From the NCBI GenBank assembly GCA_016929595.1, contig JAFGIN010000044.1:14269-78268 (forward strand): a stretch of DNA of 64,000 bases. The letters run 5' to 3'. Both the position numbers and the translations under genes were made by a program. Shown here piece by piece: positions 1 through 64,000 of the stretch. How positions within the stretch are numbered: the first letter of the stretch is position 1; every line of letters starts with the position of its first letter. Source of the stretch: Chitinispirillaceae bacterium (GTDB lineage Bacteria > Fibrobacterota > Chitinivibrionia > Chitinivibrionales > Chitinispirillaceae). Below the pieces are notes generated by a model. It did no database searches. It was given only the letters and a program-made list of their open reading frames with translations, and was not told where the DNA came from.

Positions 1-605
1 TCTACACTTTTAGGTGAATATAATTTAGCAAAACTGCCTGCCCCAAGCAAGGTAACAACACTCTTAGAAAAATCCAACGTGTATCCTAAATAAAACTGTG
101 GATGTCCACCAGAGTAGGTTAAATAAGAGTAAAGTTCATCCTGCATATACATTTTCTCAAAAGATGCACCTGTTTTAATTACATGCAGAATGTTTTTCTC
201 AGAGTAGGCCTTACAAAAAGACAGTAAGAGAAGTGATACTACAAAACTGGCAGATCCAACTTTGGTGTTATTAAAACAGCCTGGCACTCGGTACTCGTTT
301 CAACACAAACTTATAAATATGAGTAAATATCCGGTGTGCAATATACTAAATTATGAATAGTATTTCAACCATTTTTATCAATTCGCAATTTAATCGTATT
401 GTTTTTTACCTAAAATGCTACAAAGGAGTCCTGAAGGGGTAATAAAGATTGCTTGAGAGCAAATCGTCACAACAGTCCGGTTTTCAAGACCACAAAAATG
501 GTAACTTCAGTCAGGAAGAGTTTTAGTTGCTATACCAGTGGAAATGAGTTGAGATCTGAACTATATGCAGATTGTTAGAATACCCTGCATGCAGCACCTG
601 TACCT

Positions 606-2246
606 TCACACCATAGATTTGCACTCCAGATAATACCCGTAATTTCCCTCATAGACCTTGATTTCCCCCCGGTCTACCTCAAAAACCCGACTGGTAATCT
701 CCCGCAGAAAAAACCGGTCGTGACTGACAAGCAGCAGCGTTCCTTCATACCGTTTGAGCGCATTGAGCAGGACTTTCCGGCTGGTAATATCCAGATGGTT
801 GGTTGGCTCATCAAGCACAAGACAGTTGTACGGTGCAGAGAGCAGATAAGCAAGAATTACCCGGGTTTTCTCACCACCACTGAGCACCTTGATTTTTTTA
901 AACACCTCATCGCCTCTGAACAGAAAACCAGCAAGCAGATTACGCAGTGTCCCGTCACTGGCTTTGGGAAGCTTGCTTTGCACAACACCGAAAACCGTTG
1001 CATTTTCATCCAGCGATTCTACAGTACTCTGTCCAAAATACCCGATTGAAATACTGGGCCCGATGAGCATCTCTCCTGATGTCGGCGCTGTCTGGGCGCA
1101 AAGTACTTTGAGAAACGTTGATTTACCGGCACCATTGACTCCAACAATCGCGATACGATTCTGACGATGAATAACCGCATTTAGCCCTGAAAAAACCGGT
1201 TTGTCGCTCCCATCACTGTTTTTCCAGCTCTTGGCGAGATTTTTGACAATAGCGACATCATTGCCTCCCCGCGAAATTTCGGGCAGTTCAATACAGATCT
1301 CATCCTCATCAACCATCAGTTCGACCCGCTCGATCTTTTCCACCATTTTGACACGGGATTGCACCTGCGCTGCATGGCTGGCACGCGCCTTGAACCGGGC
1401 GATGAAATCCTCCTCTTTTCTGATCATACTCTGCTGACGATTAAATTCCGCTTCATTGTTACGTCGTCGGATCGCTTTTTCCTGTTCGTAAAAATCATAA
1501 TTACCGCTAAAGCTGGTCACTATACCCTGAGCGACTTCAATGATTTTGTTGACCACCCTGTTCATGAAATCACGATCATGAGTGGTCATCAGGATCGCCC
1601 CCTTAAAGGTGCGCAGCCACTCCTCAAGCCACAGAATCGTCTCCATGTCAAGATAGTTGGTCGGTTCATCCATAAGAATACAATCGGGCTTTGCTATGAG
1701 TACCCGCGCAAGCGCGATTCTCATTTTCCAACCACTGCTGAAATCTTCAACAGGCTTATCATGCTCTGATGGACCGATGCCAAGCCCTGTCAGAATCACT
1801 TCGGCACTGGTCTCACAATCGAAACCACCAAGCTTCTCATACTCAGTCTGATCCTCCCCCATCCTCTCAAGCACACGCGTCATCTCATCGGGATCCAGCT
1901 CCGGATCGCACAAACGCTCCTCATACTGTTTGAGATTTGCAGCCAGTTGAGCCACTCGATGATCTCCAGCCATGACCTCCGCAAGCGCACTGCGCCCTTT
2001 CATCTCCCCGACATTTTGAGAGAAATAGGCAATTTTCACCCCATTCTGAATACTGATCGCCCCCTTATCCGGAAGCTCCTCTCCTACAATCATTCTGAAA
2101 AAAGTTGTTTTTCCTGCTCCATTGGGGCCCACCAGCCCAACCTTCTCACCCGGATTAATCTGAAACCCGACATCCTCGTACAGCGGTATCCCGCCGGCAT
2201 ATTTTGTAATATTTGATATATTAATCATGGCGATAAAATATATCAA
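606..2246 (-). CDS. ABC-F family ATPase with two tandem ABC domains (Uup/EttA/YheS-like). The true start is probably the M at aa 7 (MINISNITKY...), about nt 2228.
   Basis: Two Walker A motifs (GPNGAGKTT and GVNGAGKST), two ABC signatures (LSGGEKTRV, FSSGWKMRIALA), and an inter-domain linker with no transmembrane segment. Confidence 0.85.
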   Translation of the reverse strand: MIYFIAMINISNITKYAGGIPLYEDVGFQINPGEKVGLVGPNGAGKTTFFRMIVGEELPDKGAISIQNGVKIAYFSQNVGEMKGRSALAEVMAGDHRVAQLAANLKQYEERLCDPELDPDEMTRVLERMGEDQTEYEKLGGFDCETSAEVILTGLGIGPSEHDKPVEDFSSGWKMRIALARVLIAKPDCILMDEPTNYLDMETILWLEEWLRTFKGAILMTTHDRDFMNRVVNKIIEVAQGIVTSFSGNYDFYEQEKAIRRRNNEAEFNRQQSMIRKEEDFIARFKARASHAAQVQSRVKMVEKIERVELMVDEDEICIELPEISRGGNDVAIVKNLAKSWKNSDGSDKPVFSGLNAVIHRQNRIAIVGVNGAGKSTFLKVLCAQTAPTSGEMLIGPSISIGYFGQSTVESLDENATVFGVVQSKLPKASDGTLRNLLAGFLFRGDEVFKKIKVLSGGEKTRVILAYLLSAPYNCLVLDEPTNHLDITSRKVLLNALKRYEGTLLLVSHDRFFLREITSRVFEVDRGEIKVYEGNYGYYLECKSMV

Positions 2247-2249
2247 ACA

Positions 2250-3449
2250 TCATGGATCAACATCAAGATCATGAAGCGATCGCTTAATCAGCAAATGTCG
2301 CTTTCCCATATTGTATGCATCCACCGCACGCATTGAACCAACTATCGAACCGGTATAAAACCCCGATCCCAGAATTACAGCGAATGCAGCTGCGCCGTAG
2401 TTCTCCTGCTGAACAAACCCCACAGTTGCCCATGCGATAAGTCCGTTCAAAAGCAGGGAGAACAATGCCGTCCTTTTGCGATCGCCAAGAGCATAGCCAG
2501 CTCCCGGAACAATTGCAGAGAGGACTCCTGCAGCCGCAGCACTGCGCTTGCGGAAATGATCGAGTGAATAATTGAGCGAATCGATTCTTCCAGGGTAACT
2601 TGCAAGCGGTGACCCTTCGAAAAAATCTGATTCAGTCAATTCCGGTACCGAATCGATATCACAGAAAAGTGCGTTCACCTTTGATAGAAGCCGGTATTCT
2701 CCATGGAGCACGGGTGTAGTGAAATACGACCTGTACTTCTCAAGCACTGCATACGCCGTCGGATACAAGCCCTCAGAATAGCAACGCTTTGCTGCAAGAA
2801 GATACAGCTCCCCCCGCAGGCATCTCTGCTCTTCAGGGAGCAACTTTACTAACAATACTACTTCTCGTGTGAATCGCCGGTAATCGTAAGCATAATATGC
2901 TGCGAAAGCGGCTTTTAAAATCGTCGCCGAATCCCGATCACACAAAAGACTGCGGACATATTCAAAATATGCCTGTTCATAAAAGCCGTTTCTGTAAAGA
3001 TAATTCCCACCGTTTCCCATTGCAGCTCCGTCAACACTCTTCACTATGGAATCCTTATCAGAAATAACAGACGCCACAACATTCTGGTACGGATGGTCTA
3101 TCAGGCGCAACCTTTGTTCGATTATAGTATCTGTATAGGTATTGAAGTCGTGCCCGCACCGCAGCAGACGATCACAGATAAGCGGACAGGCCTGTAAAAG
3201 TGAGTAGTGCTCGATCACCCCTCGTGCATATTGCGAGCATGATGGATACATGGGGCAGTGCCTGCCGTCCAGAGGTGAAAGATAATACTGGTAAAAATCA
3301 AGAAAAAAAACAGGGTGTTTTTTCAATCCCACCCCTTCAGAGACTGGTAGTAAATCGATATCCTGACTAGTAACTGCAGCAAAAAACAGAAATATCATTT
3401 GTAATACGCATCTGCATCGTTTTCCATTTTCAGTGTAAACATTCTTCAT
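2250..3449 (-). CDS. Multidomain membrane protein with an N-terminal YidD-like domain (membrane protein insertion efficiency factor, DUF37/haemolytic domain). It is fused to a helical TPR-like region and two C-terminal TM helices.
   Basis: HCPMYPSCSQYARGVIEHYSLLQACPLICDRLLRCGHDF matches the YidD signature (C-x-YPSCSxY ... RLLRCHP). A hydrophobic N-terminus and C-terminal hydrophobic helices are present. Confidence 0.6.
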   Translation of the reverse strand: MKNVYTENGKRCRCVLQMIFLFFAAVTSQDIDLLPVSEGVGLKKHPVFFLDFYQYYLSPLDGRHCPMYPSCSQYARGVIEHYSLLQACPLICDRLLRCGHDFNTYTDTIIEQRLRLIDHPYQNVVASVISDKDSIVKSVDGAAMGNGGNYLYRNGFYEQAYFEYVRSLLCDRDSATILKAAFAAYYAYDYRRFTREVVLLVKLLPEEQRCLRGELYLLAAKRCYSEGLYPTAYAVLEKYRSYFTTPVLHGEYRLLSKVNALFCDIDSVPELTESDFFEGSPLASYPGRIDSLNYSLDHFRKRSAAAAGVLSAIVPGAGYALGDRKRTALFSLLLNGLIAWATVGFVQQENYGAAAFAVILGSGFYTGSIVGSMRAVDAYNMGKRHLLIKRSLHDLDVDP

Positions 3450-3460
3450 AGCTGTGGTAC

Positions 3461-4399
3461 TCAGGGTATACTGATTGAAAATGAGATGGTCGGCATATGA
3501 CCATAACGGGAGTTGTCACCTGGAGTCTCGAACATGTTACTGTTTTCATGTGAAATAAGGGTGTAACTGAATTCTAAAACACCGTGAATTTCATCAAACG
3601 GCATAAAAATACCGATTCCGAAATGAAATGCCGGACACCATTGACTAAAAGTGATTTTGCGATTCGATACAGTACCATTAAATGACTGTTTTCCCCGAAC
3701 AGCTTCTCGTTTGTAGCAAGCACCACCACCAAATGCGAGGTATAGTGAACGGCTCGGCGTTGGCGGTACAAAAAGTATCTGCCCTTTAAGTGGCAGAATA
3801 AATTCATTGCCGTTCTCACCCGAAAAAACCGTTGTTCCAATCTTTGACCCATCAACAAACACATCCTTTTCCATATCGACCAGAATATTATCCAGGGCTG
3901 CCGATGGCTCAAGGGAGAGTCGCACACCGAAAAAAGTATCCGGAAACCATGTCAATGCAACAACTCCGCCCGGGACAAAACCGGCTGCAATACTTTTACT
4001 ATAGATAATGCCTCCCATGACAATTCCACAGGAGAAATGCAATGGTGAGGTGGAATAGCCGCACGGCTCAGTATTCTCTACGGTAGTAGTTCTTTTTTCG
4101 TACGGCAGCCGATCATTATCAGATTGATCACTACTGGAAGAAGAGGCAATATTTCCCACACCACTGAATATTCCATCAATGCAACCACTAATACAGTCAC
4201 CAGACAGATCGCTAAGGCAATTACCCATACAGGAACTCAGAAAATCCCCGCTTCCCGAACTTCCCCCCGACTCGCTATCATCTGATGATGTGTTTTTTTT
4301 TCTGATCCTGATACGACCGTAGGTGGTGTCGCTATCAGCTTCAGTGAGTAACGGTACATTCAAAATGAAACATATGAAAAGAATTATTATTTTTGGCAC
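3461..4399 (-). CDS. Secreted hypothetical protein with a Ser/Gly/Cys-rich low-complexity N-terminal region and a beta-rich C-terminal part. Its function is unknown.
   Basis: Signal-peptide-like start MPKIIILFICFILNVPLL and the cysteine pattern SSCMGNCLSDLSGDCISGCIDG. It sits 12 nt upstream of, and co-oriented with, the YidD-fusion gene. Confidence 0.5.
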   Translation of the reverse strand: MPKIIILFICFILNVPLLTEADSDTTYGRIRIRKKNTSSDDSESGGSSGSGDFLSSCMGNCLSDLSGDCISGCIDGIFSGVGNIASSSSSDQSDNDRLPYEKRTTTVENTEPCGYSTSPLHFSCGIVMGGIIYSKSIAAGFVPGGVVALTWFPDTFFGVRLSLEPSAALDNILVDMEKDVFVDGSKIGTTVFSGENGNEFILPLKGQILFVPPTPSRSLYLAFGGGACYKREAVRGKQSFNGTVSNRKITFSQWCPAFHFGIGIFMPFDEIHGVLEFSYTLISHENSNMFETPGDNSRYGHMPTISFSISIP

Positions 4400-4481
4400 A
4401 GGAATACCTCTTTATACGTACAACACAAGAATTTACCTGCAATATATACTATGGGGCTTTTACTTTGAATACTCGTCGCAC

Positions 4482-5798
4482 CTAAAAATACAATATCCGC
4501 TTTCCACCTTTAAAAACACTGACCCGACGAGTCGATTCTGATAGTGCGACAGCAATCGCTCTGGTTGCACAACTGATATTTACTGCTGCTGTATGACGGG
4601 CACCGAACCCTTTGAGAAGTGGATCCTGATTATTCTCAGCTTTCAGAAATACACTGGAGGTAAGAATGACTCCATCCCCCCTGATAATAAAAGCTCCATC
4701 GAGCTTTGAGAACTCCTTGATAGTCGCTTCCAGGCCAGGATCAAGCACATTACGGTTCTCTTCACGGTAGCCACCAAACGGGTTTACCACCATCTGCTGA
4801 CAGGATTTCAGAACCTCTTCAGAATCCCCGAGGATAAATATTGTACCAACCGGTTTCCCCTCCCTCCCTTCAGCAGCCAGTTCGCCTGCGATCTGGATAA
4901 TTCTGGCCAGAACATGATGTTCAAGGTCAAGGGGGCGACTCTCGGTACTGGTAAGGAAGAAAAGGTCAAACCTTGACGTATCGGATATAAGTAATGAATC
5001 GATTTTTCCGGAACCCGGTTCACCCAGAACACTGATAATACGGCTGTTTTTCTTTAACAGACCACGTGAAATAAGGTAGATAAGAACTAGCTCAGCCTGA
5101 CTTGTACGATTAACATTTCCAAAAGGAAGCTGAAGAATTTCATTGACACCTGCAATCTTTTCCGGGTAAAGATTCGGATCTGGACAGACAAGATAGAACG
5201 CGCCCTTAAATTTTTTCAGGTTTACCGGTGGGATACCTTCAGTAACATCATGATACACAATTGCAGCCACATTAAGTTCAGATCCGAGTTCACAGGCTTT
5301 TTCCAGCATGTGTGAGGCAGTGAGCTGCGCGGTAGTCAATTTTCCTGACCGTCGTACTACTGCGGGTGCTCCATTAAGGAGATTGAATAGTTTTTTAGTG
5401 CTTTTTGCTTTCAGTAATTCTTCTACAGTTTCAGGATCATTCAACCTTTCAGCTACCAGTGCCAGTATCTTGAGATGTTCAAGCCCATCTCCAACAATCA
5501 GAATGATTAACCGGACTTTTGTGGGATCATTGGGATCGTAATCGATTCCCTCAGGACTTAATCCGATTGCCGCCTGCGTTGATTTGAACCCGGGTATCAA
5601 CGCATGGGGAATGGCGATTTCAGGAAGTAATCTGGTTGAAATTGTCGCTTCGCGTTCCTGCACGAGATCGAAAATCTGATTACGCTCGATTCCATGTGCT
5701 TCAGCGTCAATAAGAGCAATCAACTCCTTAAACGCTTCATCCCGTGTTCTGGCTTTCAGAAGTGTGGTACGTTCTATATTGAAAAATTCACTTGACAA
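4482..5798 (-). CDS. Diadenylate cyclase (DAC domain, c-di-AMP synthase) with an N-terminal PTS EIIA type-2 (PtsN/EIIA-Ntr-like) regulatory domain.
   Basis: The C-terminal part (LDGAFIIRGDGVIL...GARHTAAVNISCATRAIAVALSESTRRVSVFKGGKRI) matches the DGA and RHRAA motifs of the DisA_N/CdaA DAC domain. The N-terminal part (LPEIAIPHALIPG with a conserved His) matches PTS_EIIA_2. Confidence 0.75.
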   Translation of the reverse strand: MSSEFFNIERTTLLKARTRDEAFKELIALIDAEAHGIERNQIFDLVQEREATISTRLLPEIAIPHALIPGFKSTQAAIGLSPEGIDYDPNDPTKVRLIILIVGDGLEHLKILALVAERLNDPETVEELLKAKSTKKLFNLLNGAPAVVRRSGKLTTAQLTASHMLEKACELGSELNVAAIVYHDVTEGIPPVNLKKFKGAFYLVCPDPNLYPEKIAGVNEILQLPFGNVNRTSQAELVLIYLISRGLLKKNSRIISVLGEPGSGKIDSLLISDTSRFDLFFLTSTESRPLDLEHHVLARIIQIAGELAAEGREGKPVGTIFILGDSEEVLKSCQQMVVNPFGGYREENRNVLDPGLEATIKEFSKLDGAFIIRGDGVILTSSVFLKAENNQDPLLKGFGARHTAAVNISCATRAIAVALSESTRRVSVFKGGKRILYF

Positions 5799-5980
5799 TG
5801 TATCCTCCGCAGTCCCCCGTGCACTATTTCCCGGTCATATGATAGCACTGTAACGTATCGCGTAGAAACGAGTACGTAAATTTCATCACAGGTAATCATA
5901 CAATATAACCTTTGCATGATTAGAAAAACAATGTATTGAGCATGATTACATCAACTACGATCATTTTCAGAAGAGCATTT

Positions 5981-6820
5981 TTACCAGTGAGGTTGATTGC
6001 CGACATTTTCCCCAGTCACATCACTGGCATCCATAATTGCAACGAAGGCATCAGGATCTCTTTTCATGATCAGCGATTTGAGAGTTGGCACTTGGGTCTG
6101 ATTAATAACAGAATACAGAACTGACATATCGGTCCCCAGAAATCCTCCCCTTCCCTGCAGTAATGTCACTCTCCACCGATTACCATTATTGATGTCTTCG
6201 ACAATTTTTTCCCATTGTGAAGAGATAATAATAACCACCCTCCTTTTTGATAAACCATGAAAAAAATAATGAGAAATCCTCGCACTTGTCACGATAAAAA
6301 CGACTGTATACAAAACACTTTCCAGAGGAAACAACACCAGCGAAATGATCATCACTACAGCATTTATTATAACGCTTCCCAAACCTATAGACAAACCAAA
6401 AAGTTTGTTTAAAATGGCAACGATAATTTCAGACCCTCCGGCAGTCCCGTAGGAACGCAGCATTATTGCTATACCTGTACCGTTAATAGTACCTGCAAGG
6501 CCTGCAGCCAGCAGTTTATCGGTAATCGGAAGCTTTATTTCCGGCATGAAAAGAAGAGCTGAATAGATCACAATTCCCCATGCAGTATAGAGAACAAACC
6601 GTAACCCCACGAATTTAAAACCCAGTAAGAACGCCGGGATATTAATTAACATGTAAATTAATCCAACCGGCAGAAGTTGAGATTTGTGATAAATGATCAG
6701 CGACAGACCCGTCAGGCCGCTTGAAAGAAACCCAAACGGTACCAGCACCGCCTTGAGTGCAAATGCACACAATGCACTTCCAATAATCAGCAGTAATGTA
6801 TTGTAAAAAAAATTTTTCAT
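5981..6820 (-). CDS. YitT-family membrane protein (DUF161 membrane repeats plus a C-terminal DUF2179 domain).
   Basis: Four or five TM helices, followed by a soluble C-terminal domain (RVVIIISSQWEKIVEDINNGNRWRVTLLQGRGGF...MKRDPDAFVAIMDASDV) typical of DUF2179. Confidence 0.6.
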   Translation of the reverse strand: MKNFFYNTLLLIIGSALCAFALKAVLVPFGFLSSGLTGLSLIIYHKSQLLPVGLIYMLINIPAFLLGFKFVGLRFVLYTAWGIVIYSALLFMPEIKLPITDKLLAAGLAGTINGTGIAIMLRSYGTAGGSEIIVAILNKLFGLSIGLGSVIINAVVMIISLVLFPLESVLYTVVFIVTSARISHYFFHGLSKRRVVIIISSQWEKIVEDINNGNRWRVTLLQGRGGFLGTDMSVLYSVINQTQVPTLKSLIMKRDPDAFVAIMDASDVTGENVGNQPHW

Positions 6821-7315
6821 CGTTAAGCCCCTAAACCTGTAAACAGAAAAAAACAGCTGAAGTATCCACTAAGTGAACACTACAACTGCTCTGCAATGAA
6901 AAAAACACTGTATAAAAAACCTGCAACCACGCAAGAACCATACCAATTATAACAGGTCAAAAATTCACTTAAAAAAAGAACTCTTCTTTATAAGATCAAC
7001 AGTTTCTTACTAAAAACAGTGAAAAAATAAACTTTTGTTAAATTGTATCTTGTTTACCTTCTACAAAAGTGGTCTTTTTCCTGCAGCACCTGTAAACCCA
7101 CTGAGTATGTGTGTACAAAACATACACTGATTTACCTGTGAACATAGTCTCTTGAGCAGAAGCGATTCCGGTATATTTTGCCGTTTGTGACAAGTTCACA
7201 ACGGTTGGGCGGGGGCGTTATTTCCGCGTCGCGGCAAAAAGTGACACTCAATTGTAATCAATACAAAATGTTAATCCTGGCAAACAGTGGGAACGGCAAC
7301 ATTACCCACACGGCA

Positions 7316-7981
7316 TCACAGAGGACGACGTCCCTTTACATTGTCAATAAGAAGCGAGTCCCTTACAATCTCCTTACCGGTTACCGTTTCAACAACAACC
7401 GACAGTGGCAACACCGATTCATTTTTATAATGGAAGCGTGCCCGTTCATACACTGTCCCGTTGGAGGTAACAAAAGCGATTTCCCGCCATCGGCGGCTAT
7501 CCCGATCCAGGGACAAAAGGTATTTTCTTTTACCGGCACTCGCAGAATACACCATCACTGAATCAAATGACCCCTTGCAGACAATATCGTGCAATTGACC
7601 ATAGCAGTAAATCATTAAAAGATGAAACGGATCACATTCAACAACATCCCTGTATCCCCGGTTCCTGAAATGGCCCTTTTTTTTATCTGTAGTGATAGTA
7701 GCACTATCCGAGTAGGTTACGGAATATTTAAGCGGTTTTGAATAGGCAATCGAAATCGTACTGTCATTTGAAAAATTTGCTACACCGGATACTGCCAGTG
7801 GAAACGAACGATATGTCTGAATCCTTTTAAAGGATACCTGCAGAGGATATTTAAGATCAGCACGACCTTCAACAACTGAATGCGACGAGTCAAATGGTGC
7901 AGATGTGACAATTCCACATGTTATCAGAACCAGACAATGGATTTTTAATTTAAACAATGATACGATTTTACGGTGGCTCAT
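7316..7981 (-). CDS. Hypothetical secreted protein.
   Basis: A 221 aa ORF with a signal-peptide-like N-terminus (KIHCLVLITCGIVTSA). No recognisable domain. Confidence 0.45.
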   Translation of the reverse strand: MSHRKIVSLFKLKIHCLVLITCGIVTSAPFDSSHSVVEGRADLKYPLQVSFKRIQTYRSFPLAVSGVANFSNDSTISIAYSKPLKYSVTYSDSATITTDKKKGHFRNRGYRDVVECDPFHLLMIYCYGQLHDIVCKGSFDSVMVYSASAGKRKYLLSLDRDSRRWREIAFVTSNGTVYERARFHYKNESVLPLSVVVETVTGKEIVRDSLLIDNVKGRRPL

Positions 7982-8097
7982 AGTTTTCTATCTAATTGAA
8001 GTGTAGAGTTACTGTTTTGTATCCTGAATTCTGGATACCTGAGTAGTAACAAGATATATTTAATATAGTATCTAAACTATCATAAAAGGATTGATAT

Positions 8098-9051
8098 ATG
8101 TCTCGAAAAAAAATCTCGATTCTTGCAACCCTGGCAATATTCTTCTGTTTCTCAAACGCCTTTCCACTTGTCGGTTTTGGTGTTCACTGGGGTAACGACT
8201 TTAGCCTCTCTATGAAAGATAAGATCGGTGAACAGTTATCTTTTGAGAATCTGATGATTAATACAACAAATATTCCCGGCACTATTCCACCATATCTTCC
8301 TGAAATAACAGGTAAGTATCTGCCGTTGTATGTCGATCGGTCAGACTGGACCAGAACGCTGTTCAATCTCGGAGGAAAAATCTATGTCGATGCTATTCCT
8401 GTACTCGACGCCATTGAATTAAGTGCAAATTATGGAGTTTGGGAGTACAATGGACAGATCAGATATCCGAAATCACTCCAGTTTAAATCCGATGTTCCAG
8501 CAGTACCAAAATCACCTGATGAAATTTTTGATATCGTGTACGACACACTTCCGATCACCCTTGAAGAATATGATTTGAAAGTACCTGGAATTAAAAGAAC
8601 TCCTTATATGAAGTTGAACCTTGATCTTACTATCAGAAAATATCTGCTCCGTTTTCCACCGAAGCTAAACTGGTTCAGAATTCACGCCGGTGGTGGCGCA
8701 AGCCTTAATTTTGCTACACCACTTCTCAGTAAGGGGCTTATTGAAGACGCACTTGGAAGCAAACTTACCTCAACCAAAGACGTTGGCGCTCTTACAACCG
8801 ATCTTTTTGGTACCGACAGCAAAGCTTCAAAAGAGATTTCAAAAAAAATAATTAAAGAGATCATGAGCAATATGATGACCCCGCACTGGGGATGCCATAT
8901 TGACCTGGGTGTAATGGTTAAAATTCCCATAATTCCACTCGGGTTTTACGTTGATGGAAAATTTATGATTCCATTTGGAAAAATGGATGAACACGTTGAT
9001 ATAAACGGGTTGGGAATGCTCGTTAATAGCGGTGTAAGTCTTAATTTTTAG
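8098..9051 (+). CDS. Hypothetical secreted or outer-membrane protein.
   Basis: Signal peptide (ILATLAIFFCFSNAFPLVGF), an AAGGA Shine-Dalgarno site upstream of the ATG, and a beta-rich composition. Confidence 0.5.
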   Translation: MSRKKISILATLAIFFCFSNAFPLVGFGVHWGNDFSLSMKDKIGEQLSFENLMINTTNIPGTIPPYLPEITGKYLPLYVDRSDWTRTLFNLGGKIYVDAIPVLDAIELSANYGVWEYNGQIRYPKSLQFKSDVPAVPKSPDEIFDIVYDTLPITLEEYDLKVPGIKRTPYMKLNLDLTIRKYLLRFPPKLNWFRIHAGGGASLNFATPLLSKGLIEDALGSKLTSTKDVGALTTDLFGTDSKASKEISKKIIKEIMSNMMTPHWGCHIDLGVMVKIPIIPLGFYVDGKFMIPFGKMDEHVDINGLGMLVNSGVSLNF

Positions 9052-9065
9052 TTCAGGAGTATTCA

Positions 9066-9584
9066 ATGAAAACCCTCTGGGCACCCTGGCGAATGCAATA
9101 TATTCAGGGTGTCGATAATAAAGATGACAGCTGTGTATTTTGCGTAAAACCATCACAGGATGATGATCGCAGTAATCTCATCCTTTACCGTGGAAGAAAA
9201 ACATTTGTACTGATGAACCTGTTTCCATATAATAATGGGCATCTGATGGTAATCCCTTACCAGCACACATCAGATATTCTCTCAATTGATGAAGAGACTA
9301 CCGTTGAGATGTGGGATCTTCTGAAATTGAGTAAAAAGGTCCTGACTGCAGCGTTTCATCCGGAAGGTTTCAATATTGGGATGAATATTGGAAGGGGAGC
9401 TGGGGCTGGTATCGATCAGCATATACATTTACATATTGTTCCACGATGGAATGGTGATACCAATTTCATGCCGGCAATAGGTGAAACCAAAGTAATCTCT
9501 CAGGCACTTCATGATACCTGGGACATTCTTTCTGCTCATTTTAAAACATTGGGTTCCAACTCAACAGAACCAGTACCCGGCTGA
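9066..9584 (+). CDS. HIT (histidine triad) family nucleotide hydrolase.
   Basis: The DQHIHLHIVPRW histidine-triad motif, and an AGGAG Shine-Dalgarno site before the ATG. Confidence 0.8.
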   Translation: MKTLWAPWRMQYIQGVDNKDDSCVFCVKPSQDDDRSNLILYRGRKTFVLMNLFPYNNGHLMVIPYQHTSDILSIDEETTVEMWDLLKLSKKVLTAAFHPEGFNIGMNIGRGAGAGIDQHIHLHIVPRWNGDTNFMPAIGETKVISQALHDTWDILSAHFKTLGSNSTEPVPG

Positions 9585-10318
9585 TACTCAAACAGTTTAA
9601 CCTCCCCGTCACACATTGTGGCGTAGGTGTATTTACTGAGCCAGGCACCTGTGTTACAATAGATTCCTTCTGGAAAGATTGTCAATTCAGCAGCATGGGT
9701 GTGGCCGTAAAACACAATGTCGTAGCGGCCGTCCCGAAGCTTTTTTCGGGCACAACTCCGGTACTCCTGAATCTTCTCCGATGATAAGTATCGGGTTCTG
9801 TTATGTTTTTTACTGACATGTGAACAGAGTGTTCCGAACTGGATGCCAATATCGGGATGAATCAGCATTTTATATAATTTTTGATTAAGCGGGTTTCTCA
9901 AGATTTTTTTAAGGATTCTATAACCCACATCAGCCCTGATCAATCCATCACCATGATACATGTAGATCTTCTTACCCTGTATTTCAGTTTGCAGTGTATT
10001 CAAATATACTGAAGCATTCATTTTATTCTTAAAGAACGGTCCCAAAGCAAAATCATGATTTCCAGCGAGATAGTGTATTTTAACGCCGGACTGAGTTAAC
10101 TGACGGAGTTTGAACAGGATATCGAAATAATCTGTCCGTATTACGGTTGAATATTCGATCCAGAAATCAAAAAAATCTCCAAGAATAACCAAAGTGTCCA
10201 TCCGGCCCATCACGGAATCAATAAATTCATAAAAATGACGTTCTCTGTCCTTTCCACCACCAGATACTGGCAATCCGAAATGAGCATCAGAAATAAAAAA
10301 GCAGGTGTCTTTTTTCAT
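9536..10318 (-). CDS. lpxH: UDP-2,3-diacylglucosamine diphosphatase LpxH (calcineurin-like metallophosphoesterase).
   Basis: Colinear LpxH motifs: FISDAHFG, LVILGDFFDFWIE, YLAGNHDF, YMYHGDGL, VFYGHTHAAEL, NTGAW. Confidence 0.8.
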   Translation of the reverse strand: MKKDTCFFISDAHFGLPVSGGGKDRERHFYEFIDSVMGRMDTLVILGDFFDFWIEYSTVIRTDYFDILFKLRQLTQSGVKIHYLAGNHDFALGPFFKNKMNASVYLNTLQTEIQGKKIYMYHGDGLIRADVGYRILKKILRNPLNQKLYKMLIHPDIGIQFGTLCSHVSKKHNRTRYLSSEKIQEYRSCARKKLRDGRYDIVFYGHTHAAELTIFPEGIYCNTGAWLSKYTYATMCDGEVKLFEYQPGTGSVELEPNVLK

Positions 10319-10782
10319 AATTCGTAATTTTTTATACCAAAAGAAACATTAAAAAACAGTTTCATTAATATACTGCAAGCCATTTTTAAATTGTTATTAA
10401 TAATAACACCCCGGATGATAATCGAACGATCCATATACAACGGGAAAAGAGCGCAGACGAGGTTTTCTGGTACCTGAACAGTACGATTTCTTAACTGCAA
10501 TAAATTACTCATTCTGACATATAATATTGCTCTTCTCACTACAAGTTTTAACTTTTATTAATAATTCATACTCTGAATATTTCAATCATTTATCAACCGT
10601 TTCATGATTTGACATTATTAACTTTTATGGTATAATTAAGTTAGTTGGTAATCAGTTTATTAAACTGGTTTTTGGACACATTAAAATGCCTTTTATCAAC
10701 ATCATGCAAGCACCATACCATATGCTGTTAAAGTTTGTTTCAAATACAATCTGTTGTTAACATTTTTTTTCAAGGAGTATAC

Positions 10783-11040
10783 ATGGCACACTATTTCACC
10801 AGTGGTCAGGTGGCCAGGCAATTACGCGTTTCGATTTCAACGCTTAAACGATGGCTTGAAGGATCAGAAGTCAAAATTCCTGATGTCCGCAACGAAAATG
10901 GCTGGAGACTGTTTTCAGTTGAAGATCTTGAAACCCTGAAAGATTTTAAACGAAACCTTCGAAAAAACGGTAAGCGTTTCAACGATACAACATTACTTCC
11001 AGTATGTTTTGACCACTCAGAAGAAATAGTAAATGGATAG
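10783..11040 (+). CDS. Small MerR-superfamily HTH DNA-binding protein. It is the likely regulator at the head of the co-directional supercluster.
   Basis: The ATG at 10783 is preceded by AAGGAG at 10772-10777. The HTH is FTSGQVARQLRVSISTLKRWLEG, followed by the MerR-like stretch WRLFSVEDLETLKDF. Confidence 0.6.
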   Translation: MAHYFTSGQVARQLRVSISTLKRWLEGSEVKIPDVRNENGWRLFSVEDLETLKDFKRNLRKNGKRFNDTTLLPVCFDHSEEIVNG

Positions 11041-12142
11041 ACAGATGATCATTCCCACTTTTAATGTACCGACAATATTTATCCTCATTACTGTTCTGTG
11101 TTTCATTCTAACTTCGCCTCAGGCTCAAAGTATAAAACGGGGCCGGAATGAGGGCACCAGTAATATTGCAGCTTCCAACGTAACAGGAAGTGGAAATATC
11201 AGCCTTAAAGCGAACATTAAAAGCCGCTATGACGGCAAAGGTTTCGGTAGTGACCCGGATGGTTCATTGACCGTGGGGATCGGAGAGCTTCTTCAATTCA
11301 GCGGTGCTGTTTCTCTTTCAAATTTCAAATCACTGGGATCCGCTCGTGCTGATGCACAAATTACTCTTCCCGGAAATAATTCCCTACGATTTTTTGGTAT
11401 GGCACTTCAGGGATCATTGTTCCTCTCCACTGAAATTGACACCGTAAGCTCTTCAGCAGCATCAGGCAAGCCGGAGTATCATTCGTATATACGTCCATCA
11501 ATGGTTTTCGATCTTGACTGGATCTCACATTTTAAAAAGTTTCCATTAAAGACATATCTCTGGTTGGGTTCTTATGATAATGCAGATCTGCTTTTTAAAT
11601 ATTCTCAATGTGCTGTTCGGATGGGTTTTGAATGGCGAAATATTAAAAATAGTTATTTTACAGATATTGGCCTTGGATTCTACAAGGAGAAAAAAACACG
11701 TTCAAACCCGGGTGATAAAAATTTTGCTCAGCAAACATTCTGGATCGAGCCGGGGGCACGATATCGTTTATTCAACAGGATTAGCCTGCTTGGCGCATTA
11801 AGAGTACTTGTACTTCAAAAAACAAAACCGGTAAACGGTCTTATTCCAAATTACATCAGACTTACAATGGGTATTGAAATACCTCTAATATACAAAGAAA
11901 CAAATACGGAAGCTATCCGCACAATGATATTCATCGAAAATCAGAAAATTAAACATCTGGACATTATAAGTAGATCTATCAACGAGCAGAAAAAGATGAA
12001 AACTGATTTCGAAATAAACTTCGATAATCTCGAAAATGATATAAGTCAGGAAACAGATGAGCAGGAATCATTAAAGCGACGTGAAGAGATAAAGGCAAAA
12101 ATGGATGAAATTGAGCATATACTGGAGACTCTTGATGAATAA
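11033..12142 (+). CDS. Hypothetical secreted beta-rich protein with an acidic coiled-coil C-terminal tail.
   Basis: The N-terminal signal or TM segment, an alternating beta-strand pattern, and a charged C-terminus (ESLKRREEIKAKMDEIEHILETLDE). It overlaps the next gene. Confidence 0.5.
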   Translation: MDRQMIIPTFNVPTIFILITVLCFILTSPQAQSIKRGRNEGTSNIAASNVTGSGNISLKANIKSRYDGKGFGSDPDGSLTVGIGELLQFSGAVSLSNFKSLGSARADAQITLPGNNSLRFFGMALQGSLFLSTEIDTVSSSAASGKPEYHSYIRPSMVFDLDWISHFKKFPLKTYLWLGSYDNADLLFKYSQCAVRMGFEWRNIKNSYFTDIGLGFYKEKKTRSNPGDKNFAQQTFWIEPGARYRLFNRISLLGALRVLVLQKTKPVNGLIPNYIRLTMGIEIPLIYKETNTEAIRTMIFIENQKIKHLDIISRSINEQKKMKTDFEINFDNLENDISQETDEQESLKRREEIKAKMDEIEHILETLDE

Positions 12143-13307
12143 TATAATTACTTTAGTTGTACTTATTTCATTATCATCGTTCTGCGGCGAAAACCAGAAA
12201 CGTAACAGAGGTGAGCCGTTTTATAATTGCCTTAATTCCAACACATCAGGACATGGAAATATCTGGATATCATTGAGTGCTACAGGACATGTCTGGGATG
12301 ACAGCCCGGTTACTCTTGATTCCAATTCTGTTAAAGGTAAATGGATTTCAAATGTAAGAGCATTCCCGGAGGTCAGAGCCCATGCCGGTCTTTTTGATAT
12401 CGCATCATTGTCTCTGGAATCAAGAATTCTAGGAAATTTCTGGAATCCAGGCTGGATTTCTATGAACTGTAAGCTTACTACTCCCAACAATAAAAAGTTA
12501 AGAATTCATGGATGGGCGTTTGACATTAAATACAAATATCAGTTTATTGAAAATGGTCCAACACTTGGAGGATATACAGGTTTCATGCCGGAAGGTTTTG
12601 TTTCAAAAGGACACACATTAGAAAGCAGACTTATTTATGAACTAGATCTTCTTCCGTTAACAAGTAACCTGCCACTTCGTTTTATCGTCAATAGCGGTTT
12701 ACGTATCCCCTTGAGACAGGATCGTCGGGATTTCAAACAGTTTCTAACAGATATTGCAGTTGTTTACAGCGGGTACGGATTTGACTTCTATGCAGCTTAT
12801 TCCCTTGAAGCGTTCAACAATCTGACGAAGCCTGCTGTATTGAAAATAGATACATACAAAAAGATAGCAGTTTTTTTCCCGGAAAATCCAATGTACCTGA
12901 CCTTTGGAGGAAAGTTACGATACGATAATGGATTGGTTCTTGCAGTAGCAACACCAATTCTTTTAAGCACAAATCGTGAATCAAAAATGACTGTTAAAGA
13001 CCATTCTGATTTACACCGTCATCGTAGTGACCTTTTTCCGCAAGAGGTCAATCTGGGTATTAAAGATCCGTTTGATCCATGGTTTATTAAGTGGAAAATT
13101 GTGGGATCGATATCTTTTCCAATCAGGTATAGTATGACCTCGTCTGAACTTATGCGCAATTTTCTGCTTTTAAAAAACAGAAAACAGGACAAAAAAATTG
13201 ACATTGATAAAAGATTATTTAAAACAGTTCAGGAAAATGATTCTATGGAAATTGACGACAAAGCACGACTTGAAAATATCCTGAAAAGAAAATCAGAGAT
13301 CAGGTAA
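12105..13307 (+). CDS. Hypothetical secreted beta-rich protein with a charged C-terminal tail. It may be a distant paralog of the previous gene.
   Basis: The signal or TM segment (IITLVVLISLSSFCG), beta-rich core, and a C-terminal Lys/Asp-rich tail. Confidence 0.5.
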   Translation: MKLSIYWRLLMNNIITLVVLISLSSFCGENQKRNRGEPFYNCLNSNTSGHGNIWISLSATGHVWDDSPVTLDSNSVKGKWISNVRAFPEVRAHAGLFDIASLSLESRILGNFWNPGWISMNCKLTTPNNKKLRIHGWAFDIKYKYQFIENGPTLGGYTGFMPEGFVSKGHTLESRLIYELDLLPLTSNLPLRFIVNSGLRIPLRQDRRDFKQFLTDIAVVYSGYGFDFYAAYSLEAFNNLTKPAVLKIDTYKKIAVFFPENPMYLTFGGKLRYDNGLVLAVATPILLSTNRESKMTVKDHSDLHRHRSDLFPQEVNLGIKDPFDPWFIKWKIVGSISFPIRYSMTSSELMRNFLLLKNRKQDKKIDIDKRLFKTVQENDSMEIDDKARLENILKRKSEIR

Positions 13308-13329
13308 ACTAACTATTTTTTTAATAATT

Positions 13330-16300
13330 ATGAAAAAGAGTTATCTGAATACAACGTTTTTATGCATAGGTATGCTGCTTGCAATTGCAGGTAATTCTGT
13401 TTCATCTGTTACTACGAACGATTCCATGAGCTTGAAAAAAAGAGAACAGCTTGTTTTCAGACTTGGCTCTGAATGGTACAAAATTGGATTATTGAAAAGA
13501 GATCTGACCTTTATTTCGAACATTCTGGAAGATCTCAGGAATCTTGAGCTGTTTCCTCTTTCATGTACCGGACTTGATGAAAAGGAGCTTATAAATTTTG
13601 ACAAACAGATTGAAAAAGTAGAAATTGTCAATAGCATATTCAACAAAGAGATCAATGGTTTGAAGCAACCTCTTTCGGATGCGTTATCTATAACCAGGGA
13701 AATGGTAACCGGTGAACCTGTTGAAAGTATGTTTGAGGTTCTGGAAGATGGAGATCTGAAACGAATCGATAATATGATCAGAATTAAACGTGGTATTGAT
13801 AAAAACTTCAAATCTATCGATACGCTGCTATCTTTCCTTTTTCAGAATGCAGGGTTAAGAGATTCCTCAAAAACGACCGCCACTGCATTTGATAATGAGT
13901 TTTTTGAGATTTTAAAATCCAACCTTGGACAGACAGCAAATGACTATTTCGCTAAACTTAATACTCTCAAGATCCACTATTTAAGTAAAGCTGATTCCAC
14001 ACAAACCATGGAAATGTTCAAAATAGAGCGACACCACCTGACAGAAACAATAAAAAAGAAAAGTTACGAAGCCGCCCTTCGCAATGCCGAAGAACTAATA
14101 GTGCGATACGAAAACAGTATTGACATCGATGAGATCCGATTACTAGTTGCACAACTGCATACCGTTAAAGAAGATTATCTCAAAGTTCTTGAAGATATTT
14201 CAAAAATATCTGAAACGAAGCTTCATTCTCAGAAAATTACACATTACCGGTTCCAGGCCTTGTATGCGCTTGGAAGATACAACGATATAATCGATCTATC
14301 TGCTGAAACAGATTTTTCAACCATCTCTGAATCCAGTAGAAATCTTCTTATCTGGATAACATTGGAAAGCGTTACAGCTCTACAAATGCTTGACTTTTCT
14401 CCGTCAACATTAATAACAGGACTAGTCAGGAACCAGCCCTATTCATTACATGTCATGCACGCTTTATCAAAATTTTTTCTCGCAAAAAAAGACACATCGA
14501 CTGCGATGTCTGTTCTTCTTAATACTCATACATATCAGGCAATAACATATGAAGATGAACGTGCCCGTGAGAGAATTGATCTTTCAATCGCATGGATAAA
14601 TTATCAGAACAAAAAATATGATGATGCACTTGCTCAGTTCTATCAACTTCTAAAAAAAGAGTCACTATACGAAGATGCTCTTACCGGTATTTTATGGTGT
14701 TACATCAAAACAAACCAGAATGAAAAAGCAGATGCAGCTTTAAAAAAGCTCATTAATCAATCCCCACAATCAGCCCTCGCTGCTGAAGGTATCCTCATTC
14801 TTGCAGGGCGTTATCTTGACAAAGCCATATCGTCCTGGAAAAAATCAGTATATTTGTCCAACGAAGAATCCCGTCTTGAAAATATGTTCATGAGGCTTGA
14901 ACAAAAATTCAGTAATGACTCGCTCAATGAGCAATATCAGACTTACATCATAGCACGTGAAGAATTGAAAACTCTTAAGCAAAGGATTAAACAGGAACCA
15001 CGGGCATCTTATGAACAGATCTTTTCTTATTATGAACAGATCGAAAAGGTATGTAATCTGATAATACACCATTATAAGAGTGGAACTTTCCAGGAAACAT
15101 CATTTTCCAGAGAACGGGAGAAAATTCTTTTCTACCTTGACTCCATTCTTATTAAAATCAATAGTGATGAAAGTTTTTCTTTTTCTAAAAAAGAACTTTC
15201 CAGATCTTTGAAAAACCGTGCATCAATCAAAGCTGTGGTAGACAGGGCATTACTATTTTCAGCAGTTTCATCTATTGACAAATACAGATGGGAAAAAGAG
15301 TATTATGATTACAAAAAAACGGAACTGAGTAAAAAAATTCAGCAGCTCAGTTCAACTGTATCCCGCAGTCATGATTCTGTCCAGAGTGTAGAGTTAATGA
15401 AAGATTCACTTAACCGGAATATGAATACGATACTGATCGATGAGGAAAAAATCCATAACTATTATTACACATATCTATCTGAAAAATTAAAAGTCCTGAT
15501 CAATGCAAATATCGATTTTAATGAAAAAGCATATTTTCTATACCATCTTGGAGAGCTTGCTTATTCGAGGGAAAACCAGACTTTTTCAAAAGCGTATGAA
15601 GCGTATGAAGCTACATACTCTGATTACACCGATTCGTTGAAAAATTTCCGGAACGGATCCCTTCTTGCAATGCCAGTTGAACCTGCTGCTCCATCACTGA
15701 ATCATGACAGCAGCATCTCATATTTCACATCAGTCATTACTTTGCCGCAGCCGACCGAATATCTTCACGCAGCACAATACAGTCTTGCCTGGTGCTATAA
15801 TGATCTCGGGTTAATCGATAGCGCATTAAATCGATTTCACGCTGTCGCATTAGATTACCCATCCAGTCCGCATGCTCCGCAATCCTGGATGTACTGCGGA
15901 GAATATTTCTTTGATAAAGCAAAACTGGACACTGCTATTTCCTGTTATCATGCTGTTATGAGATATCCTGAAAGTAAATGGTTTGATGAAGCATTATACA
16001 AACAGGCCTGGGCACAATATCGACTTTCCAACCCGGAAAAAGCAATCAGCTCATTTCTTGCTCTTGTTGATCTTGGTGATGGAAACATGTCCGGAAAATC
16101 ATTGCTTGAAAAAGAATCAATGGATTACATCGCAATTAGTTTCAGTGAAACAGACCCAACAGGCTCTAAAGGTCTTGACCGGGCTGTAGCCTTTGCCAAT
16201 CGTATCAATGACAATTCCAAAAGCTGCAGAATTCTTCAGCGTCTGGCATCAGTATACAACGACCAGGGCAGATATGACATGTCCCGCAAAACACTTGAAA

Positions 16301-16809
16301 CAATATTGAAAATGAACCCTGAGTATTCAGGTAATCCTCAGGTTGATTACAGTTTAATTACGTTGACGGAACGAGACGAATCACCACTTGAGGTGAATCA
16401 GAAAAAATTTGAATTCTATAAAAAATATACTCTGCATTCGAAGTGGACTTCCAGCCAGAAAGACTCTGCCTTCAGAGCCAGAACCGACAGTCTGGCAGAA
16501 CGAATGCTTTATAGTTGTGCTATCGGATTTCATCAACTCGCTCTGCAGAAAAGTGATACAGAACACTACAAGGACGCCTTAAATGCATATAAGGAATATA
16601 TCCGTACATACCCCGGTAAATCATCAGCAAACGAATGTCATTACAATCTGGCCGAAATACAATTTTCAATAGGAAATTACAAGGAAGCGGCTGAGGAATA
16701 TATAGCGGTGTCAAAACGATATCCAGAAAGTAAGTACAAGGAAACAGCCGCCTGGAATGCGATTGTCGCATCCCAGAATTACCTGAAACAGGAAAGCAGC
16801 ACCAAATGA
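13330..16809 (+). CDS. Large (1159 aa) secreted TPR/YbgF-like repeat protein.
   Basis: Signal peptide, then many TPR-like helical repeats (for example YPESKWFDEALYKQAWAQYRLSNPEKAISSF and YPGKSSANECHYNLAEIQFSIGNYKEAAEEY). Confidence 0.7.
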   Translation: MKKSYLNTTFLCIGMLLAIAGNSVSSVTTNDSMSLKKREQLVFRLGSEWYKIGLLKRDLTFISNILEDLRNLELFPLSCTGLDEKELINFDKQIEKVEIVNSIFNKEINGLKQPLSDALSITREMVTGEPVESMFEVLEDGDLKRIDNMIRIKRGIDKNFKSIDTLLSFLFQNAGLRDSSKTTATAFDNEFFEILKSNLGQTANDYFAKLNTLKIHYLSKADSTQTMEMFKIERHHLTETIKKKSYEAALRNAEELIVRYENSIDIDEIRLLVAQLHTVKEDYLKVLEDISKISETKLHSQKITHYRFQALYALGRYNDIIDLSAETDFSTISESSRNLLIWITLESVTALQMLDFSPSTLITGLVRNQPYSLHVMHALSKFFLAKKDTSTAMSVLLNTHTYQAITYEDERARERIDLSIAWINYQNKKYDDALAQFYQLLKKESLYEDALTGILWCYIKTNQNEKADAALKKLINQSPQSALAAEGILILAGRYLDKAISSWKKSVYLSNEESRLENMFMRLEQKFSNDSLNEQYQTYIIAREELKTLKQRIKQEPRASYEQIFSYYEQIEKVCNLIIHHYKSGTFQETSFSREREKILFYLDSILIKINSDESFSFSKKELSRSLKNRASIKAVVDRALLFSAVSSIDKYRWEKEYYDYKKTELSKKIQQLSSTVSRSHDSVQSVELMKDSLNRNMNTILIDEEKIHNYYYTYLSEKLKVLINANIDFNEKAYFLYHLGELAYSRENQTFSKAYEAYEATYSDYTDSLKNFRNGSLLAMPVEPAAPSLNHDSSISYFTSVITLPQPTEYLHAAQYSLAWCYNDLGLIDSALNRFHAVALDYPSSPHAPQSWMYCGEYFFDKAKLDTAISCYHAVMRYPESKWFDEALYKQAWAQYRLSNPEKAISSFLALVDLGDGNMSGKSLLEKESMDYIAISFSETDPTGSKGLDRAVAFANRINDNSKSCRILQRLASVYNDQGRYDMSRKTLETILKMNPEYSGNPQVDYSLITLTERDESPLEVNQKKFEFYKKYTLHSKWTSSQKDSAFRARTDSLAERMLYSCAIGFHQLALQKSDTEHYKDALNAYKEYIRTYPGKSSANECHYNLAEIQFSIGNYKEAAEEYIAVSKRYPESKYKETAAWNAIVASQNYLKQESSTK

Positions 16810-19781
16810 TTATGTATCGTAAACCCATTAAACTGTTTACGAAACATCTCTTTTGTATCGTAGTTTCAACGGTATTCTTTTTTCAGGGTTGTTCATTTAT
16901 AAATTCGTTACACAAACCACAGATCGCTTCGGTTCAACCATCCGAAAAACAAATCAGTGCTGATACAGCTATTCATGACAAAAAATCTCTACAGGATACT
17001 ATTGAAGTTGATTCTGCAGAGAATCATTTTTCACCAGCCGCAAAGCTAGTTATCTCTGCCTGTGAAAACTATCTTGATGTAAATAGCGAGAGTCCAAAAA
17101 TCGCAGAAGTACTGACAATAATGGCATCACTTTACTATAATGCCCGTTTTTTTCCTAAGAGCAGGGATATTTATCAGAAAATTATCGAGCTGAATCCGCA
17201 CTCAGCACAGGCGATGGACGCGATGAGAATGATCGCTCAATCATTTTACGAAGAGAAGCAATTCACCGAAGCACAGATGTGGTACCGTAAGATCAGCGAA
17301 ATTGCACCTGACGGCATCAGTAAACAGGAAGCGCTCGCAAGAATCGCAGAATCAATTTTCAAATTCGCAGAGATGCATGAAGCAGAAAACAGATATAAGG
17401 AAGCTGCAGAACAGTATGAACGTGTAGCGCTTGAATTTCCTGATTCCCGTATTGCAGATGTGGCTCTGTTCAATGCAGGACTTGCTTACGAAAAACAAAC
17501 AGAATGGACCCACGCAATACTTTCTTTCCAAAGAATCATACAGAGATACCCGTCATCAAAACTGATAGCAAAAACTCAATTCAGAACCGCACGCGCGCAG
17601 GAAAAACTCCTCCAATGGGAAGTTGCTGCCCAGACCTATCTTCGTGTTGTCGCAGGTTTTCCTGAAAATGAGCTCGCACCGGCTGCGATGTATAATGCCG
17701 GATTCTGCTTTGAAAATGGGGAAAAGTTTTCTGAAGCTGCTGCAACATTTGAAAAGATGGCCTCCCTGTTTCCTGACTCTGAAGATGCTGCAGATGTTCT
17801 TTTCAGAGCCGGTGAGATTTACGGCCGTATCAAAGACTGGGAAAGCGTCAGCCGGGTTAATAAACTTTTCACTCAACGGTTTGGCAATGATCAGGACAGG
17901 ATTATTCAGGCCCAGTGCATGATTGGTATTGCACTGTACATGCAAAACAAAACAGATGAAGCATTAAGTCAACTCGGGAAAGCGCTCTCGACCTATTCAT
18001 CATTACAGGAACCAAGTACAATGAACTCCTATTACGCAGCGAAGACCACATTTACTATAGGAGAAATATATCACGACCTGATGAAAAAAGTTACTCTTTC
18101 CGAAAACCGCTCTTCATACAAAAAATCTCTTAAACAAAAATCATCTTTACTTGACTTTGCAGTAAAGGCTTATGTCAAAACGCTGCAATTTAAAATACTT
18201 GAATGGACCACCAGAACAGTCTGTCAACTTGGTCAGTTGCATGAGGACTTCGCGACCGGAATTTTTATGCAGGAGCGAGCGCAACACCTTTCTCTTGAAG
18301 ATAGAATTTCACTTGAGCTGGGCATTGCTAACGCCGTCGAACAATACCTGGTTGAAAAATCACTTCATTATCACGAGCAAAATGTCAAACTATCGATTAA
18401 AGAAAAAATTGAAGACAAATATGTACTTCAATCCCGGCGTAAACTTACGTATTTGCCCTATTTTGCGGCAGAGAATTATCTCGCACTTGTAGAGATAATT
18501 AAAAACGTAAATAAAAGTGATAAGCAGGAAGGGTTTGCTCTGATCGCAAAAAGACTCCAGATGTACCAGAAAATTGCTCCATTTCAGGAAAAAGCTATTG
18601 ATCTTTTTCTCAAGTCCCTGGAGATGGGCTCTACCTATGCAGAACAGGATGAGTATTATAAAAAATCAACAAAGATGGTTACCGGTATAGCTTTCACTGT
18701 AGGAGAAACCTATTATGACATAGTATCAATCGCCAGAGATGCACCAGTTCCGTCAACATTTAATCAGTATGAACGATTTGTTTACAAAACAAAACTGATC
18801 AAACAGGTAGAAGATTACGAGAGTCAGGCATTAACAAACTACCTCAAAGCGCTTAAGATTTCAGAAACGTATTCTATTGGAGACGACAACATTAAAATCG
18901 CGCGTGAACGGATCGCTGAACTGCTCTTTAAACGGGCCCGTTGTTATGATCTTCTCTGTCTTTCTGCTTTTAATGCTCCTCCCTATCCACCCGGTATCAA
19001 TGCCGCTGAACAGGAGGAATACAAGTTCCGATTTGAAGAGATCGGGTTAAAATTCCAGGAGCAGGCGTTTGATATTTACCGTGAAGTTCTGGCATATGAG
19101 CAAAAGCATTACGCATCAGGAAAATATGTCACCGATGCGTATGTAAGGCTGTTTCAAAACTTCCCCGATGAAATCGGTGTCATTACTGATGAACTTGTCA
19201 GTACAGCTATAAGTTCCGGCAATCAGTGGAAATGTACATCGGATTCTGTTGCATCCTGGGCTGATTTTGAATGCAATGACTCTGCATGGATGCAGGCACA
19301 TTTCACCTCTGAGATAATGCTTGATACCAGCAATACCTTTTCTGGCTCTGTTCCATCAACCATGTGGTGGGGTGATGGTGATCCCGGTCAGACCTCACAT
19401 TACCACCCGGCAGAAAAACTATTTTTCAGAAGAACGTTCACTGTTCCGGCAATGCCACATGAATCGAAACTGATTTTCGCCGGATGTGGAATTTACACAA
19501 TCTACCTTAACGGTAACCTCATTGGATCTGACAGTTCTAAAACAACGCCGATACCTGTCAAAAATTATGATCTTATGGGCAAAGTCCGAAGCGGAAAAAA
19601 CATTATTGCAATAAAAATCAGCTCATCAGGAGAACAATATGGTATCAAACCTTTGATTTTGTACACCACCGGCGCAAAAACATCGTATCCTAAACCACCG
19701 GGATACGACAAACCGCTCTCACTGGAGGAAGTACGTTTTGACAAATATGTTTTTCCAAAAATCGCTAACTTTGAGTTTTAG
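16806..19781 (+). CDS. Large (991 aa) TPR/YbgF-like repeat protein with a C-terminal galactose-binding-like (GH2 N-terminal sugar-binding jelly-roll-like) domain.
   Basis: The ATGA start/stop overlap with the upstream TPR gene. TPR repeats such as YPSSKLIAKTQFRTARAQEKLLQWEVAAQTY. A C-terminal stretch (LFFRRTFTVPA...IYTIYLNGNLIGS) resembles the GH2 sugar-binding domain (WYRRTF...VWVNG..VG). Confidence 0.65.
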   Translation: MIMYRKPIKLFTKHLFCIVVSTVFFFQGCSFINSLHKPQIASVQPSEKQISADTAIHDKKSLQDTIEVDSAENHFSPAAKLVISACENYLDVNSESPKIAEVLTIMASLYYNARFFPKSRDIYQKIIELNPHSAQAMDAMRMIAQSFYEEKQFTEAQMWYRKISEIAPDGISKQEALARIAESIFKFAEMHEAENRYKEAAEQYERVALEFPDSRIADVALFNAGLAYEKQTEWTHAILSFQRIIQRYPSSKLIAKTQFRTARAQEKLLQWEVAAQTYLRVVAGFPENELAPAAMYNAGFCFENGEKFSEAAATFEKMASLFPDSEDAADVLFRAGEIYGRIKDWESVSRVNKLFTQRFGNDQDRIIQAQCMIGIALYMQNKTDEALSQLGKALSTYSSLQEPSTMNSYYAAKTTFTIGEIYHDLMKKVTLSENRSSYKKSLKQKSSLLDFAVKAYVKTLQFKILEWTTRTVCQLGQLHEDFATGIFMQERAQHLSLEDRISLELGIANAVEQYLVEKSLHYHEQNVKLSIKEKIEDKYVLQSRRKLTYLPYFAAENYLALVEIIKNVNKSDKQEGFALIAKRLQMYQKIAPFQEKAIDLFLKSLEMGSTYAEQDEYYKKSTKMVTGIAFTVGETYYDIVSIARDAPVPSTFNQYERFVYKTKLIKQVEDYESQALTNYLKALKISETYSIGDDNIKIARERIAELLFKRARCYDLLCLSAFNAPPYPPGINAAEQEEYKFRFEEIGLKFQEQAFDIYREVLAYEQKHYASGKYVTDAYVRLFQNFPDEIGVITDELVSTAISSGNQWKCTSDSVASWADFECNDSAWMQAHFTSEIMLDTSNTFSGSVPSTMWWGDGDPGQTSHYHPAEKLFFRRTFTVPAMPHESKLIFAGCGIYTIYLNGNLIGSDSSKTTPIPVKNYDLMGKVRSGKNIIAIKISSSGEQYGIKPLILYTTGAKTSYPKPPGYDKPLSLEEVRFDKYVFPKIANFEF

Positions 19782-19795
19782 TAAAAGGAGCTGTT

Positions 19796-20113
19796 ATGAG
19801 CATCCTATTCAATAAAGGGAACATAAGGTTCTACTGCACTGTTATTATTACCATTGTCTTATGCTTCCCGGAAACAGTTTATAGCCAGGACACAGCATCA
19901 TCAGAACAGGATGAAAAAAACCAGATATATAAAATTGAAAAACCGGGAACAATTACTTTTACCGTTGGAGTTAAAATTAAAGGAAAAGTAGAAAAACCGC
20001 AGGTAATGATATTTCTTCCAAAAGAAAAATCTATCTACAAAGAACATGAGCTCAATCGATCATTTTCCAGTGAGCTTTCGCAACCACTGGATTTTACGCC
20101 ACTTATTGAGTAA
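19796..20113 (+). CDS. Small hypothetical secreted protein.
   Basis: An AAAGGAG Shine-Dalgarno site 7 nt upstream, and a hydrophobic N-terminus. Confidence 0.45.
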   Translation: MSILFNKGNIRFYCTVIITIVLCFPETVYSQDTASSEQDEKNQIYKIEKPGTITFTVGVKIKGKVEKPQVMIFLPKEKSIYKEHELNRSFSSELSQPLDFTPLIE

Positions 20114-20228
20114 CCTTAGCCTTGACTGGATTGCAGAACGAATGATACACTCTAATATACTATTATATCAGATAAAAAAACCGGCATTCTTCTGTAATTA
20201 GTCAATACTTACCGCACCGTTAGCAGGA

Positions 20229-20873
20229 GTGATTTACATGTTTGAAGCTGTTGCCCGTTTCTTTCAACAGGGTGGAGTCTGGATGTATCCAATCGTAGCC
20301 GTCTCGGCATTTGCTCTGGCGGTGATATTTGAACGTCTGTTCTATTATTATTTCCATTGCAGAATAAATGCAAAAGGTTTACTTACACAAATAACCCGGT
20401 TTATCCGGGGTGGTGATCTCGAAAAAGCCCGTCAGATATGTACAAAAACAAAATCTCCATTATCAGTGATTCTGGAATGCGCAATCTGGCATTATCAACA
20501 GCAGGAGCCAGACCAGGAGATCCAGAATGCAATCGATGAAATTGCATTACGAGAACTGCCAAGGATTCAGAGAAATACACACTATTTGTCACTGTTCGCC
20601 AATATTTCTACACTCCTGGGTCTGCTCGGTACGATCTTTGGCCTTCAGGAAGCTTTTGGTGCCCTGAGCGCTGCGGATCCATCTCAAAAAGCAACTGTAC
20701 TTGCGAATGGTATTGCAATTGCCATGAATACAACAGCACTTGGATTGATTGTTGCAATTCCCTGTATGATAATGTTTTCGGTACTCGGCTCAAAATCCAA
20801 CAGTATTATTGAAGAAATCGATGAGTCATCTGTGCGTCTGCTCAACTTTTTATTTTCACAGCGACGAATGTAA
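20229..20873 (+). CDS. exbB: MotA/TolQ/ExbB proton-channel family protein.
   Basis: Three TM helices with the characteristic LGLLGTIFGLQEAF...GIAIAMNTTALGLIVAIP region, and an AGGAG Shine-Dalgarno site. Confidence 0.85.
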   Translation: MIYMFEAVARFFQQGGVWMYPIVAVSAFALAVIFERLFYYYFHCRINAKGLLTQITRFIRGGDLEKARQICTKTKSPLSVILECAIWHYQQQEPDQEIQNAIDEIALRELPRIQRNTHYLSLFANISTLLGLLGTIFGLQEAFGALSAADPSQKATVLANGIAIAMNTTALGLIVAIPCMIMFSVLGSKSNSIIEEIDESSVRLLNFLFSQRRM

Positions 20874-20890
20874 TAAAACTGAAAAAGTGA

Positions 20891-21385
20891 TTGATAACAA
20901 CCATGGCAAAAACATTTCCAGCAACTAAACGTGTCAAAAAATCCACGGGGCAATCTGTTGTACCCTTTGATCTGGACGTCACGCCTGTGATGAACCTTTT
21001 TATGGTGCTCATCCCGTTTTTAGTCTCAATGGCAGTGTTCACACATATTGCGGTTGTGGATTTTTCTCTTCCCCCTGCACAGAGTGAAAACTCTGAAGGC
21101 AGTGAAGAGACAAAAGAGCTTGATATTTCAATCGTTGTAACAGTACAGGGATTTCGTATTGTTGGAACCGGTAAAAAACTTGACTTAATAGAAAAATCAC
21201 GAGGACAATACCAGTATGAACAGTTGCGGATATTGTTGAAGGCTATTAAATTCCAGTATCCTTCACAAAAAAGTGTCGTCCTGGTACTGGAATCTGATAT
21301 TCTTTATGATGATATCATCAAATTTATGGACATCTGCCGAGAGTCCCAATTCCCGGATATTGGTCTGTCAGGAGATATCGGATGA
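20891..21385 (+). CDS. exbD: ExbD/TolR biopolymer transport protein (paralog 1).
   Basis: A single N-terminal TM (DVTPVMNLFMVLIPFLV) followed by an ExbD periplasmic domain. Confidence 0.8.
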   Translation: MITTMAKTFPATKRVKKSTGQSVVPFDLDVTPVMNLFMVLIPFLVSMAVFTHIAVVDFSLPPAQSENSEGSEETKELDISIVVTVQGFRIVGTGKKLDLIEKSRGQYQYEQLRILLKAIKFQYPSQKSVVLVLESDILYDDIIKFMDICRESQFPDIGLSGDIG

Positions 21386-21702
21386 AACTGAAAGCCAGCA
21401 CGATCAAAGGGTATCCTTCACTTGAAATATCCGGTCAGATTATTGGAGACTATGCAGCACAAGTCAAATCAAAAATCGATACCATCAGCCGTAAACACAA
21501 AGGTAACCTGGTTATCAACCTCTCAGAAGTTACCTTCATAGACAGTTATGGATTAGGTGTTTTAGTTTACATTTGGAAGTTATACAGGAGTAACTCCAGA
21601 GATATTATTTTTCTCTGCAGTGGTAATTTCGATCTGGATATATTTTCGGCAGCCAACCTCGATTCTCTGTTTACAATTATACGATCTGAGGGTGAATTAT
21701 GA
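21382..21702 (+). CDS. STAS-domain protein (SpoIIAA/anti-sigma-factor-antagonist-like) embedded between the two exbD genes.
   Basis: NLSEVTFIDSYGLGVLVYIWK matches the STAS fold signature. There are ATGA overlaps with both flanking exbD genes. Confidence 0.65.
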   Translation: MKLKASTIKGYPSLEISGQIIGDYAAQVKSKIDTISRKHKGNLVINLSEVTFIDSYGLGVLVYIWKLYRSNSRDIIFLCSGNFDLDIFSAANLDSLFTIIRSEGEL

Positions 21703-22217
21703 GCTTTCCGGCCTCGAAATCTTCATTGAAGATGGTCCGCAAAACACGCGGTAGAAAATCTATTCAAGGAATAAAGCCCCAATTGACATCACTTATTGAT
21801 GTAATGACAATTCTCCTTATTTATTTACTGAAAAGTTTTTCATCTGAGGGTGAAATCGTTACCGTTTCAAAAAATCTGATACTTCCCGAATCATCTGCAC
21901 AGAAAAGACCGGAACTTAATGTCACACTGACAGTAAACAGCTCGGTCATTATGGCAGAGGATAAAGTTGTAGCCGATGTGCAGAAAGAGCTCAATACTGA
22001 AGATCTTGTTATAAACGGCTTAAATTCATGGCTTCAGACGCGCAGGGAAGCGACAGAAAAAATTTCTCAATACTCTACTAAAACAAAATTTAAAGGTGAC
22101 ATTACTATCCAGGGGGATAAAAGAATCCGCTTCAGGCTTTTAAAAAAAATCATGTACACCTGCGGACAGCAGGGATATAACAATTTTTCACTTGCAGTCA
22201 GAAAAAAAGGGGACTGA
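21699..22217 (+). CDS. exbD: ExbD/TolR biopolymer transport protein (paralog 2).
   Basis: The N-terminal TM (LTSLIDVMTILLIYLL) plus an ExbD-like periplasmic domain. Confidence 0.8.
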   Translation: MSFPASKSSLKMVRKTRGRKSIQGIKPQLTSLIDVMTILLIYLLKSFSSEGEIVTVSKNLILPESSAQKRPELNVTLTVNSSVIMAEDKVVADVQKELNTEDLVINGLNSWLQTRREATEKISQYSTKTKFKGDITIQGDKRIRFRLLKKIMYTCGQQGYNNFSLAVRKKGD

Positions 22218-22220
22218 ACT

Positions 22221-23276
22221 TTGCGTGAAAATAGAGTCATTGTTGTATCCTCCTCCACATCAGGCACTCTGAGCAACAATATCATCAATTCGATCCGGGG
22301 TACTCCTTTTTCTTTTTTCAAGTCGCGTTTATTCCTTCCTGTACTTTTCTCACTGCTATTCCACAGTATGCTGATCTATTATGTTAACTCGATAAAAATT
22401 TCTCCTGAAGAAACTATTGTAATAGAGAATGTGTCTGAGCGTTTTGCCAGGCTTATAATCGAAAAACCACTTCCAAAAAAAGTTCCTCAGCCGACCAGAA
22501 GTGACCAGCCAGGTGAATCTGGAGAACAAAAAACAACACAGCAGACGCAAACTCAATCCCAGACAGAATCCGGCCCGATTACAACGGTACAGCGGAAAAA
22601 AGCGAAGACTAAAGTTCAAGCACAAGTAAATAAGGTAGAGCAAAAAGTGCGGACCGTAGGTGTTCTGGGAATGCTCACCGGAGTTGGCGCTACCGCAAAG
22701 GGTCCGGCAGTAGCGGATGTACTGGGTGCAATAGGCGATAAAAAAGATAATTTTAAAGATCTTGATGATGCACTCAACAAAATGACCGGGCTTAAAAAGA
22801 CGCCATCCATTGACATACTAGACAAAAAGCTGGTTAAAAGCAAAGAGGTCTCAATATCACACAAAGAAGAGATTGATGACCTGATTGCCGGCATTGGACA
22901 AGCGGAATCAGTGAATCTGTCAAAAAAAGGGAACTTTATCATCCAGAGGCCTGAAAGCATTGAAGGCGCAGCATCATCGAATGCCCGAAGAGATAACAGT
23001 GCAATAAATGAGATCGTTTCTTCCCACAAATCCAGTATCCGAATGACTTACGAAAAATTTTTAAAGCGAGATCCCACACTAGCCGGAAAAGTAACCGTAC
23101 GATTTACCATTACAGCATCAGGCTCTGTGACCAAAATCCAGATTATTGAAAACACCACTGGTAACAGTGAATTTGAAGAGGAGATTCTCAGGAAACTGAG
23201 AATGTGGAAATTTGATCCCATACCTGAAGGCGAAGTGACGGTTTCGTACCCCTTTGTTTTCTCCTCATCAGGGTAA
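22221..23276 (+). CDS. tonB: TonB-family energy transducer (N-terminal TM anchor, Pro/Gln/Lys-rich linker, TonB C-terminal domain). It probably starts at a TTG.
   Basis: The C-terminal stretch AGKVTVRFTITASGSVTKIQIIENTTGNSEFEEEILRKLRMWKFDP matches TonB_C. Confidence 0.8.
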   Translation: MRENRVIVVSSSTSGTLSNNIINSIRGTPFSFFKSRLFLPVLFSLLFHSMLIYYVNSIKISPEETIVIENVSERFARLIIEKPLPKKVPQPTRSDQPGESGEQKTTQQTQTQSQTESGPITTVQRKKAKTKVQAQVNKVEQKVRTVGVLGMLTGVGATAKGPAVADVLGAIGDKKDNFKDLDDALNKMTGLKKTPSIDILDKKLVKSKEVSISHKEEIDDLIAGIGQAESVNLSKKGNFIIQRPESIEGAASSNARRDNSAINEIVSSHKSSIRMTYEKFLKRDPTLAGKVTVRFTITASGSVTKIQIIENTTGNSEFEEEILRKLRMWKFDPIPEGEVTVSYPFVFSSSG

Positions 23277-23300
23277 CTATTTGCATTCTCCGGAGTAACT

Positions 23301-24194
23301 ATGAAAATTTCCATGACAATCTCTTTACTTTTCCTGCTATTGTCCAGTTCTTCTGCAGCCGTTATAACTCGCGGCTCGGTACTTGACATTCAAGTACTGC
23401 AGCACCCTGAATTTTCTGGTCGGTTTGCGGTCAGTGAAAACGGGACTATCGAATATCCGCTGCTTGCCGATGTCCCTATTGCGGATGTAACGACATCGGA
23501 ACTTATGAATGATCTCACCCTTCGTCTTATACGCCATGTCGACAATCCTCTGGTACTGGTTTCAATAGTTCAAGACCTCCCGGTAGTAATCGAAGTACTT
23601 GGTCAGGTCGTAAACCCCGGTCATATCACGATCACTAAAGGTGCATCTTTGCAGGAAGTTCTCAAAATTGCCGGCGGTCCACTTGAAAGTGCAGATCTAT
23701 CCCGAATTAAAATTATCTACCATGACCGTCCGCGTACACCGATAATGTATGACTTTGACAAATTCACTAAACAGGGTGACATAGAAAATATGCCGACACT
23801 GCAAGCTGATGATCAGGTAATCGTTCTTGCCCGGGAACGTACAAAAAAAGTAAAAGTAATCGGTGCAGTACGTAAACCTGGATTATTCACACTGGATGAG
23901 AAGATGAATCTTTTTGAAATTATCTATCTGGCAGGAGGGCCTGATGAAAAAGCGGATCTTTCAAAGATCCGGAGATTCTCTCAGAAATCTGACACTACAA
24001 CGAATGAAGAGCTCCTTGATATCCAGTCCTATATAGATAATGGTAAAATGGATGACATTCCGTTAGTTAACGAAGGAGATATCATCATTGTCTACTCTAA
24101 ATGGTTTGATTGGAAAACACTTCTTACGGTTCTGAACAATGCACTACTTTTTGTTGTGACAATCCAGACTTTTGCGGGATTATTGGAAAAATGA
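23301..24194 (+). CDS. wza: Polysaccharide export protein (Wza-like; Poly_export plus SLBB domains).
   Basis: The Poly_export motif (LDIQVLQHPEFSGRFAVSENGTIEYPLLADVPIADVTTSEL) and the SLBB repeat (VIEVLGQVVNPGHITITKGASLQEVLKIAGG). Confidence 0.85.
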   Translation: MKISMTISLLFLLLSSSSAAVITRGSVLDIQVLQHPEFSGRFAVSENGTIEYPLLADVPIADVTTSELMNDLTLRLIRHVDNPLVLVSIVQDLPVVIEVLGQVVNPGHITITKGASLQEVLKIAGGPLESADLSRIKIIYHDRPRTPIMYDFDKFTKQGDIENMPTLQADDQVIVLARERTKKVKVIGAVRKPGLFTLDEKMNLFEIIYLAGGPDEKADLSKIRRFSQKSDTTTNEELLDIQSYIDNGKMDDIPLVNEGDIIIVYSKWFDWKTLLTVLNNALLFVVTIQTFAGLLEK

Positions 24195-26356
24195 ACCAGA
24201 TTATGACTCCTAAGCTTCGCACCAGTTCTGGTTTATACGAATATATCTCAATTGTGATCAGAAGAAGATGGATCATAATTATTTCATTTTTTAGTGTTTT
24301 TTTATCAACTCTTTACTATGTTAACCAATTAGAAGATGTTTTCGAATCCTACTCCACAATTGTTATTGAAGAACACAATACGTATGTTAACCAGATGATA
24401 AACACCCCCGTACGATCGCTGGATTTTTACGAAGGGATTCTAAACAGCCGCAGTTTTTTAAAATCGGTACTTGACAGTATCGATCTTGAAACATTCAAAC
24501 GAAATATTCCAAAAATGGATCAGGAGAACGCGTTACATTATATTAATAACAATTTTATAATGCGAAAAACAACGTACACCTCATTTCTTCAGCTCTCAGC
24601 ACACGCACCGGTTAAAGAACTTGCCTTTGCTATCGCTTCAAAGGGCACAGAAATTTTTCGCACACGATGTCAGGAAGTTGCCGGTGAAGAATCCCGGCTG
24701 GCAGTAACAGAAATAGAAAAACAGCTTGACATTGTAAGATCCAATCTTGAAAAAGCAGAACATGATTACAGAAGTTTCAGTGAAAAAAACGGGCAGATTC
24801 AGGAAGGTTCCACACCAGAGTTGAAGACTTTACAGGAAGCCTATGCCGGTGGTCTTGCGCAATCCGGACTGAAAGAAGCAGATCTTAATGCAGAAAAGAA
24901 ACTTCTTGCCAGACTTGAAACTAAAATAAATCCGGAAAGCGACAACCGTTCACCAGAATATTTAAAGCTCAGATCACGGCTTCGTGAGCTTGAGAAAGAG
25001 AAGATGCGGCTTGAAGAACTTGGGATACGGTTAAGCGGCCTTTCGACTGTTGACAGAGACATTGTAGCAGTTGAAACTGAATTGCTGAAATACAAGCAGA
25101 CATCCTTGGTCACAACTACCGATCCAGGTATGATCCGTCAATGGCAGGAACTGAGGAAATCTGTACTTGCAAAAGAAACCGAGCTTGAACTGTTCAAAAG
25201 AAAACTGGAAGCATACAAAAAAGCAATTAATACCTACAAATCAGAAAATCCGGATATACTCTCCAACTCTCTTGAGTTATTGCGTCTGGAAAGATCAAAG
25301 GAAGTCTATGAAAACATTTACTCCATGCTTCTGGAAAAACTCGAAGAGGAACGAATTAAAAGCAGATCCAGTACAGCCGGTGTCAAAATTGTCGATCTGC
25401 CTCTTATGCCATCCAACCCCATACCCAAAAATGAGCATCGTTTCTATCTTTTGGGTATACTCCTTGGTTTAATCTTAGGAGTTGGTCTCGCTTTTTTAAT
25501 TGAATTCAATGACACATCTCTCAAAAATAATGAGGACATCGAAAAATACCTTGAATTACCGGTAATGGGAACGATTCCACACATAACAATTAGTAAAAAA
25601 AACGACATAGAAATTCAACGCAAATCAGCAAAATCATCAAAACAGGTCTCCGTTACGCAATATCCTCGTTCGGTGCTTAATTTCAGTGGTGATGATTCTG
25701 TAATCGCCGAATCGTACCGGTCTTTACGCACAAATTTATCATTCGTAAGCCCTGACCATCCGCTTCGGACAATAGTGCTGACTTCAGCCGGACCATCAGA
25801 AGGTAAGTCGTTAACAATATCCAATCTCGCTGTTGCATATGCCCAGATGGGAAAAAGAACGTTACTTGTTGATTCAGATCTGCGTCGACCGGTACAGCAT
25901 CATATTTTTAATCAAAAACGAGAGCCTGGCCTTTCTGACTGTTTCATCGATAACCCTGATTTTGAACGTATTATCAAAAAAACCGAGAAAGATAACCTGT
26001 TTGTTATCACAGCGGGAACTTTTACCCCCAATCCGGCGGAGCTGATTGCATCCAACAGGATGAGTAAACTGATCGAATATTTCAAAGAAGCATTTGATGT
26101 GGTCTTTTTTGATACTCCGCCAATAGTCGCGGTAACCGATGCAACACTGCTCAGTAAAAAAATGGATGGCTTACTTCTTGTCGTACGATCTAATCATACA
26201 GACAGAATGATGGCATCCAGAGCAATAGGTAACGTCAAAAATGTGGGTGTCAATGTAATCGGCACAGTACTCAATGATATAAACCTGTCGAACAGATACA
26301 CCAGTTATGGCTACTATAAATATTACTATCATTATTATAAATCCAGGACCAGCTGA
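24191..26356 (+). CDS. wzc: Polysaccharide co-polymerase/BY-kinase (Wzc-like chain-length determinant plus tyrosine autokinase). The start is placed at an internal ATG that overlaps the wza stop (ATGA).
   Basis: Two TM segments, Walker A (TSAGPSEGKS) and Walker B (VVFFDTPP), and a C-terminal Tyr cluster (YTSYGYYKYYYHYYKS). Confidence 0.85.
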   Translation: MNQIMTPKLRTSSGLYEYISIVIRRRWIIIISFFSVFLSTLYYVNQLEDVFESYSTIVIEEHNTYVNQMINTPVRSLDFYEGILNSRSFLKSVLDSIDLETFKRNIPKMDQENALHYINNNFIMRKTTYTSFLQLSAHAPVKELAFAIASKGTEIFRTRCQEVAGEESRLAVTEIEKQLDIVRSNLEKAEHDYRSFSEKNGQIQEGSTPELKTLQEAYAGGLAQSGLKEADLNAEKKLLARLETKINPESDNRSPEYLKLRSRLRELEKEKMRLEELGIRLSGLSTVDRDIVAVETELLKYKQTSLVTTTDPGMIRQWQELRKSVLAKETELELFKRKLEAYKKAINTYKSENPDILSNSLELLRLERSKEVYENIYSMLLEKLEEERIKSRSSTAGVKIVDLPLMPSNPIPKNEHRFYLLGILLGLILGVGLAFLIEFNDTSLKNNEDIEKYLELPVMGTIPHITISKKNDIEIQRKSAKSSKQVSVTQYPRSVLNFSGDDSVIAESYRSLRTNLSFVSPDHPLRTIVLTSAGPSEGKSLTISNLAVAYAQMGKRTLLVDSDLRRPVQHHIFNQKREPGLSDCFIDNPDFERIIKKTEKDNLFVITAGTFTPNPAELIASNRMSKLIEYFKEAFDVVFFDTPPIVAVTDATLLSKKMDGLLLVVRSNHTDRMMASRAIGNVKNVGVNVIGTVLNDINLSNRYTSYGYYKYYYHYYKSRTS

Positions 26357-28161
26357 TGTCCTTTCATATAATCCCGGGAAACCTGCGTACATTTTCAGAG
26401 AACAAGCATTACAAAAAACTCTGGGGATCTGCTATATCCTCTGCTCCGTATCTTTTAAGAAAATTCATCAATTTTTTCTCATTTAAGCACAGTGGTGTTG
26501 AACGACTGATACAAAAGTGTTCAGAGAACGCCCGTATTATTGACTTCGGAGCAGGATCCTGCAGTTTCAGCAAGTATCTTGCATCCAGGCGTAACTTTAC
26601 CGTTATAGCCGTAGACTGGTCATACACCGCCTTAAAAAACGCCCATTTGAATTTCCCGAATGCCCGGATTCTACCAGTATGTGCCGATCTTCATTATCTG
26701 CCCTTTAAAAAAAATGCATTCTCAGCATTTATCACCATTGACACATTCGGACATCTCTACAATCAGGAAATGGCATTTGATTGTCTTCTTAATACTCTGC
26801 AACCGGGAGCCTGCGGTTTCTTTCATAGTGAGTGTGCTGATTACCGGAAACGCTGGCCGGATTCCATGTTACTGCGCAGGATTGGTCATGATATTCCAGC
26901 GGAATCCGACGGTCACATCTCCTTATTTCCGGGTGCTGCTATCCTACGAGCTCTTAAATGTCGATTTACTGTGCTATCCTCTTTTTCTCCGGCAGGATAC
27001 CTCGGCTGGTTAACGGGATACCCGGAAAAATATACGGAGGCATTTGCCCGTGCCGGAGATAAACCAATGTACCGGCTGACCAGTTTAATGGCCCACATGA
27101 AAAATCATCTCATTGGCAAATTACTTCTCAGAATTATCAACTATTCAACCAATCGTATTGAACTCTTTTTAAACCTTCAGGGCGGCGGATCTTTCTTTGC
27201 CGATGTGATTAAACCGGTAGAAGAGAAAAGGATAAATAAAACATCAATCGATATAATCATCCCTACATACCGCAGAGAAGAGCAACTTAACATCCTGATC
27301 GGACATCTTCTGCCACAATGTAAAGATCATGATACAATCATTATCATTTCTCAGGATCTATCCTTAACCTTGAAACACTCTTCCAGACATATTCATGTGC
27401 TCCATAATTTTCCTCCGAACCTCCCGGATGCCCGAAACAGAGGTGCACTCAGCGGAAACGGTGATATTATTCTGTTTCTCGATGATGATACTATACCATG
27501 TGATGCTCTGCTTGAAAAGCACCGCACTGCCTATCTGGACAAAACGATTAATTGTATTGCCGGATCGATTGCTGACACGCAATTCCCGACAACGGAACAA
27601 CCATCATTTTTCGATATTCATACAGGGAAGCTTATACAAAATTTCACATTCCCCGACATTTCATTTTCAATCAGTTTTATGGGTGCACACTTTTCATTGC
27701 GTCGCAGTGTTTTCGCAGAGACTGGCCTGTTCGATACCTCGTTTACCGGCAGTGCACACTGGGAAGATATCGATTATTCTTTTCGATTACAAAAAAAAGG
27801 GTATAGGATATATTACAATCCGGAAATCAGAGTTACCCATCTGAGCACAACCAGAGGCGGCTGCCGGTCAGTTACGCAATCGGCATTCTGCTTCAATTAT
27901 TTCACCAACTCTGCATATTTCTCACTGAAGTACGCACCTGTCCGGTATTATTCATCATGGTTTACTTACTGGAAGTACCGTATTGAATTTGAAACCCGCA
28001 CACATCAGGCAACAACATTTCCTAAACACAGTATATATCTCCTCAGCGCATCATTCCTTGGGATTGCAGCAGCAGCAGTCCGTTTTATTTGCAAAGGTAA
28101 AAGAGTCGGACTTCCTGAAACAGTTATTCACCAGTGTGATCCGGGACACAGCAACCTATGA
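26356..28161 (+). CDS. Bifunctional class I SAM-methyltransferase (N-terminal) and family-2 glycosyltransferase (C-terminal).
   Basis: N-terminal IDFGAGSCSFSKYLA...VIAVDWS (Rossmann MTase motif I). C-terminal IDIIIPTYRRE...FLDDDTIP (GT2 DxD). Confidence 0.75.
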   Translation: MSFHIIPGNLRTFSENKHYKKLWGSAISSAPYLLRKFINFFSFKHSGVERLIQKCSENARIIDFGAGSCSFSKYLASRRNFTVIAVDWSYTALKNAHLNFPNARILPVCADLHYLPFKKNAFSAFITIDTFGHLYNQEMAFDCLLNTLQPGACGFFHSECADYRKRWPDSMLLRRIGHDIPAESDGHISLFPGAAILRALKCRFTVLSSFSPAGYLGWLTGYPEKYTEAFARAGDKPMYRLTSLMAHMKNHLIGKLLLRIINYSTNRIELFLNLQGGGSFFADVIKPVEEKRINKTSIDIIIPTYRREEQLNILIGHLLPQCKDHDTIIIISQDLSLTLKHSSRHIHVLHNFPPNLPDARNRGALSGNGDIILFLDDDTIPCDALLEKHRTAYLDKTINCIAGSIADTQFPTTEQPSFFDIHTGKLIQNFTFPDISFSISFMGAHFSLRRSVFAETGLFDTSFTGSAHWEDIDYSFRLQKKGYRIYYNPEIRVTHLSTTRGGCRSVTQSAFCFNYFTNSAYFSLKYAPVRYYSSWFTYWKYRIEFETRTHQATTFPKHSIYLLSASFLGIAAAAVRFICKGKRVGLPETVIHQCDPGHSNL

Positions 28162-29261
28162 ATGTTGGATGGTTGTTTCCCGATAGAGAACGATGCGGCA
28201 TTGCAATCTACTCCCGAAACTATATTTCCGCACTAAAAAAGCATTGTGACATAAAATCGGTAAATAGTGACCAATGGCCGGACAGTCCGGAGAAATTCAG
28301 CGGAGATCTTAACAGCTGCGACTTGATTCACATTCAATATGAAAACTCACTTTTTGCAATGCGTAATCGCGATTACTATACTACTCTTTTACGTACACTA
28401 AAAAAGCCACTGATCGTGTCGCTCCATGAAGTGTACCGACATTTTCCAGGTGTTTTCCCACGGGATCAGATCAGGGGTGGAATTTTTGTATCATCAATTA
28501 AAAGGTGGTATTATGATTTCAGGCACCCTCTTCAAACTGCATATAATAAACACGTTTCATCCGGCTTCGGAGCATCAGTGCTGCTTGTCCATCACCACGC
28601 TCATAAAGAGATACTAGAGAAAAGGATACCACACAGCTGCCCGATACTCGTTTTACCACATCCGGTATTGAAAGTGAAACACATTGGTTTGGCCAATCGT
28701 TCACAAAAAGGATCTATTATGCTGGGTTCAACTGGTTTTATAAATCCGGAATTTGATTATCTTTTATTATTTGAGACACTTCAAAAATTAAATTGTGAGT
28801 GGAAGTTCTTATGGATCGGAGGGATTAGAATCCCGGAGCACCTGAAATTACTCGATAGTATTAACCAGGAGGTCAATAAAAGACACTGGAAAGATAAATT
28901 TATCATCACCGGCTGGGTCTCAGAAGAAACTCAGAATGACCTCCTTCAAAGCATTGATATCTATTGTGCATTTTTTAAAAACCGAAGCTCATCGGGCAGT
29001 CTGGCACGGGCGATAGGAGCATACCGGTTTATCATTGCCACAGAGTCTCATATTGTTCATGAAATAAACGTCTCCCGGAAAAACAACGTAATCACAGTGG
29101 TCAATGCAGACAGTAATCAGATTGCAGAAAAAATTGATTTCCTTTCAATTGATAAGACCTCACTTATGCAGCTTCAAACCCTGGATGATTATACTACCAC
29201 CTTTAATTTCGATACGATGGCCCTAACATTGATTAAATTGTATAAAAGCATCACACTGTAA
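28158..29261 (+). CDS. Putative glycosyltransferase (GT-B, group 1-like).
   Basis: ATGA coupling to the upstream gene, a weak GT-B C-terminal domain pattern, and operon context. Confidence 0.45.
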   Translation: MNVGWLFPDRERCGIAIYSRNYISALKKHCDIKSVNSDQWPDSPEKFSGDLNSCDLIHIQYENSLFAMRNRDYYTTLLRTLKKPLIVSLHEVYRHFPGVFPRDQIRGGIFVSSIKRWYYDFRHPLQTAYNKHVSSGFGASVLLVHHHAHKEILEKRIPHSCPILVLPHPVLKVKHIGLANRSQKGSIMLGSTGFINPEFDYLLLFETLQKLNCEWKFLWIGGIRIPEHLKLLDSINQEVNKRHWKDKFIITGWVSEETQNDLLQSIDIYCAFFKNRSSSGSLARAIGAYRFIIATESHIVHEINVSRKNNVITVVNADSNQIAEKIDFLSIDKTSLMQLQTLDDYTTTFNFDTMALTLIKLYKSITL

Positions 29262-29416
29262 GATAACACTAATTATTTTTGGAATAATTGCACGACCTCT
29301 GCTCATACTTTTATGTTTCGGACTGAGCGGCTCTACGTTGAAAAACCGTCTCTCCAGACAGTTGAATAGTGATCCGTTTCGGACTTTTCTAAAAACTTTC
29401 TCTCAGAACCAGCTCT

Positions 29417-30496
29417 ATGAAGAAAAAGAAGCGACTATTGTGGGATTTCCGTTTATATTCGACCACTTATGCAAAAAGGGGTGTTGGTACTTATTGTACT
29501 GCTCTTTGCAAACAATTATTTCCGCTACTCGAAGATTTCGACATCTATATCTGGGGCAACGTTAATAATGCACCAGAATTTCTCAGAAATGCACCGGTAC
29601 ACTGGATACCATATGATTCAACCTCATGGAAGAAGGATCTTTTCAGAATTCCCCTTCTGATTTACCGATTTAAGATCAGTATTTTTCATTACTGGATACA
29701 TCTGGGCCCCCTGGACAAATGTGGAACCGGCCTTTTCCACCCCTGCAGAACGATTGCGACAGTGTATGATCTTGGTGTTGAGTTGTGGGATCTGCCCCAT
29801 TCAAATATGATCAGGAAAAGGAAATTCTGGACTATTCAGAAAATTCTTTCAAAATCAATCAATACAATATGCGCTATTTCTTCTCACACAAAGAACGATT
29901 ACATTAAGCTGTTTTCACGAAAAGAGACATCTATTCAGATCATATATATGCCGCACGACCAGCCCCATTTCTATAAAAGAAATCTCGTTTCCCCCTATTT
30001 CCTGTTCCTTCGTGGCAGTGAACATAAAAATGAGAAGAATATTGTTGCTGCATTTCTTAAATTTCATGAAAAACACCCCTCTTACTCACTGATCCTGCTA
30101 GGTGAGAACGCAAGTGCTCATGATACTTCATTTTATACAAAGGAAAAGAACATTATCACCGAGCCATCCATGGATTATTATCATGATTATCTCTGTCATG
30201 CAACGGCTCTTCTTTTCTGTTCGTTTCAGGAAGGGTTCGGCATACCTCCGATTGAGGGAATGGCTGAAGGGTGTCCGCTGATAGTCTCCGATATTCCCCC
30301 TCTTCGGGAGACATGCGAAGACTCTGCGTTGTTTGTCGACCCGAATAATATTTGTCAAATTGAAGAAGCTATGATTGCATCAATTGAAAATAATACAAGC
30401 TGGTCGAAGAGATCATTTTCTGCAGGAAAAAGGTATCGCAGTAATTCATCAGAAAGTGCCCCGCATCTTTTGCAATGTTATAAGATGCTGACATAA
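29417..30496 (+). CDS. Glycosyltransferase family 1 (GT4-like).
   Basis: EGFGIPPIEGMAEGCPLIVSDIPPLRE matches the GT1 EX7E region. Confidence 0.8.
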   Translation: MKKKKRLLWDFRLYSTTYAKRGVGTYCTALCKQLFPLLEDFDIYIWGNVNNAPEFLRNAPVHWIPYDSTSWKKDLFRIPLLIYRFKISIFHYWIHLGPLDKCGTGLFHPCRTIATVYDLGVELWDLPHSNMIRKRKFWTIQKILSKSINTICAISSHTKNDYIKLFSRKETSIQIIYMPHDQPHFYKRNLVSPYFLFLRGSEHKNEKNIVAAFLKFHEKHPSYSLILLGENASAHDTSFYTKEKNIITEPSMDYYHDYLCHATALLFCSFQEGFGIPPIEGMAEGCPLIVSDIPPLRETCEDSALFVDPNNICQIEEAMIASIENNTSWSKRSFSAGKRYRSNSSESAPHLLQCYKMLT

Positions 30497-32229
30497 TGGA
30501 ACTGATATCAATTGTCATTCCAACTCATAACCGTTCGGCACAATTGGCTGCTTGTATTAATTCAATACTTTCGCAAGAAAACGCTCCTCCACCTCTGATT
30601 ATTGTTGTTGATGACGGTTCAATTGAAGTGCACGCCCGCTCTAACAGTGAATATTGTAAAAAAAATAATCTCATCTATATCTTTCTGCCGCAGTCAGTGG
30701 GTCTGGCAGCGGCAAGAAACCGCGGTATAGAAAGCTCAGACTCACATTGGATTGTATTTCTTGATGATAATGTCATTGTCGGGCAATCGTGGTTCCAACG
30801 AATTTCTGTACTACTTTCCACCTGCCCATCATCTCTGGCTGCAGTGGAAGTAAGAGTTGAACCATCCGATCAGATGAAGAACCTTTCAGGCGAAACATTT
30901 TTATCCTGCCACTTTGCTTGCCGGCGGGATCTACTGCTTGTTGAAAAGGGGTTTGACGAGCATTTCAAAGATCCCCATTGTATAGATCATGAACTTGCAG
31001 CTCGTCTGCTCGGTCATGGAGAGATCTTTTTTGCTGATGATATACATGTCACTCAACAGCAACGATCGTTTAGTCGCCTTAAATACCTTTTCTCAATCCG
31101 CAAAAAAATAAATATAGAGCTCCAGTCTGAATTTCGATTCTTCTCAAGGCACCCTGACCGTTATCATGCATTCAGAAAAAAAAGAACATTTCCGGGTACC
31201 GTTATATCACGTTGCTTATTCCCTATGATCCTTGAGCTCAGACGCAGGCCATTAAAACAAATAACTGAAAATATTCCCGATTGTATCCTGTTATGTATCA
31301 CAATCCTGTTCGAGCAGGTTTTTACCGTTTTCTGGGCAGCAAAACACCTATCACTTTTTTTCAACCCTCTCAGATCTTTTTTACACAATTATATTGAAGG
31401 CGACAGGACTCTGGCACTCTGGAAGATTACGGGTTCAGATCTGAAACCATTTACAATGAAAAGATGTTATATAAATGCAGCCACATTCCCGTTTTTTCGC
31501 CGTCCTGTTTACAATGCATACCATACACATAAAAAAATATCTTCAGGATCTCAACACAATGCATGTCAGATATTTGTTCGTATCGATGATCTTTTTTTTG
31601 ATGATACGGCAGCGATTGAACTCTTTTCAACCGTCATAAAAAAATTAAATATATCAGTAATGACAGCTGTTCGGGGAAATGATATTCTTAATGAAGAATA
31701 CCATCCTCTGCTTGAGAGACTTAAAGACTCGGGAATTTTTATTGGAATACATGGGTTTGTTCATGAAGGGACCTTTGGACCATTTGACAGTGAACTACTA
31801 CAAATGAAATACGGATCATTTGAAGCACAGATCTGTCTGGTTATCAGAACTCTGCATATATGGAAGCAAAAACATTCCATTCTTGTTCCGCCATTTAACG
31901 CTATCAACAGTTTGCAGATTGTACGCTGGTCAAAACTCTGCAGCATCATTTGCGGAGGCCCGGAAACAGCCCGATTTACCGGACAGGTGTATGGACCTGT
32001 TGCATTATCAGATGGAGGCTGGTATTTTCCTTCAGTACATCCGTTTTACGGAAATGCAGATGTCATGTTAAAAAATGGTGTTCCATCCATGATCGAAAAT
32101 CTCAAAGGTCCACTCTGTTTAACGATGCATTTTACGCAGGAAAGAAAAGATGGTTTTCGTTCCTTTACAAACCTGCTTGAGTGTATGCATCCACAAATTC
32201 ACTGTTGGGAAAAAACTAAAAACTGGTGA
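30496..32229 (+). CDS. Family-2 glycosyltransferase fused to a C-terminal polysaccharide-deacetylase-like (DUF2334-type) domain.
   Basis: N-terminal ISIVIPTHNRSAQLAACINSIL...VVDDGS. The C-terminal region (RIDDLFF...GIHGFVHE) resembles predicted deacetylase folds. Confidence 0.6.
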   Translation: MELISIVIPTHNRSAQLAACINSILSQENAPPPLIIVVDDGSIEVHARSNSEYCKKNNLIYIFLPQSVGLAAARNRGIESSDSHWIVFLDDNVIVGQSWFQRISVLLSTCPSSLAAVEVRVEPSDQMKNLSGETFLSCHFACRRDLLLVEKGFDEHFKDPHCIDHELAARLLGHGEIFFADDIHVTQQQRSFSRLKYLFSIRKKINIELQSEFRFFSRHPDRYHAFRKKRTFPGTVISRCLFPMILELRRRPLKQITENIPDCILLCITILFEQVFTVFWAAKHLSLFFNPLRSFLHNYIEGDRTLALWKITGSDLKPFTMKRCYINAATFPFFRRPVYNAYHTHKKISSGSQHNACQIFVRIDDLFFDDTAAIELFSTVIKKLNISVMTAVRGNDILNEEYHPLLERLKDSGIFIGIHGFVHEGTFGPFDSELLQMKYGSFEAQICLVIRTLHIWKQKHSILVPPFNAINSLQIVRWSKLCSIICGGPETARFTGQVYGPVALSDGGWYFPSVHPFYGNADVMLKNGVPSMIENLKGPLCLTMHFTQERKDGFRSFTNLLECMHPQIHCWEKTKNW

Positions 32230-32239
32230 GGTGCGTTGT

Positions 32240-33319
32240 ATGAAAATCTGGTTTGCAGCAGCAATTCCTCCCGATGCCAATGGCGGAGTCGCGCGTTCTG
32301 TCTGTGAACTGTCGACCAATCTCCGTAAGCGGGGTCATAAGGTTAAAGTTATTTTCGCAAACCATACATTAACCGAAAATTACATCCTGTTCTCTTTAAA
32401 AAATGCTATCATTCTCCTGTTTCATCTGTTTTCACCACCACAATGGGTGATCGCACGTTCTACCGATGGATTTTTTGCACTGGTTCTGGCACGATTACTG
32501 AGAATGAAAGTCCGTTTCGCCCTTCATAACCATGGATGGGAACAGAAGGTCTACGAACTGGAATCGACATTGCCGCGTGCAAAAGTTTCGAATCCAACAA
32601 CCTATAAAGCACATCTGCTGCGTTTTCCGCTTCTGCGTATCAATGCAATGCTTGCCGATGTCTGCATAAGCGGTACATTTGATGAAACACGCTGGCTGAA
32701 AAAACGGTCATTTACAAAGAAAGCTTCACTCGTTACTGTACCAAACGGCATACACCCGACAGAAAAAGCCTTCTGGCCACATCAAAAAGTAATTCCACCT
32801 TTTTTTCTGACAGTCGGGGCTTTTACTTGGAAGAAAAACCTCGAGTATGCCATAGGACTGTTTACAGAAATTTACAACGCATTTCCAGCCGCGCGAATGT
32901 TTTGTGTCGGAACAGATTCCTCCCACGATTCAATACAGATAACATCAAATGCAGTTCATGCTATCACTTTTATCAATAAAGAAACTCCGGAGAGAATTTT
33001 CCGCTGGTATGAAGAGTGCCCGTTTCTGCTTTCAACATCACGGTACGAGGGGGGCAGATCATTTGCAATTCTCGAAGCCCAGAGCCGTGGTATGATCGCA
33101 TGCTCCGTAAATATTCCATCATCAGGAGAGCAGATATGTCATAATCATTCAGGACTGCTTCTCGATGGCATCTCAATCGAATCTGATGCCAAAGTTGTTG
33201 TTGACTGCTTATCAGATGAAAATCTGATGCGCACAATTGGATTAAACGCATGGAAAAAAGCTCTTCGATGCAGATGGGATCGTCAGGTCGGGAGACTTGA
33301 GAGAGTTTTGAATACGTAA
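32240..33319 (+). CDS. Glycosyltransferase family 1 (GT4-like).
   Basis: STSRYEGGRSFAILEAQSRGMIACSVNIPSSGEQI. The start is placed at ATG 32240, just after the upstream stop. Confidence 0.75.
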   Translation: MKIWFAAAIPPDANGGVARSVCELSTNLRKRGHKVKVIFANHTLTENYILFSLKNAIILLFHLFSPPQWVIARSTDGFFALVLARLLRMKVRFALHNHGWEQKVYELESTLPRAKVSNPTTYKAHLLRFPLLRINAMLADVCISGTFDETRWLKKRSFTKKASLVTVPNGIHPTEKAFWPHQKVIPPFFLTVGAFTWKKNLEYAIGLFTEIYNAFPAARMFCVGTDSSHDSIQITSNAVHAITFINKETPERIFRWYEECPFLLSTSRYEGGRSFAILEAQSRGMIACSVNIPSSGEQICHNHSGLLLDGISIESDAKVVVDCLSDENLMRTIGLNAWKKALRCRWDRQVGRLERVLNT

Positions 33320-33330
33320 CAATTGTACAT

Positions 33331-33350
33331 ACCTGCAAACCATTGCAGGT
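33331..33350. terminator. Hairpin (8 bp stem acctgcaa / ttgcaggt, 4 nt loop) between convergent genes. Candidate bidirectional terminator.
   Basis: acctgcaaaccattgcaggt lies between the + strand GT1 stop (33319) and the - strand FMN-bind gene stop (33376). Confidence 0.4.
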
Positions 33351-33375
33351 AACAATGATTACAATCCGCTATTTC

Positions 33376-33765
33376 TTATTTTGCTGAAGATAGCGCTTTT
33401 TCAAGAGCGATAAGTATGCACCTACTGCTCCCTGTTGCTCCGGTTCTGGCATCTATCTGTAAAGATTGTTCTTTAAGTATCCGGTCGATAACCTGCCTGC
33501 CTTCATACCCTTTTCCGCAGCTTTGCCTGAGAATCGAAATATCCTCGATTTTGTGGTCTTTAACCTTTGCCGACAATTCTACAGATACAACAAATGATGA
33601 ATACTTTCCCGTATAGGCACCGTCCGGAATTGTGTTCATGTCAATATTTTTCAGTGAATATCCGGTTAGATCTTTGCTCATCTGACCAAACTTGTATTTT
33701 ATTGTAATTCCACCTGCCAGAATTACCAGAACAATCACTCCTGCAATTACTAACAACTTCTTCAT
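33376..33765 (-). CDS. Small membrane-anchored FMN-binding-domain protein.
   Basis: An N-terminal TM, then IDARTGATGSSRCILIALEKAL, which matches the FMN_bind motif (NqrC/RnfG/NosR-type). Confidence 0.6.
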   Translation of the reverse strand: MKKLLVIAGVIVLVILAGGITIKYKFGQMSKDLTGYSLKNIDMNTIPDGAYTGKYSSFVVSVELSAKVKDHKIEDISILRQSCGKGYEGRQVIDRILKEQSLQIDARTGATGSSRCILIALEKALSSAK

Positions 33766-33859
33766 AGTACCTCCATACCAGGGTTAATTAAAATCAGGAT
33801 AAATTGCATAACATTCACAAGAAAATTTATATATATCAATCAAGCGGACAGAACTTACA

Positions 33860-35203
33860 CTAGAAAGCGATTCCTGTATACACATTAAACGACATCCTGT
33901 TCCCAAGGAATGTGTATTCTGTATTATCAGGACCAACATTTGCGACTACCTCAAGTCCAAGAAAGTAGTTATGCATATTCCGGTAACTCAAACCAGTGAT
34001 TATCATACCACAACCATGATTTATGTTGACAATACCAGTGAGACTGAGCGACATATCACTTATGATAAATCTGGATACCATTGCAGATAATGCAGCGTAA
34101 TGCCTTGAGTGATTATTAAATTCGTAAAGCTCTGCTATATTATTGACAAAAACATTACTGTCACCCTGTTCAATACCCCCTCCCGTGGTCATAGAATAAA
34201 TAAAATCCCCAACCCCGTATTCTTTTATAACATTATCATCATATCCGGCCTGGTTATAATAATACTCAGCATGCACCATCAATCGATCATCGACATCAAG
34301 CAGATCTATAAATCTTGTTGCCCCTAAACATAATCGAGCTACAACATCCTGATCCATAGCTTCTTTGGCCGGTTGTTTTCCAGTGTCAAAACTTTTCAAA
34401 AGCAGGTAATTAACTCCACTGGTCAAACTAACCTCACCGGTAATGCTGAAATCAAAAAGTGTAGTTGAAAAATCGAGTCCGAAAATCGGGTCTCTTCCGG
34501 ATTTTTTCCAGAGTGCAATCGCAGCCTCCGTACCACCAATCAGGGTTTCAAGCTTTACAGTCCCGGCCACACTGTCAACAGCCGAAACATCGTTCAAATC
34601 AACAAACCCGTATATGTTCCACTTTGTCCCGAATGGAACATGCATTTTTAATCCATATGACCCTTCGCGTGCTCCAAGATCTATCTGAATCGGTTTTTTC
34701 TCTACATTTATAAGATCGGTCGGATTCCATATCTCCCCTCTCCCCCACTGCAGTACCTGCTTTCCTATACGGAAGTATGCTCTTTTTGCAATGTTAACAT
34801 CAATGAAGTATTCCTGAAGCTGCATATAGGCTTTATTGCTGTCAGCGAGCCATGTAATCTCAGTATTTCCAAACCCTTTGATACCAAGAGGCAGCCTCAC
34901 ATCAAGCATCAGGTTTCCAATGGTCATAGCAACCGGATCAATCTCATTTTTACCTCTTTCACTGAAAAAACCATCACTGAATGCAGCGCCGACCGAACTT
35001 GAAATCTGTCCAGAAAATGACACTGTGGCTGAATCAACATTTTCAAACGATGATGCAGGCTTCACCACCAATGCACTGTCCTGCATCATAGATGTGTCGC
35101 TAAACATCTCATCTTCACTCATATTAAAGAGATCCTCATTTTCTGAATAAAGATTTACACTTGCAAATACAATCACCACCAGGACACCAATTAGATTTTT
35201 CAT
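33860..35203 (-). CDS. Putative outer-membrane beta-barrel protein.
   Basis: Signal peptide (LIGVLVVIVFASVNLYS), beta-rich sequence, and a C-terminal aromatic residue (...GIAF). Confidence 0.5.
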   Translation of the reverse strand: MKNLIGVLVVIVFASVNLYSENEDLFNMSEDEMFSDTSMMQDSALVVKPASSFENVDSATVSFSGQISSSVGAAFSDGFFSERGKNEIDPVAMTIGNLMLDVRLPLGIKGFGNTEITWLADSNKAYMQLQEYFIDVNIAKRAYFRIGKQVLQWGRGEIWNPTDLINVEKKPIQIDLGAREGSYGLKMHVPFGTKWNIYGFVDLNDVSAVDSVAGTVKLETLIGGTEAAIALWKKSGRDPIFGLDFSTTLFDFSITGEVSLTSGVNYLLLKSFDTGKQPAKEAMDQDVVARLCLGATRFIDLLDVDDRLMVHAEYYYNQAGYDDNVIKEYGVGDFIYSMTTGGGIEQGDSNVFVNNIAELYEFNNHSRHYAALSAMVSRFIISDMSLSLTGIVNINHGCGMIITGLSYRNMHNYFLGLEVVANVGPDNTEYTFLGNRMSFNVYTGIAF

Positions 35204-36021
35204 TTACTGAGGTTCTCCAGATAAGCCTTTGTAAAAATGTCGTTGCTGAGTTTATCGGTGGAAATTCCCGAAATTTCAAGGATCGTCTTGTTTCCCTTTT
35301 CAAATTCATCGACAATGAGTGTTTTTACCGGAACAAGACGTTCTTTAATTTCGGTAAACGTCAGGTAATATAACGTCTGCATCAACGTTCCCGACGAGGA
35401 ATACGAAGCTTCCTTGAGCAGCACCGGCTTATCTTTGCGGATCCAGTATATTTTTTTAGGATAATCGACATCGTTTACTTTTGCAATCACTTCAAAACGC
35501 CATACAGAAAATTTTCCAAGCATCTCTTCAGAGATCATCTCATTACCCGCCGAATCTTTTACGGGTGCATACATTTCGGTAAGCAGGCGACCCTCGAAAT
35601 CATCTCCTTGTGCATCAGATCCGCCGATACTTTCATCCCTGTTGATATGCTGAAAGGTGCGTGTATTCTTACGGTACATCCAGAAATTGTCACCAACACG
35701 AAGATACCCATTGCCCTTCTCTGCTTCAGGACCGGTCATTATGATCAAAAATGATTCATCGCTGTCGCGGCGATAATAGTTCATCTCAAGCTTTTTAGTA
35801 CCCTGATTCACCTTCTGCTGTGTCAGATGCACTACAGCCCTGATATCAGAAACCTGCCTGTAAAGATCGTCATATCCACTAAGCAACGAATCGATCTTCG
35901 GTGCCCCGAAGGCCACGGTCCCTACCAGAAGTATACAACCCAATATACGTAACATTATTCCTCCTTGTATTTTTCTATTCAAAATGACGCAGTGCCTCGG
36001 CAGCCGAAAGTTTCGCGGCAT
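35200..36021 (-). CDS. Outer membrane lipoprotein-sorting (LolA-like, PF17131-type) protein.
   Basis: GYLRVGDNFWMYRKNTRTFQHINRDESIGGSDAQGDDF matches the LolA_like family core. It is adjacent to the FtsX/ABC genes. Confidence 0.65.
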   Translation of the reverse strand: MPRNFRLPRHCVILNRKIQGGIMLRILGCILLVGTVAFGAPKIDSLLSGYDDLYRQVSDIRAVVHLTQQKVNQGTKKLEMNYYRRDSDESFLIIMTGPEAEKGNGYLRVGDNFWMYRKNTRTFQHINRDESIGGSDAQGDDFEGRLLTEMYAPVKDSAGNEMISEEMLGKFSVWRFEVIAKVNDVDYPKKIYWIRKDKPVLLKEASYSSSGTLMQTLYYLTFTEIKERLVPVKTLIVDEFEKGNKTILEISGISTDKLSNDIFTKAYLENLSK

Positions 36022-37747
36022 GACGTGCCGGGAAATATGCGGTTACAACCGCGATACCAACAATGAGCATGATGAAAAAACAAACTGCAAGCACTGTTGG
36101 CGCAAAAAAGATATGTCCATCTACCAGCAGCATTCCAAGCGGGTTCGCGTCTGTTTTAAATGTCAACTGTGACAATCCAAACATAGTAACAAAAGCCAGC
36201 GCTGTCCCCGATAGTGCTGAGATAAGCGCAAGAAGTCCTGTTTCAATTAGAAATGAATTGCGTACATCAACACACTGCATACCGATTGCCCTGATTGTTC
36301 CGATCTCACGGGTCCTCTCACGGATAGTCATCCGTAATGTATTGACAACGCCGATCAAAATGATAAAAAACAACACCATGACACATGCGGCTGTGATCAT
36401 ATTGAGCGCGTATTCAAGGTTGAGCACCATGCTTGCAGTCTCATACATCGACCCTACATCAACGACAATCGCTTTCCACCCCTTCTGCGCAATTTCACGA
36501 TAGAGCTTCATAACGTCCCGGGTTGTTCGTGATCGCGGGGCAAGCAACCACTCACCACCAAACGCTTTATAGATACCAATCTCAGTATCAGGGCGAAATG
36601 GTCCATTTACTGCGACAGTTGATTTCGGCCAGACATCGTAAAATGTTTTATAGAAATCTCTCTCATTAACAAGTACTACCTGCCCGTCGATACCGCTGCC
36701 CGCAGCGGCAATAGCTGTCACAATCAGACGCGCTCCTCCCGGCTCATCACCGAATTTCCCCTCATACGAAATAGTGCATGTGTCATCCGGCTGCAGCCCG
36801 GTAATCTTTGAAAGCGATTCTGAGATGATAACGGCTTTCTTTGGATTCACGCTATCTGCAGCAGTGCGGGCTGAAAACTTCATCGCCGAATCGACAAGCG
36901 CCAGTGATGCGGAGTCGGTCCGTAATGAAAGCAGGGTTACTTCGACCCCGGAGCCATGAACGGAAAGTTGTCCATCGATTACTGCAAGCGGTGGATTCAA
37001 ACCGGCATGAAGTGAATCCGCAAACCGCTTGGCATCCTTTCTGGGATTTTCGATAGACAGATATAATTGAGGAACATCGTTTGAACTGTATCCAAGCAGT
37101 CTTTTCACAGTCTTAATATGCAGGTATACCGGAGCAGCCATAAACACGTTCGATGGTTTCATGATACAAACGATTGTCAGCCGCGCAGCCTGTGTCTGAC
37201 CACGAATATCGGTAAACCTGACCCGCACAACATCGTGCAGCTTGACATTAAGCGTCTTCGCTTTCTCCTGCGCCAGACAGACCGGATTCTCTACGGTCGT
37301 GTCGGCAAGATCAGCGAAATGTCCTTCAAGTTCCTTAAAGTTTTTCGCGAGCTTTTCAGCCTCTTTTTCGTCAACTCCATCACCTGAAGGATCCATCCCG
37401 ACCAGAATCACATTATCAGCCTTAGCGTTGCCTATCGCCCGGGCAAAAACCCCGATTGCCTCATCAACTCTCTTGACATTAGGCACTCTTTTATTGATTA
37501 TTTCCCGTATCCTCGCTCCATCGTGAAACACCTGGTTGTTGGCATTACCGCCTTTTGTAAATGAGACACTCACATGACCGGAGACATACGACACTATCTC
37601 ATTGAACAATACTTCCGAAATCCCGTGCGCGAATGCATTAGCGAGCACCAGAACTGCGGTACCGATTGCTATGGCTGAACCAAGCAGAATGCTCCGCCGC
37701 CGTTGCCTGAAAAGATTTCTTATACTGATAGTAAATAAAAAGTTCAT
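35975..37747 (-). CDS. ABC transporter permease, FtsX/MacB family.
   Basis: An N-terminal TM, a large periplasmic MacB-like domain, and a C-terminal FtsX four-helix region. Confidence 0.75.
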   Translation of the reverse strand: MNFLFTISIRNLFRQRRRSILLGSAIAIGTAVLVLANAFAHGISEVLFNEIVSYVSGHVSVSFTKGGNANNQVFHDGARIREIINKRVPNVKRVDEAIGVFARAIGNAKADNVILVGMDPSGDGVDEKEAEKLAKNFKELEGHFADLADTTVENPVCLAQEKAKTLNVKLHDVVRVRFTDIRGQTQAARLTIVCIMKPSNVFMAAPVYLHIKTVKRLLGYSSNDVPQLYLSIENPRKDAKRFADSLHAGLNPPLAVIDGQLSVHGSGVEVTLLSLRTDSASLALVDSAMKFSARTAADSVNPKKAVIISESLSKITGLQPDDTCTISYEGKFGDEPGGARLIVTAIAAAGSGIDGQVVLVNERDFYKTFYDVWPKSTVAVNGPFRPDTEIGIYKAFGGEWLLAPRSRTTRDVMKLYREIAQKGWKAIVVDVGSMYETASMVLNLEYALNMITAACVMVLFFIILIGVVNTLRMTIRERTREIGTIRAIGMQCVDVRNSFLIETGLLALISALSGTALAFVTMFGLSQLTFKTDANPLGMLLVDGHIFFAPTVLAVCFFIMLIVGIAVVTAYFPARHAAKLSAAEALRHFE

Positions 37748-37765
37748 AGTTTTTTCCTCTCCGGC

Positions 37766-39307
37766 CTATTCTCTCGCAATCGCATCAAGCGGGGTGATTG
37801 AACGGGCAACCAGCATTGGATAAATTACAGCGATAAGTGTCACAATCGACAGAAGTATGATACTGATAATGATGTCCCAGCCTGACAAAAACGGATGAAA
37901 CAGATCACCGCCATAGAGTAATTGCACCATATCATTTTCGGATGTAAATTTACATATTGCTAACATTTTAACTATAAGATATCCGGCAATAATTCCAAGA
38001 CCTCCAAAGAAAAACGAGAGCAGCGCGGTCTCACCGAAAAACATCGTCGAAATAAACCCTTTACGAGCACCCACAGCACGCATCATACCGATTTCAGATG
38101 TACGTTCGAGGGCTGCCATACTCAGCGTATTTACGATAATGATAATCGCAACAAAAAACAGAAATCCAACAAACATGATTAATGCCATTCTGATCAGCAC
38201 CGCCATACTGCCAATCGTCCCGATTGCCTTTTTCCATGTAACCGCACGAACACCTGTACCAGCTGCTTTAAGATGTTTATTGACTATACTTACTTTAGCA
38301 TCAAGGTTGGAATGATTTTCAAGTCGTACAAGCACCAGATTATATGTGCCAACATCCAGATCTGTCTGATTCTGTTCTTTACCGGACACTATTGCATCCT
38401 CACCCGGTTGATCCAGGTCATTATGGTGCTCTGAGTTCACAACAGTCTCACCCGCATCAATCGAAAACAGATTATCGAGATCAGTCTCATCTCCATCAAG
38501 CAGTTGTTTCTCATCATCGGAAAGGACCAACGTTGCCCGATCCTGTGCGGAAATGTATCCTTGACAGGTTCGATACGACTCGATATCCACCAGGGCGAAA
38601 TTGCCCCATAGCTGATTAAGCGCATTATATTTAACGATCCCCTTAACACCAGCTCTGATATCGGTGCTTGTATTGTCGGCACCCATCCCCATAAAAACAA
38701 TATTATCTTTTGCAAGAAGGTTTTGCCACATGGCTTTCGCCTCGGGAAACATCTGTGAAGTGTCAGCTTCACACCCTTCTGGCACAAACCAGATGTTCGA
38801 AACCTCAAACATCTGCTTTCGTGCTCCAGTGGGTACAAGAACACCCGCTTCGCCAGGTGACAGCAACTTACCCTCTACCGCTTTCATGGTATTTGGGAAT
38901 ACCTTGCGATAACGCTTAAAGTCGACACCGATTAAATAAGTAAAACCCGGAGATCCACCTTCTTCATTGAGCACCATAGCCCCATTTTTACCGATAGGAA
39001 CCCACGCCCTAAGTTCTGGAATGGTTTTTAGAACCGAATCGATCTTCTTGAAATCGTTAATCTGTTCTATGGTCTTTCCCATCATGTCGATGAACACCTC
39101 ATCCGATTCCTGCTTTTCAGGCACGAGCACAATATCACCTGTAAATCCGTTGATAATATTTTCCTGCATCCCCTGATCCATCCCGGAAATGACGCCATTA
39201 CCCACAGTCATGAGCAGTGCGCCTACAAACAGTATCACACCGATCACCAGGCTCTTCCCCCGATGCCTCATGATGTTTCTCCATGCGATTTTTATGATAA
39301 GATTCAT
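37766..39307 (-). CDS. ABC transporter permease, FtsX/MacB family (second copy).
   Basis: The same architecture as the previous permease, with the C-terminal FtsX domain LERTSEIGMMRAVGARKG. Confidence 0.75.
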   Translation of the reverse strand: MNLIIKIAWRNIMRHRGKSLVIGVILFVGALLMTVGNGVISGMDQGMQENIINGFTGDIVLVPEKQESDEVFIDMMGKTIEQINDFKKIDSVLKTIPELRAWVPIGKNGAMVLNEEGGSPGFTYLIGVDFKRYRKVFPNTMKAVEGKLLSPGEAGVLVPTGARKQMFEVSNIWFVPEGCEADTSQMFPEAKAMWQNLLAKDNIVFMGMGADNTSTDIRAGVKGIVKYNALNQLWGNFALVDIESYRTCQGYISAQDRATLVLSDDEKQLLDGDETDLDNLFSIDAGETVVNSEHHNDLDQPGEDAIVSGKEQNQTDLDVGTYNLVLVRLENHSNLDAKVSIVNKHLKAAGTGVRAVTWKKAIGTIGSMAVLIRMALIMFVGFLFFVAIIIIVNTLSMAALERTSEIGMMRAVGARKGFISTMFFGETALLSFFFGGLGIIAGYLIVKMLAICKFTSENDMVQLLYGGDLFHPFLSGWDIIISIILLSIVTLIAVIYPMLVARSITPLDAIARE

Positions 39308-39310
39308 CGG

Positions 39311-39991
39311 TTACGCCTCTTTCACAATAAGGCCGTCACGAATTTTGACAACACTTCTGGCATATTTGAGAACATTCGCATCATGCGTTGAAAAAATGAA
39401 GGTTGTGTTTTCAATACGGTTCATCTCCTTCATCAGATTGAGAATCTGCTCACCGGTCACAGAATCGAGATTCGCAGTGGGCTCGTCAGCAAGTACGATG
39501 TCGGGATTGGTAACAAGAGCCCGTGCAATCGCGACGCGCTGTCTTTGCCCACCCGAAAGTTCCGCCGGACGGTGTTTTATATATTCCCTGAGGCCAACTT
39601 CTTCAATGAGTTTTTCGGCTCTTTTCCTTATGTCCTGCTTCGACAACTTCCGCATGAGTAGAAGAGGGAACTCTACATTTTCGAGCGTATCAAGTACCGG
39701 AATAAGATTGAAGGTTTGAAATATGAACCCGATATGATGAAGGCGCATGGAAGTAATTTCCCGATCGTTAAGTTTTGTAATCTCACGGCCGCTTACCTTG
39801 ACACTACCCTCAGTGGCATTATCTATACACCCAATCACATTGAGCAGCGTTGTTTTTCCACTTCCTGAGGGCCCAATGATGCTCATGAAATCACCTTTGG
39901 CAATAGTGAGATCAACACCCCGAAGTGCATGTACTGTGGTAGAACCTAAAGCATAGTTCTTTTTTAACCCTTTAATATCTATAATATCCAT
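39311..39991 (-). CDS. ABC transporter ATP-binding protein (LolD/MacB-type).
   Basis: GPSGSGKTTLLNVIG, LSGGQRQRVAIARAL and IVLADEPT. Confidence 0.85.
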   Translation of the reverse strand: MDIIDIKGLKKNYALGSTTVHALRGVDLTIAKGDFMSIIGPSGSGKTTLLNVIGCIDNATEGSVKVSGREITKLNDREITSMRLHHIGFIFQTFNLIPVLDTLENVEFPLLLMRKLSKQDIRKRAEKLIEEVGLREYIKHRPAELSGGQRQRVAIARALVTNPDIVLADEPTANLDSVTGEQILNLMKEMNRIENTTFIFSTHDANVLKYARSVVKIRDGLIVKEA

Positions 39992-40380
39992 CGTGCCTCC
40001 TTCAACGGCAGTAACGCTTGATTTACTGATTTTCCTTCATTAAAAGTACTCAGACGTTTCAAAAACAGTTTTATTGCAACAACCTTACTAAGCATAAGGT
40101 CTGCTCCGTAGTATCGAATTTATGGAATCTTTTGTCCTACAAGAGATAGTGAATAAGAAACGGCCATCTATCCTATTGGTGCCACTTAATATACATTTAT
40201 GCAGCAGTTTCTTACAACAGCCGTTCTGTTACCTGAATGTGTCCATTTTTCGATCGGGATGCGTTTCAATATCAGAAACAAAATTATGTATCTCTTGCCA
40301 CTGCAGGTACAACTGTCAGGTGAAAGGTGTGAAATTCCACAGATGAGTGGTTATTCTGTTCTTTTTGCAGATGGAGAAAT

Positions 40381-40400
40381 CTGTTGTTTAAAAACAACAG
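40381..40400. promoter_or_regulatory. Perfect 9+9 bp inverted repeat (ctgttgttt aa aaacaacag), 55 bp upstream of gene 40455. Candidate operator.
   Basis: Direct reading. It sits in the divergent promoter region between the ABC ATPase (minus strand) and the hypothetical gene (plus strand). Confidence 0.4.
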
Positions 40401-40454
40401 TTCAACTACATATACATCTTTTTTAAAAATCCAAAACGATATATTATTATGTAG

Positions 40455-41291
40455 ATGAGGATATTTATGAGTGAAATTTATTCCTATACCAACTACCGTT
40501 TATTTCTTAAAGATTTTTTTACTCTGAAAAAACAGGAAAAACCGCATTTTTCTTTTCAGATATTCGCGAATAAGGCCGGTTTCAAGGCACGTGATCACAT
40601 AATGCGGGTAATGAACGGACAGAGCAATCTCTCCTATGAAGGAAGTCTCAAACTTGCAAAGGCTATGGATCTCATAGAAAAGGAGAGTGAATATTTTACT
40701 AACCTGGTTCTTTTCAATCAGGCGAAGACCCACGATGAACAGTTATTCTATTATAATAAATTATCCCTTACATGCAAAGCAACACGCAAACAGAAACTTC
40801 GTGAAGAACAATTTGAATACTTTTCTGAATGGTACTATTCAGCATTGCGTTCATTCCTGCCGCTTTTTAATTTTAATAATAACTTTGCGATGATTGGAAA
40901 GTTTCTTGATCCGCCCGTCAGTGCACAGCAGGTCCGAAAAGCAATTGACCTGCTCACCGGGCTTGGATTGTTAAATGTTGATGAAAGTGGAAATTACAGG
41001 GTTCCATCATCTTCACTGACTGCAGGTGATGAAGTCGCTTCAGTGGCAATCAACAGCTTTCATCGCCAGAGTCTTGAACTGGCAATCCGTTCAATAAGTA
41101 AAACAGCATCAGTCGAGCGTGATATCTCCGGGGTAACGATGAGTATATCTCAAAAAGGATTTGAGAAAATTAAAAGTGAGATTCAGGCATTCAGAAAAAA
41201 AATTATCTCTATTGCGGAGAGTGATTCGGAAGAAGACCGGGTGGTCCAGTTTAACATGCAGCTGTTCCCTTTAACAAACAAAAAAAAATGA
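40455..41291 (+). CDS. Hypothetical cytoplasmic protein. Its N-terminal pattern is reminiscent of the Fibrobacter-type paralogous family (TIGR02147-like); this is an unverified recollection.
   Basis: It begins YTNYRLFLKDFFTLKKQEKPHFSFQIFANKAGF. A perfect 9+9 bp palindrome lies 55 bp upstream. Confidence 0.4.
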   Translation: MRIFMSEIYSYTNYRLFLKDFFTLKKQEKPHFSFQIFANKAGFKARDHIMRVMNGQSNLSYEGSLKLAKAMDLIEKESEYFTNLVLFNQAKTHDEQLFYYNKLSLTCKATRKQKLREEQFEYFSEWYYSALRSFLPLFNFNNNFAMIGKFLDPPVSAQQVRKAIDLLTGLGLLNVDESGNYRVPSSSLTAGDEVASVAINSFHRQSLELAIRSISKTASVERDISGVTMSISQKGFEKIKSEIQAFRKKIISIAESDSEEDRVVQFNMQLFPLTNKKK

Positions 41292-42259
41292 TGAAATTTC
41301 TCTCTTCAATCATCACCATCATTATTCTAATTCTCTCCTGCGACAGTGGCGATTACGCCGGTCCGACAACAGAACAGGGGAACCCGCAGATTATAGCTCT
41401 GGTTCTGGATTCCTTAAACAACCCTGTCCCAAACATTGCTGCAACCTTACTTGTAATACCACAGGCTGATACCTCGAATTGTTATGACAGTCTGATACCA
41501 CCCGGTAATGCCATTAAAGTTAACACATCAAAAAGTTCTCAGGAAGGTACATGTTTCTTTTCCAATCTTGCAGCAGGATCGTATCGGATCGTTGCAACCG
41601 ACAATGTGCGAAACATGTCAGTAACATCAGAGAATATTATTGTATCTGAAGACAATGATACCTCGATCCATGATACGCTGGTACTTCAGCAATCCGGCAG
41701 AATACAGGGAACAGTTATCCGCAATGTGGCAATGGCCAATCAAAACCTGGAAAACGGCTTTATACAAATAAGAATGCTGGAACTGGACCGTTTTATTGTC
41801 ACCGTGCCATCGGGAAATTATTCTTTTGACAGCCTTCCCTATGGCAGATACACTCTGTACTATTATGCAACGGATTATTATGTAGAACACGTGGAAAATA
41901 TCACTATTGTTCCGGGAAAAACAACAATTATCGACACTGTTGTACTGAAACGGTATAAAGATCAGCTTCTGGTTCCTCCAACTGATTTTCAGGCTCAGTA
42001 TGACACCGCAAACGGAGTAGTCATCCTTTCCTGGTCACCAGTTACCTTTCAGAACTTCAAGCACTATAAAATTGAACGACATTGTGATGAACAGGAAAAT
42101 CTGGAAAGAGCCTGGAAAACAACAGCTACCAGTTTTACGGATACTATAAGCACCGTGCCAGACAAGACTATTTTTTCCTATGTGGTATATACAGTTGATG
42201 CAACCTACGTCCGAAGCTCGAAAAATGCAGGCCCAATTCAGGTACAGATCAGCAGGTAG
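41288..42259 (+). CDS. Lipoprotein with CarboxypepD_reg-like and Fn3-like beta-sandwich domains.
   Basis: Lipobox LILSC, repeated GSYRIVATDN and GRYTLYYYATDYY motifs, and the Fn3-like stretch VVILSWSPVTFQNFKHYKIER. Confidence 0.55.
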   Translation: MMKFLSSIITIIILILSCDSGDYAGPTTEQGNPQIIALVLDSLNNPVPNIAATLLVIPQADTSNCYDSLIPPGNAIKVNTSKSSQEGTCFFSNLAAGSYRIVATDNVRNMSVTSENIIVSEDNDTSIHDTLVLQQSGRIQGTVIRNVAMANQNLENGFIQIRMLELDRFIVTVPSGNYSFDSLPYGRYTLYYYATDYYVEHVENITIVPGKTTIIDTVVLKRYKDQLLVPPTDFQAQYDTANGVVILSWSPVTFQNFKHYKIERHCDEQENLERAWKTTATSFTDTISTVPDKTIFSYVVYTVDATYVRSSKNAGPIQVQISR

Positions 42260-42282
42260 TTCTGGTCGTACAAGATACGTGC

Positions 42283-42762
42283 TTACCGTCTCTTGAACGC
42301 CAGATTCTTTTCAGCAACGATTACAAGCCTCTCCAGAATTTTCTGAACGGCCGGACATATATCGGCATTTTTAATTGACAAGTCAATCAACTGATGAAAC
42401 CGTCGTCTGTCGGTATGAGGATACTCGCGGCATGCTGTCGGACGATCATCATATACCTCGCAGCAGTTATCAGATGATAAAAACGGACAGGGTACAGATT
42501 TGAATACATAATCCTTATCTTTATCAATTTTCAGATATTTTTCACAGAAACCATCAAGACTCATTTTTAATGCACGAGCCAGCCGTATAAGATCATGCTG
42601 ATAGATAATCGGACTGATTTTTTTACAGCATTGTGCACATTTCTGACAGTCTGTCTCAGCAAAGATTTCTTCGTGTATCTCCTGAACCATAATATCCAGT
42701 TTTTCGGGCGGTCTTTTCTTTATATCTCTAAGAATTTTTATAGTGTACTGATTTAGTGGCAT
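42283..42762 (-). CDS. YkgJ/UPF0153 family Cys-cluster (CxxCxxCC) protein.
   Basis: The CQKCAQCCKKISP motif plus further conserved Cys residues. Confidence 0.65.
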   Translation of the reverse strand: MPLNQYTIKILRDIKKRPPEKLDIMVQEIHEEIFAETDCQKCAQCCKKISPIIYQHDLIRLARALKMSLDGFCEKYLKIDKDKDYVFKSVPCPFLSSDNCCEVYDDRPTACREYPHTDRRRFHQLIDLSIKNADICPAVQKILERLVIVAEKNLAFKRR

Positions 42763-42922
42763 ATAGCATCCTGAACATTTTAAAATGTAAGCACCATTCT
42801 TATCTGATACCGCATAGTAGCAGCTACTCGTCCATATAATTCAGGTAAATATACGATATAAACAACAAAAAAGGGTGAGATTTGATTCTCACCCGATGTT
42901 CAGGATATACTGCCACTTTTGT

Positions 42923-43510
42923 TTAAAAAACTTTTTTATGCAATGTTTTTTTTCTGAATGATACTACAGACAGAGCCAGTAAACCACTGCTCAGAAGCAT
43001 GACCATTGATGCTTCAGGGACATTGGCAGTTCCATTCTTTGTTGTAAAATCAATAAAACCACCATTGATATCACCAAACAAACCATCTTTCAACGCAATT
43101 TCACTAATGCCTTCAGCGATACCTTTAAAAGTAACAGTTGCCAGATTGAATGCATCTGATTGAAAACTCAAATCGTCTATGAGTGAAAGGTTTGCAATAT
43201 TTACAATTCCAGGAAGAGCATTGTCACTTACATCCACAGCATCACCAGATACAAGATTACCGAGCTGATCAGTAAGTTTATAGCTGTAAAATTCAAGCAG
43301 TGAATTGTCATATGACAGATTAACATCAAAAGTACTCAGATCTTCATTTTCTACCAGACCCGAAATCATAATATTCACATCAAACATTGATCCGATAGCA
43401 ACATTCTGCCTCTCCGGACTTACACTGATCAAAGCCGGAAATGCCTGACTGATTATCAATGCAAGCCCTGCTATAACGCCTTTAATTCCGCACGATTTAA
43501 TTTTTGTCAT
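42923..43510 (-). CDS. Small surface protein carrying a cohesin-like domain and a PEP-CTERM-like C-terminal sorting tail.
   Basis: Signal peptide, then cohesin-like motifs (VAIGSMFDVNIMISGL...FDVNLSYDNSLLEF). The C-terminus is VPEAS, then a hydrophobic helix (MVMLLSSGLLALSVVSF), then RKK. Confidence 0.5.
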   Translation of the reverse strand: MTKIKSCGIKGVIAGLALIISQAFPALISVSPERQNVAIGSMFDVNIMISGLVENEDLSTFDVNLSYDNSLLEFYSYKLTDQLGNLVSGDAVDVSDNALPGIVNIANLSLIDDLSFQSDAFNLATVTFKGIAEGISEIALKDGLFGDINGGFIDFTTKNGTANVPEASMVMLLSSGLLALSVVSFRKKTLHKKVF

Positions 43511-43652
43511 GATCTTCCTTTCAATAAATTTTTTGTTTACTTTTTGTTATTCCGGTAATAGTATATTACTCACATTTTGTTCATCATTGCCATCAGGTCG
43601 ATTCCTGTACAGCCACTTCTCCAAACCATCCTGAACATTTTTTCTTGAAATC

Positions 43653-43794
43653 ATTAATTACCTGAGCCAATTGCAAAAGTCGAACTCGCCCCCAAAATCC
43701 CCCCAGGGGACTTTTAGAAAAAACAATGTTTTACAAGTCCCCCATCGGGGGGAGTCAGGGGCGTATTTGCAATTACCTGAGCAATGTAATAATT
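43653..43794. repeat. Composite palindromic intergenic element. It has two short G/C hairpins (tccccccagggga, tcccccatcgggggga), an AT-rich near-palindromic centre, and flanking direct repeats aattacctgagc (43656 and 43771) with inverted aattgcaaa/tttgcaatt. Read on the minus strand, the first G/C hairpin is followed by TTTT, making it a likely rho-independent terminator for the dockerin-phosphoesterase gene.
   Basis: Direct inspection of 43653-43794. The element lies between the stop of the minus-strand gene 43807-45549 and the start of the minus-strand gene ending at 43510. Confidence 0.5.
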
Positions 43795-43806
43795 TCGACC
43801 CCGACA

Positions 43807-45549
43807 TTATCTATTCTTTATAAGAACAAGTTTTCTTGCATCGAGGACCGTGATTTTCCCATCATTGTCAAGGTCAGCAGATGGTTTGACATCGGCAGGT
43901 TTATTTTTAAGAGAAGTAATTACTGCAATGTCAGCATTATCAACATCGCCATCACCATCCTGATCACCATCACTACTGGATTTAACAGCGAATTCACCCC
44001 CGTGGTTAACAACAGCCCACACAATCTTCTTTTCCGTGTCGATACCGTAAGTCCCGATACCAAAGGATGATTTGCAGGGACCAACAACGAATTTCGGTTC
44101 ACTGCTGAAATTCAGACTGGTAGCACCAACCCAGTTACCATTTCCATCTTTGGTGACAAGTGACAGCGGACCGGATAATTCACCTTTATATGAGAGTGAA
44201 AGTGTGTAAATGTCGCTTTCATCACTGCCAAGATTATTCGCCATACCCCATAATGTGAGTACATCACTTTTAAGATCACTTGCAGCATCACTCTTTGATT
44301 GCCATCCAGTAGTAATATTCTGTACGAGACTTCTGCCATCATAAAGAGCTGGAGAGATAATGTTCTCACCGTTTATAATCGACGCTTTCGTATTTTCGGA
44401 TCCGCTTAATTTACAGGTGTCTGAAACAACGGTCAAAGTATTACCGGCAGTTACAACGTATTCTTTACCATTCAGACTATATCCGAACGTTTCTCTTTTC
44501 TGGAAAGAAAGAACAGGTGTGACGTTGAGATTGCAATCAACCTCAGATCCCCATTCACCGCCGCACCCATTCAGAGATGAATAATAATCACAGGTAATCC
44601 GGGCACCGTCGACCGTAAAGATATAATAACCGACGGTGTACAATTCCTGCGCAAGCGGCAGTTCACGGGGTGAATTACCGGAATAACGCTGATCAGCAGA
44701 TGGAATTACAGGTGTATAAAACTTGTAACTGTTTGAAGCACCTATCAATTGCTTGATTGTATAATTCCTGTCCGGACTATAGACAATGGAACGATGGTGC
44801 ATATGATCATGGCCACCGAAATAATACCGGACACCATTATCGCTGAGTGCTTTGAAAAATTGATTTTGAGCCGAGATGTTACTTGACATATTGGAACCAA
44901 AGAGGACATCAAAATGATTTTGACCTATAATATTTTTATGGGCCATAACAAAGGCATGGGTATTTGCATCCCTGGAACCAAGAACATCATTAACCCACCC
45001 GATCTGATCGATCATGTTGTTATTAGTCAATCCGGAGTTATCTTTTCTTGTAAACTGATCAAGTAACACGAATCGAACATTATTGTAGTCAAACGAGTAA
45101 CTGAGACATTCAAGATTCATAGATGCGCTCTGGAAATTACTTGCGCCGAAAGTATTTATGTAACCACAAGCCTGTGGGAAAGAAGTGGAGAAGTAAATTG
45201 CAGCACTCGAGGAGGATTCATGGTTTCCCCGGAGTGGAAAAAATCCAATACCTGCATCGATGAGTTCCTGCGCTCCCTGAGCGCGTGTATCAAAAGCCGG
45301 TGAGCTATACCTGTCAACAAGATCCCCTACCTGCAATACCATTTTCACATCATGCCTGATAAATTCAGCGTTAAGCTGCCTGATAATTCCCGCTGCAACT
45401 GTGTTGGGATTTTCCCCATCAATATTACTTTTCCACTGTGTATCGCTCATCAGACCGAATTTCCATGATTCCGCAGATACTACCGCTGTTGCCATAAACA
45501 ATGCCCCGATACCCAGGGCGACCGCTTTGGCTTTCCTGAATTTGACCAT
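43807..45549 (-). CDS. Secreted calcineurin-like metallophosphoesterase with a C-terminal type-I dockerin module.
   Basis: Metallophosphoesterase motifs (GDLVDRYS, LRGNHES, GGHDHMHHRS). Two dockerin Ca-binding repeats (DGDGDVDNADIAVI and DLDNDGKITVLDARKLVLI). Confidence 0.7.
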   Translation of the reverse strand: MVKFRKAKAVALGIGALFMATAVVSAESWKFGLMSDTQWKSNIDGENPNTVAAGIIRQLNAEFIRHDVKMVLQVGDLVDRYSSPAFDTRAQGAQELIDAGIGFFPLRGNHESSSSAAIYFSTSFPQACGYINTFGASNFQSASMNLECLSYSFDYNNVRFVLLDQFTRKDNSGLTNNNMIDQIGWVNDVLGSRDANTHAFVMAHKNIIGQNHFDVLFGSNMSSNISAQNQFFKALSDNGVRYYFGGHDHMHHRSIVYSPDRNYTIKQLIGASNSYKFYTPVIPSADQRYSGNSPRELPLAQELYTVGYYIFTVDGARITCDYYSSLNGCGGEWGSEVDCNLNVTPVLSFQKRETFGYSLNGKEYVVTAGNTLTVVSDTCKLSGSENTKASIINGENIISPALYDGRSLVQNITTGWQSKSDAASDLKSDVLTLWGMANNLGSDESDIYTLSLSYKGELSGPLSLVTKDGNGNWVGATSLNFSSEPKFVVGPCKSSFGIGTYGIDTEKKIVWAVVNHGGEFAVKSSSDGDQDGDGDVDNADIAVITSLKNKPADVKPSADLDNDGKITVLDARKLVLIKNR

Positions 45550-45834
45550 ACTGCTACCTCCTTATGTAAGGTTAAAAAGAAGAAGAACATTTGCTGGTGT
45601 TTGACGTATGTTCAGTTCATTTTCTGAAAAACAATTACTGTCATAAAAATTGCCTCAATACATTAGGATGTAATTAGCATTATGTTAATTTTACATTACA
45701 AGATTACACCATTCATTCCGCAACTCCGCACAACTCTTAACACACCTCTTACATATTCCTAACAACATACTAATAAACAGCATCAATTTTCTTAATTAGC
45801 ATGTTTTGAACTTAAACGAATGTGATTATACAAT

Positions 45835-47709
45835 ATGGTTCACGGATTCCTTAAACAGATGACCTCTTCAGAATCGAATTCCAAATTCCAGATCCCAGCA
45901 TTCTTCATTGGTGGTTTTTTTCTTCTCAACTCATATATAGCAGGTTTTTTCTTTCCTGAAAAAGAAGTATCAGAAATTTCAGCGATACTTTCATCACTTA
46001 TCTTCGGACTACCTCTTGTCTATAATGCATTAAAAGATCTCTTTACAGGCCAGGTAGAGATGAATGAGCTTGCAGCCCTTAGTTTCACAGCATCGTTCTG
46101 TACAGCCAATTATAAAGCGGCTTCAGTTATCGCGTTTTTCATGATTATCTCCCACCTTATCGAACAGAGAACAGAATGTAATGCACGAAAAAATATTGAA
46201 GCACTTATGAGACTGACACCATCAAAAGCTCAGGTACTTATTGACGGTACCATTATTGAACGTGATGCGAATACAATCAAAAACGGTGATATTGTCCAGG
46301 TACTCCCTGGCGACCGTATCCCCGGTGACGGTAAAGTCATTGAAGGAATCAGTACTATTGACGAATCTGCAATAACCGGAGAATCGTTACCTGTTGAAAA
46401 AGGCGGAGATGCTTCAGTGTATAGTGGTACTGTCAATCTTTCCGGTCGTCTGGTTATCAAAATCACTTCTGGTTCGGGCGAAACAATATTGTCGAAGATT
46501 AAAGACCTGATCAAACAGGCCGAGAAAAGCCGGACCCCGGTTATGAAAATCATAAATCGCTACGCATCCTGGTATACACCATCCATCCTGATGCTTTCCG
46601 GTATAGTTCTCTTTTTTACAAGAGATATTCAACGGGCAATATCAATGCTGATATTATCATGCCCCTGTACAGTAATACTATCCGGTCCTGTAGCACTTGT
46701 AACAGCACTTGGCGCAGCTGCAAGATCAGGAGTCATTTTCAGAGATGTTTCGATTCTTGAGATTGTTCAAAAAGTCACTACCATTATTTTCGATAAAACA
46801 GGCACACTTACTTATGGAAATCTTCTTGTATCCACAATAAAAGTATTTAATGAAACCAATTCACACACGCTTCTTTACTATGCCGGATCTCTTGAACAAT
46901 ACTCCCATCACCCCGCTGCAAAAGCGATAATAAAAGAGTGTATACGGTGTAATATTACCCTGTCCGGATCTGCTGACTTCTGTGAAACTGCAGGAATGGG
47001 AGTCCGTGGTACAGTTGAGGGAAAATGTATCTCTGTCGGACGTATGGAATGGATTCAAAAGCAATGTACGCCGGGAACAATATCTGAAATTTCTCATGAT
47101 AGTTATGGGACCAGTCTATATATTCTTGTAAATGGAGAACATTGCGGTACAATTCTTTTGTCAGATGTTGTTAAATCTGATGCCCATACAACAATCGAAT
47201 CGCTTCGAAAACTCCCGATAGCAAACATCCTCATGTTTACCGGTGATAAAGCTTTTGTTGCAGAACATATCGCACGGCAATTAGGGTGCGCATTTGAAGC
47301 TGAAATGCTTCCCGATCAAAAGATGATGAGAATCAGGGATGCAAAATCATCTGGTGAAATTGTAGCGATGATCGGTGATGGTGTCAATGATGCGCCGGCA
47401 GTGGCTGCGGGTGATGTATCTATTGCAATGGGAGGAATCGGTAGTGAAGTAGCTATCCATTCAGCTTCGATAGTCCTCATGAATGATAAGCTTGACCGTA
47501 TCCCCTTCATTTTCCGACTTTCCAGAGTGACCGTTTCAATCATTCGCCAGAACATCATGTTCAGTATATTATTTATCATTGTAATGATGGCCTCAAGCGC
47601 ATCAGGAGTTATATCACCAGTCCTTGCGGCAATTCTTCACTCATTAAGCACCGTCCTCGTTGTTCTCAATTCTGCTCGCCTTCTCAGAGAAAGTGAACAA
47701 ACAGTATGA
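45835..47709 (+). CDS. P1B-type heavy-metal P-type ATPase with a probable Cu(I)-type TM signature and no N-terminal HMA metal-binding domain.
   Basis: DKTGTLT, GDGVNDAPA, a CPC motif in TM6 (SCPCTVILSGP), and the TM8 MxxSS-type motif (MMASSASG...VLNSARLL). Confidence 0.8.
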   Translation: MVHGFLKQMTSSESNSKFQIPAFFIGGFFLLNSYIAGFFFPEKEVSEISAILSSLIFGLPLVYNALKDLFTGQVEMNELAALSFTASFCTANYKAASVIAFFMIISHLIEQRTECNARKNIEALMRLTPSKAQVLIDGTIIERDANTIKNGDIVQVLPGDRIPGDGKVIEGISTIDESAITGESLPVEKGGDASVYSGTVNLSGRLVIKITSGSGETILSKIKDLIKQAEKSRTPVMKIINRYASWYTPSILMLSGIVLFFTRDIQRAISMLILSCPCTVILSGPVALVTALGAAARSGVIFRDVSILEIVQKVTTIIFDKTGTLTYGNLLVSTIKVFNETNSHTLLYYAGSLEQYSHHPAAKAIIKECIRCNITLSGSADFCETAGMGVRGTVEGKCISVGRMEWIQKQCTPGTISEISHDSYGTSLYILVNGEHCGTILLSDVVKSDAHTTIESLRKLPIANILMFTGDKAFVAEHIARQLGCAFEAEMLPDQKMMRIRDAKSSGEIVAMIGDGVNDAPAVAAGDVSIAMGGIGSEVAIHSASIVLMNDKLDRIPFIFRLSRVTVSIIRQNIMFSILFIIVMMASSASGVISPVLAAILHSLSTVLVVLNSARLLRESEQTV

Positions 47710-49658
47710 AACCAGAAAACATGAAAAAATTTGAGTCCATCACTATGGCAGGTCTGTTTCTCCAGTTACTATTTGCAGCTATATCAACAACTATTACACT
47801 TTTCTGGAACTATCCTGCACTACAACATCTGATGTGGCACTCGATAGCACCGCTTGGAATATGGGTTGTTAATCTGATCACTGTCAGTAGCAGAAATAGT
47901 GATACCTGCACAGCTGGTAATAGCTTTAAATCACTTATTATTAAACTATTGTATCGTTATGGTTCTACCGTTTCCGGCCTGTTTATGATTACTTTTTTTC
48001 TACTGAGTTTTACAAACATACTACCGTCTTTAAAACCCGATACCAGTGTTGTAAAAGGCATTCCAGCTCATCTTCCACTTATACTCTTTTCAGTTGTATC
48101 CTTTTCCGGTATTCTTATTTCCATTTACTACATAAAGATTTCAGCACTTGAACCCTGGAAGCACCTCCAGGGCGTCGCTCAGTATCTCGCCTCAACAACA
48201 CTCTTTTTTTTGATTCTTTTGATCAATTCATTGTTTAAATATTCTGGTTTCATATCTATTGACAATCACATTACCGTATTTCTCAAATCAATAAATGCCA
48301 TTCTGGCAGCAGAATTACTTATTATCTTTCTATCCTCCTTTTTTAAACCACCGTCATCTGCAAACAGGCAACGCTCCTTTTACCATTCTTATATATTGGA
48401 AGTCGTGCTGTACCCACAAAAGACCACCCAAACAATAAGACTGTTATTGATAAATTTATCAGGGTTCGATATAACAGCTCACGCATTTTCAAAACAGATA
48501 CAATCTGTTATTTTACCCTTGTTAGCAGCATCAGGTATATTCATGTTTCTTCTCAGTTCGTTTGTTATTATCCGGCCGGAGGAGAAAGGGATACTGTTTA
48601 CTCTTGGTAGACCAGACCCACACACCCTTGCTCCTGGTATTCATCTCAAACCCCCATTTCCTTTTGGGAAAGTAAGAAAATTCGATGTATTTCTTATACG
48701 GCAAATGCATGTCGGTTCCCACAAGCCACAGATTATGGGAGGAACAGTGTTTAAAGAGGGTGTCCCTCTTCTCTGGACGACCAACCATGGCTTGAGCAAC
48801 GACGAACATCTTATTGTTGCATCACCCAGAAAACTTATGCAAAATGCAGTTGAAAGTGGTGGAAAGGTCGATGTATCAAATAATAAAACCCCCTCAGTTT
48901 CACTTGCAGGTGCAGATATCGTTCTGGAATATACAATTAATAATATAACAGATTTTTCCATGGCAGGCATAGATACAGAAAAGATGCTTTACTTATTCTC
49001 GGAAGCATCAGTATCGCACCATTTGCTCTCATTCGATATTGACACACTATTCTCTGATGCTCGTATTGGAATGGCTCAGGAGCTTAAGGCCAGGCTCCAG
49101 TCAAAAATCAGTAATCACCATTTGGGTATTAAGATACTCAATGTCAGTATAACAGCAGTTCATCCGCCAACTGAGATCGCTGATGTTTTCGAAGAAAATG
49201 TTACAGCAATGCAGGAACGTGAGACTAAATTTCAACAGGCACAGCAAAGTTCTCTACGCACACAAGTCGAAGCTGCAGGCTCGGTTGCAGCATTTAAAGA
49301 ACTTGCCGATCAAATTAACATTGAAGAACGTTTTTCCTCAGCTGAGAACATACAATCAGAACTGATGATTTTGAAATGTGGTGGTACTATTTCCACAATA
49401 ATCTCAGATGCAACAGGATATCGCTGGAGCAGAGAAAATATTGAAGGTGGAAAGGCAGAAAAATTCACTGAAGAACTCAAACTATTTGAAATTTCAAAAA
49501 ACATTTATTCTCACGAACGATATTTTTCAATTCTTGAAGAGGCGTTAGCATCGAAAAATAAGATCCTCGTTTCACAACGACACAAAAATCTTATTGTTGA
49601 ACTTGGATCAACAAACAGACTGATACCAGATAATATACTGAGAGGTTCGAACCAATAA
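47706..49658 (+). CDS. Large membrane protein comprising an N-terminal polytopic domain and an SPFH/band-7 domain.
   Basis: ATGA overlap with the ATPase stop. About 7 TM helices, then IIRPEEKGILFTLGRPDPHTLAPGIHLKPPFPFGKVRKFDV, which is an HflK/C-type SPFH core. Confidence 0.65.
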   Translation: MKPENMKKFESITMAGLFLQLLFAAISTTITLFWNYPALQHLMWHSIAPLGIWVVNLITVSSRNSDTCTAGNSFKSLIIKLLYRYGSTVSGLFMITFFLLSFTNILPSLKPDTSVVKGIPAHLPLILFSVVSFSGILISIYYIKISALEPWKHLQGVAQYLASTTLFFLILLINSLFKYSGFISIDNHITVFLKSINAILAAELLIIFLSSFFKPPSSANRQRSFYHSYILEVVLYPQKTTQTIRLLLINLSGFDITAHAFSKQIQSVILPLLAASGIFMFLLSSFVIIRPEEKGILFTLGRPDPHTLAPGIHLKPPFPFGKVRKFDVFLIRQMHVGSHKPQIMGGTVFKEGVPLLWTTNHGLSNDEHLIVASPRKLMQNAVESGGKVDVSNNKTPSVSLAGADIVLEYTINNITDFSMAGIDTEKMLYLFSEASVSHHLLSFDIDTLFSDARIGMAQELKARLQSKISNHHLGIKILNVSITAVHPPTEIADVFEENVTAMQERETKFQQAQQSSLRTQVEAAGSVAAFKELADQINIEERFSSAENIQSELMILKCGGTISTIISDATGYRWSRENIEGGKAEKFTEELKLFEISKNIYSHERYFSILEEALASKNKILVSQRHKNLIVELGSTNRLIPDNILRGSNQ

Positions 49659-49694
49659 TCCAGACCGCTCTTACTTAACTTAAGGGACATACTT

Positions 49695-50602
49695 ATGAAA
49701 ATGAAACATTTGAGTGCATTTGCAGCTGGCTGCATACTTCTACTACTATTCATTGCATACCTTACAACCTATATTGTCAATTATGATGAGATTGCCGTTG
49801 TAACTACCTTTGGAGCTGCAGATTCGCGTTCTGTAAAAAACATCGATGGTAATCAGTCTGGTATTTTTTTCCGGTTACCGTGGCCTTTTCAGGATATCAT
49901 TCGTTTCGACAGGCGGATCTCTGTAATTGAAGACCGCCTCGAACAGCAGGAGACGATAAGCAGGTTGTTATACTAAAAGCATTTCTCACCTGGAAAATCA
50001 AGGATCCATTAAGCTTTTTCCGGATGTTCCGTACAACCAGCCGGGCAACAGCATTCCTTCTGGAACGCCTTCGGGCTTCAAAAGCTGAAATCGGAGCTTT
50101 TACTTTCAATGATTTGACCAATGTTAATCCCGATCTGGTCAGACTTGATGATGTTAACAATGCGCTTTTAAACAGGATTCAAAGTGAACTTGAAACTTAT
50201 GAAACTGGTATTGAAGTGTTGTCAGTTGGTATCAACAGGATTTTGCTTCCAGAAAATATTACACGGTCGGTTTTTCAAAGAATGAAACAAACCCGGCAGC
50301 GTCAGGCACAAAACGCCCGATCTGAGGGTAATGCTATTGCTCAGAGTATCATTGCAAAAACAGATAGTGATAAGAAGCGAATAATGGCCTTTACTGAAAG
50401 GATGTCCCAACGATTAAGGGCTGAGGGAGATGCAGCTGCGGCGCGATACTATAAGGAATATTCAAAAAGTGCAGAGTTTGCAATTTTTTTAAGAAAACTC
50501 GATGCATTCAAATTAAGTTTACGTGAGAATACCACATTTATTCTTGATACGAAATCCGAGCCCTTCGATCTATTGGAGAACACAAAACAGCAGGAAAAAT
50601 GA
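49695..50602 (+). pseudogene. HflC-like SPFH-domain gene interrupted by a frameshift (ORF 49695-49976 continues in another frame as 50024-50602; the frame switch maps to about 49930-49975).
   Basis: The N-terminal TM plus IAVVTTFGA...LPWPFQDIIRFDRR is in frame 0. QVVILKAFLTWKIKDP and the rest of the SPFH/coiled-coil domain are in the +2 frame, and that reading frame stays open from 49931. Confidence 0.55.
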
Positions 50603-51843
50603 GCTATCAGATGACAAATTCCACTATGAGACCTGAAACAACCAGTCCCGCTACTCCTGCGCATTCAGATAGAACAGATCAGGCACAATCGCCTCATTCT
50701 TCTATTTTTCTATTTGTAATCCGCGCAGGCTTTAGAATTCTTACCGTACTCTTCTTTGTTCTTGGCTTTCTCTTTCTTTTCAGCAATACCTACCGGGTAT
50801 CTGAGGGTATGGTTGCTATTCACAGCCGACTGGGAAAACTGTCCGGCATTGAATCTTCAGTTAAAGCACCTGGTGGCCCCTATTGGGCGTTCCCCTTTCC
50901 AGCAGACAAGATAGTAAAGTTGCCGACAGCGATACAAAAGGTAATGATCAACCGGGCATTTTTGTTCGAGGATTCCTCTGCAAATCTTGAAAAAGCAAAA
51001 TTAAGAGCAGCATCATTTCAGCCTGGTGTACATGGTTCACTCATAACAGGTGATAAGAATATTGTTCAGGGCACATGGATTGTACATTATCGAATTGATT
51101 TCTCCTCTGATAATTTTCAAAGCCGGACCAATGTCATTCATTTCATCAAAAAAATTGGCACGATACAAAAATCTGCCGAAATAGTAAAAGTTTTCTCCGA
51201 ACAGGCGATTATAAGGGCGGTTGGAGCGATAGCCGTTTCCGATTTTATCAGCGGTAAAATTGATCATGATGCCGTAAAGACAAGAATCCAGCAAAAAATT
51301 GACACCCTTGAACTTGGTGTTAGAATAGTCAGTCTCTCCGCTTCCCGATATGGCCCACCAGCTGTGCTTGAAAGTGATTTTCAGGCTGCTACCCAGGCTG
51401 AAAGTGAAAAGGCACTCCAGATTGAAAAAGCAATCAGGTACCGTACTACCACACTCAATGAAGTTGCGGGAGAGCAGTGGGAAAATTTACTCAACGAAAT
51501 TACGATGTATGAGCAGGCAATAACATCTAATAATCCTGAACAACAAAAGAGCACCCATCAAACAATAGAAAACATTCTAAGCTCTTCAACAATTGGTGGT
51601 TATGTCGCCACACAACTGGAGAGAGCAAGGACTGAAAAAACAAAAACAATCGAAAAAGCACGCTCCTCTGTATCGCGTTTCACTGAACTGTATGATGCGT
51701 ACCATCGAGACCCGCATATTTTGAAGAATCAGCTTTTCCAGGATGTTCTAGAAGAGGTGTTTTCGGGTCCGTTTGTTAAAGTGTACTGGCTTCCACCTGG
51801 ACAGCAGATTTATCTTGGTGCTCTTGATAAAACGCAGGAATAA
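50599..51843 (+). CDS. HflK-like SPFH/band-7 membrane protein.
   Basis: The N-terminal TM (ILTVLFFVLGFLFLF), the SPFH core (RVSEGMVAIHSRLGKLSGIE...YWAFPFPADKIVKLP), and a coiled-coil C-terminus. Confidence 0.7.
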   Translation: MSYQMTNSTMRPETTSPATPAHSDRTDQAQSPHSSIFLFVIRAGFRILTVLFFVLGFLFLFSNTYRVSEGMVAIHSRLGKLSGIESSVKAPGGPYWAFPFPADKIVKLPTAIQKVMINRAFLFEDSSANLEKAKLRAASFQPGVHGSLITGDKNIVQGTWIVHYRIDFSSDNFQSRTNVIHFIKKIGTIQKSAEIVKVFSEQAIIRAVGAIAVSDFISGKIDHDAVKTRIQQKIDTLELGVRIVSLSASRYGPPAVLESDFQAATQAESEKALQIEKAIRYRTTTLNEVAGEQWENLLNEITMYEQAITSNNPEQQKSTHQTIENILSSSTIGGYVATQLERARTEKTKTIEKARSSVSRFTELYDAYHRDPHILKNQLFQDVLEEVFSGPFVKVYWLPPGQQIYLGALDKTQE

Positions 51844-52114
51844 TTTATCAGGCTCAACCGGTTCCCAATTGATACAAACTAGTGATGCAGGGATTTGTTG
51901 GTATTGATATACTTTTGTTTTTCACTGGCGCCAAGTCATTCGCCATCCAAAAGAACAGATTTCAAAGCCACTCATCCTCATTCTAAATATAAACGGTCTT
52001 CAGAGGTATTTTGAAACAACTGCTAAGTAAGCATAACCTCTTGAAATATCACCGAAAATAGAGTACAATCAGCATTCAATTCTCTTCTTCTTAATTTGTT
52101 AATTTTGAGGTGTT

Positions 52115-53635
52115 ATGGTTTATATCATTCTTCTTGCGGCAATATGTTGTATCTCTTACATCATGAAAATTCCCTATTTCAAATTGCCTCTTGACAGAGA
52201 CTATGGAGCGCATGGGTATATAGCTTACCGATGGCTCAAAGGTACAGATCTCATGTACCGGGATATTTATGAAAGTAAAACACCCGGATTAAAACTTATT
52301 TATATGTTCATTATCAAGTATTTTGGTATCAACCGCAAATCATTTCGGCAGTTTTTCGCTTATTACAATGTACTTACAACAATAGCGGTTTATCTATTGG
52401 GAGCCGTGCTATTGAACCCGGCAGCAGGCCTGATAGCCGCCCTTCTATTCGCATTATACTCGAGTGTACCAAGTCTTTGGTGGCATTTTTCAAATATGGA
52501 ATCATATTATTCTTTGCCCATGGTGCTCTCCATTTTGTTCTACGTGCTTGGTTCAGACGAACAAACAATCCGAACGCTACTGTACCTGTTTTTAAGCGGA
52601 TTTTTCTCCAGCATCACATTTATGTTCAAACAGCCTTCGCTGATAAATACCACCGCACCAATTCTACTCTGCATAGCCATCTCTCCACCGCATTCACTTT
52701 TTCTTGATGGCCTGTTATATTGTGCAGGTTATTGCATACCTGTGATAATCTTTTTTGTTTACTTTTTAGTTTTAAAAAAGACACCATGGGCAAAAATGCC
52801 TTTCAGCAAAGAAATCATGAAGCTTATCACCGGATACCTTAAAACCCCTCTGAGCCAGGCAAACAAAGTTGTAAAAGAGCATACCCGCCGACGGTTCAGA
52901 ACCATTTTTTCTGATCTGTTTTTTTTAATCACAGTTTCAGTTGCCGGGGTTCTTTTTTTTATGACCTCTAATCATCCGAATGCGTTACTGATCGGTGCAT
53001 GGATTGGCCTTGCATTCATTTCAGCTATTTTTTCACGTACCTATCTCCCCTATCATTTCATCCCAACGGTAGCTCCCATGTGTGTTGCCGGAGGTGTTCT
53101 GATTTTTGAGTTCTTTTCTCATCTAACAACAACGGGGCTGAGTAATGTTAGCGTTTCTGATTGTGGCAGTGCCGGAGCAATCCTGGTGCTGTTCCTGTTC
53201 ACATTATATCAGCTGATAAAAGATCTTTTGATGTCAACAGATTTGCTTGGCAATTTTTACAGTGGTGAAGATAAGGTCTATGCTATTTGTGAAGAGGTTG
53301 GTAAATATATCAAACGTACAACGAAAGAAACTGATTATGTTTATTCCTGGGGACATCAGCCTGATATTTATCTATGGTCGGAGAGGAGGGCTCCGGTGTA
53401 TTGTATTTATCCCCCAATTACCAACCCCCTTGTTTTTAGCAAAGAACATATCGCGGAAGAATTAAGACAACTTGACACCAATAAACCAGTGTATTTTGTT
53501 ATTACCTCAGAGTTTGGCCAGTTTAAGGAGTTTGAACATTTCCTGACTGCTGATTACACACTCATTCAAAAATTCGAACCATTTCTTTATCTTTTCAAAC
53601 TAAAAAACCATCAAGTGAGTGAAGCGACGGCATGA
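52115..53635 (+). CDS. Polytopic GT-C fold glycosyltransferase (ArnT/PMT_2-like).
   Basis: A GAGGTG Shine-Dalgarno site, at least 10 TM helices, and an N-terminal loop (DRDYGAHGYIAYRWLKGTDLMYRDIYESKTPGLKLIY) typical of PMT_2/ArnT. Confidence 0.5.
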   Translation: MVYIILLAAICCISYIMKIPYFKLPLDRDYGAHGYIAYRWLKGTDLMYRDIYESKTPGLKLIYMFIIKYFGINRKSFRQFFAYYNVLTTIAVYLLGAVLLNPAAGLIAALLFALYSSVPSLWWHFSNMESYYSLPMVLSILFYVLGSDEQTIRTLLYLFLSGFFSSITFMFKQPSLINTTAPILLCIAISPPHSLFLDGLLYCAGYCIPVIIFFVYFLVLKKTPWAKMPFSKEIMKLITGYLKTPLSQANKVVKEHTRRRFRTIFSDLFFLITVSVAGVLFFMTSNHPNALLIGAWIGLAFISAIFSRTYLPYHFIPTVAPMCVAGGVLIFEFFSHLTTTGLSNVSVSDCGSAGAILVLFLFTLYQLIKDLLMSTDLLGNFYSGEDKVYAICEEVGKYIKRTTKETDYVYSWGHQPDIYLWSERRAPVYCIYPPITNPLVFSKEHIAEELRQLDTNKPVYFVITSEFGQFKEFEHFLTADYTLIQKFEPFLYLFKLKNHQVSEATA

Positions 53636-53690
53636 TCGGTTTCCATGTAATCTCAATCTTACTGGCATATTCAGGTTTGCCTTACCAACT

Positions 53691-54392
53691 TTACTGAACC
53701 TTTTTTAATACCAGAATAATATTCATTGAAAATCTTCTTTGGGGATCGAGAATCATATCGAGCAATGCTGCTGCTGTTGTAAGAATTTTAGTCACAGGCC
53801 TGATCGCAAAATGGAGCCTGGTAATGTATAGAATAGTTGATAACGGTATAGAAACTATATTTATGAGGAAATGAGCTATTCCACCACTTGAAATTAATTT
53901 ACATACTTTAAAACCTGTTTTTTCTGACAATTTGATCATTCCATATCTTGTAAACCTGAAATAATCATCAGGAGCTCCATGTAAATAAAAGATAAAAGGT
54001 ACCGATATAAGCAATACTCCGTTTTCTTTTAGAATGCGATAAAATTCGTCGAATGCATTCCAGGGTTCTGGTGTATGTTCCAGCACAGAATGACAAAAAA
54101 TAGAATCATACGAGTTATTTTTTAAAGGAAATGATTTGGTAACATCAAAAATCATATCAAGGTTTTTGTGTGTAATACAGAAGTCTGAGCTATGATAATT
54201 TTTTGCTGCACTTTTTACAATATATTTCCATGCGAGGTTTCCGGCTCCAATATCAAGTACCCGTCCGGAAATATATCGATTTATCAGTTGTTCTATATCT
54301 TTGTAAATTGAATAATTCTGTACTGCAATAGTCCAGTATTTTGCAGAGCCGATAGTATCCTTATTAAGTTTTTGCCAATATTTTTTAAGCAT
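53691..54392 (-). CDS. Class I SAM-dependent methyltransferase.
   Basis: RVLDIGAGNLAWKYI (motif I) and a Methyltransf_11-like core. Confidence 0.7.
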   Translation of the reverse strand: MLKKYWQKLNKDTIGSAKYWTIAVQNYSIYKDIEQLINRYISGRVLDIGAGNLAWKYIVKSAAKNYHSSDFCITHKNLDMIFDVTKSFPLKNNSYDSIFCHSVLEHTPEPWNAFDEFYRILKENGVLLISVPFIFYLHGAPDDYFRFTRYGMIKLSEKTGFKVCKLISSGGIAHFLINIVSIPLSTILYITRLHFAIRPVTKILTTAAALLDMILDPQRRFSMNIILVLKKVQ

Positions 54393-54813
54393 GAAAATTC
54401 AGATCCCTTTTATGTTTCTGCATTTTAAAATCATTTTTTTGTGGATATTTCTTACAAGTCTGTGTGAGTACTGCCAATAGACCCTTTCATTTCATGTCTT
54501 CACATCAACCCGGTTCTCATTCTACATTGTTTTATTGTCAAGTTCGATCTCTTCTGTTATTTGATTTTAATCGAGGTAATTTTTTTTATATTTCTCTTTA
54601 CTGTGTACCGCTTTTCTACAACAGCAGATACTACATGCCAAATCAGCTCAATTTCAACGACCGAATAATACAGAGGCTTTCATTTTGAAGTCGTGGTCGG
54701 GATCGCAATCGGTATCGGCATCGAAAAACTCCGCATTTGAGAATCGATCCCGATCCGATACCGACAGCGACCCCGATTACTGCTCAACACAAGCGGTCAC
54801 GTAAATATTGGTG

Positions 54814-55620
54814 TCAATGTACCTGAATAGTTACTTTTAATCTTACGAATATGTACTCATTGCACCCTGTTGGAACTTCCGCAGCTACTTTTTTGATACA
54901 GCTGAAACCTTCCTTTTCAACCAGTTCAATCATTTCCTTTTCACTTGCGTACTCATAGGGATAACCACCAACCCAGTCCACTACATTGTAATAGAAATCC
55001 ATCCCACGCATCAGGTTAAGCGGATTTTTCCTGGTTACCAAAATTTTAGCGATGAAAATCACTGGATACATTAGGGCAATTAGTACTTTTTTCATAAATG
55101 ATGGCGATATACAGTAGAGCCATTTGATAAATAACCATGGCTTACTAGTTATGTGTTTATTGTAAATAGCACAGATAAAATAACCATCGTCATTTACCAG
55201 TGATAAGGCATTTTTTAATGCGAGCTTCATGTCTCCTGTATGATGCAATACACCCCAGGAATGAACGATTTCAAATAATTCGTTGCCATTAATTTGAGTT
55301 GTTAGCTGTTGAATTGTTGAAGGGTCAAGTATAGAACCGACGACTACAGGAATATCGCCCTGAATTCCCATAAGTGATGCTGTTTTCTTCAATGCATCAT
55401 AACACTTTGGATTTATATCGTTTCCATACACTTCTGCTCCGGCTTCTTTAGCAAATAATAGTGAAAGTCCCTGACCAAAGCCAATATCAAGGAATCTTTT
55501 ATTTTTCAGTTCTATACCGGTAAATAATTCGTGAAAATCTATTCGTGCTTCCTCGATTTTTTTCCGAGTCAGAGCCCTTTTAGAGAAATCAAGCCAGTTC
55601 TGTCCAAAATCAAACTGCAT
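54814..55620 (-). CDS. Class I SAM-dependent methyltransferase.
   Basis: RFLDIGFGQGLSLLFAKEAGAEVYGNDIN. Confidence 0.7.
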   Translation of the reverse strand: MQFDFGQNWLDFSKRALTRKKIEEARIDFHELFTGIELKNKRFLDIGFGQGLSLLFAKEAGAEVYGNDINPKCYDALKKTASLMGIQGDIPVVVGSILDPSTIQQLTTQINGNELFEIVHSWGVLHHTGDMKLALKNALSLVNDDGYFICAIYNKHITSKPWLFIKWLYCISPSFMKKVLIALMYPVIFIAKILVTRKNPLNLMRGMDFYYNVVDWVGGYPYEYASEKEMIELVEKEGFSCIKKVAAEVPTGCNEYIFVRLKVTIQVH

Positions 55621-56752
55621 TCACATAATCCTTCATTATTGACTTTGCTGAAACAGTCCAGGAATATCGGGTTTGGGCCAGATGACGGGAGTATGAAGCC
55701 ATTGAGCTATACTGCTTAACAGCAATTATTCTTATCATAGATTCACTCAAGCTGTTACTATCCTCCAGATTAAACAGGTACCCATTTTTTTTATCTGTTA
55801 CTAATTCATTATTTCCACCTATATTGCTGGCAATTACAGGTAATCCGCATGCCATTGCTTCCAGTACAGCATTGGGCATTCCCTCATCTAAGGATGGATT
55901 GACAAAGCAGTGTGCCGACTGGTACAGTAAAGGAAGGTCATTTTTAACAGTCCATGATTTCAGAAAAACGGAATTTTTGAGAACTGAAGAAGATTCAATT
56001 TTTTGTATCAAAGTTTCCTTTTCCGGTCCACCACCTGCGAGTATCAGACATGCTTTATTTTCTCTGTTTGCTATTTCAAATTGTGATAAAAGATACAGCA
56101 GATTTTTTTGATTTACAAATCGTCCTACGAACAAAAATGTAAATACCTTTTTGTATTCCTGATTGCAGGGCTTGAAAAAAGTAGTGTCAACTCCATTGGG
56201 AACCATCTCAACAATGCGTTTTATTCTGCCAGCAGTCATATTTGCCAGATCGCAAAGCCGCGTACTATTTGCAATCAACAGTTCAGCTTTTTTCCAAATC
56301 GCTAATGTAAAAGGCATCGTTATCGTATGGAGTAAACCGAGATGTTCAGGAAGAAACCCCGGAACATCTCCGCCTCTTAGGAGCACTATGTAAGGAACAC
56401 GCAATCTGGTGCATAACCTGTGTGCGACTAAACCGCAGGGAATGGAAAAAAATGCAATAGACAAATCATATTTTTGATCTGCAATCAGACTGACAGCTTT
56501 CTTATAAGCCGCAACAACATAGCTGAGCATCTCTACAGGATTGGATTGTTCCATTTTTTTTCGAAGTGACTTTACCCGGTAAACAGTCACATTATCCTGT
56601 TCTACTGAAATTTCATCCAGTCCTGAAAACCAGGTTGTAATAACATCGGTAACAATACCCATTCTCCCCCATTCTCTTGAAAGAAAAAAGGTCGCATTAC
56701 CCGCACCCCCTCCAAGTGGAGGGTATTCATAATTGAGTACTAAAACACGCAT
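55610..56752 (-). CDS. Glycosyltransferase family 1 (GT4-like).
   Basis: The N-terminal MRVLVLNYEYPPLGGGAGN and the C-terminal DEGMPNAVLEAMACGLPVIASNIGGNNELV. Confidence 0.8.
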   Translation of the reverse strand: MRVLVLNYEYPPLGGGAGNATFFLSREWGRMGIVTDVITTWFSGLDEISVEQDNVTVYRVKSLRKKMEQSNPVEMLSYVVAAYKKAVSLIADQKYDLSIAFFSIPCGLVAHRLCTRLRVPYIVLLRGGDVPGFLPEHLGLLHTITMPFTLAIWKKAELLIANSTRLCDLANMTAGRIKRIVEMVPNGVDTTFFKPCNQEYKKVFTFLFVGRFVNQKNLLYLLSQFEIANRENKACLILAGGGPEKETLIQKIESSSVLKNSVFLKSWTVKNDLPLLYQSAHCFVNPSLDEGMPNAVLEAMACGLPVIASNIGGNNELVTDKKNGYLFNLEDSNSLSESMIRIIAVKQYSSMASYSRHLAQTRYSWTVSAKSIMKDYVNAV

Positions 56753-56761
56753 GATTATTCT

Positions 56762-58678
56762 TTAGCTGCAAAATCGTTCTTTCCACTTATGGAACATCAA
56801 TAGTGTCCACAACTGTTTCCTGTTATCTTTCATCCCTGAAAAATGCTCCTGCATCAATTGCCGGATATAGTTGAAATTGAATAAACCATCCTTTTTAATT
56901 GTATCTTCAACCAGTGTATTTTCAAGGACAGATCGCAGCTCTTCACGAAGCCACCTTGTAAGCGGGATCCCAAAGCCTTTCTTCTTACGGTAAATAATCT
57001 CTTTCGGTAATTTATGCTCCAGGGCTTTTTTAAGTATGTACTTGCGTGTTAAACCATGGAGTTTCAGCGAGCCCGGGAGATTATTTACAAATTCAGAGAA
57101 ATCAGTATCAAGAAACGGCGTACGGACTTCAAGGGAAACAGCCATGCTTGCCCGATCGATTTTTGTGAGAATATCTTCACCCAGATAAAAGTGTTCATAC
57201 ATAAAAGTTATTTCATCAATCCAGTCTCTATAGCTGCCATTGGCGCGTGCTTCATCGATTATCCCGTAAACATTGAAAGAGGACAACTCTTCTTTTACCA
57301 TATCAGAAAAAAGCATGTTCTGCTGCCCCAGTGGAAAAGCGCCCAGCCACGCCTGGTTTCTTATCGATACAGGATAATTCATACCTTTGATAAACTGTTT
57401 CAATCTGAAATCAAGACTCATGTTGTTGGTGGAAACAGGCATTCTTTCAATTAATGGCTCGACAACTCCGTGTTTCAAAAATTCCGGGATCTTTTCATAG
57501 AAATACGCAAGTTTATGAGCAAGAAATGGATCATATCCACAAAAGAGTTCATCCCCGCCATCCCCTCCAAGTGCAACAGTGACAGTTTCCCTGGTAAATT
57601 GTGAAAGCATATAGGTTGGCAGTATTGATGCATCAGCATAGGGTTCATCAAGGAAATTCCAGACCTTTGGCAATATAGCAAGCATCTCGTTTACTGTAAA
57701 TATTTTTTCCCGGTGATCGGTTTTAAAGCATTTGGCAACATGACGGGCATATGAGGATTCATCAAACGATCGATCTTCAAACCCGATTGAGAACGTTTTT
57801 ATACTGCGAGGATCGACAAAATCACACATGAGTGCAACAACAGCACTGGAATCTATACCACCACTTAAAAAGGTACCCAACGCAACATCACTCATCAGCC
57901 GTTTTTCAATTGCATCTCCTAAAAGGGAAATTATCTTCTCCTCGATCTCTTTTTCTGAAAACTTTATATTTTTATCTCCCGGAAAAGATATACTCCAGTA
58001 CTTTTTCACCGAAGAGGTTTTTCCATCACAGGTAAGGTATGCACCTGCCGGCAGCTTAAGAATATTTTTGTAAATTGAGAATGGTGTTGGAACATACTCA
58101 AAGGCGCAATACAGACTAAGACATCTGATATCGATCTCTGGCTTGAATGTCGGTAATTGTAGAAAAGCTTTTAATTCAGATGCAAAAACAATCCCGTTTG
58201 GAGACAGCCAGTAATAGAGTGGTTTTTTTCCAAAGCGGTCTCGTGCCAGAAGGAGTTTTCCCCTGCAGCAATCCCAGAGAGCAAATGCAAACATCCCTTT
58301 TATTTTTGAGCAAATCTCATTACCAAACTCTTCATATCCATGAATAATGACTTCGGTATCAGTACCTGATCTAAACGTGTGTCCCCGGCGGATCAGATCA
58401 TCTCTGAGGTCCTTATAATTGTAAATTTCTCCATTGAAACTGATCCAGACAGAATTATCTTCATTAGCCATTGGCTGGTGTCCCTGTGCAGAAAGGTCGA
58501 TAATACTCAATCGACGATGGCCCAATCCAGCATGTAATCCAGAATTTGCCGGACCTCTAAGGCACTGAAATCCGCCATCATCCGGCCCACGATGAATCAT
58601 GCTGTCAGTCATTACCCTGAGCACGTTTTCATCGACCATCATGTTATTATTTGTTACAATACCGGCAATTCCGCACAT
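56762..58678 (-). CDS. asnB: Asparagine synthase (glutamine-hydrolysing) family amidotransferase (AsnB-like).
   Basis: The N-terminal MCGIAGIV (Ntn Cys2), a GATase-II domain, and an Asn_synthase PP-loop (SGGIDSSAV). Confidence 0.85.
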   Translation of the reverse strand: MCGIAGIVTNNNMMVDENVLRVMTDSMIHRGPDDGGFQCLRGPANSGLHAGLGHRRLSIIDLSAQGHQPMANEDNSVWISFNGEIYNYKDLRDDLIRRGHTFRSGTDTEVIIHGYEEFGNEICSKIKGMFAFALWDCCRGKLLLARDRFGKKPLYYWLSPNGIVFASELKAFLQLPTFKPEIDIRCLSLYCAFEYVPTPFSIYKNILKLPAGAYLTCDGKTSSVKKYWSISFPGDKNIKFSEKEIEEKIISLLGDAIEKRLMSDVALGTFLSGGIDSSAVVALMCDFVDPRSIKTFSIGFEDRSFDESSYARHVAKCFKTDHREKIFTVNEMLAILPKVWNFLDEPYADASILPTYMLSQFTRETVTVALGGDGGDELFCGYDPFLAHKLAYFYEKIPEFLKHGVVEPLIERMPVSTNNMSLDFRLKQFIKGMNYPVSIRNQAWLGAFPLGQQNMLFSDMVKEELSSFNVYGIIDEARANGSYRDWIDEITFMYEHFYLGEDILTKIDRASMAVSLEVRTPFLDTDFSEFVNNLPGSLKLHGLTRKYILKKALEHKLPKEIIYRKKKGFGIPLTRWLREELRSVLENTLVEDTIKKDGLFNFNYIRQLMQEHFSGMKDNRKQLWTLLMFHKWKERFCS

Positions 58679-60381
58679 TATGTTTTCTCCGTATCATTGA
58701 GAATCCGCTCAACAACATAAAAATCCTTTTTCTGAACCTCAAAATAAAAACGGATCATAAGTTCACCAATGAGACCCATTGTCAATAATTGCATTGAAGA
58801 GAAAAAAAGTAGTGCTGTAAGAATGAGTATTGTGTTGAGCGAAATCGGAAGAAGGTGTGTTAATCCGCACACAGATAACGCCGCAAGAAGTAACAAGCCG
58901 GAACCGGCAACTTTTTTAGCAATTTTACCGAAAAACTGAATAGGCCTGGTCATGTAATCAGAAAAAAATCGCACAACTATCAGGTCAAATATTACACGTG
59001 AGACTCTTGACAGATTATATTTGGCGGTACCATGTATCCGTGGACGATGATTTACAGGGATTTCAGTCACCTTTACACCAATCCATGCGGCGAATACCGG
59101 GATAAACCGGTGCATTTCACCATAGAGATGAATATTTTTTACAATCCCGCTTTTATATGCCTTGAGCGTGCAGCCAAAATCACGGAGCTGAACATTTGTC
59201 CCTTCGATCAATTTATTGATAATACGGTTAGCAATCATGGATGGAATTTTCCGCGATAGCATTTTATCCTGCCGGTCTTTACGCCATCCATTGACAAGAT
59301 CGTACCCCTCAGACATTTTCTGAAGCAGTTTAGGAATATCAGCAGGATCATTCTGCAGATCTGCATCGAGCGTTATTATGACATCACCATGGGCATATTT
59401 AAACCCCGCACTGATAGCTGCTGTCTGCCCGTAATTGCGGCGAAAGAATATAACCTTAATGCGCTTATTCTCTTTTGCAAGAGCTGTCATTACATCCCTG
59501 CTTTTATCCCGGCTCCCGTCGTCAATAAGAATTATCTCATATTCCTGCTGCAATGATTTCAACGTCTCATCGAGTTCTTTACAGAGAATCGGAAGGTTTT
59601 CCTCTTCATTAAATACAGGAATTACAATCGAAAGGCCGATGTTTCCGGAAGTGATACTTTCCCCGAATTTGTCCAGGATCTGCATGGGAACAATCTGAAA
59701 TGATTGGTCAGAAAAACGCAACTCTTTCCTGACCGTCAGGTTTTCGGAATCTGCGGACGATTTAGCTGATGCAATTACTTTCGCAAGGTCTTTGACTTCA
59801 CTGTTTTGAGATTCTTTTTTAGTGCACAATGCAAGTACGTCATCTGCTTTGCCAATCTCACCAGTCTGAATATAGAGGTATCCCAGATTTATCATTGGGA
59901 CAAGGTAATCCGGGTTGATTTTAAATGCACGTAAAAAATGATCGATCGCCTCAGAATAATTCTGCAAAGTATTATGAATAACACCCATATCATTAAATAA
60001 TTGAGCATTATCGGGATGTAACCTGATACATCGCTGAAGCACTTCAATCGCATCAGTGAACCTCGCAGTATCCACAAGGTGCATCATATAATCGTACAGA
60101 TACTCAAAATGGTCTGGTTTGAGTGCAAGTGTATACTTATAGTAGATATCGCTCTTATCGGTTTTATCAGCTACCTGAAACAACTTCGCAAGAACAAAAG
60201 ACAGCTCAGGTACATTTCCCTTGATAGCAAACGCGTTTTCAAAACATTGAATTGCCGCCTCTATTGCCTGATTCTTTAAGAACTGACGACCATCATTGAT
60301 ATATTTATTAAAATCATCATGAGCTTCTACGGGTGTTACACTGCCCATAAAAAAAATCCTTTGAATACCAGACATGCTCAA
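58678..60381 (-). CDS. TPR-repeat / family-2 glycosyltransferase fusion (polyprenyl-phosphate sugar transferase-like, ArnC/GtrB-type) with C-terminal TM helices. The likely start is ATG 60375.
   Basis: About 190 aa of N-terminal TPRs, then LSIVIPVFNEEENLPIL...ILIDDGSRD...DADLQNDP, then two C-terminal TM segments. Confidence 0.75.
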   Translation of the reverse strand: MSMSGIQRIFFMGSVTPVEAHDDFNKYINDGRQFLKNQAIEAAIQCFENAFAIKGNVPELSFVLAKLFQVADKTDKSDIYYKYTLALKPDHFEYLYDYMMHLVDTARFTDAIEVLQRCIRLHPDNAQLFNDMGVIHNTLQNYSEAIDHFLRAFKINPDYLVPMINLGYLYIQTGEIGKADDVLALCTKKESQNSEVKDLAKVIASAKSSADSENLTVRKELRFSDQSFQIVPMQILDKFGESITSGNIGLSIVIPVFNEEENLPILCKELDETLKSLQQEYEIILIDDGSRDKSRDVMTALAKENKRIKVIFFRRNYGQTAAISAGFKYAHGDVIITLDADLQNDPADIPKLLQKMSEGYDLVNGWRKDRQDKMLSRKIPSMIANRIINKLIEGTNVQLRDFGCTLKAYKSGIVKNIHLYGEMHRFIPVFAAWIGVKVTEIPVNHRPRIHGTAKYNLSRVSRVIFDLIVVRFFSDYMTRPIQFFGKIAKKVAGSGLLLLAALSVCGLTHLLPISLNTILILTALLFFSSMQLLTMGLIGELMIRFYFEVQKKDFYVVERILNDTEKT

Positions 60382-60423
60382 TTGCAGTATTTTAAAATAT
60401 AAAGTATAAGATGAATGACAGGC

Positions 60424-60468
60424 TGCAACAAGGTAAAAATCTTTGGTTTTTATAGAGGTTATGAAGAT
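60424..60468. promoter_or_regulatory. Copy A of a ~45 bp conserved intergenic motif (ctgcaacaag.taaaaatctttggtttttatag.ggttatga). It lies about 45 nt upstream of the TPR-GT2 gene start.
   Basis: About 43/46 identity with copy B at 61617-61660. Confidence 0.6.
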
Positions 60469-60502
60469 TTATTTCAGTTGACAAGACTAAGGAAGGGGAC
60501 TT

Positions 60503-61408
60503 TTATTGCTCTTTTTTTCTGACAGTTAAAATTATTGGAGTCCAGGTCTTTGTCATGATCATAACATGTGCAATCAAATTATTGATCCCTGTTTTTTTTA
60601 ACAACATAAGCATTCTTTTAATTTTTCCCAGCCCTGCCCACGATTCAAAATTTATCGTTTTCATTCGTTCAAGAAAGACCTCTTCACCCAGTGAAAGAAT
60701 ATCAAAATGGTATTTTCCTTCGAGTTTTTTCATCAGTTTCGCCGTCCACCAGACATTAAGTTCCGTACGTAAAGTACGGGCAAAATCCGGGTTTTTTCTC
60801 CATAGAAATTTCACATACCATGGGAAAAAGTTCCTGCATAAAATTGGTGGATGAAAAACTGCATAATGTCCATCAAAAAAGGAGTGATAATTCGGAAAGA
60901 TCATTTGCATAGTTCCACCACACTTTAATACCCGTAAACCCTCATCAATAACATTTTCAGGGTTTGACGTGTGCTCCAGAACATTTGATGAAAATACCAG
61001 ATCAAACGTATTCTCCTTAAAAGGAATCTTTTCTCCGAAAGCAGGTATGACCCTTTCAGGATCCATTCTATTCTGTTTAAAAAGATCCCGAGTAATGCTG
61101 TTTGAAATTTCGAAACCAAACTCTTCAGGTTCAATACCGTATACATCCATATTAAACATTTTTGCCCAGACGATCAGGTTCATCCCACATCCCGTTCCAA
61201 TTTCCAGTACTTTTTTATTTTCCAGATCTGTATACATCTTAAATATATCAGCCTGATTTATTGCCTTGACTGGATTTACAAGATCTGCAGCGATTTTTTC
61301 AGGGTCTAATCCTGAAATTGATTTGAAAAAAATCCCTTGTGTCGAAACAATTCGTTGTTTGACTGACTCCGAAATTGTAAATGTGATATCAGATTTAATT
61401 TGTTTCAT
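60503..61408 (-). CDS. Class I SAM-dependent methyltransferase.
   Basis: VLEIGTGCGMNLIVWAKMFNMDVYGIEPE and LVFSSNVLEH. Confidence 0.7.
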   Translation of the reverse strand: MKQIKSDITFTISESVKQRIVSTQGIFFKSISGLDPEKIAADLVNPVKAINQADIFKMYTDLENKKVLEIGTGCGMNLIVWAKMFNMDVYGIEPEEFGFEISNSITRDLFKQNRMDPERVIPAFGEKIPFKENTFDLVFSSNVLEHTSNPENVIDEGLRVLKCGGTMQMIFPNYHSFFDGHYAVFHPPILCRNFFPWYVKFLWRKNPDFARTLRTELNVWWTAKLMKKLEGKYHFDILSLGEEVFLERMKTINFESWAGLGKIKRMLMLLKKTGINNLIAHVMIMTKTWTPIILTVRKKEQ

Positions 61409-61616
61409 TCAATTTCTCATTTAACATGTAGATAAGATTCAAGATATTTCTCATTCACAGGTGAGGCATCTATAACAATCAAATGACATTTTTTCATCAA
61501 AATTGATAAATACCTCCCCTGCCAACAACATCCATGTCACTTTTGATATCTATTGGCACGAATGTGTGCTCCATTCTGTATTGGATTTTTCATTATAGTA
61601 TAGAATGAATTACATA

Positions 61617-61660
61617 CTGCAACAAGACAAAAATCTTTGGTTTTTATAGGGTTATGATAA
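61617..61660. promoter_or_regulatory. Copy B of the same ~45 bp motif, about 208 nt upstream of the methyltransferase gene 60503-61408.
   Basis: ctgcaacaagacaaaaatctttggtttttatagggttatga, compared with copy A. Confidence 0.6.
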
Positions 61661-62131
61661 AATGAGGTACTTGTTTCAATAAGGACAGGTACTGTTACAG
61701 TGTACATTTCTCTTCCAGCTTTTTCCCTCTGATTAATTTTTACATTTGCGAATAAATAGTACTGTCGTTTCTGCTACAGGAGAATAATTAATAGATGTTG
61801 CATAGATATCAGTAGTTTTCTGATACATCATCCGTTCATTAGATGGATGTCTCTGAACCAGTTCGCAATACGTAGATGTTTTACCAAACCGGCTACTGCA
61901 AGCCTACTCGTAGTTTTTAACGAAGGTGTACCCCTAATGAAGTAGTGAAAACCACGGAAGAAAAAGCATGAAAAATTCCACTCACCCTCCAAAATTTCAA
62001 CAAACGTGCGAAAAGCCCTTAACATAACACTGACACTCAGCAGTATATAATTACCCACTACCAATGAATTATTTTTACCTTTTCCCCAGCCGCCTGAATT
62101 TAAGCAGGATAAGGACAAGATTAAGGATATA

Positions 62132-63766
62132 ATGGCACACCAGACTGAAGAAATTACAACCCGCATTAAAAACAACCCATCCCGGAAGCGCCCCATTTCG
62201 CATTCATTACTTGTTGCATCAGGTATATTTCTAAGTCGTATCGTGGGTTTTGCCCGCCAGAGGATATTTGGGTACTATTTTGGAATCTCTGATGCCGCAG
62301 ATATTTTCAATACCGCTTTTCGTATTCCTAATTTTTTGCAGAATCTTTTTGGCGAGGGAGCACTCTCAGCATCATTCATTCCCGTTTATTCAAAACTTCG
62401 CGCTCAAGGGGAAGGGAAAGAAGCTGAAAATGTTGCACATTCGGTTTTTTCAATTTTATCGCTGGTCATATCATTATTTGTTCTGATTGGTATTGTTGCA
62501 GCCCCTGCACTTGTGTCTGTTATTGCCCCCGGTTTTGATGGCGAGAAGAGAATTCAGACAATTCTTCTTGTCCGGATTCTTTTTCCTGGAGCTGGAGTAC
62601 TGGTTCTTTCGGCATGGTGTCTTGGTATACTCAACAGCCACCGGCGATTTTTTCTTTCGTATGCAGCTCCAGTTGTATGGAACATCTCTATTATTGCATC
62701 TCTGGTCATCTGGGGCAGAGTGTCATCTCAGGACAGGCTTGTTGAGATTGCCGCATGGGGATCGGTTGCAGGATCGGTTTTTCAGTTTGTAATCCAGTTG
62801 CCGCTTGTTATGAAGCTGCTTGGCTCAATACACTTTACTACCGTATGGAAAGGAGAAAACATCCGCAAGGTTGTGTTGAATTTCTTTCCTGCATTTGTAA
62901 GCCGAGGCGTCATCCAGATATCAGCATTTGCCGATTCTGCAATAGCAAGTATTATCGGATCGGGAGCAGTTGCCATTGTCTCAACAGCTCAGATGCTTTA
63001 CACATTACCGATAAGTCTTTTCGGCATGTCGGTTTCTGCATCCGAACTGCCTGAAATGTCTTCGGCAACAGGCACCAGAGATGAGATCGCAAAGAAATTA
63101 CAGCTGAGAATAAATTCCGGTCTCAGGAAAATCTCCTTTTTTGTAGTACCATCTGCAGTAGCTTTTTTTGCATTAGGTGACGTCGTCGCTGCAGCATTGT
63201 TTCAAACAGGAAAGTTTGATATACAGGGGGTTCGCTATGTATGGGCGACACTTTGTGGTGCATCGTTCGGACTACTTGCATCAACATTTGCCCGTCTCTA
63301 TTCATCAGCATTTTATGCACTACATGATACAAAAACGCCATTCAAGTTTGCCTGTATTCGCGTGGTTTCAGGTGTATCATTGAGTTTTTTTCTTGCAACA
63401 CAAATACCACGCCATCTTGGAATCGATCCGCAATGGGGCACGGCATTCATGACACTTTCATCAGGTATCGCAGGGTGGTGCGAATACGCTCTGCTTAGAA
63501 AAACCCTTAACAGAATCATTGGTAACTCAGGGCCAGGATTTTTATCTGTCATAGCTTTATACGGAGCAGCACTTACAGCAGCTCTCGCTGGCTGGGGAGG
63601 AAAAATTATAATCGGATACTTCGGGCCGATTCACCCCATGATCTCAGGTGCAGTAATTCTTGGTATTTACACCACTGTATATTTTCTTACAAGCTCTCTT
63701 CTTGGCATCAGTGAAGCGCAGAAAATTGTGAAAAGGGTTTTTCCGTTTTTTAAAAACCGGCAGTAG
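62132..63766 (+). CDS. murJ: MurJ/MviN family lipid II flippase (MOP superfamily).
   Basis: The N-terminal SRIVGFARQRIFGYYFGISDAADIFNTAFRIPNFLQNLFGEGALSASFIPVYSKL closely parallels the MurJ N-terminus. There are 14 predicted TM segments. Confidence 0.8.
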   Translation: MAHQTEEITTRIKNNPSRKRPISHSLLVASGIFLSRIVGFARQRIFGYYFGISDAADIFNTAFRIPNFLQNLFGEGALSASFIPVYSKLRAQGEGKEAENVAHSVFSILSLVISLFVLIGIVAAPALVSVIAPGFDGEKRIQTILLVRILFPGAGVLVLSAWCLGILNSHRRFFLSYAAPVVWNISIIASLVIWGRVSSQDRLVEIAAWGSVAGSVFQFVIQLPLVMKLLGSIHFTTVWKGENIRKVVLNFFPAFVSRGVIQISAFADSAIASIIGSGAVAIVSTAQMLYTLPISLFGMSVSASELPEMSSATGTRDEIAKKLQLRINSGLRKISFFVVPSAVAFFALGDVVAAALFQTGKFDIQGVRYVWATLCGASFGLLASTFARLYSSAFYALHDTKTPFKFACIRVVSGVSLSFFLATQIPRHLGIDPQWGTAFMTLSSGIAGWCEYALLRKTLNRIIGNSGPGFLSVIALYGAALTAALAGWGGKIIIGYFGPIHPMISGAVILGIYTTVYFLTSSLLGISEAQKIVKRVFPFFKNRQ

Positions 63767-63892
63767 GAGTGAATAATTATTCGCCCCTGCTGGAATGAAA
63801 TACCGACCAATTTCCCACATGCAAAAATTGATAAATTTGTTATTATGCCCAATCATTGTCATATCATATACCATACACGCAGAATTGATTAT

Positions 63893-64000
63893 ATCCCCCG
63901 TAGGGGCACGTTGCAACGTGCCCCTACGTTGGATCAACGTGCCCCTACGTTGGATCAACGTGCCCCTACGTTGGATCAACGTGCCCCTACGTTGGATCAA
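63893..64000. repeat. Perfect tandem direct-repeat array of a 21 bp unit (cgtgcccctacgttggatcaa, at least 4 copies). It is preceded by an inverted copy of the 12-mer core, which forms a perfect palindrome (cgtaggggcacg ttgcaa cgtgcccctacg). The array runs off the window end.
   Basis: Direct reading of 63893-64000. The units are identical, with no unique spacers. Confidence 0.9.

Follow-up and report, generated by a model that had tools for sequence, protein, structure and literature searches.

What does a diadenylate cyclase listen to? The messenger c-di-AMP is essential and at the same time toxic, and it governs K+ and osmolyte balance; yet little is known, for any cyclase class, about the signals that control c-di-AMP synthesis. 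This question is raised by a locus of a Chitinispirillaceae bacterium (Fibrobacterota), contained in the stretch of 64,000 nucleotides analyzed here (the window), in which a first-pass annotation had recognized a diadenylate cyclase (DAC) domain joined to a PTS EIIA domain, encoded next to a YitT-family membrane protein. Which input a diadenylate cyclase responds to may be most readily demonstrated in such a fused family, because a recognizable and well-understood PTS EIIA domain with an intact phospho-histidine site is wired directly to the cyclase. What makes the window gene valuable is that it points to a tractable experiment; it does not represent a new kind of system.

A three-domain cyclase of the DacZ type

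Both open reading frames were found on the minus strand at the positions first assigned to them (Table 1); the YitT gene is indeed the same-strand neighbor of the cyclase gene, although the spacer between them counts 182 nt and not 183 bp. The cyclase start codon is a TTG at 5798-5796, and homologs begin at the same position. Searches against Pfam place two domains above the cut-off in the 438-residue product, confirming the fusion: PTS_EIIA_2 (PF00359) at residues 5-142 (E value 9.6e-22, 77.9 bits, cut-off 27) and DAC (PF02457) at residues 308-433 (E value 2.8e-19, 69.3 bits, cut-off 27). The two-domain description had, however, overlooked a third domain between them, at residues ~153-283, which resembles the pyruvate-kinase C domain (PK_C-like) and sits directly N-terminal of the DAC domain. 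Because these residues form a PK_C-like DacZ_P domain, the cyclase is of the DacZ/CdaZ type with an EIIA placed at its N-terminus, and the protein is best explained as a soluble three-domain DacZ-type cyclase. A structure model of the whole protein reached a pTM of 0.55, so that its inter-domain contacts are unreliable.

Table 1. Positions of the features discussed, numbered along the window.
Feature	Position	Strand	Basis
Diadenylate cyclase gene, EIIA - DacZ_P (PK_C-like) - DAC, 438 aa	4482..5798	-	ORF, Pfam, NCBIfam, full-length homologs
DAC catalytic domain, DacZ-type, residues 285-436	4491..4946	-	
R401-H402-T403, the clade's version of the RHR motif	4590..4598	-	Translation; R+H in 201/202
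DGA catalytic motif, D367-G368-A369	4692..4700	-	Translation; D+G in 202/202, A in 198/202
PK_C-like sensor domain, residues ~153-283, Pfam DacZ_P in homologs; conserved R231, G259, D267	4950..5342	-	
PTS_EIIA_2 domain, residues 5-142, nearest PtsN/EIIA-Ntr	5373..5786	-	Pfam
Codon of His65, predicted phospho-acceptor (IAIPHA)	5604..5606	-	Translation; PtsN/EIIA-Mtl alignment; His in 197/202 members
Shine-Dalgarno GGAGG, 5 nt upstream of the cyclase TTG	5804..5808	-	Direct sequence reading
Inverted repeat, 11-nt arms, 8-nt loop, YitT-cyclase spacer, possible operator	5893..5922	.	Repeat search
YitT-family membrane protein with C-terminal DUF2179, 279 aa, upstream of the cyclase	5981..6820	-	Pfam; AF2 model pLDDT 81.6
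DUF2179 domain, residues 218-270, PII-like, structurally closest PstA/DarA	6011..6169	-	Pfam, Foldseek, hhalign
RVTLLQGRGGFL, residues 217-228, fits the PstA ligand-binding consensus (R)xTxLxxxGGFL	6137..6172	-	Translation

Translation recovers the quoted cyclase signature, DGAFIIRGDG...GARHT, as residues 367-403. The third position of the RHR motif is Thr in this protein, and across the DacZ-type clade it is mostly Ala, Thr or Gln and rarely Arg, in fused and unfused proteins alike; Ser420, Ser422 and Thr423 are nearly invariant in relatives. Judged by their residues, the EIIA active site and the predicted cyclase active site both appear intact. Diadenylate cyclase activity has been demonstrated for enzymes of the DacZ/CdaZ class, namely DacZ of Haloferax volcanii and CdaZ of Methanocaldococcus jannaschii (also named DacY). 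Compared with these two, the window cyclase is bacterial and carries an extra N-terminal EIIA of ~145 aa, and it lacks the mscS gene that lies adjacent to H. volcanii dacZ. Against the NCBIfam DacZ equivalog NF041371 it scores 106.5 bits, over the DAC part of the model only and short of the cut-off of 430, and is therefore related to haloarchaeal DacZ without being its ortholog. CdaA (with CdaR/GlmM), CdaS, DisA and CdaM have a homologous DAC domain with the same DGA and R-H motifs but differ in their regulatory modules (transmembrane helices, YojJ helices or an HhH DNA-binding domain), and the similarity of the window cyclase to the NCBIfam models of these classes is low (26-33 bits).

The N-terminus has the EIIA fold, of the mannitol/fructose/Ntr type (PF00359). 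The phosphorylatable-histidine motif proposed for it is borne out by alignment: IAIPHA (AIPHA being residues 62-66) pairs with IAIPHG of E. coli PtsN and IAVPHG of EIIA-Mtl, and the aligned histidines are the phosphorylated His73 of E. coli PtsN and His65 of EIIA-Mtl. Arg49, His65 and His108 of the cyclase are in register with the active-site residues of both proteins. Across the 202 EIIA-bearing members of the family, His65 is kept in 197 (97.5%), Pro64 in 201, Arg49 in 194 (96%), Glu50 in 200 and His108 in 160 (79%). The name EIIA(Ntr), as first given, holds in part: PtsN structures are the top structural and profile matches of the domain, but NCBIfam does not separate the fruA type (53.4 bits, cut-off 103.5 not reached) from the PtsN type (equivalog TIGR01419, 45.4 bits, cut-off 138.7 not reached), and we use "Ntr-type" as a soft label that reflects the structure ranking only.

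A widespread family with scattered gene contexts

Relatives of the fused cyclase occur in at least 588 species genomes, with 664 cluster representatives at E ≤ 1e-30. The order EIIA-DacZ_P-DAC is found in 199 of the 258 family proteins compared, from Fibrobacterota, Spirochaetota, Verrucomicrobiota, Planctomycetota and other phyla, and these taxa overlap those of DacC (Deltaproteobacteria, Alkalispirochaeta) and DacD (Opitutae/Verrucomicrobia) in Braun 2019. Another 45 of the 258 are EIIA-less relatives (median 315 aa) that match the middle and DAC parts alone, which indicates that EIIA is an added input module. In one protein (P0301) the same modules have been independently re-fused in the reverse order, DacZ_P-DAC-EIIA, which argues for their functional coupling.

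The fusion is thus not rare: it is common, Pfam has a DacZ_P model that fits the homologs, and the JGI and NCBI pipelines already give fused proteins double names. It is not, on the other hand, characterized. A search of the literature gave no experimental paper on an EIIA-regulated DAC, in agreement with the initial claim, and no biochemical test of any EIIA-DacZ_P-DAC member was found in the literature searched. The window cyclase is an ordinary member of a widespread, database-catalogued and experimentally uncharacterized family.

Members of this family are encoded in apparently monocistronic, scattered contexts. Clustering of all neighboring ORFs yielded no cyclase neighbor conserved across phyla, and synteny was seen inside Opitutaceae and inside Chitinispirillales only. 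The 45 ORFs scanned in the 64-kb window include no genes for EI, HPr/NPr or HPr kinase and no other c-di-AMP or PTS genes, and no c-di-AMP riboswitch or other RNA family was found in the window; a P-type ATPase at 45835-47709 was considered as KdpB and rejected, being of the heavy-metal type. No HPr or NPr was detected near the cyclase in 87 related loci by tblastn, for which HPr from both E. coli and B. subtilis, together with NPr from E. coli, served as queries; short divergent proteins may escape such a search. The genome paper of C. alkaliphilum does not mention the PTS. In one locus (L036) the cyclase gene is flanked by genes for an AA_permease-EIIA and a Zn-ribbon-EIIA fusion, and in three others (L002, L007 and L012) free-standing EIIA genes are found no more than 6 kb away from it; EIIA_2 is a portable regulatory module in the phyla that hold the fused cyclase. 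The AA_permease-EIIA protein resembles a generic amino-acid permease, and its reading as a KimA-like K+ importer is unsupported.

Phosphorylation of EIIA as a putative switch

DAC regulation is generally a matter of controlling the productive DAC-DAC encounter. We consider it probable that the phosphorylation state of EIIA switches c-di-AMP synthesis by the three-domain cyclase. The DAC domain would form c-di-AMP from two ATP when two such domains meet face to face. DacZ_P, common to the EIIA-less bacterial relatives and archaeal DacZ/CdaZ, would be the ancestral regulatory or oligomerization module, in which the conserved Arg231, Gly259 and Asp267 may serve to bind a small ligand. In the added N-terminal EIIA, His65, aided by Arg49 and His108, would reversibly receive a phosphate from HPr~P or NPr~P as part of a PEP-dependent phosphorelay, and phosphorylation would alter the packing of EIIA on the rest of the protein so that a productive DAC dimer is permitted or blocked. 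The output of c-di-AMP would then track PEP/pyruvate or carbon/nitrogen status. The phosphorylation itself, its donor, the direction of the switch and the physiological signal are the steps that we infer.

Two known systems share the proposed logic, namely that an EIIA, by being phosphorylated or not, determines how much of a nucleotide second messenger is present. EIIA-Glc~P activates the adenylate cyclase of E. coli. In Caulobacter, phosphorylated EIIA-Ntr controls the (p)ppGpp enzyme Rel (RSH), whose hydrolase is inhibited (PMC10118264). Control in these cases is exerted in trans and on cAMP or (p)ppGpp, whereas in the window cyclase it would be exerted in cis and on c-di-AMP. A similar contrast applies to the closest structural relatives of the domain, the PtsN/EIIA-Ntr proteins of E. 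coli (1a6j), Burkholderia (3urr/4gqx) and Neisseria (2a0j), which are free-standing, while the window EIIA is covalently joined to its presumed target. TrkA and KdpD are among the partners on which PtsN acts in trans. If phosphorylation of His65 does switch activity, Fibrobacterota, Spirochaetota and the PVC phyla would have a link between carbon/nitrogen status and c-di-AMP, and this link would parallel, for c-di-AMP, the control that the PTS exerts over cAMP and (p)ppGpp.

The EIIA domain could instead have lost phosphotransfer and serve in phosphorylation-independent binding of a ligand or protein, or in dimerization, leaving the cyclase unconnected to the PTS. PTS relay genes are missing nearby, both in the window and in the 87 other loci; His65 is replaced by Gln, Ser or Arg in 5 of the 202 members, and in 32 the place of His108 is taken by Tyr or Phe; the NCBIfam scores fall far under the PtsN and FruA cut-offs; and EIIA_2 is joined to unrelated proteins in the same phyla. 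A purely binding domain would nevertheless not be expected to keep His65 at 97.5% over several phyla, and we regard this reading as rather unlikely. It is far more improbable still that the DAC serves anti-phage or other specialized signaling and not housekeeping c-di-AMP homeostasis. Some dac genes are reportedly associated with CBASS-type defense, and a HEPN_AbiU2-like gene (a weak match) lies upstream in one Verrucomicrobial locus, but across ~90 loci there is no conserved defense neighbor, the neighbors are housekeeping genes, and the cyclase gene is widely spread and mostly vertical within phyla. Phosphorylation-dependent switching of the cyclase is accordingly the reading that we prefer.

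The YitT neighbor and its DUF2179 domain

The neighboring protein scores 159 bits with YitT_membrane (PF02588, E value 1.2e-46) and 59.8 bits with DUF2179 (PF10035, E value 2.3e-16), both above the Pfam cut-off, and its AF2 model consists of eight helices and a β-α-β-β-α-β domain. The spacer that separates it from the cyclase gene holds no intrinsic terminator (the inverted repeat there has no T-run and is not one) and, as promoters, weak sigma-70-like matches only. Besides the window, YitT-cyclase adjacency was seen among ~90 loci only in L090, which holds a 94%-identical relative. It is absent from the loci of two further cyclase orthologs (L003, 86%; L001, 82%), from the YitT ortholog's own locus (L088) and from 80 genome loci, and tblastn detected no YitT/DUF2179 in 87 cyclase loci. 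A broadened DUF2179 HMM added one lineage (L092/L093), where 1.8 kb separate the permuted cyclase from a second and different DUF2179 membrane protein. Two lineages were thus observed in ~1.4 Mb of flanks, against 0.7-1.4 expected by chance. Gene order was therefore rejected as support for a partnership, and the YitT and cyclase genes are neighbors by local chance. The suggestion that the YitT protein is a c-di-AMP receptor consequently draws nothing from adjacency, and some support from the resemblance of DUF2179 to PstA/DarA.

The PII-like fold first ascribed to DUF2179 was verified by Foldseek, in which the domain model matched PstA (4d3h) at rank 1, followed by 3hlu, 3m05, 4wk1, 4rle and 4rww, all ahead of GlnK/PII. 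Profile comparison by hhalign gave a score of 24.6 with the PstA family, above all 40 column shuffles (11.4 ± 2.3, maximum 17.2; P 0.001), at an HH probability of only 20%. Single-sequence similarity between DUF2179 and DarA/PstA is at noise level, HIV protease flaps scoring equally, and Pfam CdAMP_rec (PF06153), the family of PstA/DarA, has no match in the YitT protein at E<0.01. DUF2179 shares with PstA/DarA the β-α-β-β-α-β fold and TxLxxxGGFL in register, but is the C-terminal domain of a membrane protein and lacks the B'-loop. In the remote alignment, RVTLLQGRGGFL fits the PstA consensus TKLxxxGGFL and R217 takes the position of PstA Arg26; the GN(TT) part is absent and Met232 stands at the position of Asn41. 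In PstA, the T28A and GGFL to AAAA replacements abolish c-di-AMP binding, and loss of Asn41 weakens it 25-fold (PMC4316997). Within the YitT subfamily T219, G225, G226 and an aromatic residue at 227 are conserved, while Arg217 is limited to the closest relatives.

The YitT protein could be a c-di-AMP receptor or effector, in which DUF2179 would bind the product of the adjacent cyclase and gate the membrane domain. PstA, DarA and Listeria PstA as the best PDB matches, the profile score, the kept loop residues and the second DUF2179 membrane protein near the permuted cyclase are consistent with this idea. Against it stand the confined adjacency, the lack of an aligned counterpart of Asn41, the position of Gly47, Phe99 and Gln108 of PstA outside the 57 aligned columns, the narrow occurrence of Arg217, and the nature of the PstA site, which is inter-subunit, in a trimer. 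Whole-ORFeome screens for c-di-AMP binding in S. aureus, moreover, are not known to have recovered YitT proteins. On balance the receptor role is improbable. A broader version, in which DUF2179, the cytoplasmic domain of the very widespread YitT and UPF0316 membrane proteins, is a membrane-tethered cousin of PstA/DarA and uses the TxLxxxGG(F/Y) loop that it shares with them to bind c-di-AMP, or else a related adenine nucleotide, is a long shot as well. Should DUF2179 bind in this way, the YitT proteins would make up a large group of membrane effectors under c-di-AMP control that has so far been overlooked. The resemblance of DUF2179 to PstA is a lead and not a finding; it is separate from the cyclase, cheaply testable, and bears on a very large and functionally uncharacterized family.

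Domain order, class and distribution of the cyclase

Both the cyclase and YitT genes lie on the minus strand where the first-pass annotation had placed them, and a Pfam scan assigned residues 5-142 of the cyclase to PTS_EIIA_2 (E 9.6e-22) and residues 308-433 to DAC (E 2.8e-19), and matched YitT_membrane and DUF2179 in its neighbour. The quoted motifs were found in the cyclase translation, where residues 62-66 read AIPHA and residues 367-403 span DGAFIIRGDG...GARHT. Because open reading frames, Pfam matches and translated motifs all agree with that annotation, the EIIA-DAC fusion is confirmed, far beyond chance. The predicted TTG start of the cyclase is credible, since it is preceded by GGAGG at a distance of 5 nt and coincides with the start of homologues in other organisms. 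The spacer between the two genes, counted as 182 nt, holds an inverted repeat, TAATCATACAA / TTGCATGATTA, with an 8-nt loop and no T-run, which may serve as an operator or form an RNA hairpin.

Features of the window
Feature	Position	Strand	Remarks
YidD-domain protein	2250-3449	-	399 aa; YidD at residues 47-100
Two genes between cyclase and ABC-F	2250-4399
Cyclase ORF	4482..5798	-	438 aa
Inverted repeat	5893-5922		YitT/cyclase spacer
YitT neighbour ORF	5981..6820	-	279 aa
GNQPHW hexapeptide	5984-6001	-	C-terminus of YitT neighbour
ExbB/ExbD/ExbD/TonB set, then polysaccharide export and glycosyltransferase cluster	20229-33319
DUF4423	40455-41291
Heavy-metal P-type ATPase and three consecutive SPFH/Band_7 genes	45835-51843	+	ATPase TIGR01525, 529 bits
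Second cluster: glycosyltransferase, methyltransferase and asparagine synthase genes	53691-61408

The ∼150 residues between the EIIA and DAC domains had been left unassigned. Of the NCBIfam models, archaeal DacZ scores highest on the cyclase side (106 bits, residues 285-436). In homologues the middle region matches the Pfam models DacZ_P ("probable sensor domain"), DacZ_T and PK_C, and a family profile matches the pyruvate kinase C-terminal domain (E 0.003). Based on these matches, the order is EIIA - PK_C-like (DacZ_P) - DAC, and we assign the protein as a DacZ/CdaZ-type cyclase with EIIA added in front. The proposal that the fusion falls outside the CdaZ class is therefore not upheld, given the NCBIfam match and the PK_C-like middle domain. 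The score of 106 bits misses the DacZ equivalog cut-off of 430 bits, so the protein is a relative, not an orthologue, of haloarchaeal DacZ, with which it has the PK_C-like and DAC domains in common but from which it differs by its N-terminal EIIA.

The best named matches to this Chitinispirillaceae protein come from a Chitinispirillaceae MAG (86% identity) and from Chitinispirillum alkaliphilum (53%). A word-indexed search returned 398 matches, almost all of the top 120 being ∼435-460 aa with both Pfam domains, and when each species was represented by a single genome, at least 588 genomes proved to encode a relative. The best 80 of these align over nearly their full length and come from Chitinispirillia/Fibrobacterota, Spirochaetota, Verrucomicrobiota (many Opitutaceae, among them the complete Nibricoccus IMCC34717 genome), Kiritimatiellae, Planctomycetota, Hydrogenedentes and Deltaproteobacteria. 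A library clustered at 50% identity contained 664 representatives at E<=1e-30. The EIIA-middle-DAC order occurs in 199 of 258 family proteins; 45 are middle-DAC only, without EIIA (median 315 aa), another 11 have a middle domain too diverged for the HMM used, and one is permuted.

The architecture is common and already modelled: Pfam DacZ_P, DacZ_T and DACZ_N match family proteins above threshold. These models reportedly stem from the Galperin 2023 survey of DACs. PMC12901056 quotes a count of 22 DAC families from the Galperin survey. Braun et al. 2019 give representatives for the additional bacterial classes named by Corrigan & Grundling 2013: Deltaproteobacteria and Alkalispirochaeta for DacC, Opitutae/Verrucomicrobia for DacD. 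The EIIA fusion was found in these taxa. A gut-microbiome census places "DacZ" chiefly in Verrucomicrobiota. JGI annotation of relatives names both functions, NCBI annotation either "PTS sugar transporter subunit IIA" or "diadenylate cyclase". The Pfam models fit, yet the literature searched holds no experimental test of any EIIA-linked cyclase; the EIIA-DacZ-type fusion is therefore catalogued but biochemically unstudied. The architecture will not surprise a specialist, and the family offers a direct way to test which signal controls a diadenylate cyclase.

Active-site conservation and a proposed mechanism

Alignment to solved structures places IAIPHA of the cyclase on IAIPHG of PtsN and IAVPHG of EIIA-Mtl, and Arg49 and His108 on two other EIIA active-site residues; the aligned histidines, His73 of PtsN and His65 of EIIA-Mtl, are the phosphorylation sites. 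Across 202 EIIA-bearing family members, His65 is kept in 197, Pro64 in 201, Arg49 in 194, Glu50 in 200 and His108 in 160 (Tyr/Phe in 32). Asp and Gly of the DGA motif are kept in all 202 and Arg-His of RHR in 201, and Ser420, Ser422 and Thr423 are close to invariant in the family. The third RHR residue is Thr in the window cyclase and mostly Ala/Thr/Gln across fused and unfused relatives, so Thr here is a clade trait. Arg231, Gly259 and Asp267 of the middle domain are kept with or without EIIA, which points to a role of its own, possibly in ligand binding or as an interface. The fusion is real, intact and under selection, and the window protein is very probably an active diadenylate cyclase.

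We propose that the PK_C-like domain would be the ancestral regulator and EIIA an added input; because its phospho-site is intact, phosphorylated HPr or NPr may phosphorylate His65. DAC domains make c-di-AMP solely as face-to-face pairs (PMC12699388). Given this pairing, the ancestral PK_C-like domain and the intact phospho-site, the phosphorylation state of His65 would decide whether productive DAC pairs form, and c-di-AMP output would be tied to the PEP-dependent phosphorelay. We lean towards this mechanism as a whole, with some reserve. PTS control of cAMP via EIIA-Glc is one precedent. PTS control of (p)ppGpp via EIIA-Ntr is another (PMC10118264). The structure model of the cyclase has a pTM of 0.55, at which inter-domain geometry is unreliable. 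The permuted protein (P0301; 6001-7443 in locus L092, 2706-4148 in L093), DacZ_P-DAC-EIIA with EIIA at the C-terminus, shows these modules fused again independently, and its existence supports a functional coupling of EIIA and cyclase.

In a further protein from the representative library (P0352, 680 aa), DacZ_P-DAC is preceded by a DHH/DHHA1 pair, a combination known from c-di-AMP phosphodiesterases and NrnA. Such a protein could both degrade and synthesise c-di-AMP, or the fusion could stem from gene calling.

Gene neighbourhood and the YitT protein as a candidate receptor

The 64-kb window contains no genes for EI, HPr/NPr, HprK, a second DAC, a c-di-AMP phosphodiesterase or a K+ transporter, and no Rfam families. 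No neighbourhood is conserved between phyla across seven annotated contigs and 80 genome loci, and the cyclase behaves as a stand-alone gene. In three loci (L002, L007, L012) a separate EIIA gene occurs no more than 6 kb from the cyclase, and in the isolate Pontiellaceae bacterium B12219 (L036, 7922-13354) three EIIA-domain genes stand in tandem: Zn_ribbon_9-EIIA (296 aa), the EIIA-DAC cyclase and AA_permease-EIIA (622 aa). From these cases EIIA_2 seems to be a portable, general regulatory add-on in B12219 and these bacteria. For some Chitinispirillaceae copies of the cyclase, identity with the window protein is just 31-34%, pointing to two deep lineages or to paralogues.

An 82%-identical orthologue has as its neighbour, encoded in the opposite direction, a 241-aa RelA_SpoT-domain protein of the small alarmone synthetase type (L001, 8856-9581, minus strand), so that two second-messenger enzymes stand side by side. 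Within Chitinispirillales/Chitinivibrionales, six loci (L009, L043, L044, L049, L050, L051) share a STAS-MlaE permease (425 aa) and a 152-aa ORF at ∼4 kb upstream of the cyclase. In two MAGs (L010, 9974-11301; L034, 10972-11430) the EIIA and DAC parts occupy separate ORFs with split frames, either pseudogenes or assembly errors.

The suggestion that the DUF2179 domain of the YitT neighbour binds c-di-AMP drew on adjacency and on a PII-like fold, and the two fared differently. The pair recurs only in L090, a metagenome relative (94%/92% identical) in which ABC-F directly follows the cyclase; it is absent beside cyclase orthologues of 86% and 82% identity, at the locus of a 73%-identical YitT orthologue and from all 80 genome loci. 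The one further pairing recovered by a sensitive DUF2179 HMM involves the permuted cyclase, which has a DUF5698+DUF2179 protein at a distance of 1.8 kb. Chance predicts 0.7-1.4 lineages for ∼1.4 Mb of flanking sequence, so the two observed are at chance level, and gene order lends the idea no support. A remote resemblance of the domain to PstA/DarA does lend it some. The top PDB match of the YitT AlphaFold model (pLDDT 81.6) is S. aureus PstA, level with the DUF2179 crystal structure 3hlu, followed by 3m05, PstA with c-di-AMP, DarA and Listeria PstA, with canonical PII, GlnK and SbtB ranking below all of these.

Profile-profile comparison of DUF2179 with 16 real PstA-family sequences scored 24.6 (P 0.001, 57 columns; 40 column shuffles scored 11.4 +/- 2.3, max 17.2), although the HH probability is just 20% and single-sequence likeness to PstA/DarA is at noise level. 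In profile register, R217-V-T-L-L-Q-G-R-G-G-F-L fits the PstA consensus TKLxxxGGFL. PstA cannot bind c-di-AMP without Thr28 and the GGFL loop, and its Arg26 and Phe36 make stacking contacts with one adenine (PMC4316997). The YitT subfamily keeps Thr219, Gly225, Gly226 and an aromatic at 227, but Arg217 is limited to close relatives, the PstA Asn41 position is Met232, Gly47, Phe99 and Gln108 lie outside the aligned columns, and the PstA site lies between trimer subunits. On balance, c-di-AMP binding by this domain is judged improbable. At its C-terminus the subfamily has the hexapeptide GNQPHW, unchanged in 18 of 22 aligned homologues (identity down to 42%) and altered only at His in the remaining four. 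PstA likewise has a terminal aromatic/Gln tail (HQF), in which Gln108 contacts c-di-AMP.

Other features of the window

Two genes between the cyclase and ABC-F, encoding a 312-aa protein without a Pfam match and a YidD-domain protein with a ∼300-aa extension, are absent from 94%-identical L090 (3094-3330); since ABC-F directly follows the cyclase there, a recent insertion or deletion is suggested. YidD, the membrane protein insertion efficiency factor, is usually a protein of ∼85 aa; here it forms the N-terminal part. The SPFH/Band_7 genes after the P-type ATPase encode 650, 192 and 414 aa. DUF4423 is typical of Fibrobacter-like genomes, in keeping with the taxonomic assignment of the window.

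Follow-up and report, generated by a model that had tools for sequence, protein, structure and literature searches.

Why should an Exb/TonB-type motor be encoded directly upstream of a Wza/Wzc polysaccharide exporter? The question is raised by a 22.5-kb block of a Chitinispirillaceae bacterium, found in the 64-kb window (the whole stretch of contig JAFGIN010000044.1 that was analysed). The organism belongs to the Fibrobacterota, a phylum of cellulose and chitin degraders. With moderate confidence, we read the block as one conserved Fibrobacterota operon of two joined modules, a PMF motor and a Wza/Wzc export module, in which the motor is proposed to act on the polymer.

Gene content and layout of the block

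ORF listing and Pfam/NCBIfam scans place 18 co-directional, tightly packed genes on the + strand of positions 10783-33319, beginning with a MerR-like gene and ending with the last of the glycosyltransferases. They are listed below with the promoter-like site that precedes them.

10609..10636, +, promoter-like site TTGACA-16-TATAAT with extended -10 TG (12/12 sigma-70 consensus; a consensus match only)
10783..11040, +, MerR-like small HTH protein, first gene of the putative operon (Pfam MerR_1, E=7e-9)
11033..12142, +, U369 (369 aa), secreted, predicted 12-stranded outer-membrane (OM) beta-barrel with a long helical C-terminal tail
12105..13307, +, U400 (400 aa), paralog of U369, predicted 12-stranded OM beta-barrel with C-terminal helices
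13330..16809, +, TPR1, 1159-aa periplasmic TPR scaffold (Pfam TPR families, N-terminal signal peptide)
16806..19781, +, TPR2, 991-aa probable lipoprotein with YbgF/BamD-like N-terminal TPRs and a CBM67/GH2_N-like C-terminal beta-sandwich (TPR matches, FQGC lipobox-like)
19796..20113, +, S105, small (105 aa) secreted or anchored protein (ORF listing)
20229..20873, +, ExbB/TolQ-type proton channel subunit, three transmembrane helices (Pfam MotA_ExbB, E=9e-27)
20891..21385, +, ExbD1, ExbD/TolR paralog with Asn in place of the proton-binding Asp (Pfam ExbD)
21382..21702, +, STAS (SpoIIAA-like) cytoplasmic protein, between the ExbD genes (Pfam STAS, E=5e-14)
21699..22217, +, ExbD2, ExbD/TolR paralog keeping the invariant transmembrane Asp (Pfam ExbD)
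22221..23276, +, TonB-like transducer whose C-terminal domain is of GltG type (AgmX/PglI; NF033768, GltG and TonB_C matches)
23301..24194, +, Wza-type OPX with Poly_export, two SLBB domains and a C-terminal hydrophobic helix (Pfam)
24110..26356, +, Wzc, polysaccharide co-polymerase fused to a BY-kinase (Wzz, GNVR; TIGR01007 200 bits, cutoff 108)
26356..28161, +, MT-GT2, methyltransferase fused to a GT2 glycosyltransferase (Pfam)
28158..29261, +, GT1a, GT1/GT4 glycosyltransferase (Pfam, conserved order)
29417..30496, +, GT1b, GT1/GT4 glycosyltransferase (Pfam, conserved order)
30496..32229, +, GT2b, GT2 glycosyltransferase with a 460-aa C-terminal extension (Pfam)
32150..33319, +, GT1c, GT1/GT4 glycosyltransferase, last gene of the putative operon (Pfam, ORF map)

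The first-pass annotation had counted 17 genes on one strand; co-directionality and tight packing are borne out, while the count rises to 18 with S105, which had been overlooked at 19796-20113. The gene content it described (MerR-like protein, TPR giants, Exb/TonB set, Wza, Wzc and five glycosyltransferases) was reproduced. The junctions are, as it stated, overlapping or short, and the sole larger gaps measure 115 bp (20114-20228) and 155 bp (29262-29416). Four-base overlaps join TPR1/TPR2, ExbD1/STAS, STAS/ExbD2 and MT-GT2/GT1a, and the remaining gaps are of 3-24 bp, with 24 bp between the TonB-like gene and Wza. This last junction had been named as a place where a terminator might lie; no terminator-like site is found at 23276-23301, and + strand terminator-like hairpins are absent from every intergenic gap of the block. 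The promoter-like site lies 5' of the MerR gene, the first of the operon, whose ATG at 10783 is preceded by an AAGGAG ribosome-binding site. We count this site and the terminator-free gaps as signals of one operon. The MerR-like gene holds the same position in loci L043, L044 and L125, though upstream neighbours differ. At the other end, the gene after GT1c is convergent, and the downstream neighbour varies between loci. Block boundaries are fixed across loci while the flanks on both sides vary.

The motor genes depart from the usual Exb/TonB pattern. The best NCBIfam match of ExbB is tolQ (74 bits, under its cutoff). In ExbD1, the motif VMNLF is invariant across 38 loci and reads MMNIL in the distant locus L065; among the 150 best representatives of the family, 130 have Asn at the Asp position. 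ExbD2 has a conserved LxDVM motif with an invariant D and is a 1:1 ortholog of the L065 ExbD2. ExbD1 and ExbD2 are barely alignable with each other and, to judge by these comparisons, are ancient, non-interchangeable paralogs. The STAS protein carries a near-invariant DSxGLG motif (D-S invariant; DSYCLG in L030) and is probably a regulator; its gene is missing from L021, L026, L036, L038 and L065. The TonB-like protein keeps an invariant S44xxxH48 in its transmembrane helix, and its middle region is highly conserved. Its C-terminus gives direct sequence support to a parallel with Glt/Nfs machines that had been drawn from gene composition: it matches NCBIfam NF033768 (AgmX/PglI C-terminal domain) with 95 bits (cutoff 40) and the GltG C-terminus with E=1.4e-27, next to TonB_C with E=2e-9. 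The protein also gives a weak tolA match.

The envelope proteins are less easily named. U369 and U400 have no Pfam matches; they are paired paralogous barrels, each with a conserved N-terminal extension. Their 12-stranded fold is common to the oligosaccharide porins KdgM and NanC, but the match is generic, since autotransporter and FapF barrels score equally. TPR1 is kept in all loci, and S105 occupies the same position in every locus where it is visible (65-127 bits). TPR2 passes the NCBIfam tol_pal_ybgF model (93.4 bits, cutoff 90.1), and no NCBIfam GltC/D/E model matches among the TPR giants. A sugar-binding jelly-roll had been proposed for one of these giants. This is supported for the TPR2 C-terminus at profile level only, where an alignment of that region matches residues 136-245 of rhamnosidase 3w5m (the CBM67-containing region, E=7e-15) and, besides, GH2 sugar-binding domains; single-sequence Pfam matches stay below threshold.

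On the export side, the Wza C-terminal helix WFDWKTLLTVLNNALLFVVTIQTFAG is kept in all loci; Pfam Wza_C is not detected in this 297-aa protein. Wzc, whose start is uncertain (24110 (TTG) or 24194), has an invariant Walker A motif and an invariant C-terminal YGYYKYYYHYY, and a mean column identity of 69%. Orthologs of MT-GT2 occur in most loci, sometimes as split genes or without the methyltransferase. The GT2b extension yields very weak deacetylase-like matches only, and the counterpart in Fibrobacter-type loci is 308 aa long. Neither Wzx, Wzy and an initiating transferase nor Wzb is encoded in the block. The predicted product of Wza/Wzc and the five glycosyltransferases is a polysaccharide, and the genes for it show unusual conservation throughout Fibrobacterota.

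Linkage of motor and export genes across species

The best homologs come from Chitinispirillaceae, Chitinivibrionales and Fibrobacter MAGs, and Chitinispirillum alkaliphilum has the cluster too. Synteny comparison, proposed earlier as a check on whether the Exb/TonB and Wza/Wzc blocks belong together, found them linked in nearly every case: of 36 informative species loci, 34 have the TonB-like gene followed by Wza, and reciprocally the TonB-like gene and Wza lie upstream in 14/14 informative loci of Wzc orthologs, counts that are inflated by shared ancestry and by several metagenome loci that duplicate MAG loci. The gap between the TonB-like gene and Wza has a median of 25 bp (range 4-97 bp). 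The order U400-TPR1-TPR2-S105-ExbB-ExbD1-STAS-ExbD2-TonB-Wza-Wzc-GTs is identical even where the TonB-like proteins are only 44-57% identical, and it recurs in dozens of species with differing flanks. Judged from gene order, the arrangement is far beyond chance. All strongly syntenic loci fall within one phylum.

Two species (L021, L031) have the motor block with unrelated genes downstream and no adjacent Wza/Wzc. Thus, the motor block needs no neighbouring wza/wzc, and the linkage is not absolute. L065 represents a distant lineage (GC 57%, Wzc 33% identical, proteins 24-49% identical) and keeps an unbroken six-gene unit, ExbB-ExbD1(Asn)-ExbD2(Asp)-GltG-type TonB-Wza-Wzc. Its glycosyltransferase/Wzx/Wzy set differs, and no TPR, barrel or STAS genes are found near the unit.

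Likeness to known motors and exporters

The closest functional parallel appears to be the Myxococcus xanthus Agl-Nfs machine with the Exo exporter (Wartel et al. 2013, PMC3858216). Shared features are a TolQ/ExbB-like channel, two TolR/ExbD-like proteins, an AgmX/PglI C-terminal domain on a TonB-like protein, large periplasmic TPR proteins and OM beta-barrels. The polymer on which Agl-Nfs acts leaves the cell through a Wza/Wzc-type system, and the machine was shown by experiment to transport this Wza-exported Exo polymer (PMC3858216); for the Fibrobacterota counterpart such a role is proposed. There are also clear differences. Myxococcus has its motor (aglRQS), nfs and exo genes at separate loci, and Fibrobacterota have the counterparts in a single operon; since nfs and exo are non-adjacent and export is independent of Agl-Nfs (PMC3858216), the analogy predicts no operon fusion. 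The transmembrane Asp is present in AglQ as well as in AglS (PMC9389320), unlike in ExbD1 with its Asn. GltG/NfsG have cytoplasmic FHA domains, whereas our TonB-like protein has a 36-aa tail only and the operon encodes STAS instead. The Myxococcus Exo OPX is of Class 3 and is partnered by an 18-stranded porin (PMC9603273), while Wza of the operon has its own C-terminal hydrophobic helix. As paired paralogous OM barrels, U369/U400 resemble GltA/GltB (PMC11761067), a likeness by description.

In architecture, the non-myxobacterial Glt 'core complex' (Luciano et al. 2011, PMC3169522) is similar: one operon with ExbB-like, two ExbD-like and GltG-like TonB proteins and large TPRs. It occurs in Fibrobacteres, including F. 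succinogenes Fisuc_1892-1897 / FSU_2397-2403 (PMC3169522); polysaccharide genes are unmentioned in that paper (0 occurrences of 'polysaccharide'). Fisuc_1892-1897 encode TPR proteins of 746 aa and 1292 aa, ExbB, ExbD, ExbD and a 308-aa TonB, with an OmpA-family protein upstream. They lack STAS and the small protein, whereas our operon encodes both (S105 being the small protein), together with two 12-stranded barrels and the Wza/Wzc/GT block; the two clusters are probably paralogous branches.

With canonical ExbB-ExbD-TonB and FCB-type ExbB-ExbD-ExbD-TonB operons, the block shares a MotA_ExbB channel, ExbD-family plugs, SxxxH in the transducer transmembrane helix and a TonB_C-like fold. It differs in having neither a TonB-dependent receptor, of which none is found in the window, nor a Pro-rich spacer, and in a transducer with a conserved periplasmic middle and GltG-type C-terminus, as well as in ExbD1 without Asp. 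That this is not a nutrient-uptake TonB system, as had been suggested, is borne out by the GltG-type C-terminus, the two ancient ExbD paralogs with the Asn of ExbD1, the paralogous predicted 12-stranded OM barrels and the sugar-binding-like lipoprotein TPR2. [quoted passage not shown] Unlike in Group 1, Wza is a non-lipoprotein of 297 aa without detected Wza_C, the block lacks Wzb, Wzx, Wzy and an initiating transferase, the genes do not vary by serotype but are conserved throughout the phylum, and a PMF motor precedes the Wza-Wzc pair.

Competing readings and a proposed mechanism

The motor could instead be a Tol-Pal-like, PMF-driven system of OM maintenance or constriction, merely co-transcribed with core envelope glycan genes and not mechanically coupled to the exporter. 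Mutants of E. coli tol-pal have O-antigen and capsule defects, and the very high phylum-wide conservation of every gene suggests a housekeeping envelope role. The tolQ match of ExbB, a tolR match of ExbD1, TPR2 scoring over the tol_pal_ybgF cutoff, the weak tolA match and the separate blocks of L021 and L031 all fit. Yet TolB and Pal homologs are absent from both block and window, the transducer C-terminus is GltG-type, and it is generic TPR repeats that add up to the ybgF score. Co-regulation alone does not easily explain how the six-gene unit of L065 survives amid otherwise changed genes, and we regard this reading as rather unlikely. Still less probable, in our estimate, is a role of motor, TPRs and barrels in adhesion to, or oligosaccharide import from, insoluble cellulose or chitin, with the Wza/Wzc glycan as an adhesive glycocalyx only. 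Such a role would suit a phylum specialised in contact-dependent degradation of insoluble polysaccharides, the KdgM/NanC-like barrel fold and the CBM-like domain of TPR2. It has been put forward for FSU_2396-2403 of F. succinogenes, a cluster whose TPR, OmpA and ExbB/ExbD/TonB proteins are more abundant on cellulose, with FSU_2396 and FSU_2397 in a multiprotein complex with cellulases (PMC6851124). But Fisuc_1892-1897 differ in architecture and are probably paralogs, not orthologs, of the operon; the 12-strand match is generic; glycoside hydrolases and ABC sugar importers are both absent from the operon; and the fixed Wza/Wzc junction in L065 is left unexplained.

An ordinary TonB energising system, placed beside an EPS operon by chance and kept there through shared ancestry only, is very improbable. 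The first-pass annotation had offered a similar alternative, an FCB-type housekeeping TPR-ExbB-ExbD-ExbD-TonB operon abutting an EPS operon, which is now disfavoured. ExbB-ExbD-ExbD-TonB operons are indeed common in the FCB group, with one in L068/L069 at a distance of 7 kb from a Wzc gene, and the confinement of strongly syntenic loci to one phylum would agree with common descent. That real example looks different: it has a canonical TonB_C (64 bits in L069), Asp in both ExbDs against one Asp-less ExbD here, a PBP gene next, and GcvT, ComB and FtsK genes between the Exb/TonB operon and an unrelated Wzc. Moreover, both flanks of our block have turned over while the block and its 4-97 bp TonB-Wza junction persist, the reciprocal Wzc test gave 14/14, the junction is kept in L065 at 24-49% protein identity, the TonB-like protein is non-canonical and a TonB-dependent receptor is absent.

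The conserved linkage favours a single functional unit, whose nearest parallel would be Agl-Nfs with its substrate, the Wza-exported spore-coat polymer of Myxococcus. It points to, without proving, a motor that handles an exported sugar polymer; we count the CBM67/GH2_N-like domain of TPR2 as a further motor-polysaccharide link. Under this motor-on-polymer reading, the first module would be an envelope-spanning PMF machine of the Agl-Glt/Nfs 'core complex' type, which in Myxococcus serves gliding and the spore coat. Its stator would combine an ExbB pentamer-type channel with a heterodimeric ExbD1(Asn)/ExbD2(Asp) plug, and its transducer would be the TonB-like protein with the GltG-type C-terminal domain. 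Two TPR scaffolds (TPR2 as an OM-proximal lipoprotein with the carbohydrate-binding-like beta-sandwich), S105 and the two paralogous barrels would make up its periplasmic and OM parts, and the STAS protein its cytoplasmic one. The second module, the Wza/Wzc pair with five glycosyltransferases, would serve polysaccharide synthesis and export. Proton flow through the stator would drive conformational work in the TonB-like protein, passed to the TPR/barrel assembly or straight to Wza/Wzc, and from there to the exported polymer. We infer mechanical coupling and physical contact between the modules, and the work done may be to pull the polymer, to anchor it or spread it on the cell surface, or to gate its exit. 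The motor may thereby energise secretion or surface transport of the polymer, in a way that would mirror Myxococcus spores, where Agl-Nfs acts on the Exo polymer exported by Wza.

Organization of the operon

According to the ORF map and Pfam/NCBIfam scans, the + strand block at 10783–33319 comprises 18 co-directional genes, rather than the 17 counted in the first-pass annotation, which had overlooked a 105-aa secreted protein (S105). This operon-like unit combines a stator driven by the PMF with a transducer of the TonB/GltG type, two exported TPR scaffolds (one of them with a carbohydrate-binding-like domain), two outer-membrane barrels and a Wza/Wzc exporter accompanied by conserved glycosyltransferases (GTs). 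The genes, all on the + strand, are arranged in the following order:

MerR-type HTH protein, small
U369, secreted barrel protein
U400, secreted barrel protein
TPR1, TPR giant of 1159 aa
TPR2, TPR giant of 991 aa
S105, secreted protein of 105 aa
ExbB
20891–21385, +, ExbD1, the Asn-type paralog
STAS protein
21699–22217, +, ExbD2, the Asp-type paralog
22221–23276, +, TonB_C protein of 351 aa, hereafter the TonB-like protein
Wza
Wzc
methyltransferase–GT2 fusion
GT1
GT1
GT2
GT1

The junctions are as tight as previously described, being 4-bp overlaps or gaps of 3–24 bp except for 115 bp upstream of exbB and 155 bp among the GT genes. A consensus scan identified a perfect TTGACA-16-TATAAT match with an extended −10 TG at 10609–10636, and the ATG of the MerR gene is preceded by a good ribosome-binding site. 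The same type of scan, run over every intergenic gap of the block, found no + strand terminator-like hairpin; this includes 23277–23300, between the TonB-like gene and wza, where a terminator had been envisaged as possible evidence against a single unit. By ORF map, signals and locus comparison, the genes show the operon-like clustering required of the Glt core complex outside Myxococcales. Unrelated genes on the opposite strand flank the operon, encoding a metallophosphoesterase upstream and an FMN_bind protein and a LolA-like/FtsX/ABC set downstream. The latter set (33860–39991, − strand), which adjoins the 3' end of the operon convergently, comprises an unannotated 447-aa protein, a LolA-like protein, two FtsX-type permeases and an ABC ATPase, and is LolCDE-like or MacB-like.

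Conservation of the motor–exporter linkage

The linkage between the motor and the exporter is deeply conserved. When each GTDB species was represented by a single genome, a scan with the TonB-like alignment yielded 37 loci, every one of them from Fibrobacterota. Annotated with the proteins of the window, these loci have the near-universal order U400-TPR1-TPR2-S105-ExbB-ExbD1-STAS-ExbD2-TonB-Wza-Wzc-GTs. The wza gene directly follows the TonB-like gene in 34 of the 36 loci with downstream sequence, at a median distance of 25 bp (range 4–97 bp), and in the remaining two (L021, JBBRUX010000035, and L031, CAZEMW010000020) the TonB-like gene is followed by unrelated genes. Both of these loci keep the whole motor/TPR block: in L021 (11069–21065) it is followed by trp genes on the opposite strand, and in L031 (9918–14102) by an ORF for a 773-aa protein that is permease-like by sequence alone. 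In the reciprocal direction, a Wzc alignment scanned against metagenomes recovered 17 orthologous loci at 58–70% identity, followed by a clean fall to ≤43%. The TonB-like gene and wza lie upstream of wzc in 14/14 loci with upstream sequence, not all of which are independent because some are duplicate MAG loci. The synteny comparison called for by the first-pass annotation, namely whether exbBD-tonB stands beside wza-wzc, thus came out in favor of linkage in both directions.

The 5' end of the block is also conserved, with MerR-U369-U400 preceding TPR1 in three homologous loci (L043, L044 and L125) whose upstream neighbors are wholly different. Downstream neighbors vary among loci as well. Fixed ends next to differing neighbors indicate that the block persists amid changing surroundings. 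For the TonB-like protein, U369 and U400, all homologs come from Fibrobacterota; the nearest are encoded by Chitinispirillaceae MAGs (74–95% identity), followed by homologs at ~50–57% identity in Chitinivibrionales and ‘Fibrobacter sp.’ MAGs. The cultured Chitinispirillum alkaliphilum (GCA_001045525.1, contig LDWW01000004.1) has the same cluster from the MerR gene through wza. Fibrobacter succinogenes itself is missing from every match list.

The most divergent locus, L065, is on a 1.14-Mb JGI contig (Ga0164241_10000002, GC 57%) from a distant lineage; a short second contig, L063, is similar. Here ExbB (49% identity to the window protein), ExbD1 (38%, Asn), ExbD2 (42%, Asp), a TonB-like protein (NF033768, 69 bits), Wza (44%) and Wzc (33%) are encoded by six tightly packed genes in the order found in the window. 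The core is preceded by genes for Obg and an NtrC-type regulator and is followed, 3' of wzc, by a different set including Wzx, several glycosyltransferases and Wzy_C. No gene for a TPR giant, barrel, S105 or STAS protein was found near it. The content of this locus therefore identifies the six-gene core, namely motor, transducer, Wza and Wzc, as the unit that survives the deepest divergence. Upstream of the core in L065 (segment 1–22091) there is also a gene for a 746-aa cytoplasmic protein with no family match, the C-terminus of which looks by eye like a degenerate GGDEF domain.

Two further loci with Exb/TonB matches near Wzc, L068 and L069, were considered as additional linked loci and rejected. 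They contain an FCB-type housekeeping operon, ExbB-ExbD-ExbD-TonB-PBP, with a canonical TonB_C domain, and GcvT, ComB, FtsK and other genes lie between it and an unrelated Wzc. With an FCB-type operon followed by PBP, GcvT, ComB and FtsK, the proximity is due to chance, and the two loci serve as a negative control for linkage.

Motor, envelope and export components

ExbB is a channel protein of the TolQ/ExbB/MotA family (PF01618, E = 9e-27), the match being at the family level. Judging from sequence, the TonB-like protein differs from canonical TonB. Over its last 90 residues it matches the AgmX/PglI C-terminal domain (NCBIfam NF033768, 95.3 bits, cutoff 40), and the GltG model aligns with it only over the C-terminal 95 residues of the model (E = 1.4e-27); the protein is below the cutoff of the full-length GltG equivalog (650) and has no detected FHA domain. 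In an alignment of 29 orthologs, an SxxxH pair is invariant in the transmembrane helix, a signature of energized transducers of the TonB/TolA type. The helix is followed by a short, variable and proline-poor linker and then by a strikingly conserved periplasmic middle region of ~120 residues.

ExbD1 and ExbD2 are hardly alignable with each other, and each has a 1:1 ortholog in L065; on this comparison the two are ancient paralogs that would not be interchangeable. The transmembrane Asp is invariant in ExbD2, and an Asn is invariant at the same position in ExbD1, in every locus aligned. We considered whether this asymmetry is unique to the system and rejected the idea, since Asn-type ExbDs form a large family: Asn is present in 130 of the best 150 representatives (P0368–P0517) of 1277 ExbD1-like clusters (E ≤ 1e-3). 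Nor is it general to operons with two ExbDs, as both ExbDs of the FCB-type control have Asp. In the literature examined, we saw no discussion of the role of such Asn-type ‘half-site’ ExbD stators. In the STAS protein, the motif DSxGLG, the counterpart of the phospho-serine motif in proteins of the SpoIIAA type, is near-invariant (DSYCLG in a single locus, L030), with the D-S pair invariant throughout. The STAS gene is truly absent from four loci and is therefore regarded as an accessory part.

U369 and U400, which match no protein family in the Pfam/NCBIfam scans and are weakly paralogous, are 12-stranded barrels in structure models (pLDDT ~82 for both). Immediately after the signal peptide, each has a conserved basic motif at the mature N-terminus, KRGRNEG in U369 and QKRNRGE/KRNRGE in U400 (alignments A2 and A3), and the C-termini of both (window 11033–13307) form long charged helices. 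The TPR proteins or the TonB-like domain might dock on these basic motifs and charged helices. Both TPR giants carry an export signal, which is a signal peptide in TPR1 and a lipobox-like FQGC in TPR2. The size of the two giants suits GltC/D/E-type proteins; among NCBIfam models they match only generic TPR, YbgF and BamD, and none of the GltC/D/E families. When the C-terminal region of TPR2 is searched as a profile, it matches residues 136–245 of the Streptomyces avermitilis rhamnosidase 3w5m (E = 7e-15), which we take to be its CBM67 region. The profile also matches sugar-binding domains of GH2 enzymes, single-sequence Pfam matches being sub-threshold. At the TPR2 position of a distant relative, L043 (16203–19222), there are two ORFs of 341 and 659 aa without Pfam matches; the TPR2 lipoprotein may here be split, frameshifted or highly diverged.

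[quoted passage not shown] Neither Pfam Wza_C nor a lipobox was detected. Because of its Poly_export domain, two SLBB domains and conserved hydrophobic C-terminal helix of 30 residues, the protein looks Class-1-like (Wza_Ec-like) in the OPX scheme of PMC9603273, a class in which Wza_C is an amphipathic helix spanning the outer membrane. Wzc is a complete PCP-2a/BY-kinase (Wzz, GNVR; TIGR01007, 200 bits, cutoff 108). Its conservation is unusually high (69% mean column identity), and its C-terminal tyrosine cluster YGYYKYYYHYY is invariant. In a Wzx/Wzy-dependent Wza-Wzc pathway one would expect further partners; domain scans found no Wzx, Wzy or initiating phosphoglycosyltransferase in the block (no polytopic membrane protein) or, MurJ apart, anywhere in the 64-kb window, whereas the L065 locus has Wzx and Wzy_C. 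Beside MurJ, a second glycan-related cluster (53691–61408, − strand, and 62132–63766, + strand), also without Wzx/Wzy, encodes three SAM methyltransferases, a GT1, an asparagine-synthase-like amidotransferase and a TPR-GT2 fusion, and may supply or modify envelope glycans.

Relationship to known machines and possible function

The system appears to be a core motor of the known Glt/Nfs type, here fused in cis to a Wza/Wzc pathway. The Glt ‘core complex’ (aglR, aglQ, aglS, gltC, gltD, gltE and gltG) was described, with no function assigned, as a single operon in certain proteobacteria and also in F. succinogenes, where its members are Fisuc_1892-1897 (Luciano et al., PMC3169522); outside myxobacteria, no function has been assigned to it since 2011. 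From gene order and product names, Fisuc_1892-1897 appear to be FSU_2397-2403, proteins that are more abundant on cellulose in proteomics and were interpreted by Raut et al. as a cellodextrin uptake system (PMC6851124). Orthology between our block and this cellulose-induced TPR/OmpA/ExbBD/TonB cluster (FSU_2396-2403/Fisuc_1892-1897) was rejected, since protein sizes and gene order differ, and the F. succinogenes cluster has an OmpA-family neighbor and lacks STAS and S105, both present in the window. It is probably a paralog, and the F. succinogenes data were not transferred to the present locus.

Like Myxococcus with AglQ and AglS, the system has two distinct TolR/ExbD-like proteins, but ExbD1 lacks the transmembrane Asp reported for both AglQ and AglS (PMC9389320). 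It shares with GltG and NfsG a TonB-like inner-membrane protein with an AgmX/PglI C-terminal domain. In the predicted Agl-Glt architecture, the paired GltA/GltB barrels are docked to a TPR protein by their N-terminal extensions, TonB-like C-terminal domains are bound by a central TPR pillar, a small protein, GltF, forms a bridge, and an AglQ/AglS heterodimer sits within an AglR pentamer (PMC11761067). These parts map one-to-one onto U369/U400, TPR2/TPR1, S105 and ExbD1/ExbD2-ExbB, a correspondence that is one of analogy, homology being established for the motor and the C-terminal domain alone. What sets the system apart from the Glt/Nfs kind is an Asn-type ExbD, a STAS protein, barrels of 12 strands and a TPR lipoprotein with a CBM-like domain. 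The nearest functional precedent is Agl-Nfs, a Glt-like machine powered by AglRQS via NfsG. On Myxococcus spores it transports and anchors the Exo polymer exported through Wza, and it is dispensable for Exo export itself (PMC3858216). Our literature search returned nothing relevant on an Exb/TonB-Wza/Wzc linkage or on a capsule locus in Fibrobacterota.

The motor and Wza/Wzc blocks very probably represent one selected unit. Chance proximity does occur in the FCB-type control; given the linkage in nearly all species loci and its retention in L065, adjacency by chance, simply inherited, is highly improbable here. A machine for substrate adhesion or uptake, which could draw on the sugar-binding match of TPR2, we consider quite unlikely. 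Canonical TonB-dependent uptake involves a 22-stranded receptor with a plug and a TonB box; no TBDT domain is encoded in the operon or the 64-kb window, although the first-pass annotation had allowed for such receptors as the partners of the motor, and U369 and U400 are 12-stranded. The ExbD plug subunits of the canonical system have a transmembrane Asp (D25), and on this point the picture is mixed, ExbD2 having the Asp and ExbD1 the invariant Asn. A Tol-like envelope system that is merely co-regulated with a core glycan would agree with the family-level match of ExbB, but in Tol-Pal the TolB beta-propeller and the OmpA-like lipoprotein Pal are encoded with TolQRA, and neither is present in the block or the window, although genes for them may sit at another site in the genome. 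This reading is less improbable than uptake, yet still unlikely. Were the coupling only regulatory, the locus would still stand as an envelope operon conserved in the phylum and distinct from the paralogous FSU_2396-2403 cluster of the cellulose-degradation literature.

Action of the motor on the polymer or its exporter is our favored reading, by a slight balance of probability where mechanical action is concerned. Proton flow through ExbB5/ExbD1-ExbD2 would power the transducer, whose conserved middle region and C-terminal domain would interact with Wza/Wzc, the TPR/barrel assembly or both. The resulting work would be spent on the exported polymer, by anchoring, spreading or gating it, with the STAS and MerR-type proteins as putative regulators. 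It is conceivable, if rather doubtful, that the six-gene core is a ‘motorized’ polysaccharide translocon, ancestral to the Myxococcus machines for gliding (Glt) and the spore coat (Nfs). Passage of polymer through the Wza/Wzc channel, or its removal from there, would then be gated or powered by pulling on the part of a 5:2 motor driven by protons and acting directly. As a putative function, the motor-coupled polysaccharide apparatus suggested in the first-pass annotation is supported by every genomic test proposed there. Fusion of the motor to a Wza/Wzc operon provides a concrete, testable hypothesis, motor-assisted handling of exported polysaccharide, and may inform the coupling of 5:2 proton motors to outer-membrane events beyond TonB-dependent receptors and Tol-Pal. 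The fusion is phylum-wide, with the six-gene core left in a distant lineage, and a cultured host with the cluster exists. It may also bear on the cell-surface organization of Fibrobacterota, a phylum that depends on close contact with cellulose or chitin and in which no motility apparatus is known; in the F. succinogenes genome paper, motility was undemonstrated and known motility genes were not found.

Several other genes of the window deserve mention. A 399-aa protein (2250–3449, − strand) includes a domain of the membrane protein insertion efficiency factor YidD and is far longer than the ~80 aa usual for YidD. Three consecutive SPFH/Band-7 proteins (650, 192 and 414 aa) follow a P-type ATPase at 45835–51843 (+ strand). 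Finally, a 438-aa protein (4482–5798, − strand) combines a PTS EIIA_2 domain with a diadenylate cyclase domain (DisA_N), a fusion that would connect the phosphorylation state of the sugar PTS with c-di-AMP synthesis.

Follow-up and report, generated by a model that had tools for sequence, protein, structure and literature searches.

A STAS-domain protein encoded between two ExbD paralogues of an Agl/Glt-like motor operon in Chitinispirillia, a candidate regulator of motor and polysaccharide output

Gene content of the locus

The window (the whole 64-kb stretch of Chitinispirillaceae DNA analysed here) carries a long single-strand gene row in which a small gene for a STAS-only protein is set between two ExbD/TolR paralogues (Table 1). 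Genes for Wza/Wzc and glycosyltransferases follow immediately after the motor part of the row, and the STAS gene itself is 1.6 kb upstream of Wza/Wzc and the five glycosyltransferase genes, all on one strand, with no convincing terminator found between them. On the other side, the two giant TPR genes occupy a position like that of GltC/D/E, a synteny that is conserved among relatives, and the small 105-aa protein that follows them has no Pfam match. The sigma-70-like sequence upstream of a MerR-like ORF would be the promoter of the operon.

Table 1. Features of the motor row and the adjoining polysaccharide locus (window coordinates)
Feature	Position	Strand	Evidence and remarks
Candidate operon-head promoter	10609-10636	+	perfect sigma-70 consensus, 12/12 match, extended -10 TG
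MerR-like ORF at candidate operon head	10735-11040	+	MerR_1 E=7e-9
Giant TPR protein, 1159 aa	13330-16809	+	TPR Pfam matches, YbgF/CpoB-like matches
Giant TPR protein, 991 aa	16806-19781	+	TPR Pfam matches, YbgF/CpoB-like matches
Small protein, 105 aa	19796-20113	+	N-terminal hydrophobic signal-like segment; conserved in all relatives
MotA/TolQ/ExbB-family proton channel (AglR-like), 211 aa	20238-20873 (alternative start 20229)	+	Pfam MotA_ExbB E=9e-27
ExbD/TolR paralogue 1 (ExbD1; AglQ/S-like), 160 aa	20903-21385	+	Pfam ExbD E=7e-12
STAS-only protein, 106 aa	21382-21702	+	single domain, ATG start
ExbD/TolR paralogue 2 (ExbD2), 172 aa	21699-22217	+	Pfam ExbD E=7e-14
TonB-like/GltG-like transducer, 351 aa	22221-23276	+	TonB_C E=2e-9; NF033768 match
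Wza-type polysaccharide export protein	23301-24194	+	Poly_export and SLBB domains
Wzc-type chain-length determinant/tyrosine autokinase	24191-26356	+	TIGR01007 200 bits; GNVR, AAA_31
Methyltransferase-glycosyltransferase fusion and four more glycosyltransferases (rest of polysaccharide locus)	26356-33319	+	Pfam

What kind of motor is this? The closest solved chains to the ExbB-family protein are those of TolQ (4e-10), then ExbB (1e-8), and its orthologues are 73-97% identical. Both ExbD proteins have a transmembrane Asp, in LDVTP for ExbD1 (orthologues 65-94% identical) and in LIDVMT for ExbD2 (61-98%); the similarity between the two paralogues is not detectable by pairwise BLASTP (E=2). An alternative TTG start at 20891 would lengthen ExbD1 from the 160 aa counted from the ATG at 20903 to 164 aa. 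The TonB-like protein has a short cytoplasmic tail, one transmembrane segment, a Pro/Lys/Gln-rich linker and a C-terminal TonB_C domain of the AgmX/PglI type. It matches NF033768 (myxo_SS_tail) with 95.3 bits against a cutoff of 40, and Pfam finds no FHA domain in it. With a GltG equivalog match confined to its C-terminus (E=1.4e-27, 96.5 bits against 650), it does not qualify as a full-length GltG equivalent.

The sequence-only reading had described these genes as an exbB-exbD-exbD-tonB operon. The gene row exists as described, but it is no ordinary TonB iron-uptake system. Such a system was rejected on several grounds: all ExbB, ExbD and TonB equivalog scores fall far under their cutoffs (for example exbB 52.7 against 206, ExbD 27.5 against 216), no TonB-dependent receptor is present among the scanned ORFs of the window, the order of the genes is of the Agl/Glt type and a polysaccharide locus adjoins them. 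In predicted gene content and order, the motor row matches an Agl/Glt-type core complex.

The STAS gene and its junctions

Translational coupling of the STAS gene to both ExbD neighbours, also noticed at first reading, holds at the level of single nucleotides. At the upstream junction ('ggATGAaa', 21380-21387) the ExbD1 stop codon (TGA, 21383-21385) overlaps the STAS start codon (ATG, 21382-21384), and at the downstream junction ('ttATGAgc', 21697-21704) the STAS stop codon (TGA, 21700-21702) overlaps the ExbD2 start codon (ATG, 21699-21701). Genes in the window are usually joined by such 4-nt overlaps, which at least nine same-strand pairs show, and thus the STAS gene is not singled out by its overlaps alone.

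Is the ORF a real gene? Orthologues retrieved with a word-index search, the reach of which is at least 59% identity plus P0011, are 59-93% identical. The gene is under purifying selection, with a dN/dS of 0.18 between the window and L008 (dS 0.36) and of 0.03 between L004 and L007, where dS is 2.8 and near saturation. Together with a confident AlphaFold2 (AF2) model, these identities and the low dN/dS confirm that the ORF is a real gene and no chance reading frame. The insertion is conserved among relatives, with the HMM match present and the ORF intact, which removes the early doubt that it might be spurious.

Family, fold and putative phospho-acceptor

The suggestion that this is a STAS protein proved right: Pfam PF01740 matches residues 8-105 (positions 7-105 of the 106 in the profile) with 52.3 bits against a cutoff of 22.6 (E=5.2e-14), and STAS_2 matches with E=0.0025. 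TIGR00377, 'anti-sigma factor antagonist', scores 49.5 bits (E=3.2e-13), narrowly under its cutoff of 53.45. Profile matches in the PDB are led by TM1442 (1.7e-20), SpoIIAA (2.8e-16) and RsbV (5.8e-12), and a PDB sequence search gave no MlaB match at E<=1e-3. The AF2 model (pLDDT 90.9, pTM 0.84) shows the alpha/beta fold of SpoIIAA, with the element order E-E-H-E-H-E-H-E. With it, Foldseek returns SpoIIAA, RsbV and TM1442 at probability 1.00 and TM-scores of 0.77-0.85; normalised to the query, the scores are 0.85 for TM1442, 0.81-0.82 for the top SpoIIAA chains and 0.58-0.64 for MlaB. The nearest solved structures by both sequence and fold are thus SpoIIAA, RsbV and TM1442, several of them bound to a kinase. 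The MlaB equivalog NF033618 reaches 14.7 bits against a cutoff of 90 (E=0.031); this weak score and the modest TM-scores disfavour an MlaB-like identity. Judged by sequence and predicted fold, the protein belongs to the phosphorylatable SpoIIAA/RsbV/TM1442 class and not to the MlaB class.

The putative phospho-acceptor is Ser55, within the motif FIDS(Y/N/H)GLG, in the loop where helix 2 begins; FIDS55YGLG aligns with FMDSSGLG of SpoIIAA and YMDSAGLG of TM1442. Across 47 sequences of the subfamily D54, S55, G18 and G59 are invariant, and a Trp-Lys/Arg pair after helix 2 (W65-K66) is typical of it.

Conservation, loss and origin of the insertion

The distribution of the STAS gene was obtained with an ExbD1 profile search, which gave 1037 clusters, followed by gene-context look-ups. 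The ExbD1-STAS-ExbD2 arrangement, with both ATGA overlaps, is kept in the window clade and in L089, L091, L092, L093/L094 and L095. At least seven Chitinispirillia lineages have it, seven of the eight sampled. Within this conserved slot, the protein itself diverges. Its identity to the window copy falls to 30-41%, while ExbB, ExbD1 and ExbD2 of the same relatives remain at 61-83%, making it the fastest-evolving protein of the row as measured against the window; its rate is near those of Wza (51-60% identity) and the TonB-like protein (43-57%), not that of the stator. Despite divergence to 30% identity, the ORF is intact and DSxGLG invariant in every copy.

The eighth lineage, L090, has an operon that is otherwise alike, with ExbD1 joined directly to ExbD2 by an ATGA overlap, and it retains Wza, Wzc and the glycosyltransferases. 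It groups with the STAS-bearing L093 in 281 of 300 neighbour-joining bootstraps, and secondary loss most likely explains the absence. Comparison of the cytoplasmic parts of the L090 proteins (ExbB loop, ExbD tails, TonB tail) gave no convincing STAS-linked difference in this one lineage. Since the gene is so precisely missing, STAS appears to be an accessory part and no core subunit. The clean loss makes the assembly subunit of the initial proposal unlikely as an obligatory one.

Where did the gene come from? The best explanation of the distribution is an insertion between the ExbD genes in the ancestor of the sampled Chitinispirillia. A direct repeat of 8-9 bp (ATGAGTTT) flanks the ORF in the lineages with a 108-aa protein, and context look-up revealed close paralogues, P0150 and P0186, borderline members of the subfamily that stand alone outside any Exb context; with these two among them, the approximately 45 clusters of 106-112 aa are an upper bound on operon-embedded STAS proteins. 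Searching genome contigs with the single STAS protein returned one unrelated STAS protein from Solirubrobacteraceae (29% identity), and a scan of metagenome contigs that used the STAS alignment as query gave 80 loci of generic STAS genes (24-42%), in none of which tblastn detected a relative of ExbB, ExbD or TonB.

Proposed function and alternatives

What might such a protein do between two stator genes? We tentatively favour, with somewhat less than even confidence, a phosphoserine-controlled cytoplasmic regulator of the motor and of polysaccharide output, comparable to SypA and HmpV. Made together with the stator subunits, STAS would be an accessory regulatory output protein whose unphosphorylated form docks on the cytoplasmic face of the motor, at the domain that ExbB has there, at the basic N-termini of the ExbD proteins or at the TonB-like tail. 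An unlinked RsbW-type kinase would phosphorylate Ser55 and a PP2C phosphatase would remove the phosphate, releasing or engaging STAS. A cellular signal would in this way set how active the motor is, or whether it assembles, and through it the deposition of polysaccharide. The sequence-only reading had offered a regulator or a phospho-switch of the motor among its options. The assignment to a phosphorylatable class and the invariance of Ser55 agree with that idea; the function itself is what we infer, and with it the phosphorylation of STAS, the protein it binds and the direction in which it acts.

Several observations count against phosphoserine control of a motor. MlaB, a STAS protein that is not phosphorylated, also has a conserved Ser/Thr at the position equivalent to Ser55. 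The search for partners suggested along with the phospho-switch came out negative: among ORFs of at least 150 aa and the scanned gap ORFs of the 64-kb window there is no RsbW-type kinase (HATPase_c) and no PP2C/SpoIIE phosphatase. The stand-alone paralogues outside the Exb context likewise speak against a motor regulator, and a protein that docks on the highly conserved cytoplasmic domain of ExbB would not be expected to diverge as rapidly as STAS does. In addition, since the ExbD1/ExbD2 junction is an ATGA overlap even without STAS, the coupling may be a legacy of the place where the gene inserted, with no selection for stoichiometry behind it. We consider it conceivable but not probable that STAS acts through a serine partner switch as a reversible clutch or assembly factor, directly on the cytoplasmic side of the proton-driven ExbB-ExbD1-ExbD2 (AglRQS-like) stator, toggling force transduction across the envelope and, along with it, the transport of surface polysaccharide.

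Could the target be the polysaccharide pathway and not the motor? Control of a polysaccharide or motility locus by a STAS-only protein with a non-sigma target has precedents. SypA, from the Vibrio fischeri syp locus for polysaccharide, has a non-transcriptional target (PMC4517449, PMC8256260), HmpV is the STAS protein of the Nostoc hmp locus, with a role in polysaccharide or motility control, and for All4160 of Anabaena, direct regulation of an enzyme of EPS biosynthesis has been reported (bioRxiv 10.64898/2026.04.08.717354). With SypA and All4160 as precedents, unphosphorylated STAS would act on Wzc, a glycosyltransferase or another biosynthetic step encoded downstream, and its slot would secure co-expression only. 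The short distance to the Wza/Wzc and glycosyltransferase genes, with no convincing terminator found on the way, and an evolutionary rate near that of Wza and the TonB-like protein are consistent with such a regulator. However, every operon copy examined lies between ExbD1 and ExbD2 and never beside Wza, Wzc or the glycosyltransferases, L090 keeps all of these without STAS, and no kinase or phosphatase is linked, in contrast to syp with its SypE. We regard a pathway target of this kind as conceivable but not probable.

A classical anti-anti-sigma factor would sequester an unlinked RsbW/SpoIIAB-type kinase and free a sigma factor, giving feedback on the building of the envelope machine. The invariant serine, the TIGR00377 match and the kinase-bound structures among the closest solved relatives are all in keeping with this, but the TIGR00377 score stays under its cutoff. 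Canonical partner-switching modules usually have their kinase, sigma factor and phosphatase genes adjacent, and the 64-kb window has no sigma factor, anti-sigma kinase or PP2C. Nor would such a role explain the long retention of the gene inside a membrane-motor operon, and it seems unlikely.

More improbable still is a constitutive structural subunit in the manner of MlaB, stabilising the cytoplasmic side of ExbB5-ExbD2 with no phospho-control. MlaB is a STAS-only, integral accessory of a transporter and is among the Foldseek matches, and translational coupling between stator genes would suit a subunit; yet sequence searches and TM-scores place the protein away from MlaB, its sequence changes far more quickly than that of the stator, the core complexes published for proteobacteria and Fibrobacter have no slot for it, and L090 does without it although its stator proteins are 70-80% identical. 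Least credible is a passenger with no functional tie to the operon, a copy of a stand-alone STAS gene that came to lie at the ATGA junction by duplication and stays there since excision is rare: close stand-alone paralogues, the direct repeat and the clean absence in L090 would fit, but purifying selection, the intact ORF with its invariant motif in all copies and retention in nearly all sampled lineages make it very improbable.

Significance

Gram-negative bacteria bring inner-membrane energy to the outer envelope mainly through stators of the Ton, Tol, Agl and Mot kinds, and post-translational on/off control of the Ton/Tol/Agl branch is poorly understood. Our literature searches found no paper linking STAS proteins with ExbB/ExbD/TonB/TolQ/TolR motors, only coincidental co-mentions, in agreement with the initial statement that no such role was known. 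A STAS protein of the putatively phosphorylatable class, encoded in a stator operon and kept across a class of Fibrobacterota, offers a concrete and testable candidate for a control input; the link to the motor is a hypothesis that we draw from the gene neighbourhoods of uncultured Fibrobacterota. If the clutch were real, it would be the first STAS-regulated ion-driven motor and would open a way into the function of the Agl/Glt core complex outside Myxococcales; if polysaccharide enzymes were the target, the SypA/HmpV/All4160 theme would extend to a new phylum. The locus also provides, outside Myxococcales, a connection of the core complex with a polysaccharide pathway of the Wza/Wzc type, which fits the idea that Agl/Glt machines move surface polymers.

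Comparison with known systems

With SpoIIAA, RsbV and TM1442 the protein shares its size, fold and DSxGLG motif. Unlike the genes of the SpoIIAA/RsbV modules, the gene described here is embedded in a membrane-motor operon and has no adjoining kinase, phosphatase or sigma factor. It resembles MlaB in being a STAS-only, probably accessory, cytoplasmic part of an envelope transport machine that is encoded in the operon of that machine. MlaB, however, binds an ABC ATPase, and no such ATPase is present in the STAS-bearing operon, from which the gene has moreover been lost in one relative. SypA, HmpV and All4160 are likewise lone STAS domains, encoded in polysaccharide or motility loci or acting on them, with a conserved Ser, a non-sigma output is thought likely for them and the unphosphorylated form is the active one. 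In contrast to the present case, their kinases and phosphatases have been identified (SypE; HmpU/HmpW; HenR and Alr3423) and are often encoded nearby, and their genes are not embedded among ExbB/ExbD-type stator genes.

For the motor, the closest counterpart is the Agl/Glt core complex, aglR-aglQ-aglS with gltC/D/E/G (Luciano et al. 2011, PMC3169522). The likeness rests on gene content and order (large TPR proteins, a small gene, TolQ/ExbB, two ExbD/TolR and a TonB-like protein), on the transmembrane Asp of both ExbD/TolR proteins and on the TonB-like C-terminal domain, of the AgmX/PglI (GltG/GltJ) type. Fibrobacter succinogenes has a core-complex cluster of this kind (PMC3169522), and the giant TPR genes can be compared with its Fisuc_1892/1893. 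Does any described complex have a place for STAS? In contrast to the locus described here, nothing lies between the two ExbD/TolR genes in these complexes. Methylibium Mpe_A1228-1230 are contiguous (PMC3169522) and leave no space, and Fisuc_1894-1897 leave one slot, presumably taken by the second ExbD. The 'additional gene' of the core complex was considered as a STAS counterpart and rejected, as Mpe_A1227 sits between the TPR genes and aglR; its slot (the Mpe_A1226/1228 gap; Table S3 of PMC3169522) is that of the 105-aa protein. GltG homologues of Myxococcales are annotated FHA/TonB (PMC3169522), which we take as phospho-signalling into an Agl/Glt-class machine, whereas the TonB-like protein here is without FHA. 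Finally, the core complex has an Nfs/Exo relative in Myxococcus sporulation (PMC3858216). In Myxococcus the Agl motor with Nfs moves a polymer exported by Wza/Wzc (PMC3858216), and Agl-Nfs is tied functionally to Exo, as the motor of Chitinispirillia is tied by its gene neighbourhood to Wza/Wzc.

The STAS gene between two exbD paralogues

The sequence-only reading had placed a STAS-domain gene of 106 aa between two exbD paralogues, with 4-nt ATGA overlaps on both sides, and both statements stand. The ORF begins with ATG and scores 52.3 bits with Pfam STAS (PF01740; cutoff 22.6, E=5e-14), its neighbours are labelled MotA_ExbB, ExbD, ExbD and TonB_C, and the two 4-nt overlaps can be read directly, as ggATGAaa between the ExbD1 stop and the STAS start (21380-21387) and as ttATGAgc between the STAS stop and the ExbD2 start (21697-21704). 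Shine-Dalgarno-like AGGAG and GAGG motifs are read 7-10 nt 5' of the STAS and ExbD2 starts. An identical protein occurs on two further assemblies and, under the label Chitinispirillaceae bacterium, among NCBI MAG proteins, and ten 90%-identity clusters share at least 59% identity with it. For the window against L008 (dS 0.36) its dN/dS is 0.18; for L004 against L007, a pair whose dS is close to saturation, it is 0.03. The STAS gene is a real gene.

Coordinates of features in the window and at related loci
Feature	Position (strand)	Description
EIIA-2/DAC fusion	4482-5798 (-)	437 aa; PTS EIIA-2 (N-terminus), DisA-type diadenylate cyclase DAC (C-terminus)
Sigma-70 consensus and MerR-family ORF	10609-11040 (+)	12/12: TTGACA, 16 nt, TATAAT, extended -10 TG; ORF of 101 aa
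Two overlapping ORFs	11033-13307 (+)	369 and 400 aa; directly 5' of TPR genes
Small protein	19796-20113 (+)	105 aa; signal-like N-terminus; between TPR genes and ExbB
ExbD1	20891-21385	Pfam ExbD; TM Asp kept
STAS	21382-21702 (+)	106 aa
ExbD2	21699-22217	Pfam ExbD; TM Asp kept
CarboxypepD_reg/SpaA-like protein	41288-42259 (+)	adjoins DUF4423 gene
Cohesin-domain protein	42923-43510 (-)	195 aa; adjoins DUF4423 gene
P-type ATPase, then three consecutive SPFH/Band-7 proteins	45835-51843 (+)	SPFH/Band-7: 650, 192, 414 aa; 4-nt overlaps
P0150 (STAS family)	L099 5313-5762	149 aa; DSQWIG variant motif, C-terminal tail; adjoins DUF218 gene
P0186 (STAS family)	L096 2656-2979	isolated, close stand-alone paralogue of operon STAS
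Repeat, L090	7495-7515	one copy
Repeat, L091	7534/7857	
Repeat, L092	7525/7848	
Repeat, L093	7471/7794	

Distribution and evolution

How far is this arrangement kept? As STAS diverges quickly, the flanking ExbD1 served as query. Its profile search gave 1037 clusters, the best 120 of which are all at least 70% identical; named members of these 120 carry the MAG labels Chitinispirillaceae, Chitinivibrionales or 'Fibrobacter sp.', Chitinispirillaceae being placed within Fibrobacterota, class Chitinispirillia. Context look-ups found a 108-aa STAS between ExbD1 and ExbD2, with 4-nt overlaps on both sides, in L089, L091, L092, L093, L094 and L095, so that the insertion is conserved in related genomes. 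It is missing from L090 (Chitinivibrionales MAG GCA_014728215.1), where ExbD1 and ExbD2 are joined directly as ...GGATGAGTTTTCC... in an otherwise equal row (TPR-TPR-small-ExbB-ExbD-ExbD-TonB-Wza-Wzc). An exhaustive STAS HMM search over 1.84 billion representatives (E<=1e-3) returned 12,631 STAS proteins, with about 45 clusters of 106-112 aa set apart at E 1e-25 to 1e-15. Stand-alone paralogues such as P0150 and P0186, near which no Exb or kinase genes were found, are among them; four further clusters have a longest contig equal in length to that of ExbD1 hits, which supports a place in the motor operon indirectly. So far, the arrangement is confined to uncultured Chitinispirillia.

In the more distant loci, identity to the window is 76-81% for ExbB, 71-82% for ExbD1, 70-74% for ExbD2, 46-55% for the TonB-like protein, 51-59% for Wza and 30-40% for STAS. 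In lineages with a 108-aa STAS, the STAS ORF begins ATGAGTTT(T/C)AA and ExbD2 begins ATGAGTTTTCC; since both starts share ATGAGTTT, a direct repeat of 8-9 bp brackets the STAS ORF. Together with the single copy in L090, this is consistent with the trace that a precise insertion or deletion would leave. A neighbour-joining tree of ExbB, ExbD1, ExbD2 and TonB (849 columns, no outgroup) joins L090 to L093, which has STAS, in 281 of 300 bootstraps, and its midpoint root, set by the longest path, is not on the L090 branch. On this outgroup-free tree, the simplest history is that STAS was gained once and later lost cleanly, also once.

The motor and polysaccharide locus

ExbB, ExbD and TonB give family-level matches only, every equivalog score being far under its cutoff. 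The TonB-like protein ends in an AgmX/PglI domain (NF033768 at 95 bits, cutoff 40), and its match to the GltG model covers the model's C-terminus. The motor genes are preceded by those of two giant TPR proteins and of a small protein with a signal-like N-terminus, and followed by those of Wza, Wzc and glycosyltransferases. The small protein has no Pfam family and is present in all relatives examined (39-90% identity). Compared pairwise by BLASTP, ExbD1 and ExbD2 are not detectably similar (E=2), and their duplication is ancient, as for AglQ/AglS.

The MerR-family ORF comes first in the whole plus-strand cluster of unknown proteins, TPR proteins, motor, Wza/Wzc and glycosyltransferases; the sigma-70 consensus about 100 nt 5' of it and the ORF itself may be promoter and regulator of the locus. 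The 369-aa and 400-aa ORFs match nothing in Pfam or NCBIfam and also lie upstream in L001. Elsewhere in the window, the EIIA-2/DAC fusion suggests c-di-AMP synthesis under PTS-phosphorylation control, and the cohesin-domain and CarboxypepD_reg/SpaA-like proteins may be cell-surface or cellulosome-like components.

Class and possible role of the STAS protein

STAS is a canonical single-domain STAS protein, potentially phosphorylatable. Its AF2 model (47-sequence alignment; pLDDT 90.9, pTM 0.84) has the expected topology. The subfamily profile matches TM1442 (1.7e-20), SpoIIAA (2.8e-16) and RsbV (5.8e-12) in the PDB, the top Foldseek hits are SpoIIAA (with SpoIIAB), RsbV (with RsbW) and TM1442 at TM-scores of 0.77-0.85, and NCBIfam ant_ant_sig scores slightly under its cutoff (E=3e-13). 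Ser55, in FIDS(Y/N/H)GLG, aligns to the serine in the 'DSSGLG' loop of SpoIIAA, which in B. subtilis is Ser58 and is phosphorylated; D54, S55, G18 and G59 are invariant in all 47 subfamily sequences. An RsbW-like kinase or PP2C phosphatase was sought as partner, but among the scanned ORFs of the 64-kb window (those of 150 aa or more, and gap ORFs) none encodes a HATPase_c (RsbW-type) or SpoIIE/PP2C protein. Any enzymes that phosphorylate and dephosphorylate Ser55 would be unlinked.

What would such a protein do in a motor operon? The best reading, held tentatively, is an accessory regulator of the motor controlled by phosphoserine. STAS would be made together with the stator proteins, the phosphoserine state of this cytoplasmic protein would set its activity, and its effect on the motor would carry over to polysaccharide deposition; the whole scheme is possible, somewhat short of an even chance. 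It is favoured by the fact that STAS, under purifying selection, has stayed strictly between ExbD1 and ExbD2 while the loci diverged deeply, by the phosphorylatable-class features, by dispensability in one lineage (L090), by the non-sigma STAS-only precedents SypA, HmpV and All4160, and by the FHA annotation of Myxococcales GltG homologues, a Ser/Thr-phosphate input to such machines (PMC3169522). However, the proposed STAS-motor interaction is read from context, the 4-nt overlaps are generic (the window's usual same-strand junction, in at least nine gene pairs), STAS changes faster than the stator, which is very conserved, and partner enzymes are not linked within the window. Direct control of a MotA/ExbB-family motor by STAS is given about one chance in four.

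A less probable reading, at about one chance in four, is that STAS regulates the polysaccharide enzymes in the manner of SypA. A classical anti-anti-sigma factor with unlinked partners is more improbable still. An MlaB-like structural subunit is quite unlikely, with a TM-score to MlaB of 0.58-0.64, mlaB at E=0.03 and MlaB absent from the PDB matches at E<=1e-3. A neutral passenger, which the loss in L090 would suit and purifying selection would not, is the least probable of all.

Comparison with known systems

In gene order, the motor operon matches the Agl/Glt 'core complex', which is of unknown function and was described from gamma- and betaproteobacteria, Geobacter and Fibrobacter succinogenes (Luciano et al. 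2011, PMC3169522). Methylibium Mpe_A1228-1230 are contiguous aglR, aglQ and aglS, and Fisuc_1894, 1896 and 1897 are listed with one unlisted gene between (Table S3, PMC3169522); unlike the operon here, neither complex has room for a STAS gene besides its two ExbD genes. STAS was considered as the 'additional gene' of that core complex and rejected, as that gene corresponds in position to the small 105-aa protein (PMC3169522). Linkage of the motor to Wza/Wzc is meaningful because the Myxococcus Agl motor with Nfs moves the spore-coat polymer exported by Wza/Wzc (PMC3858216). GltG homologues of Myxococcales are annotated with an FHA domain (PMC3169522), so Ser/Thr-phosphate signalling enters this machine class elsewhere. 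A literature search found no paper linking STAS with ExbB/ExbD/TonB or TolQ/TolR, co-mentions being coincidental, and a review of STAS-only proteins mentions neither; the earlier claim that neither usual STAS role is known for Ton/Tol motors holds in the papers retrieved. SypA, HmpV and All4160 are earlier examples of STAS-only proteins whose output is a non-sigma target, again in loci for polysaccharide or motility. Each part taken singly is of an already known kind. What is new is how they are combined: within a polysaccharide locus, the two stator ExbD/TolR genes of an Agl/Glt-type machine enclose a STAS gene, the function of which is read from context.
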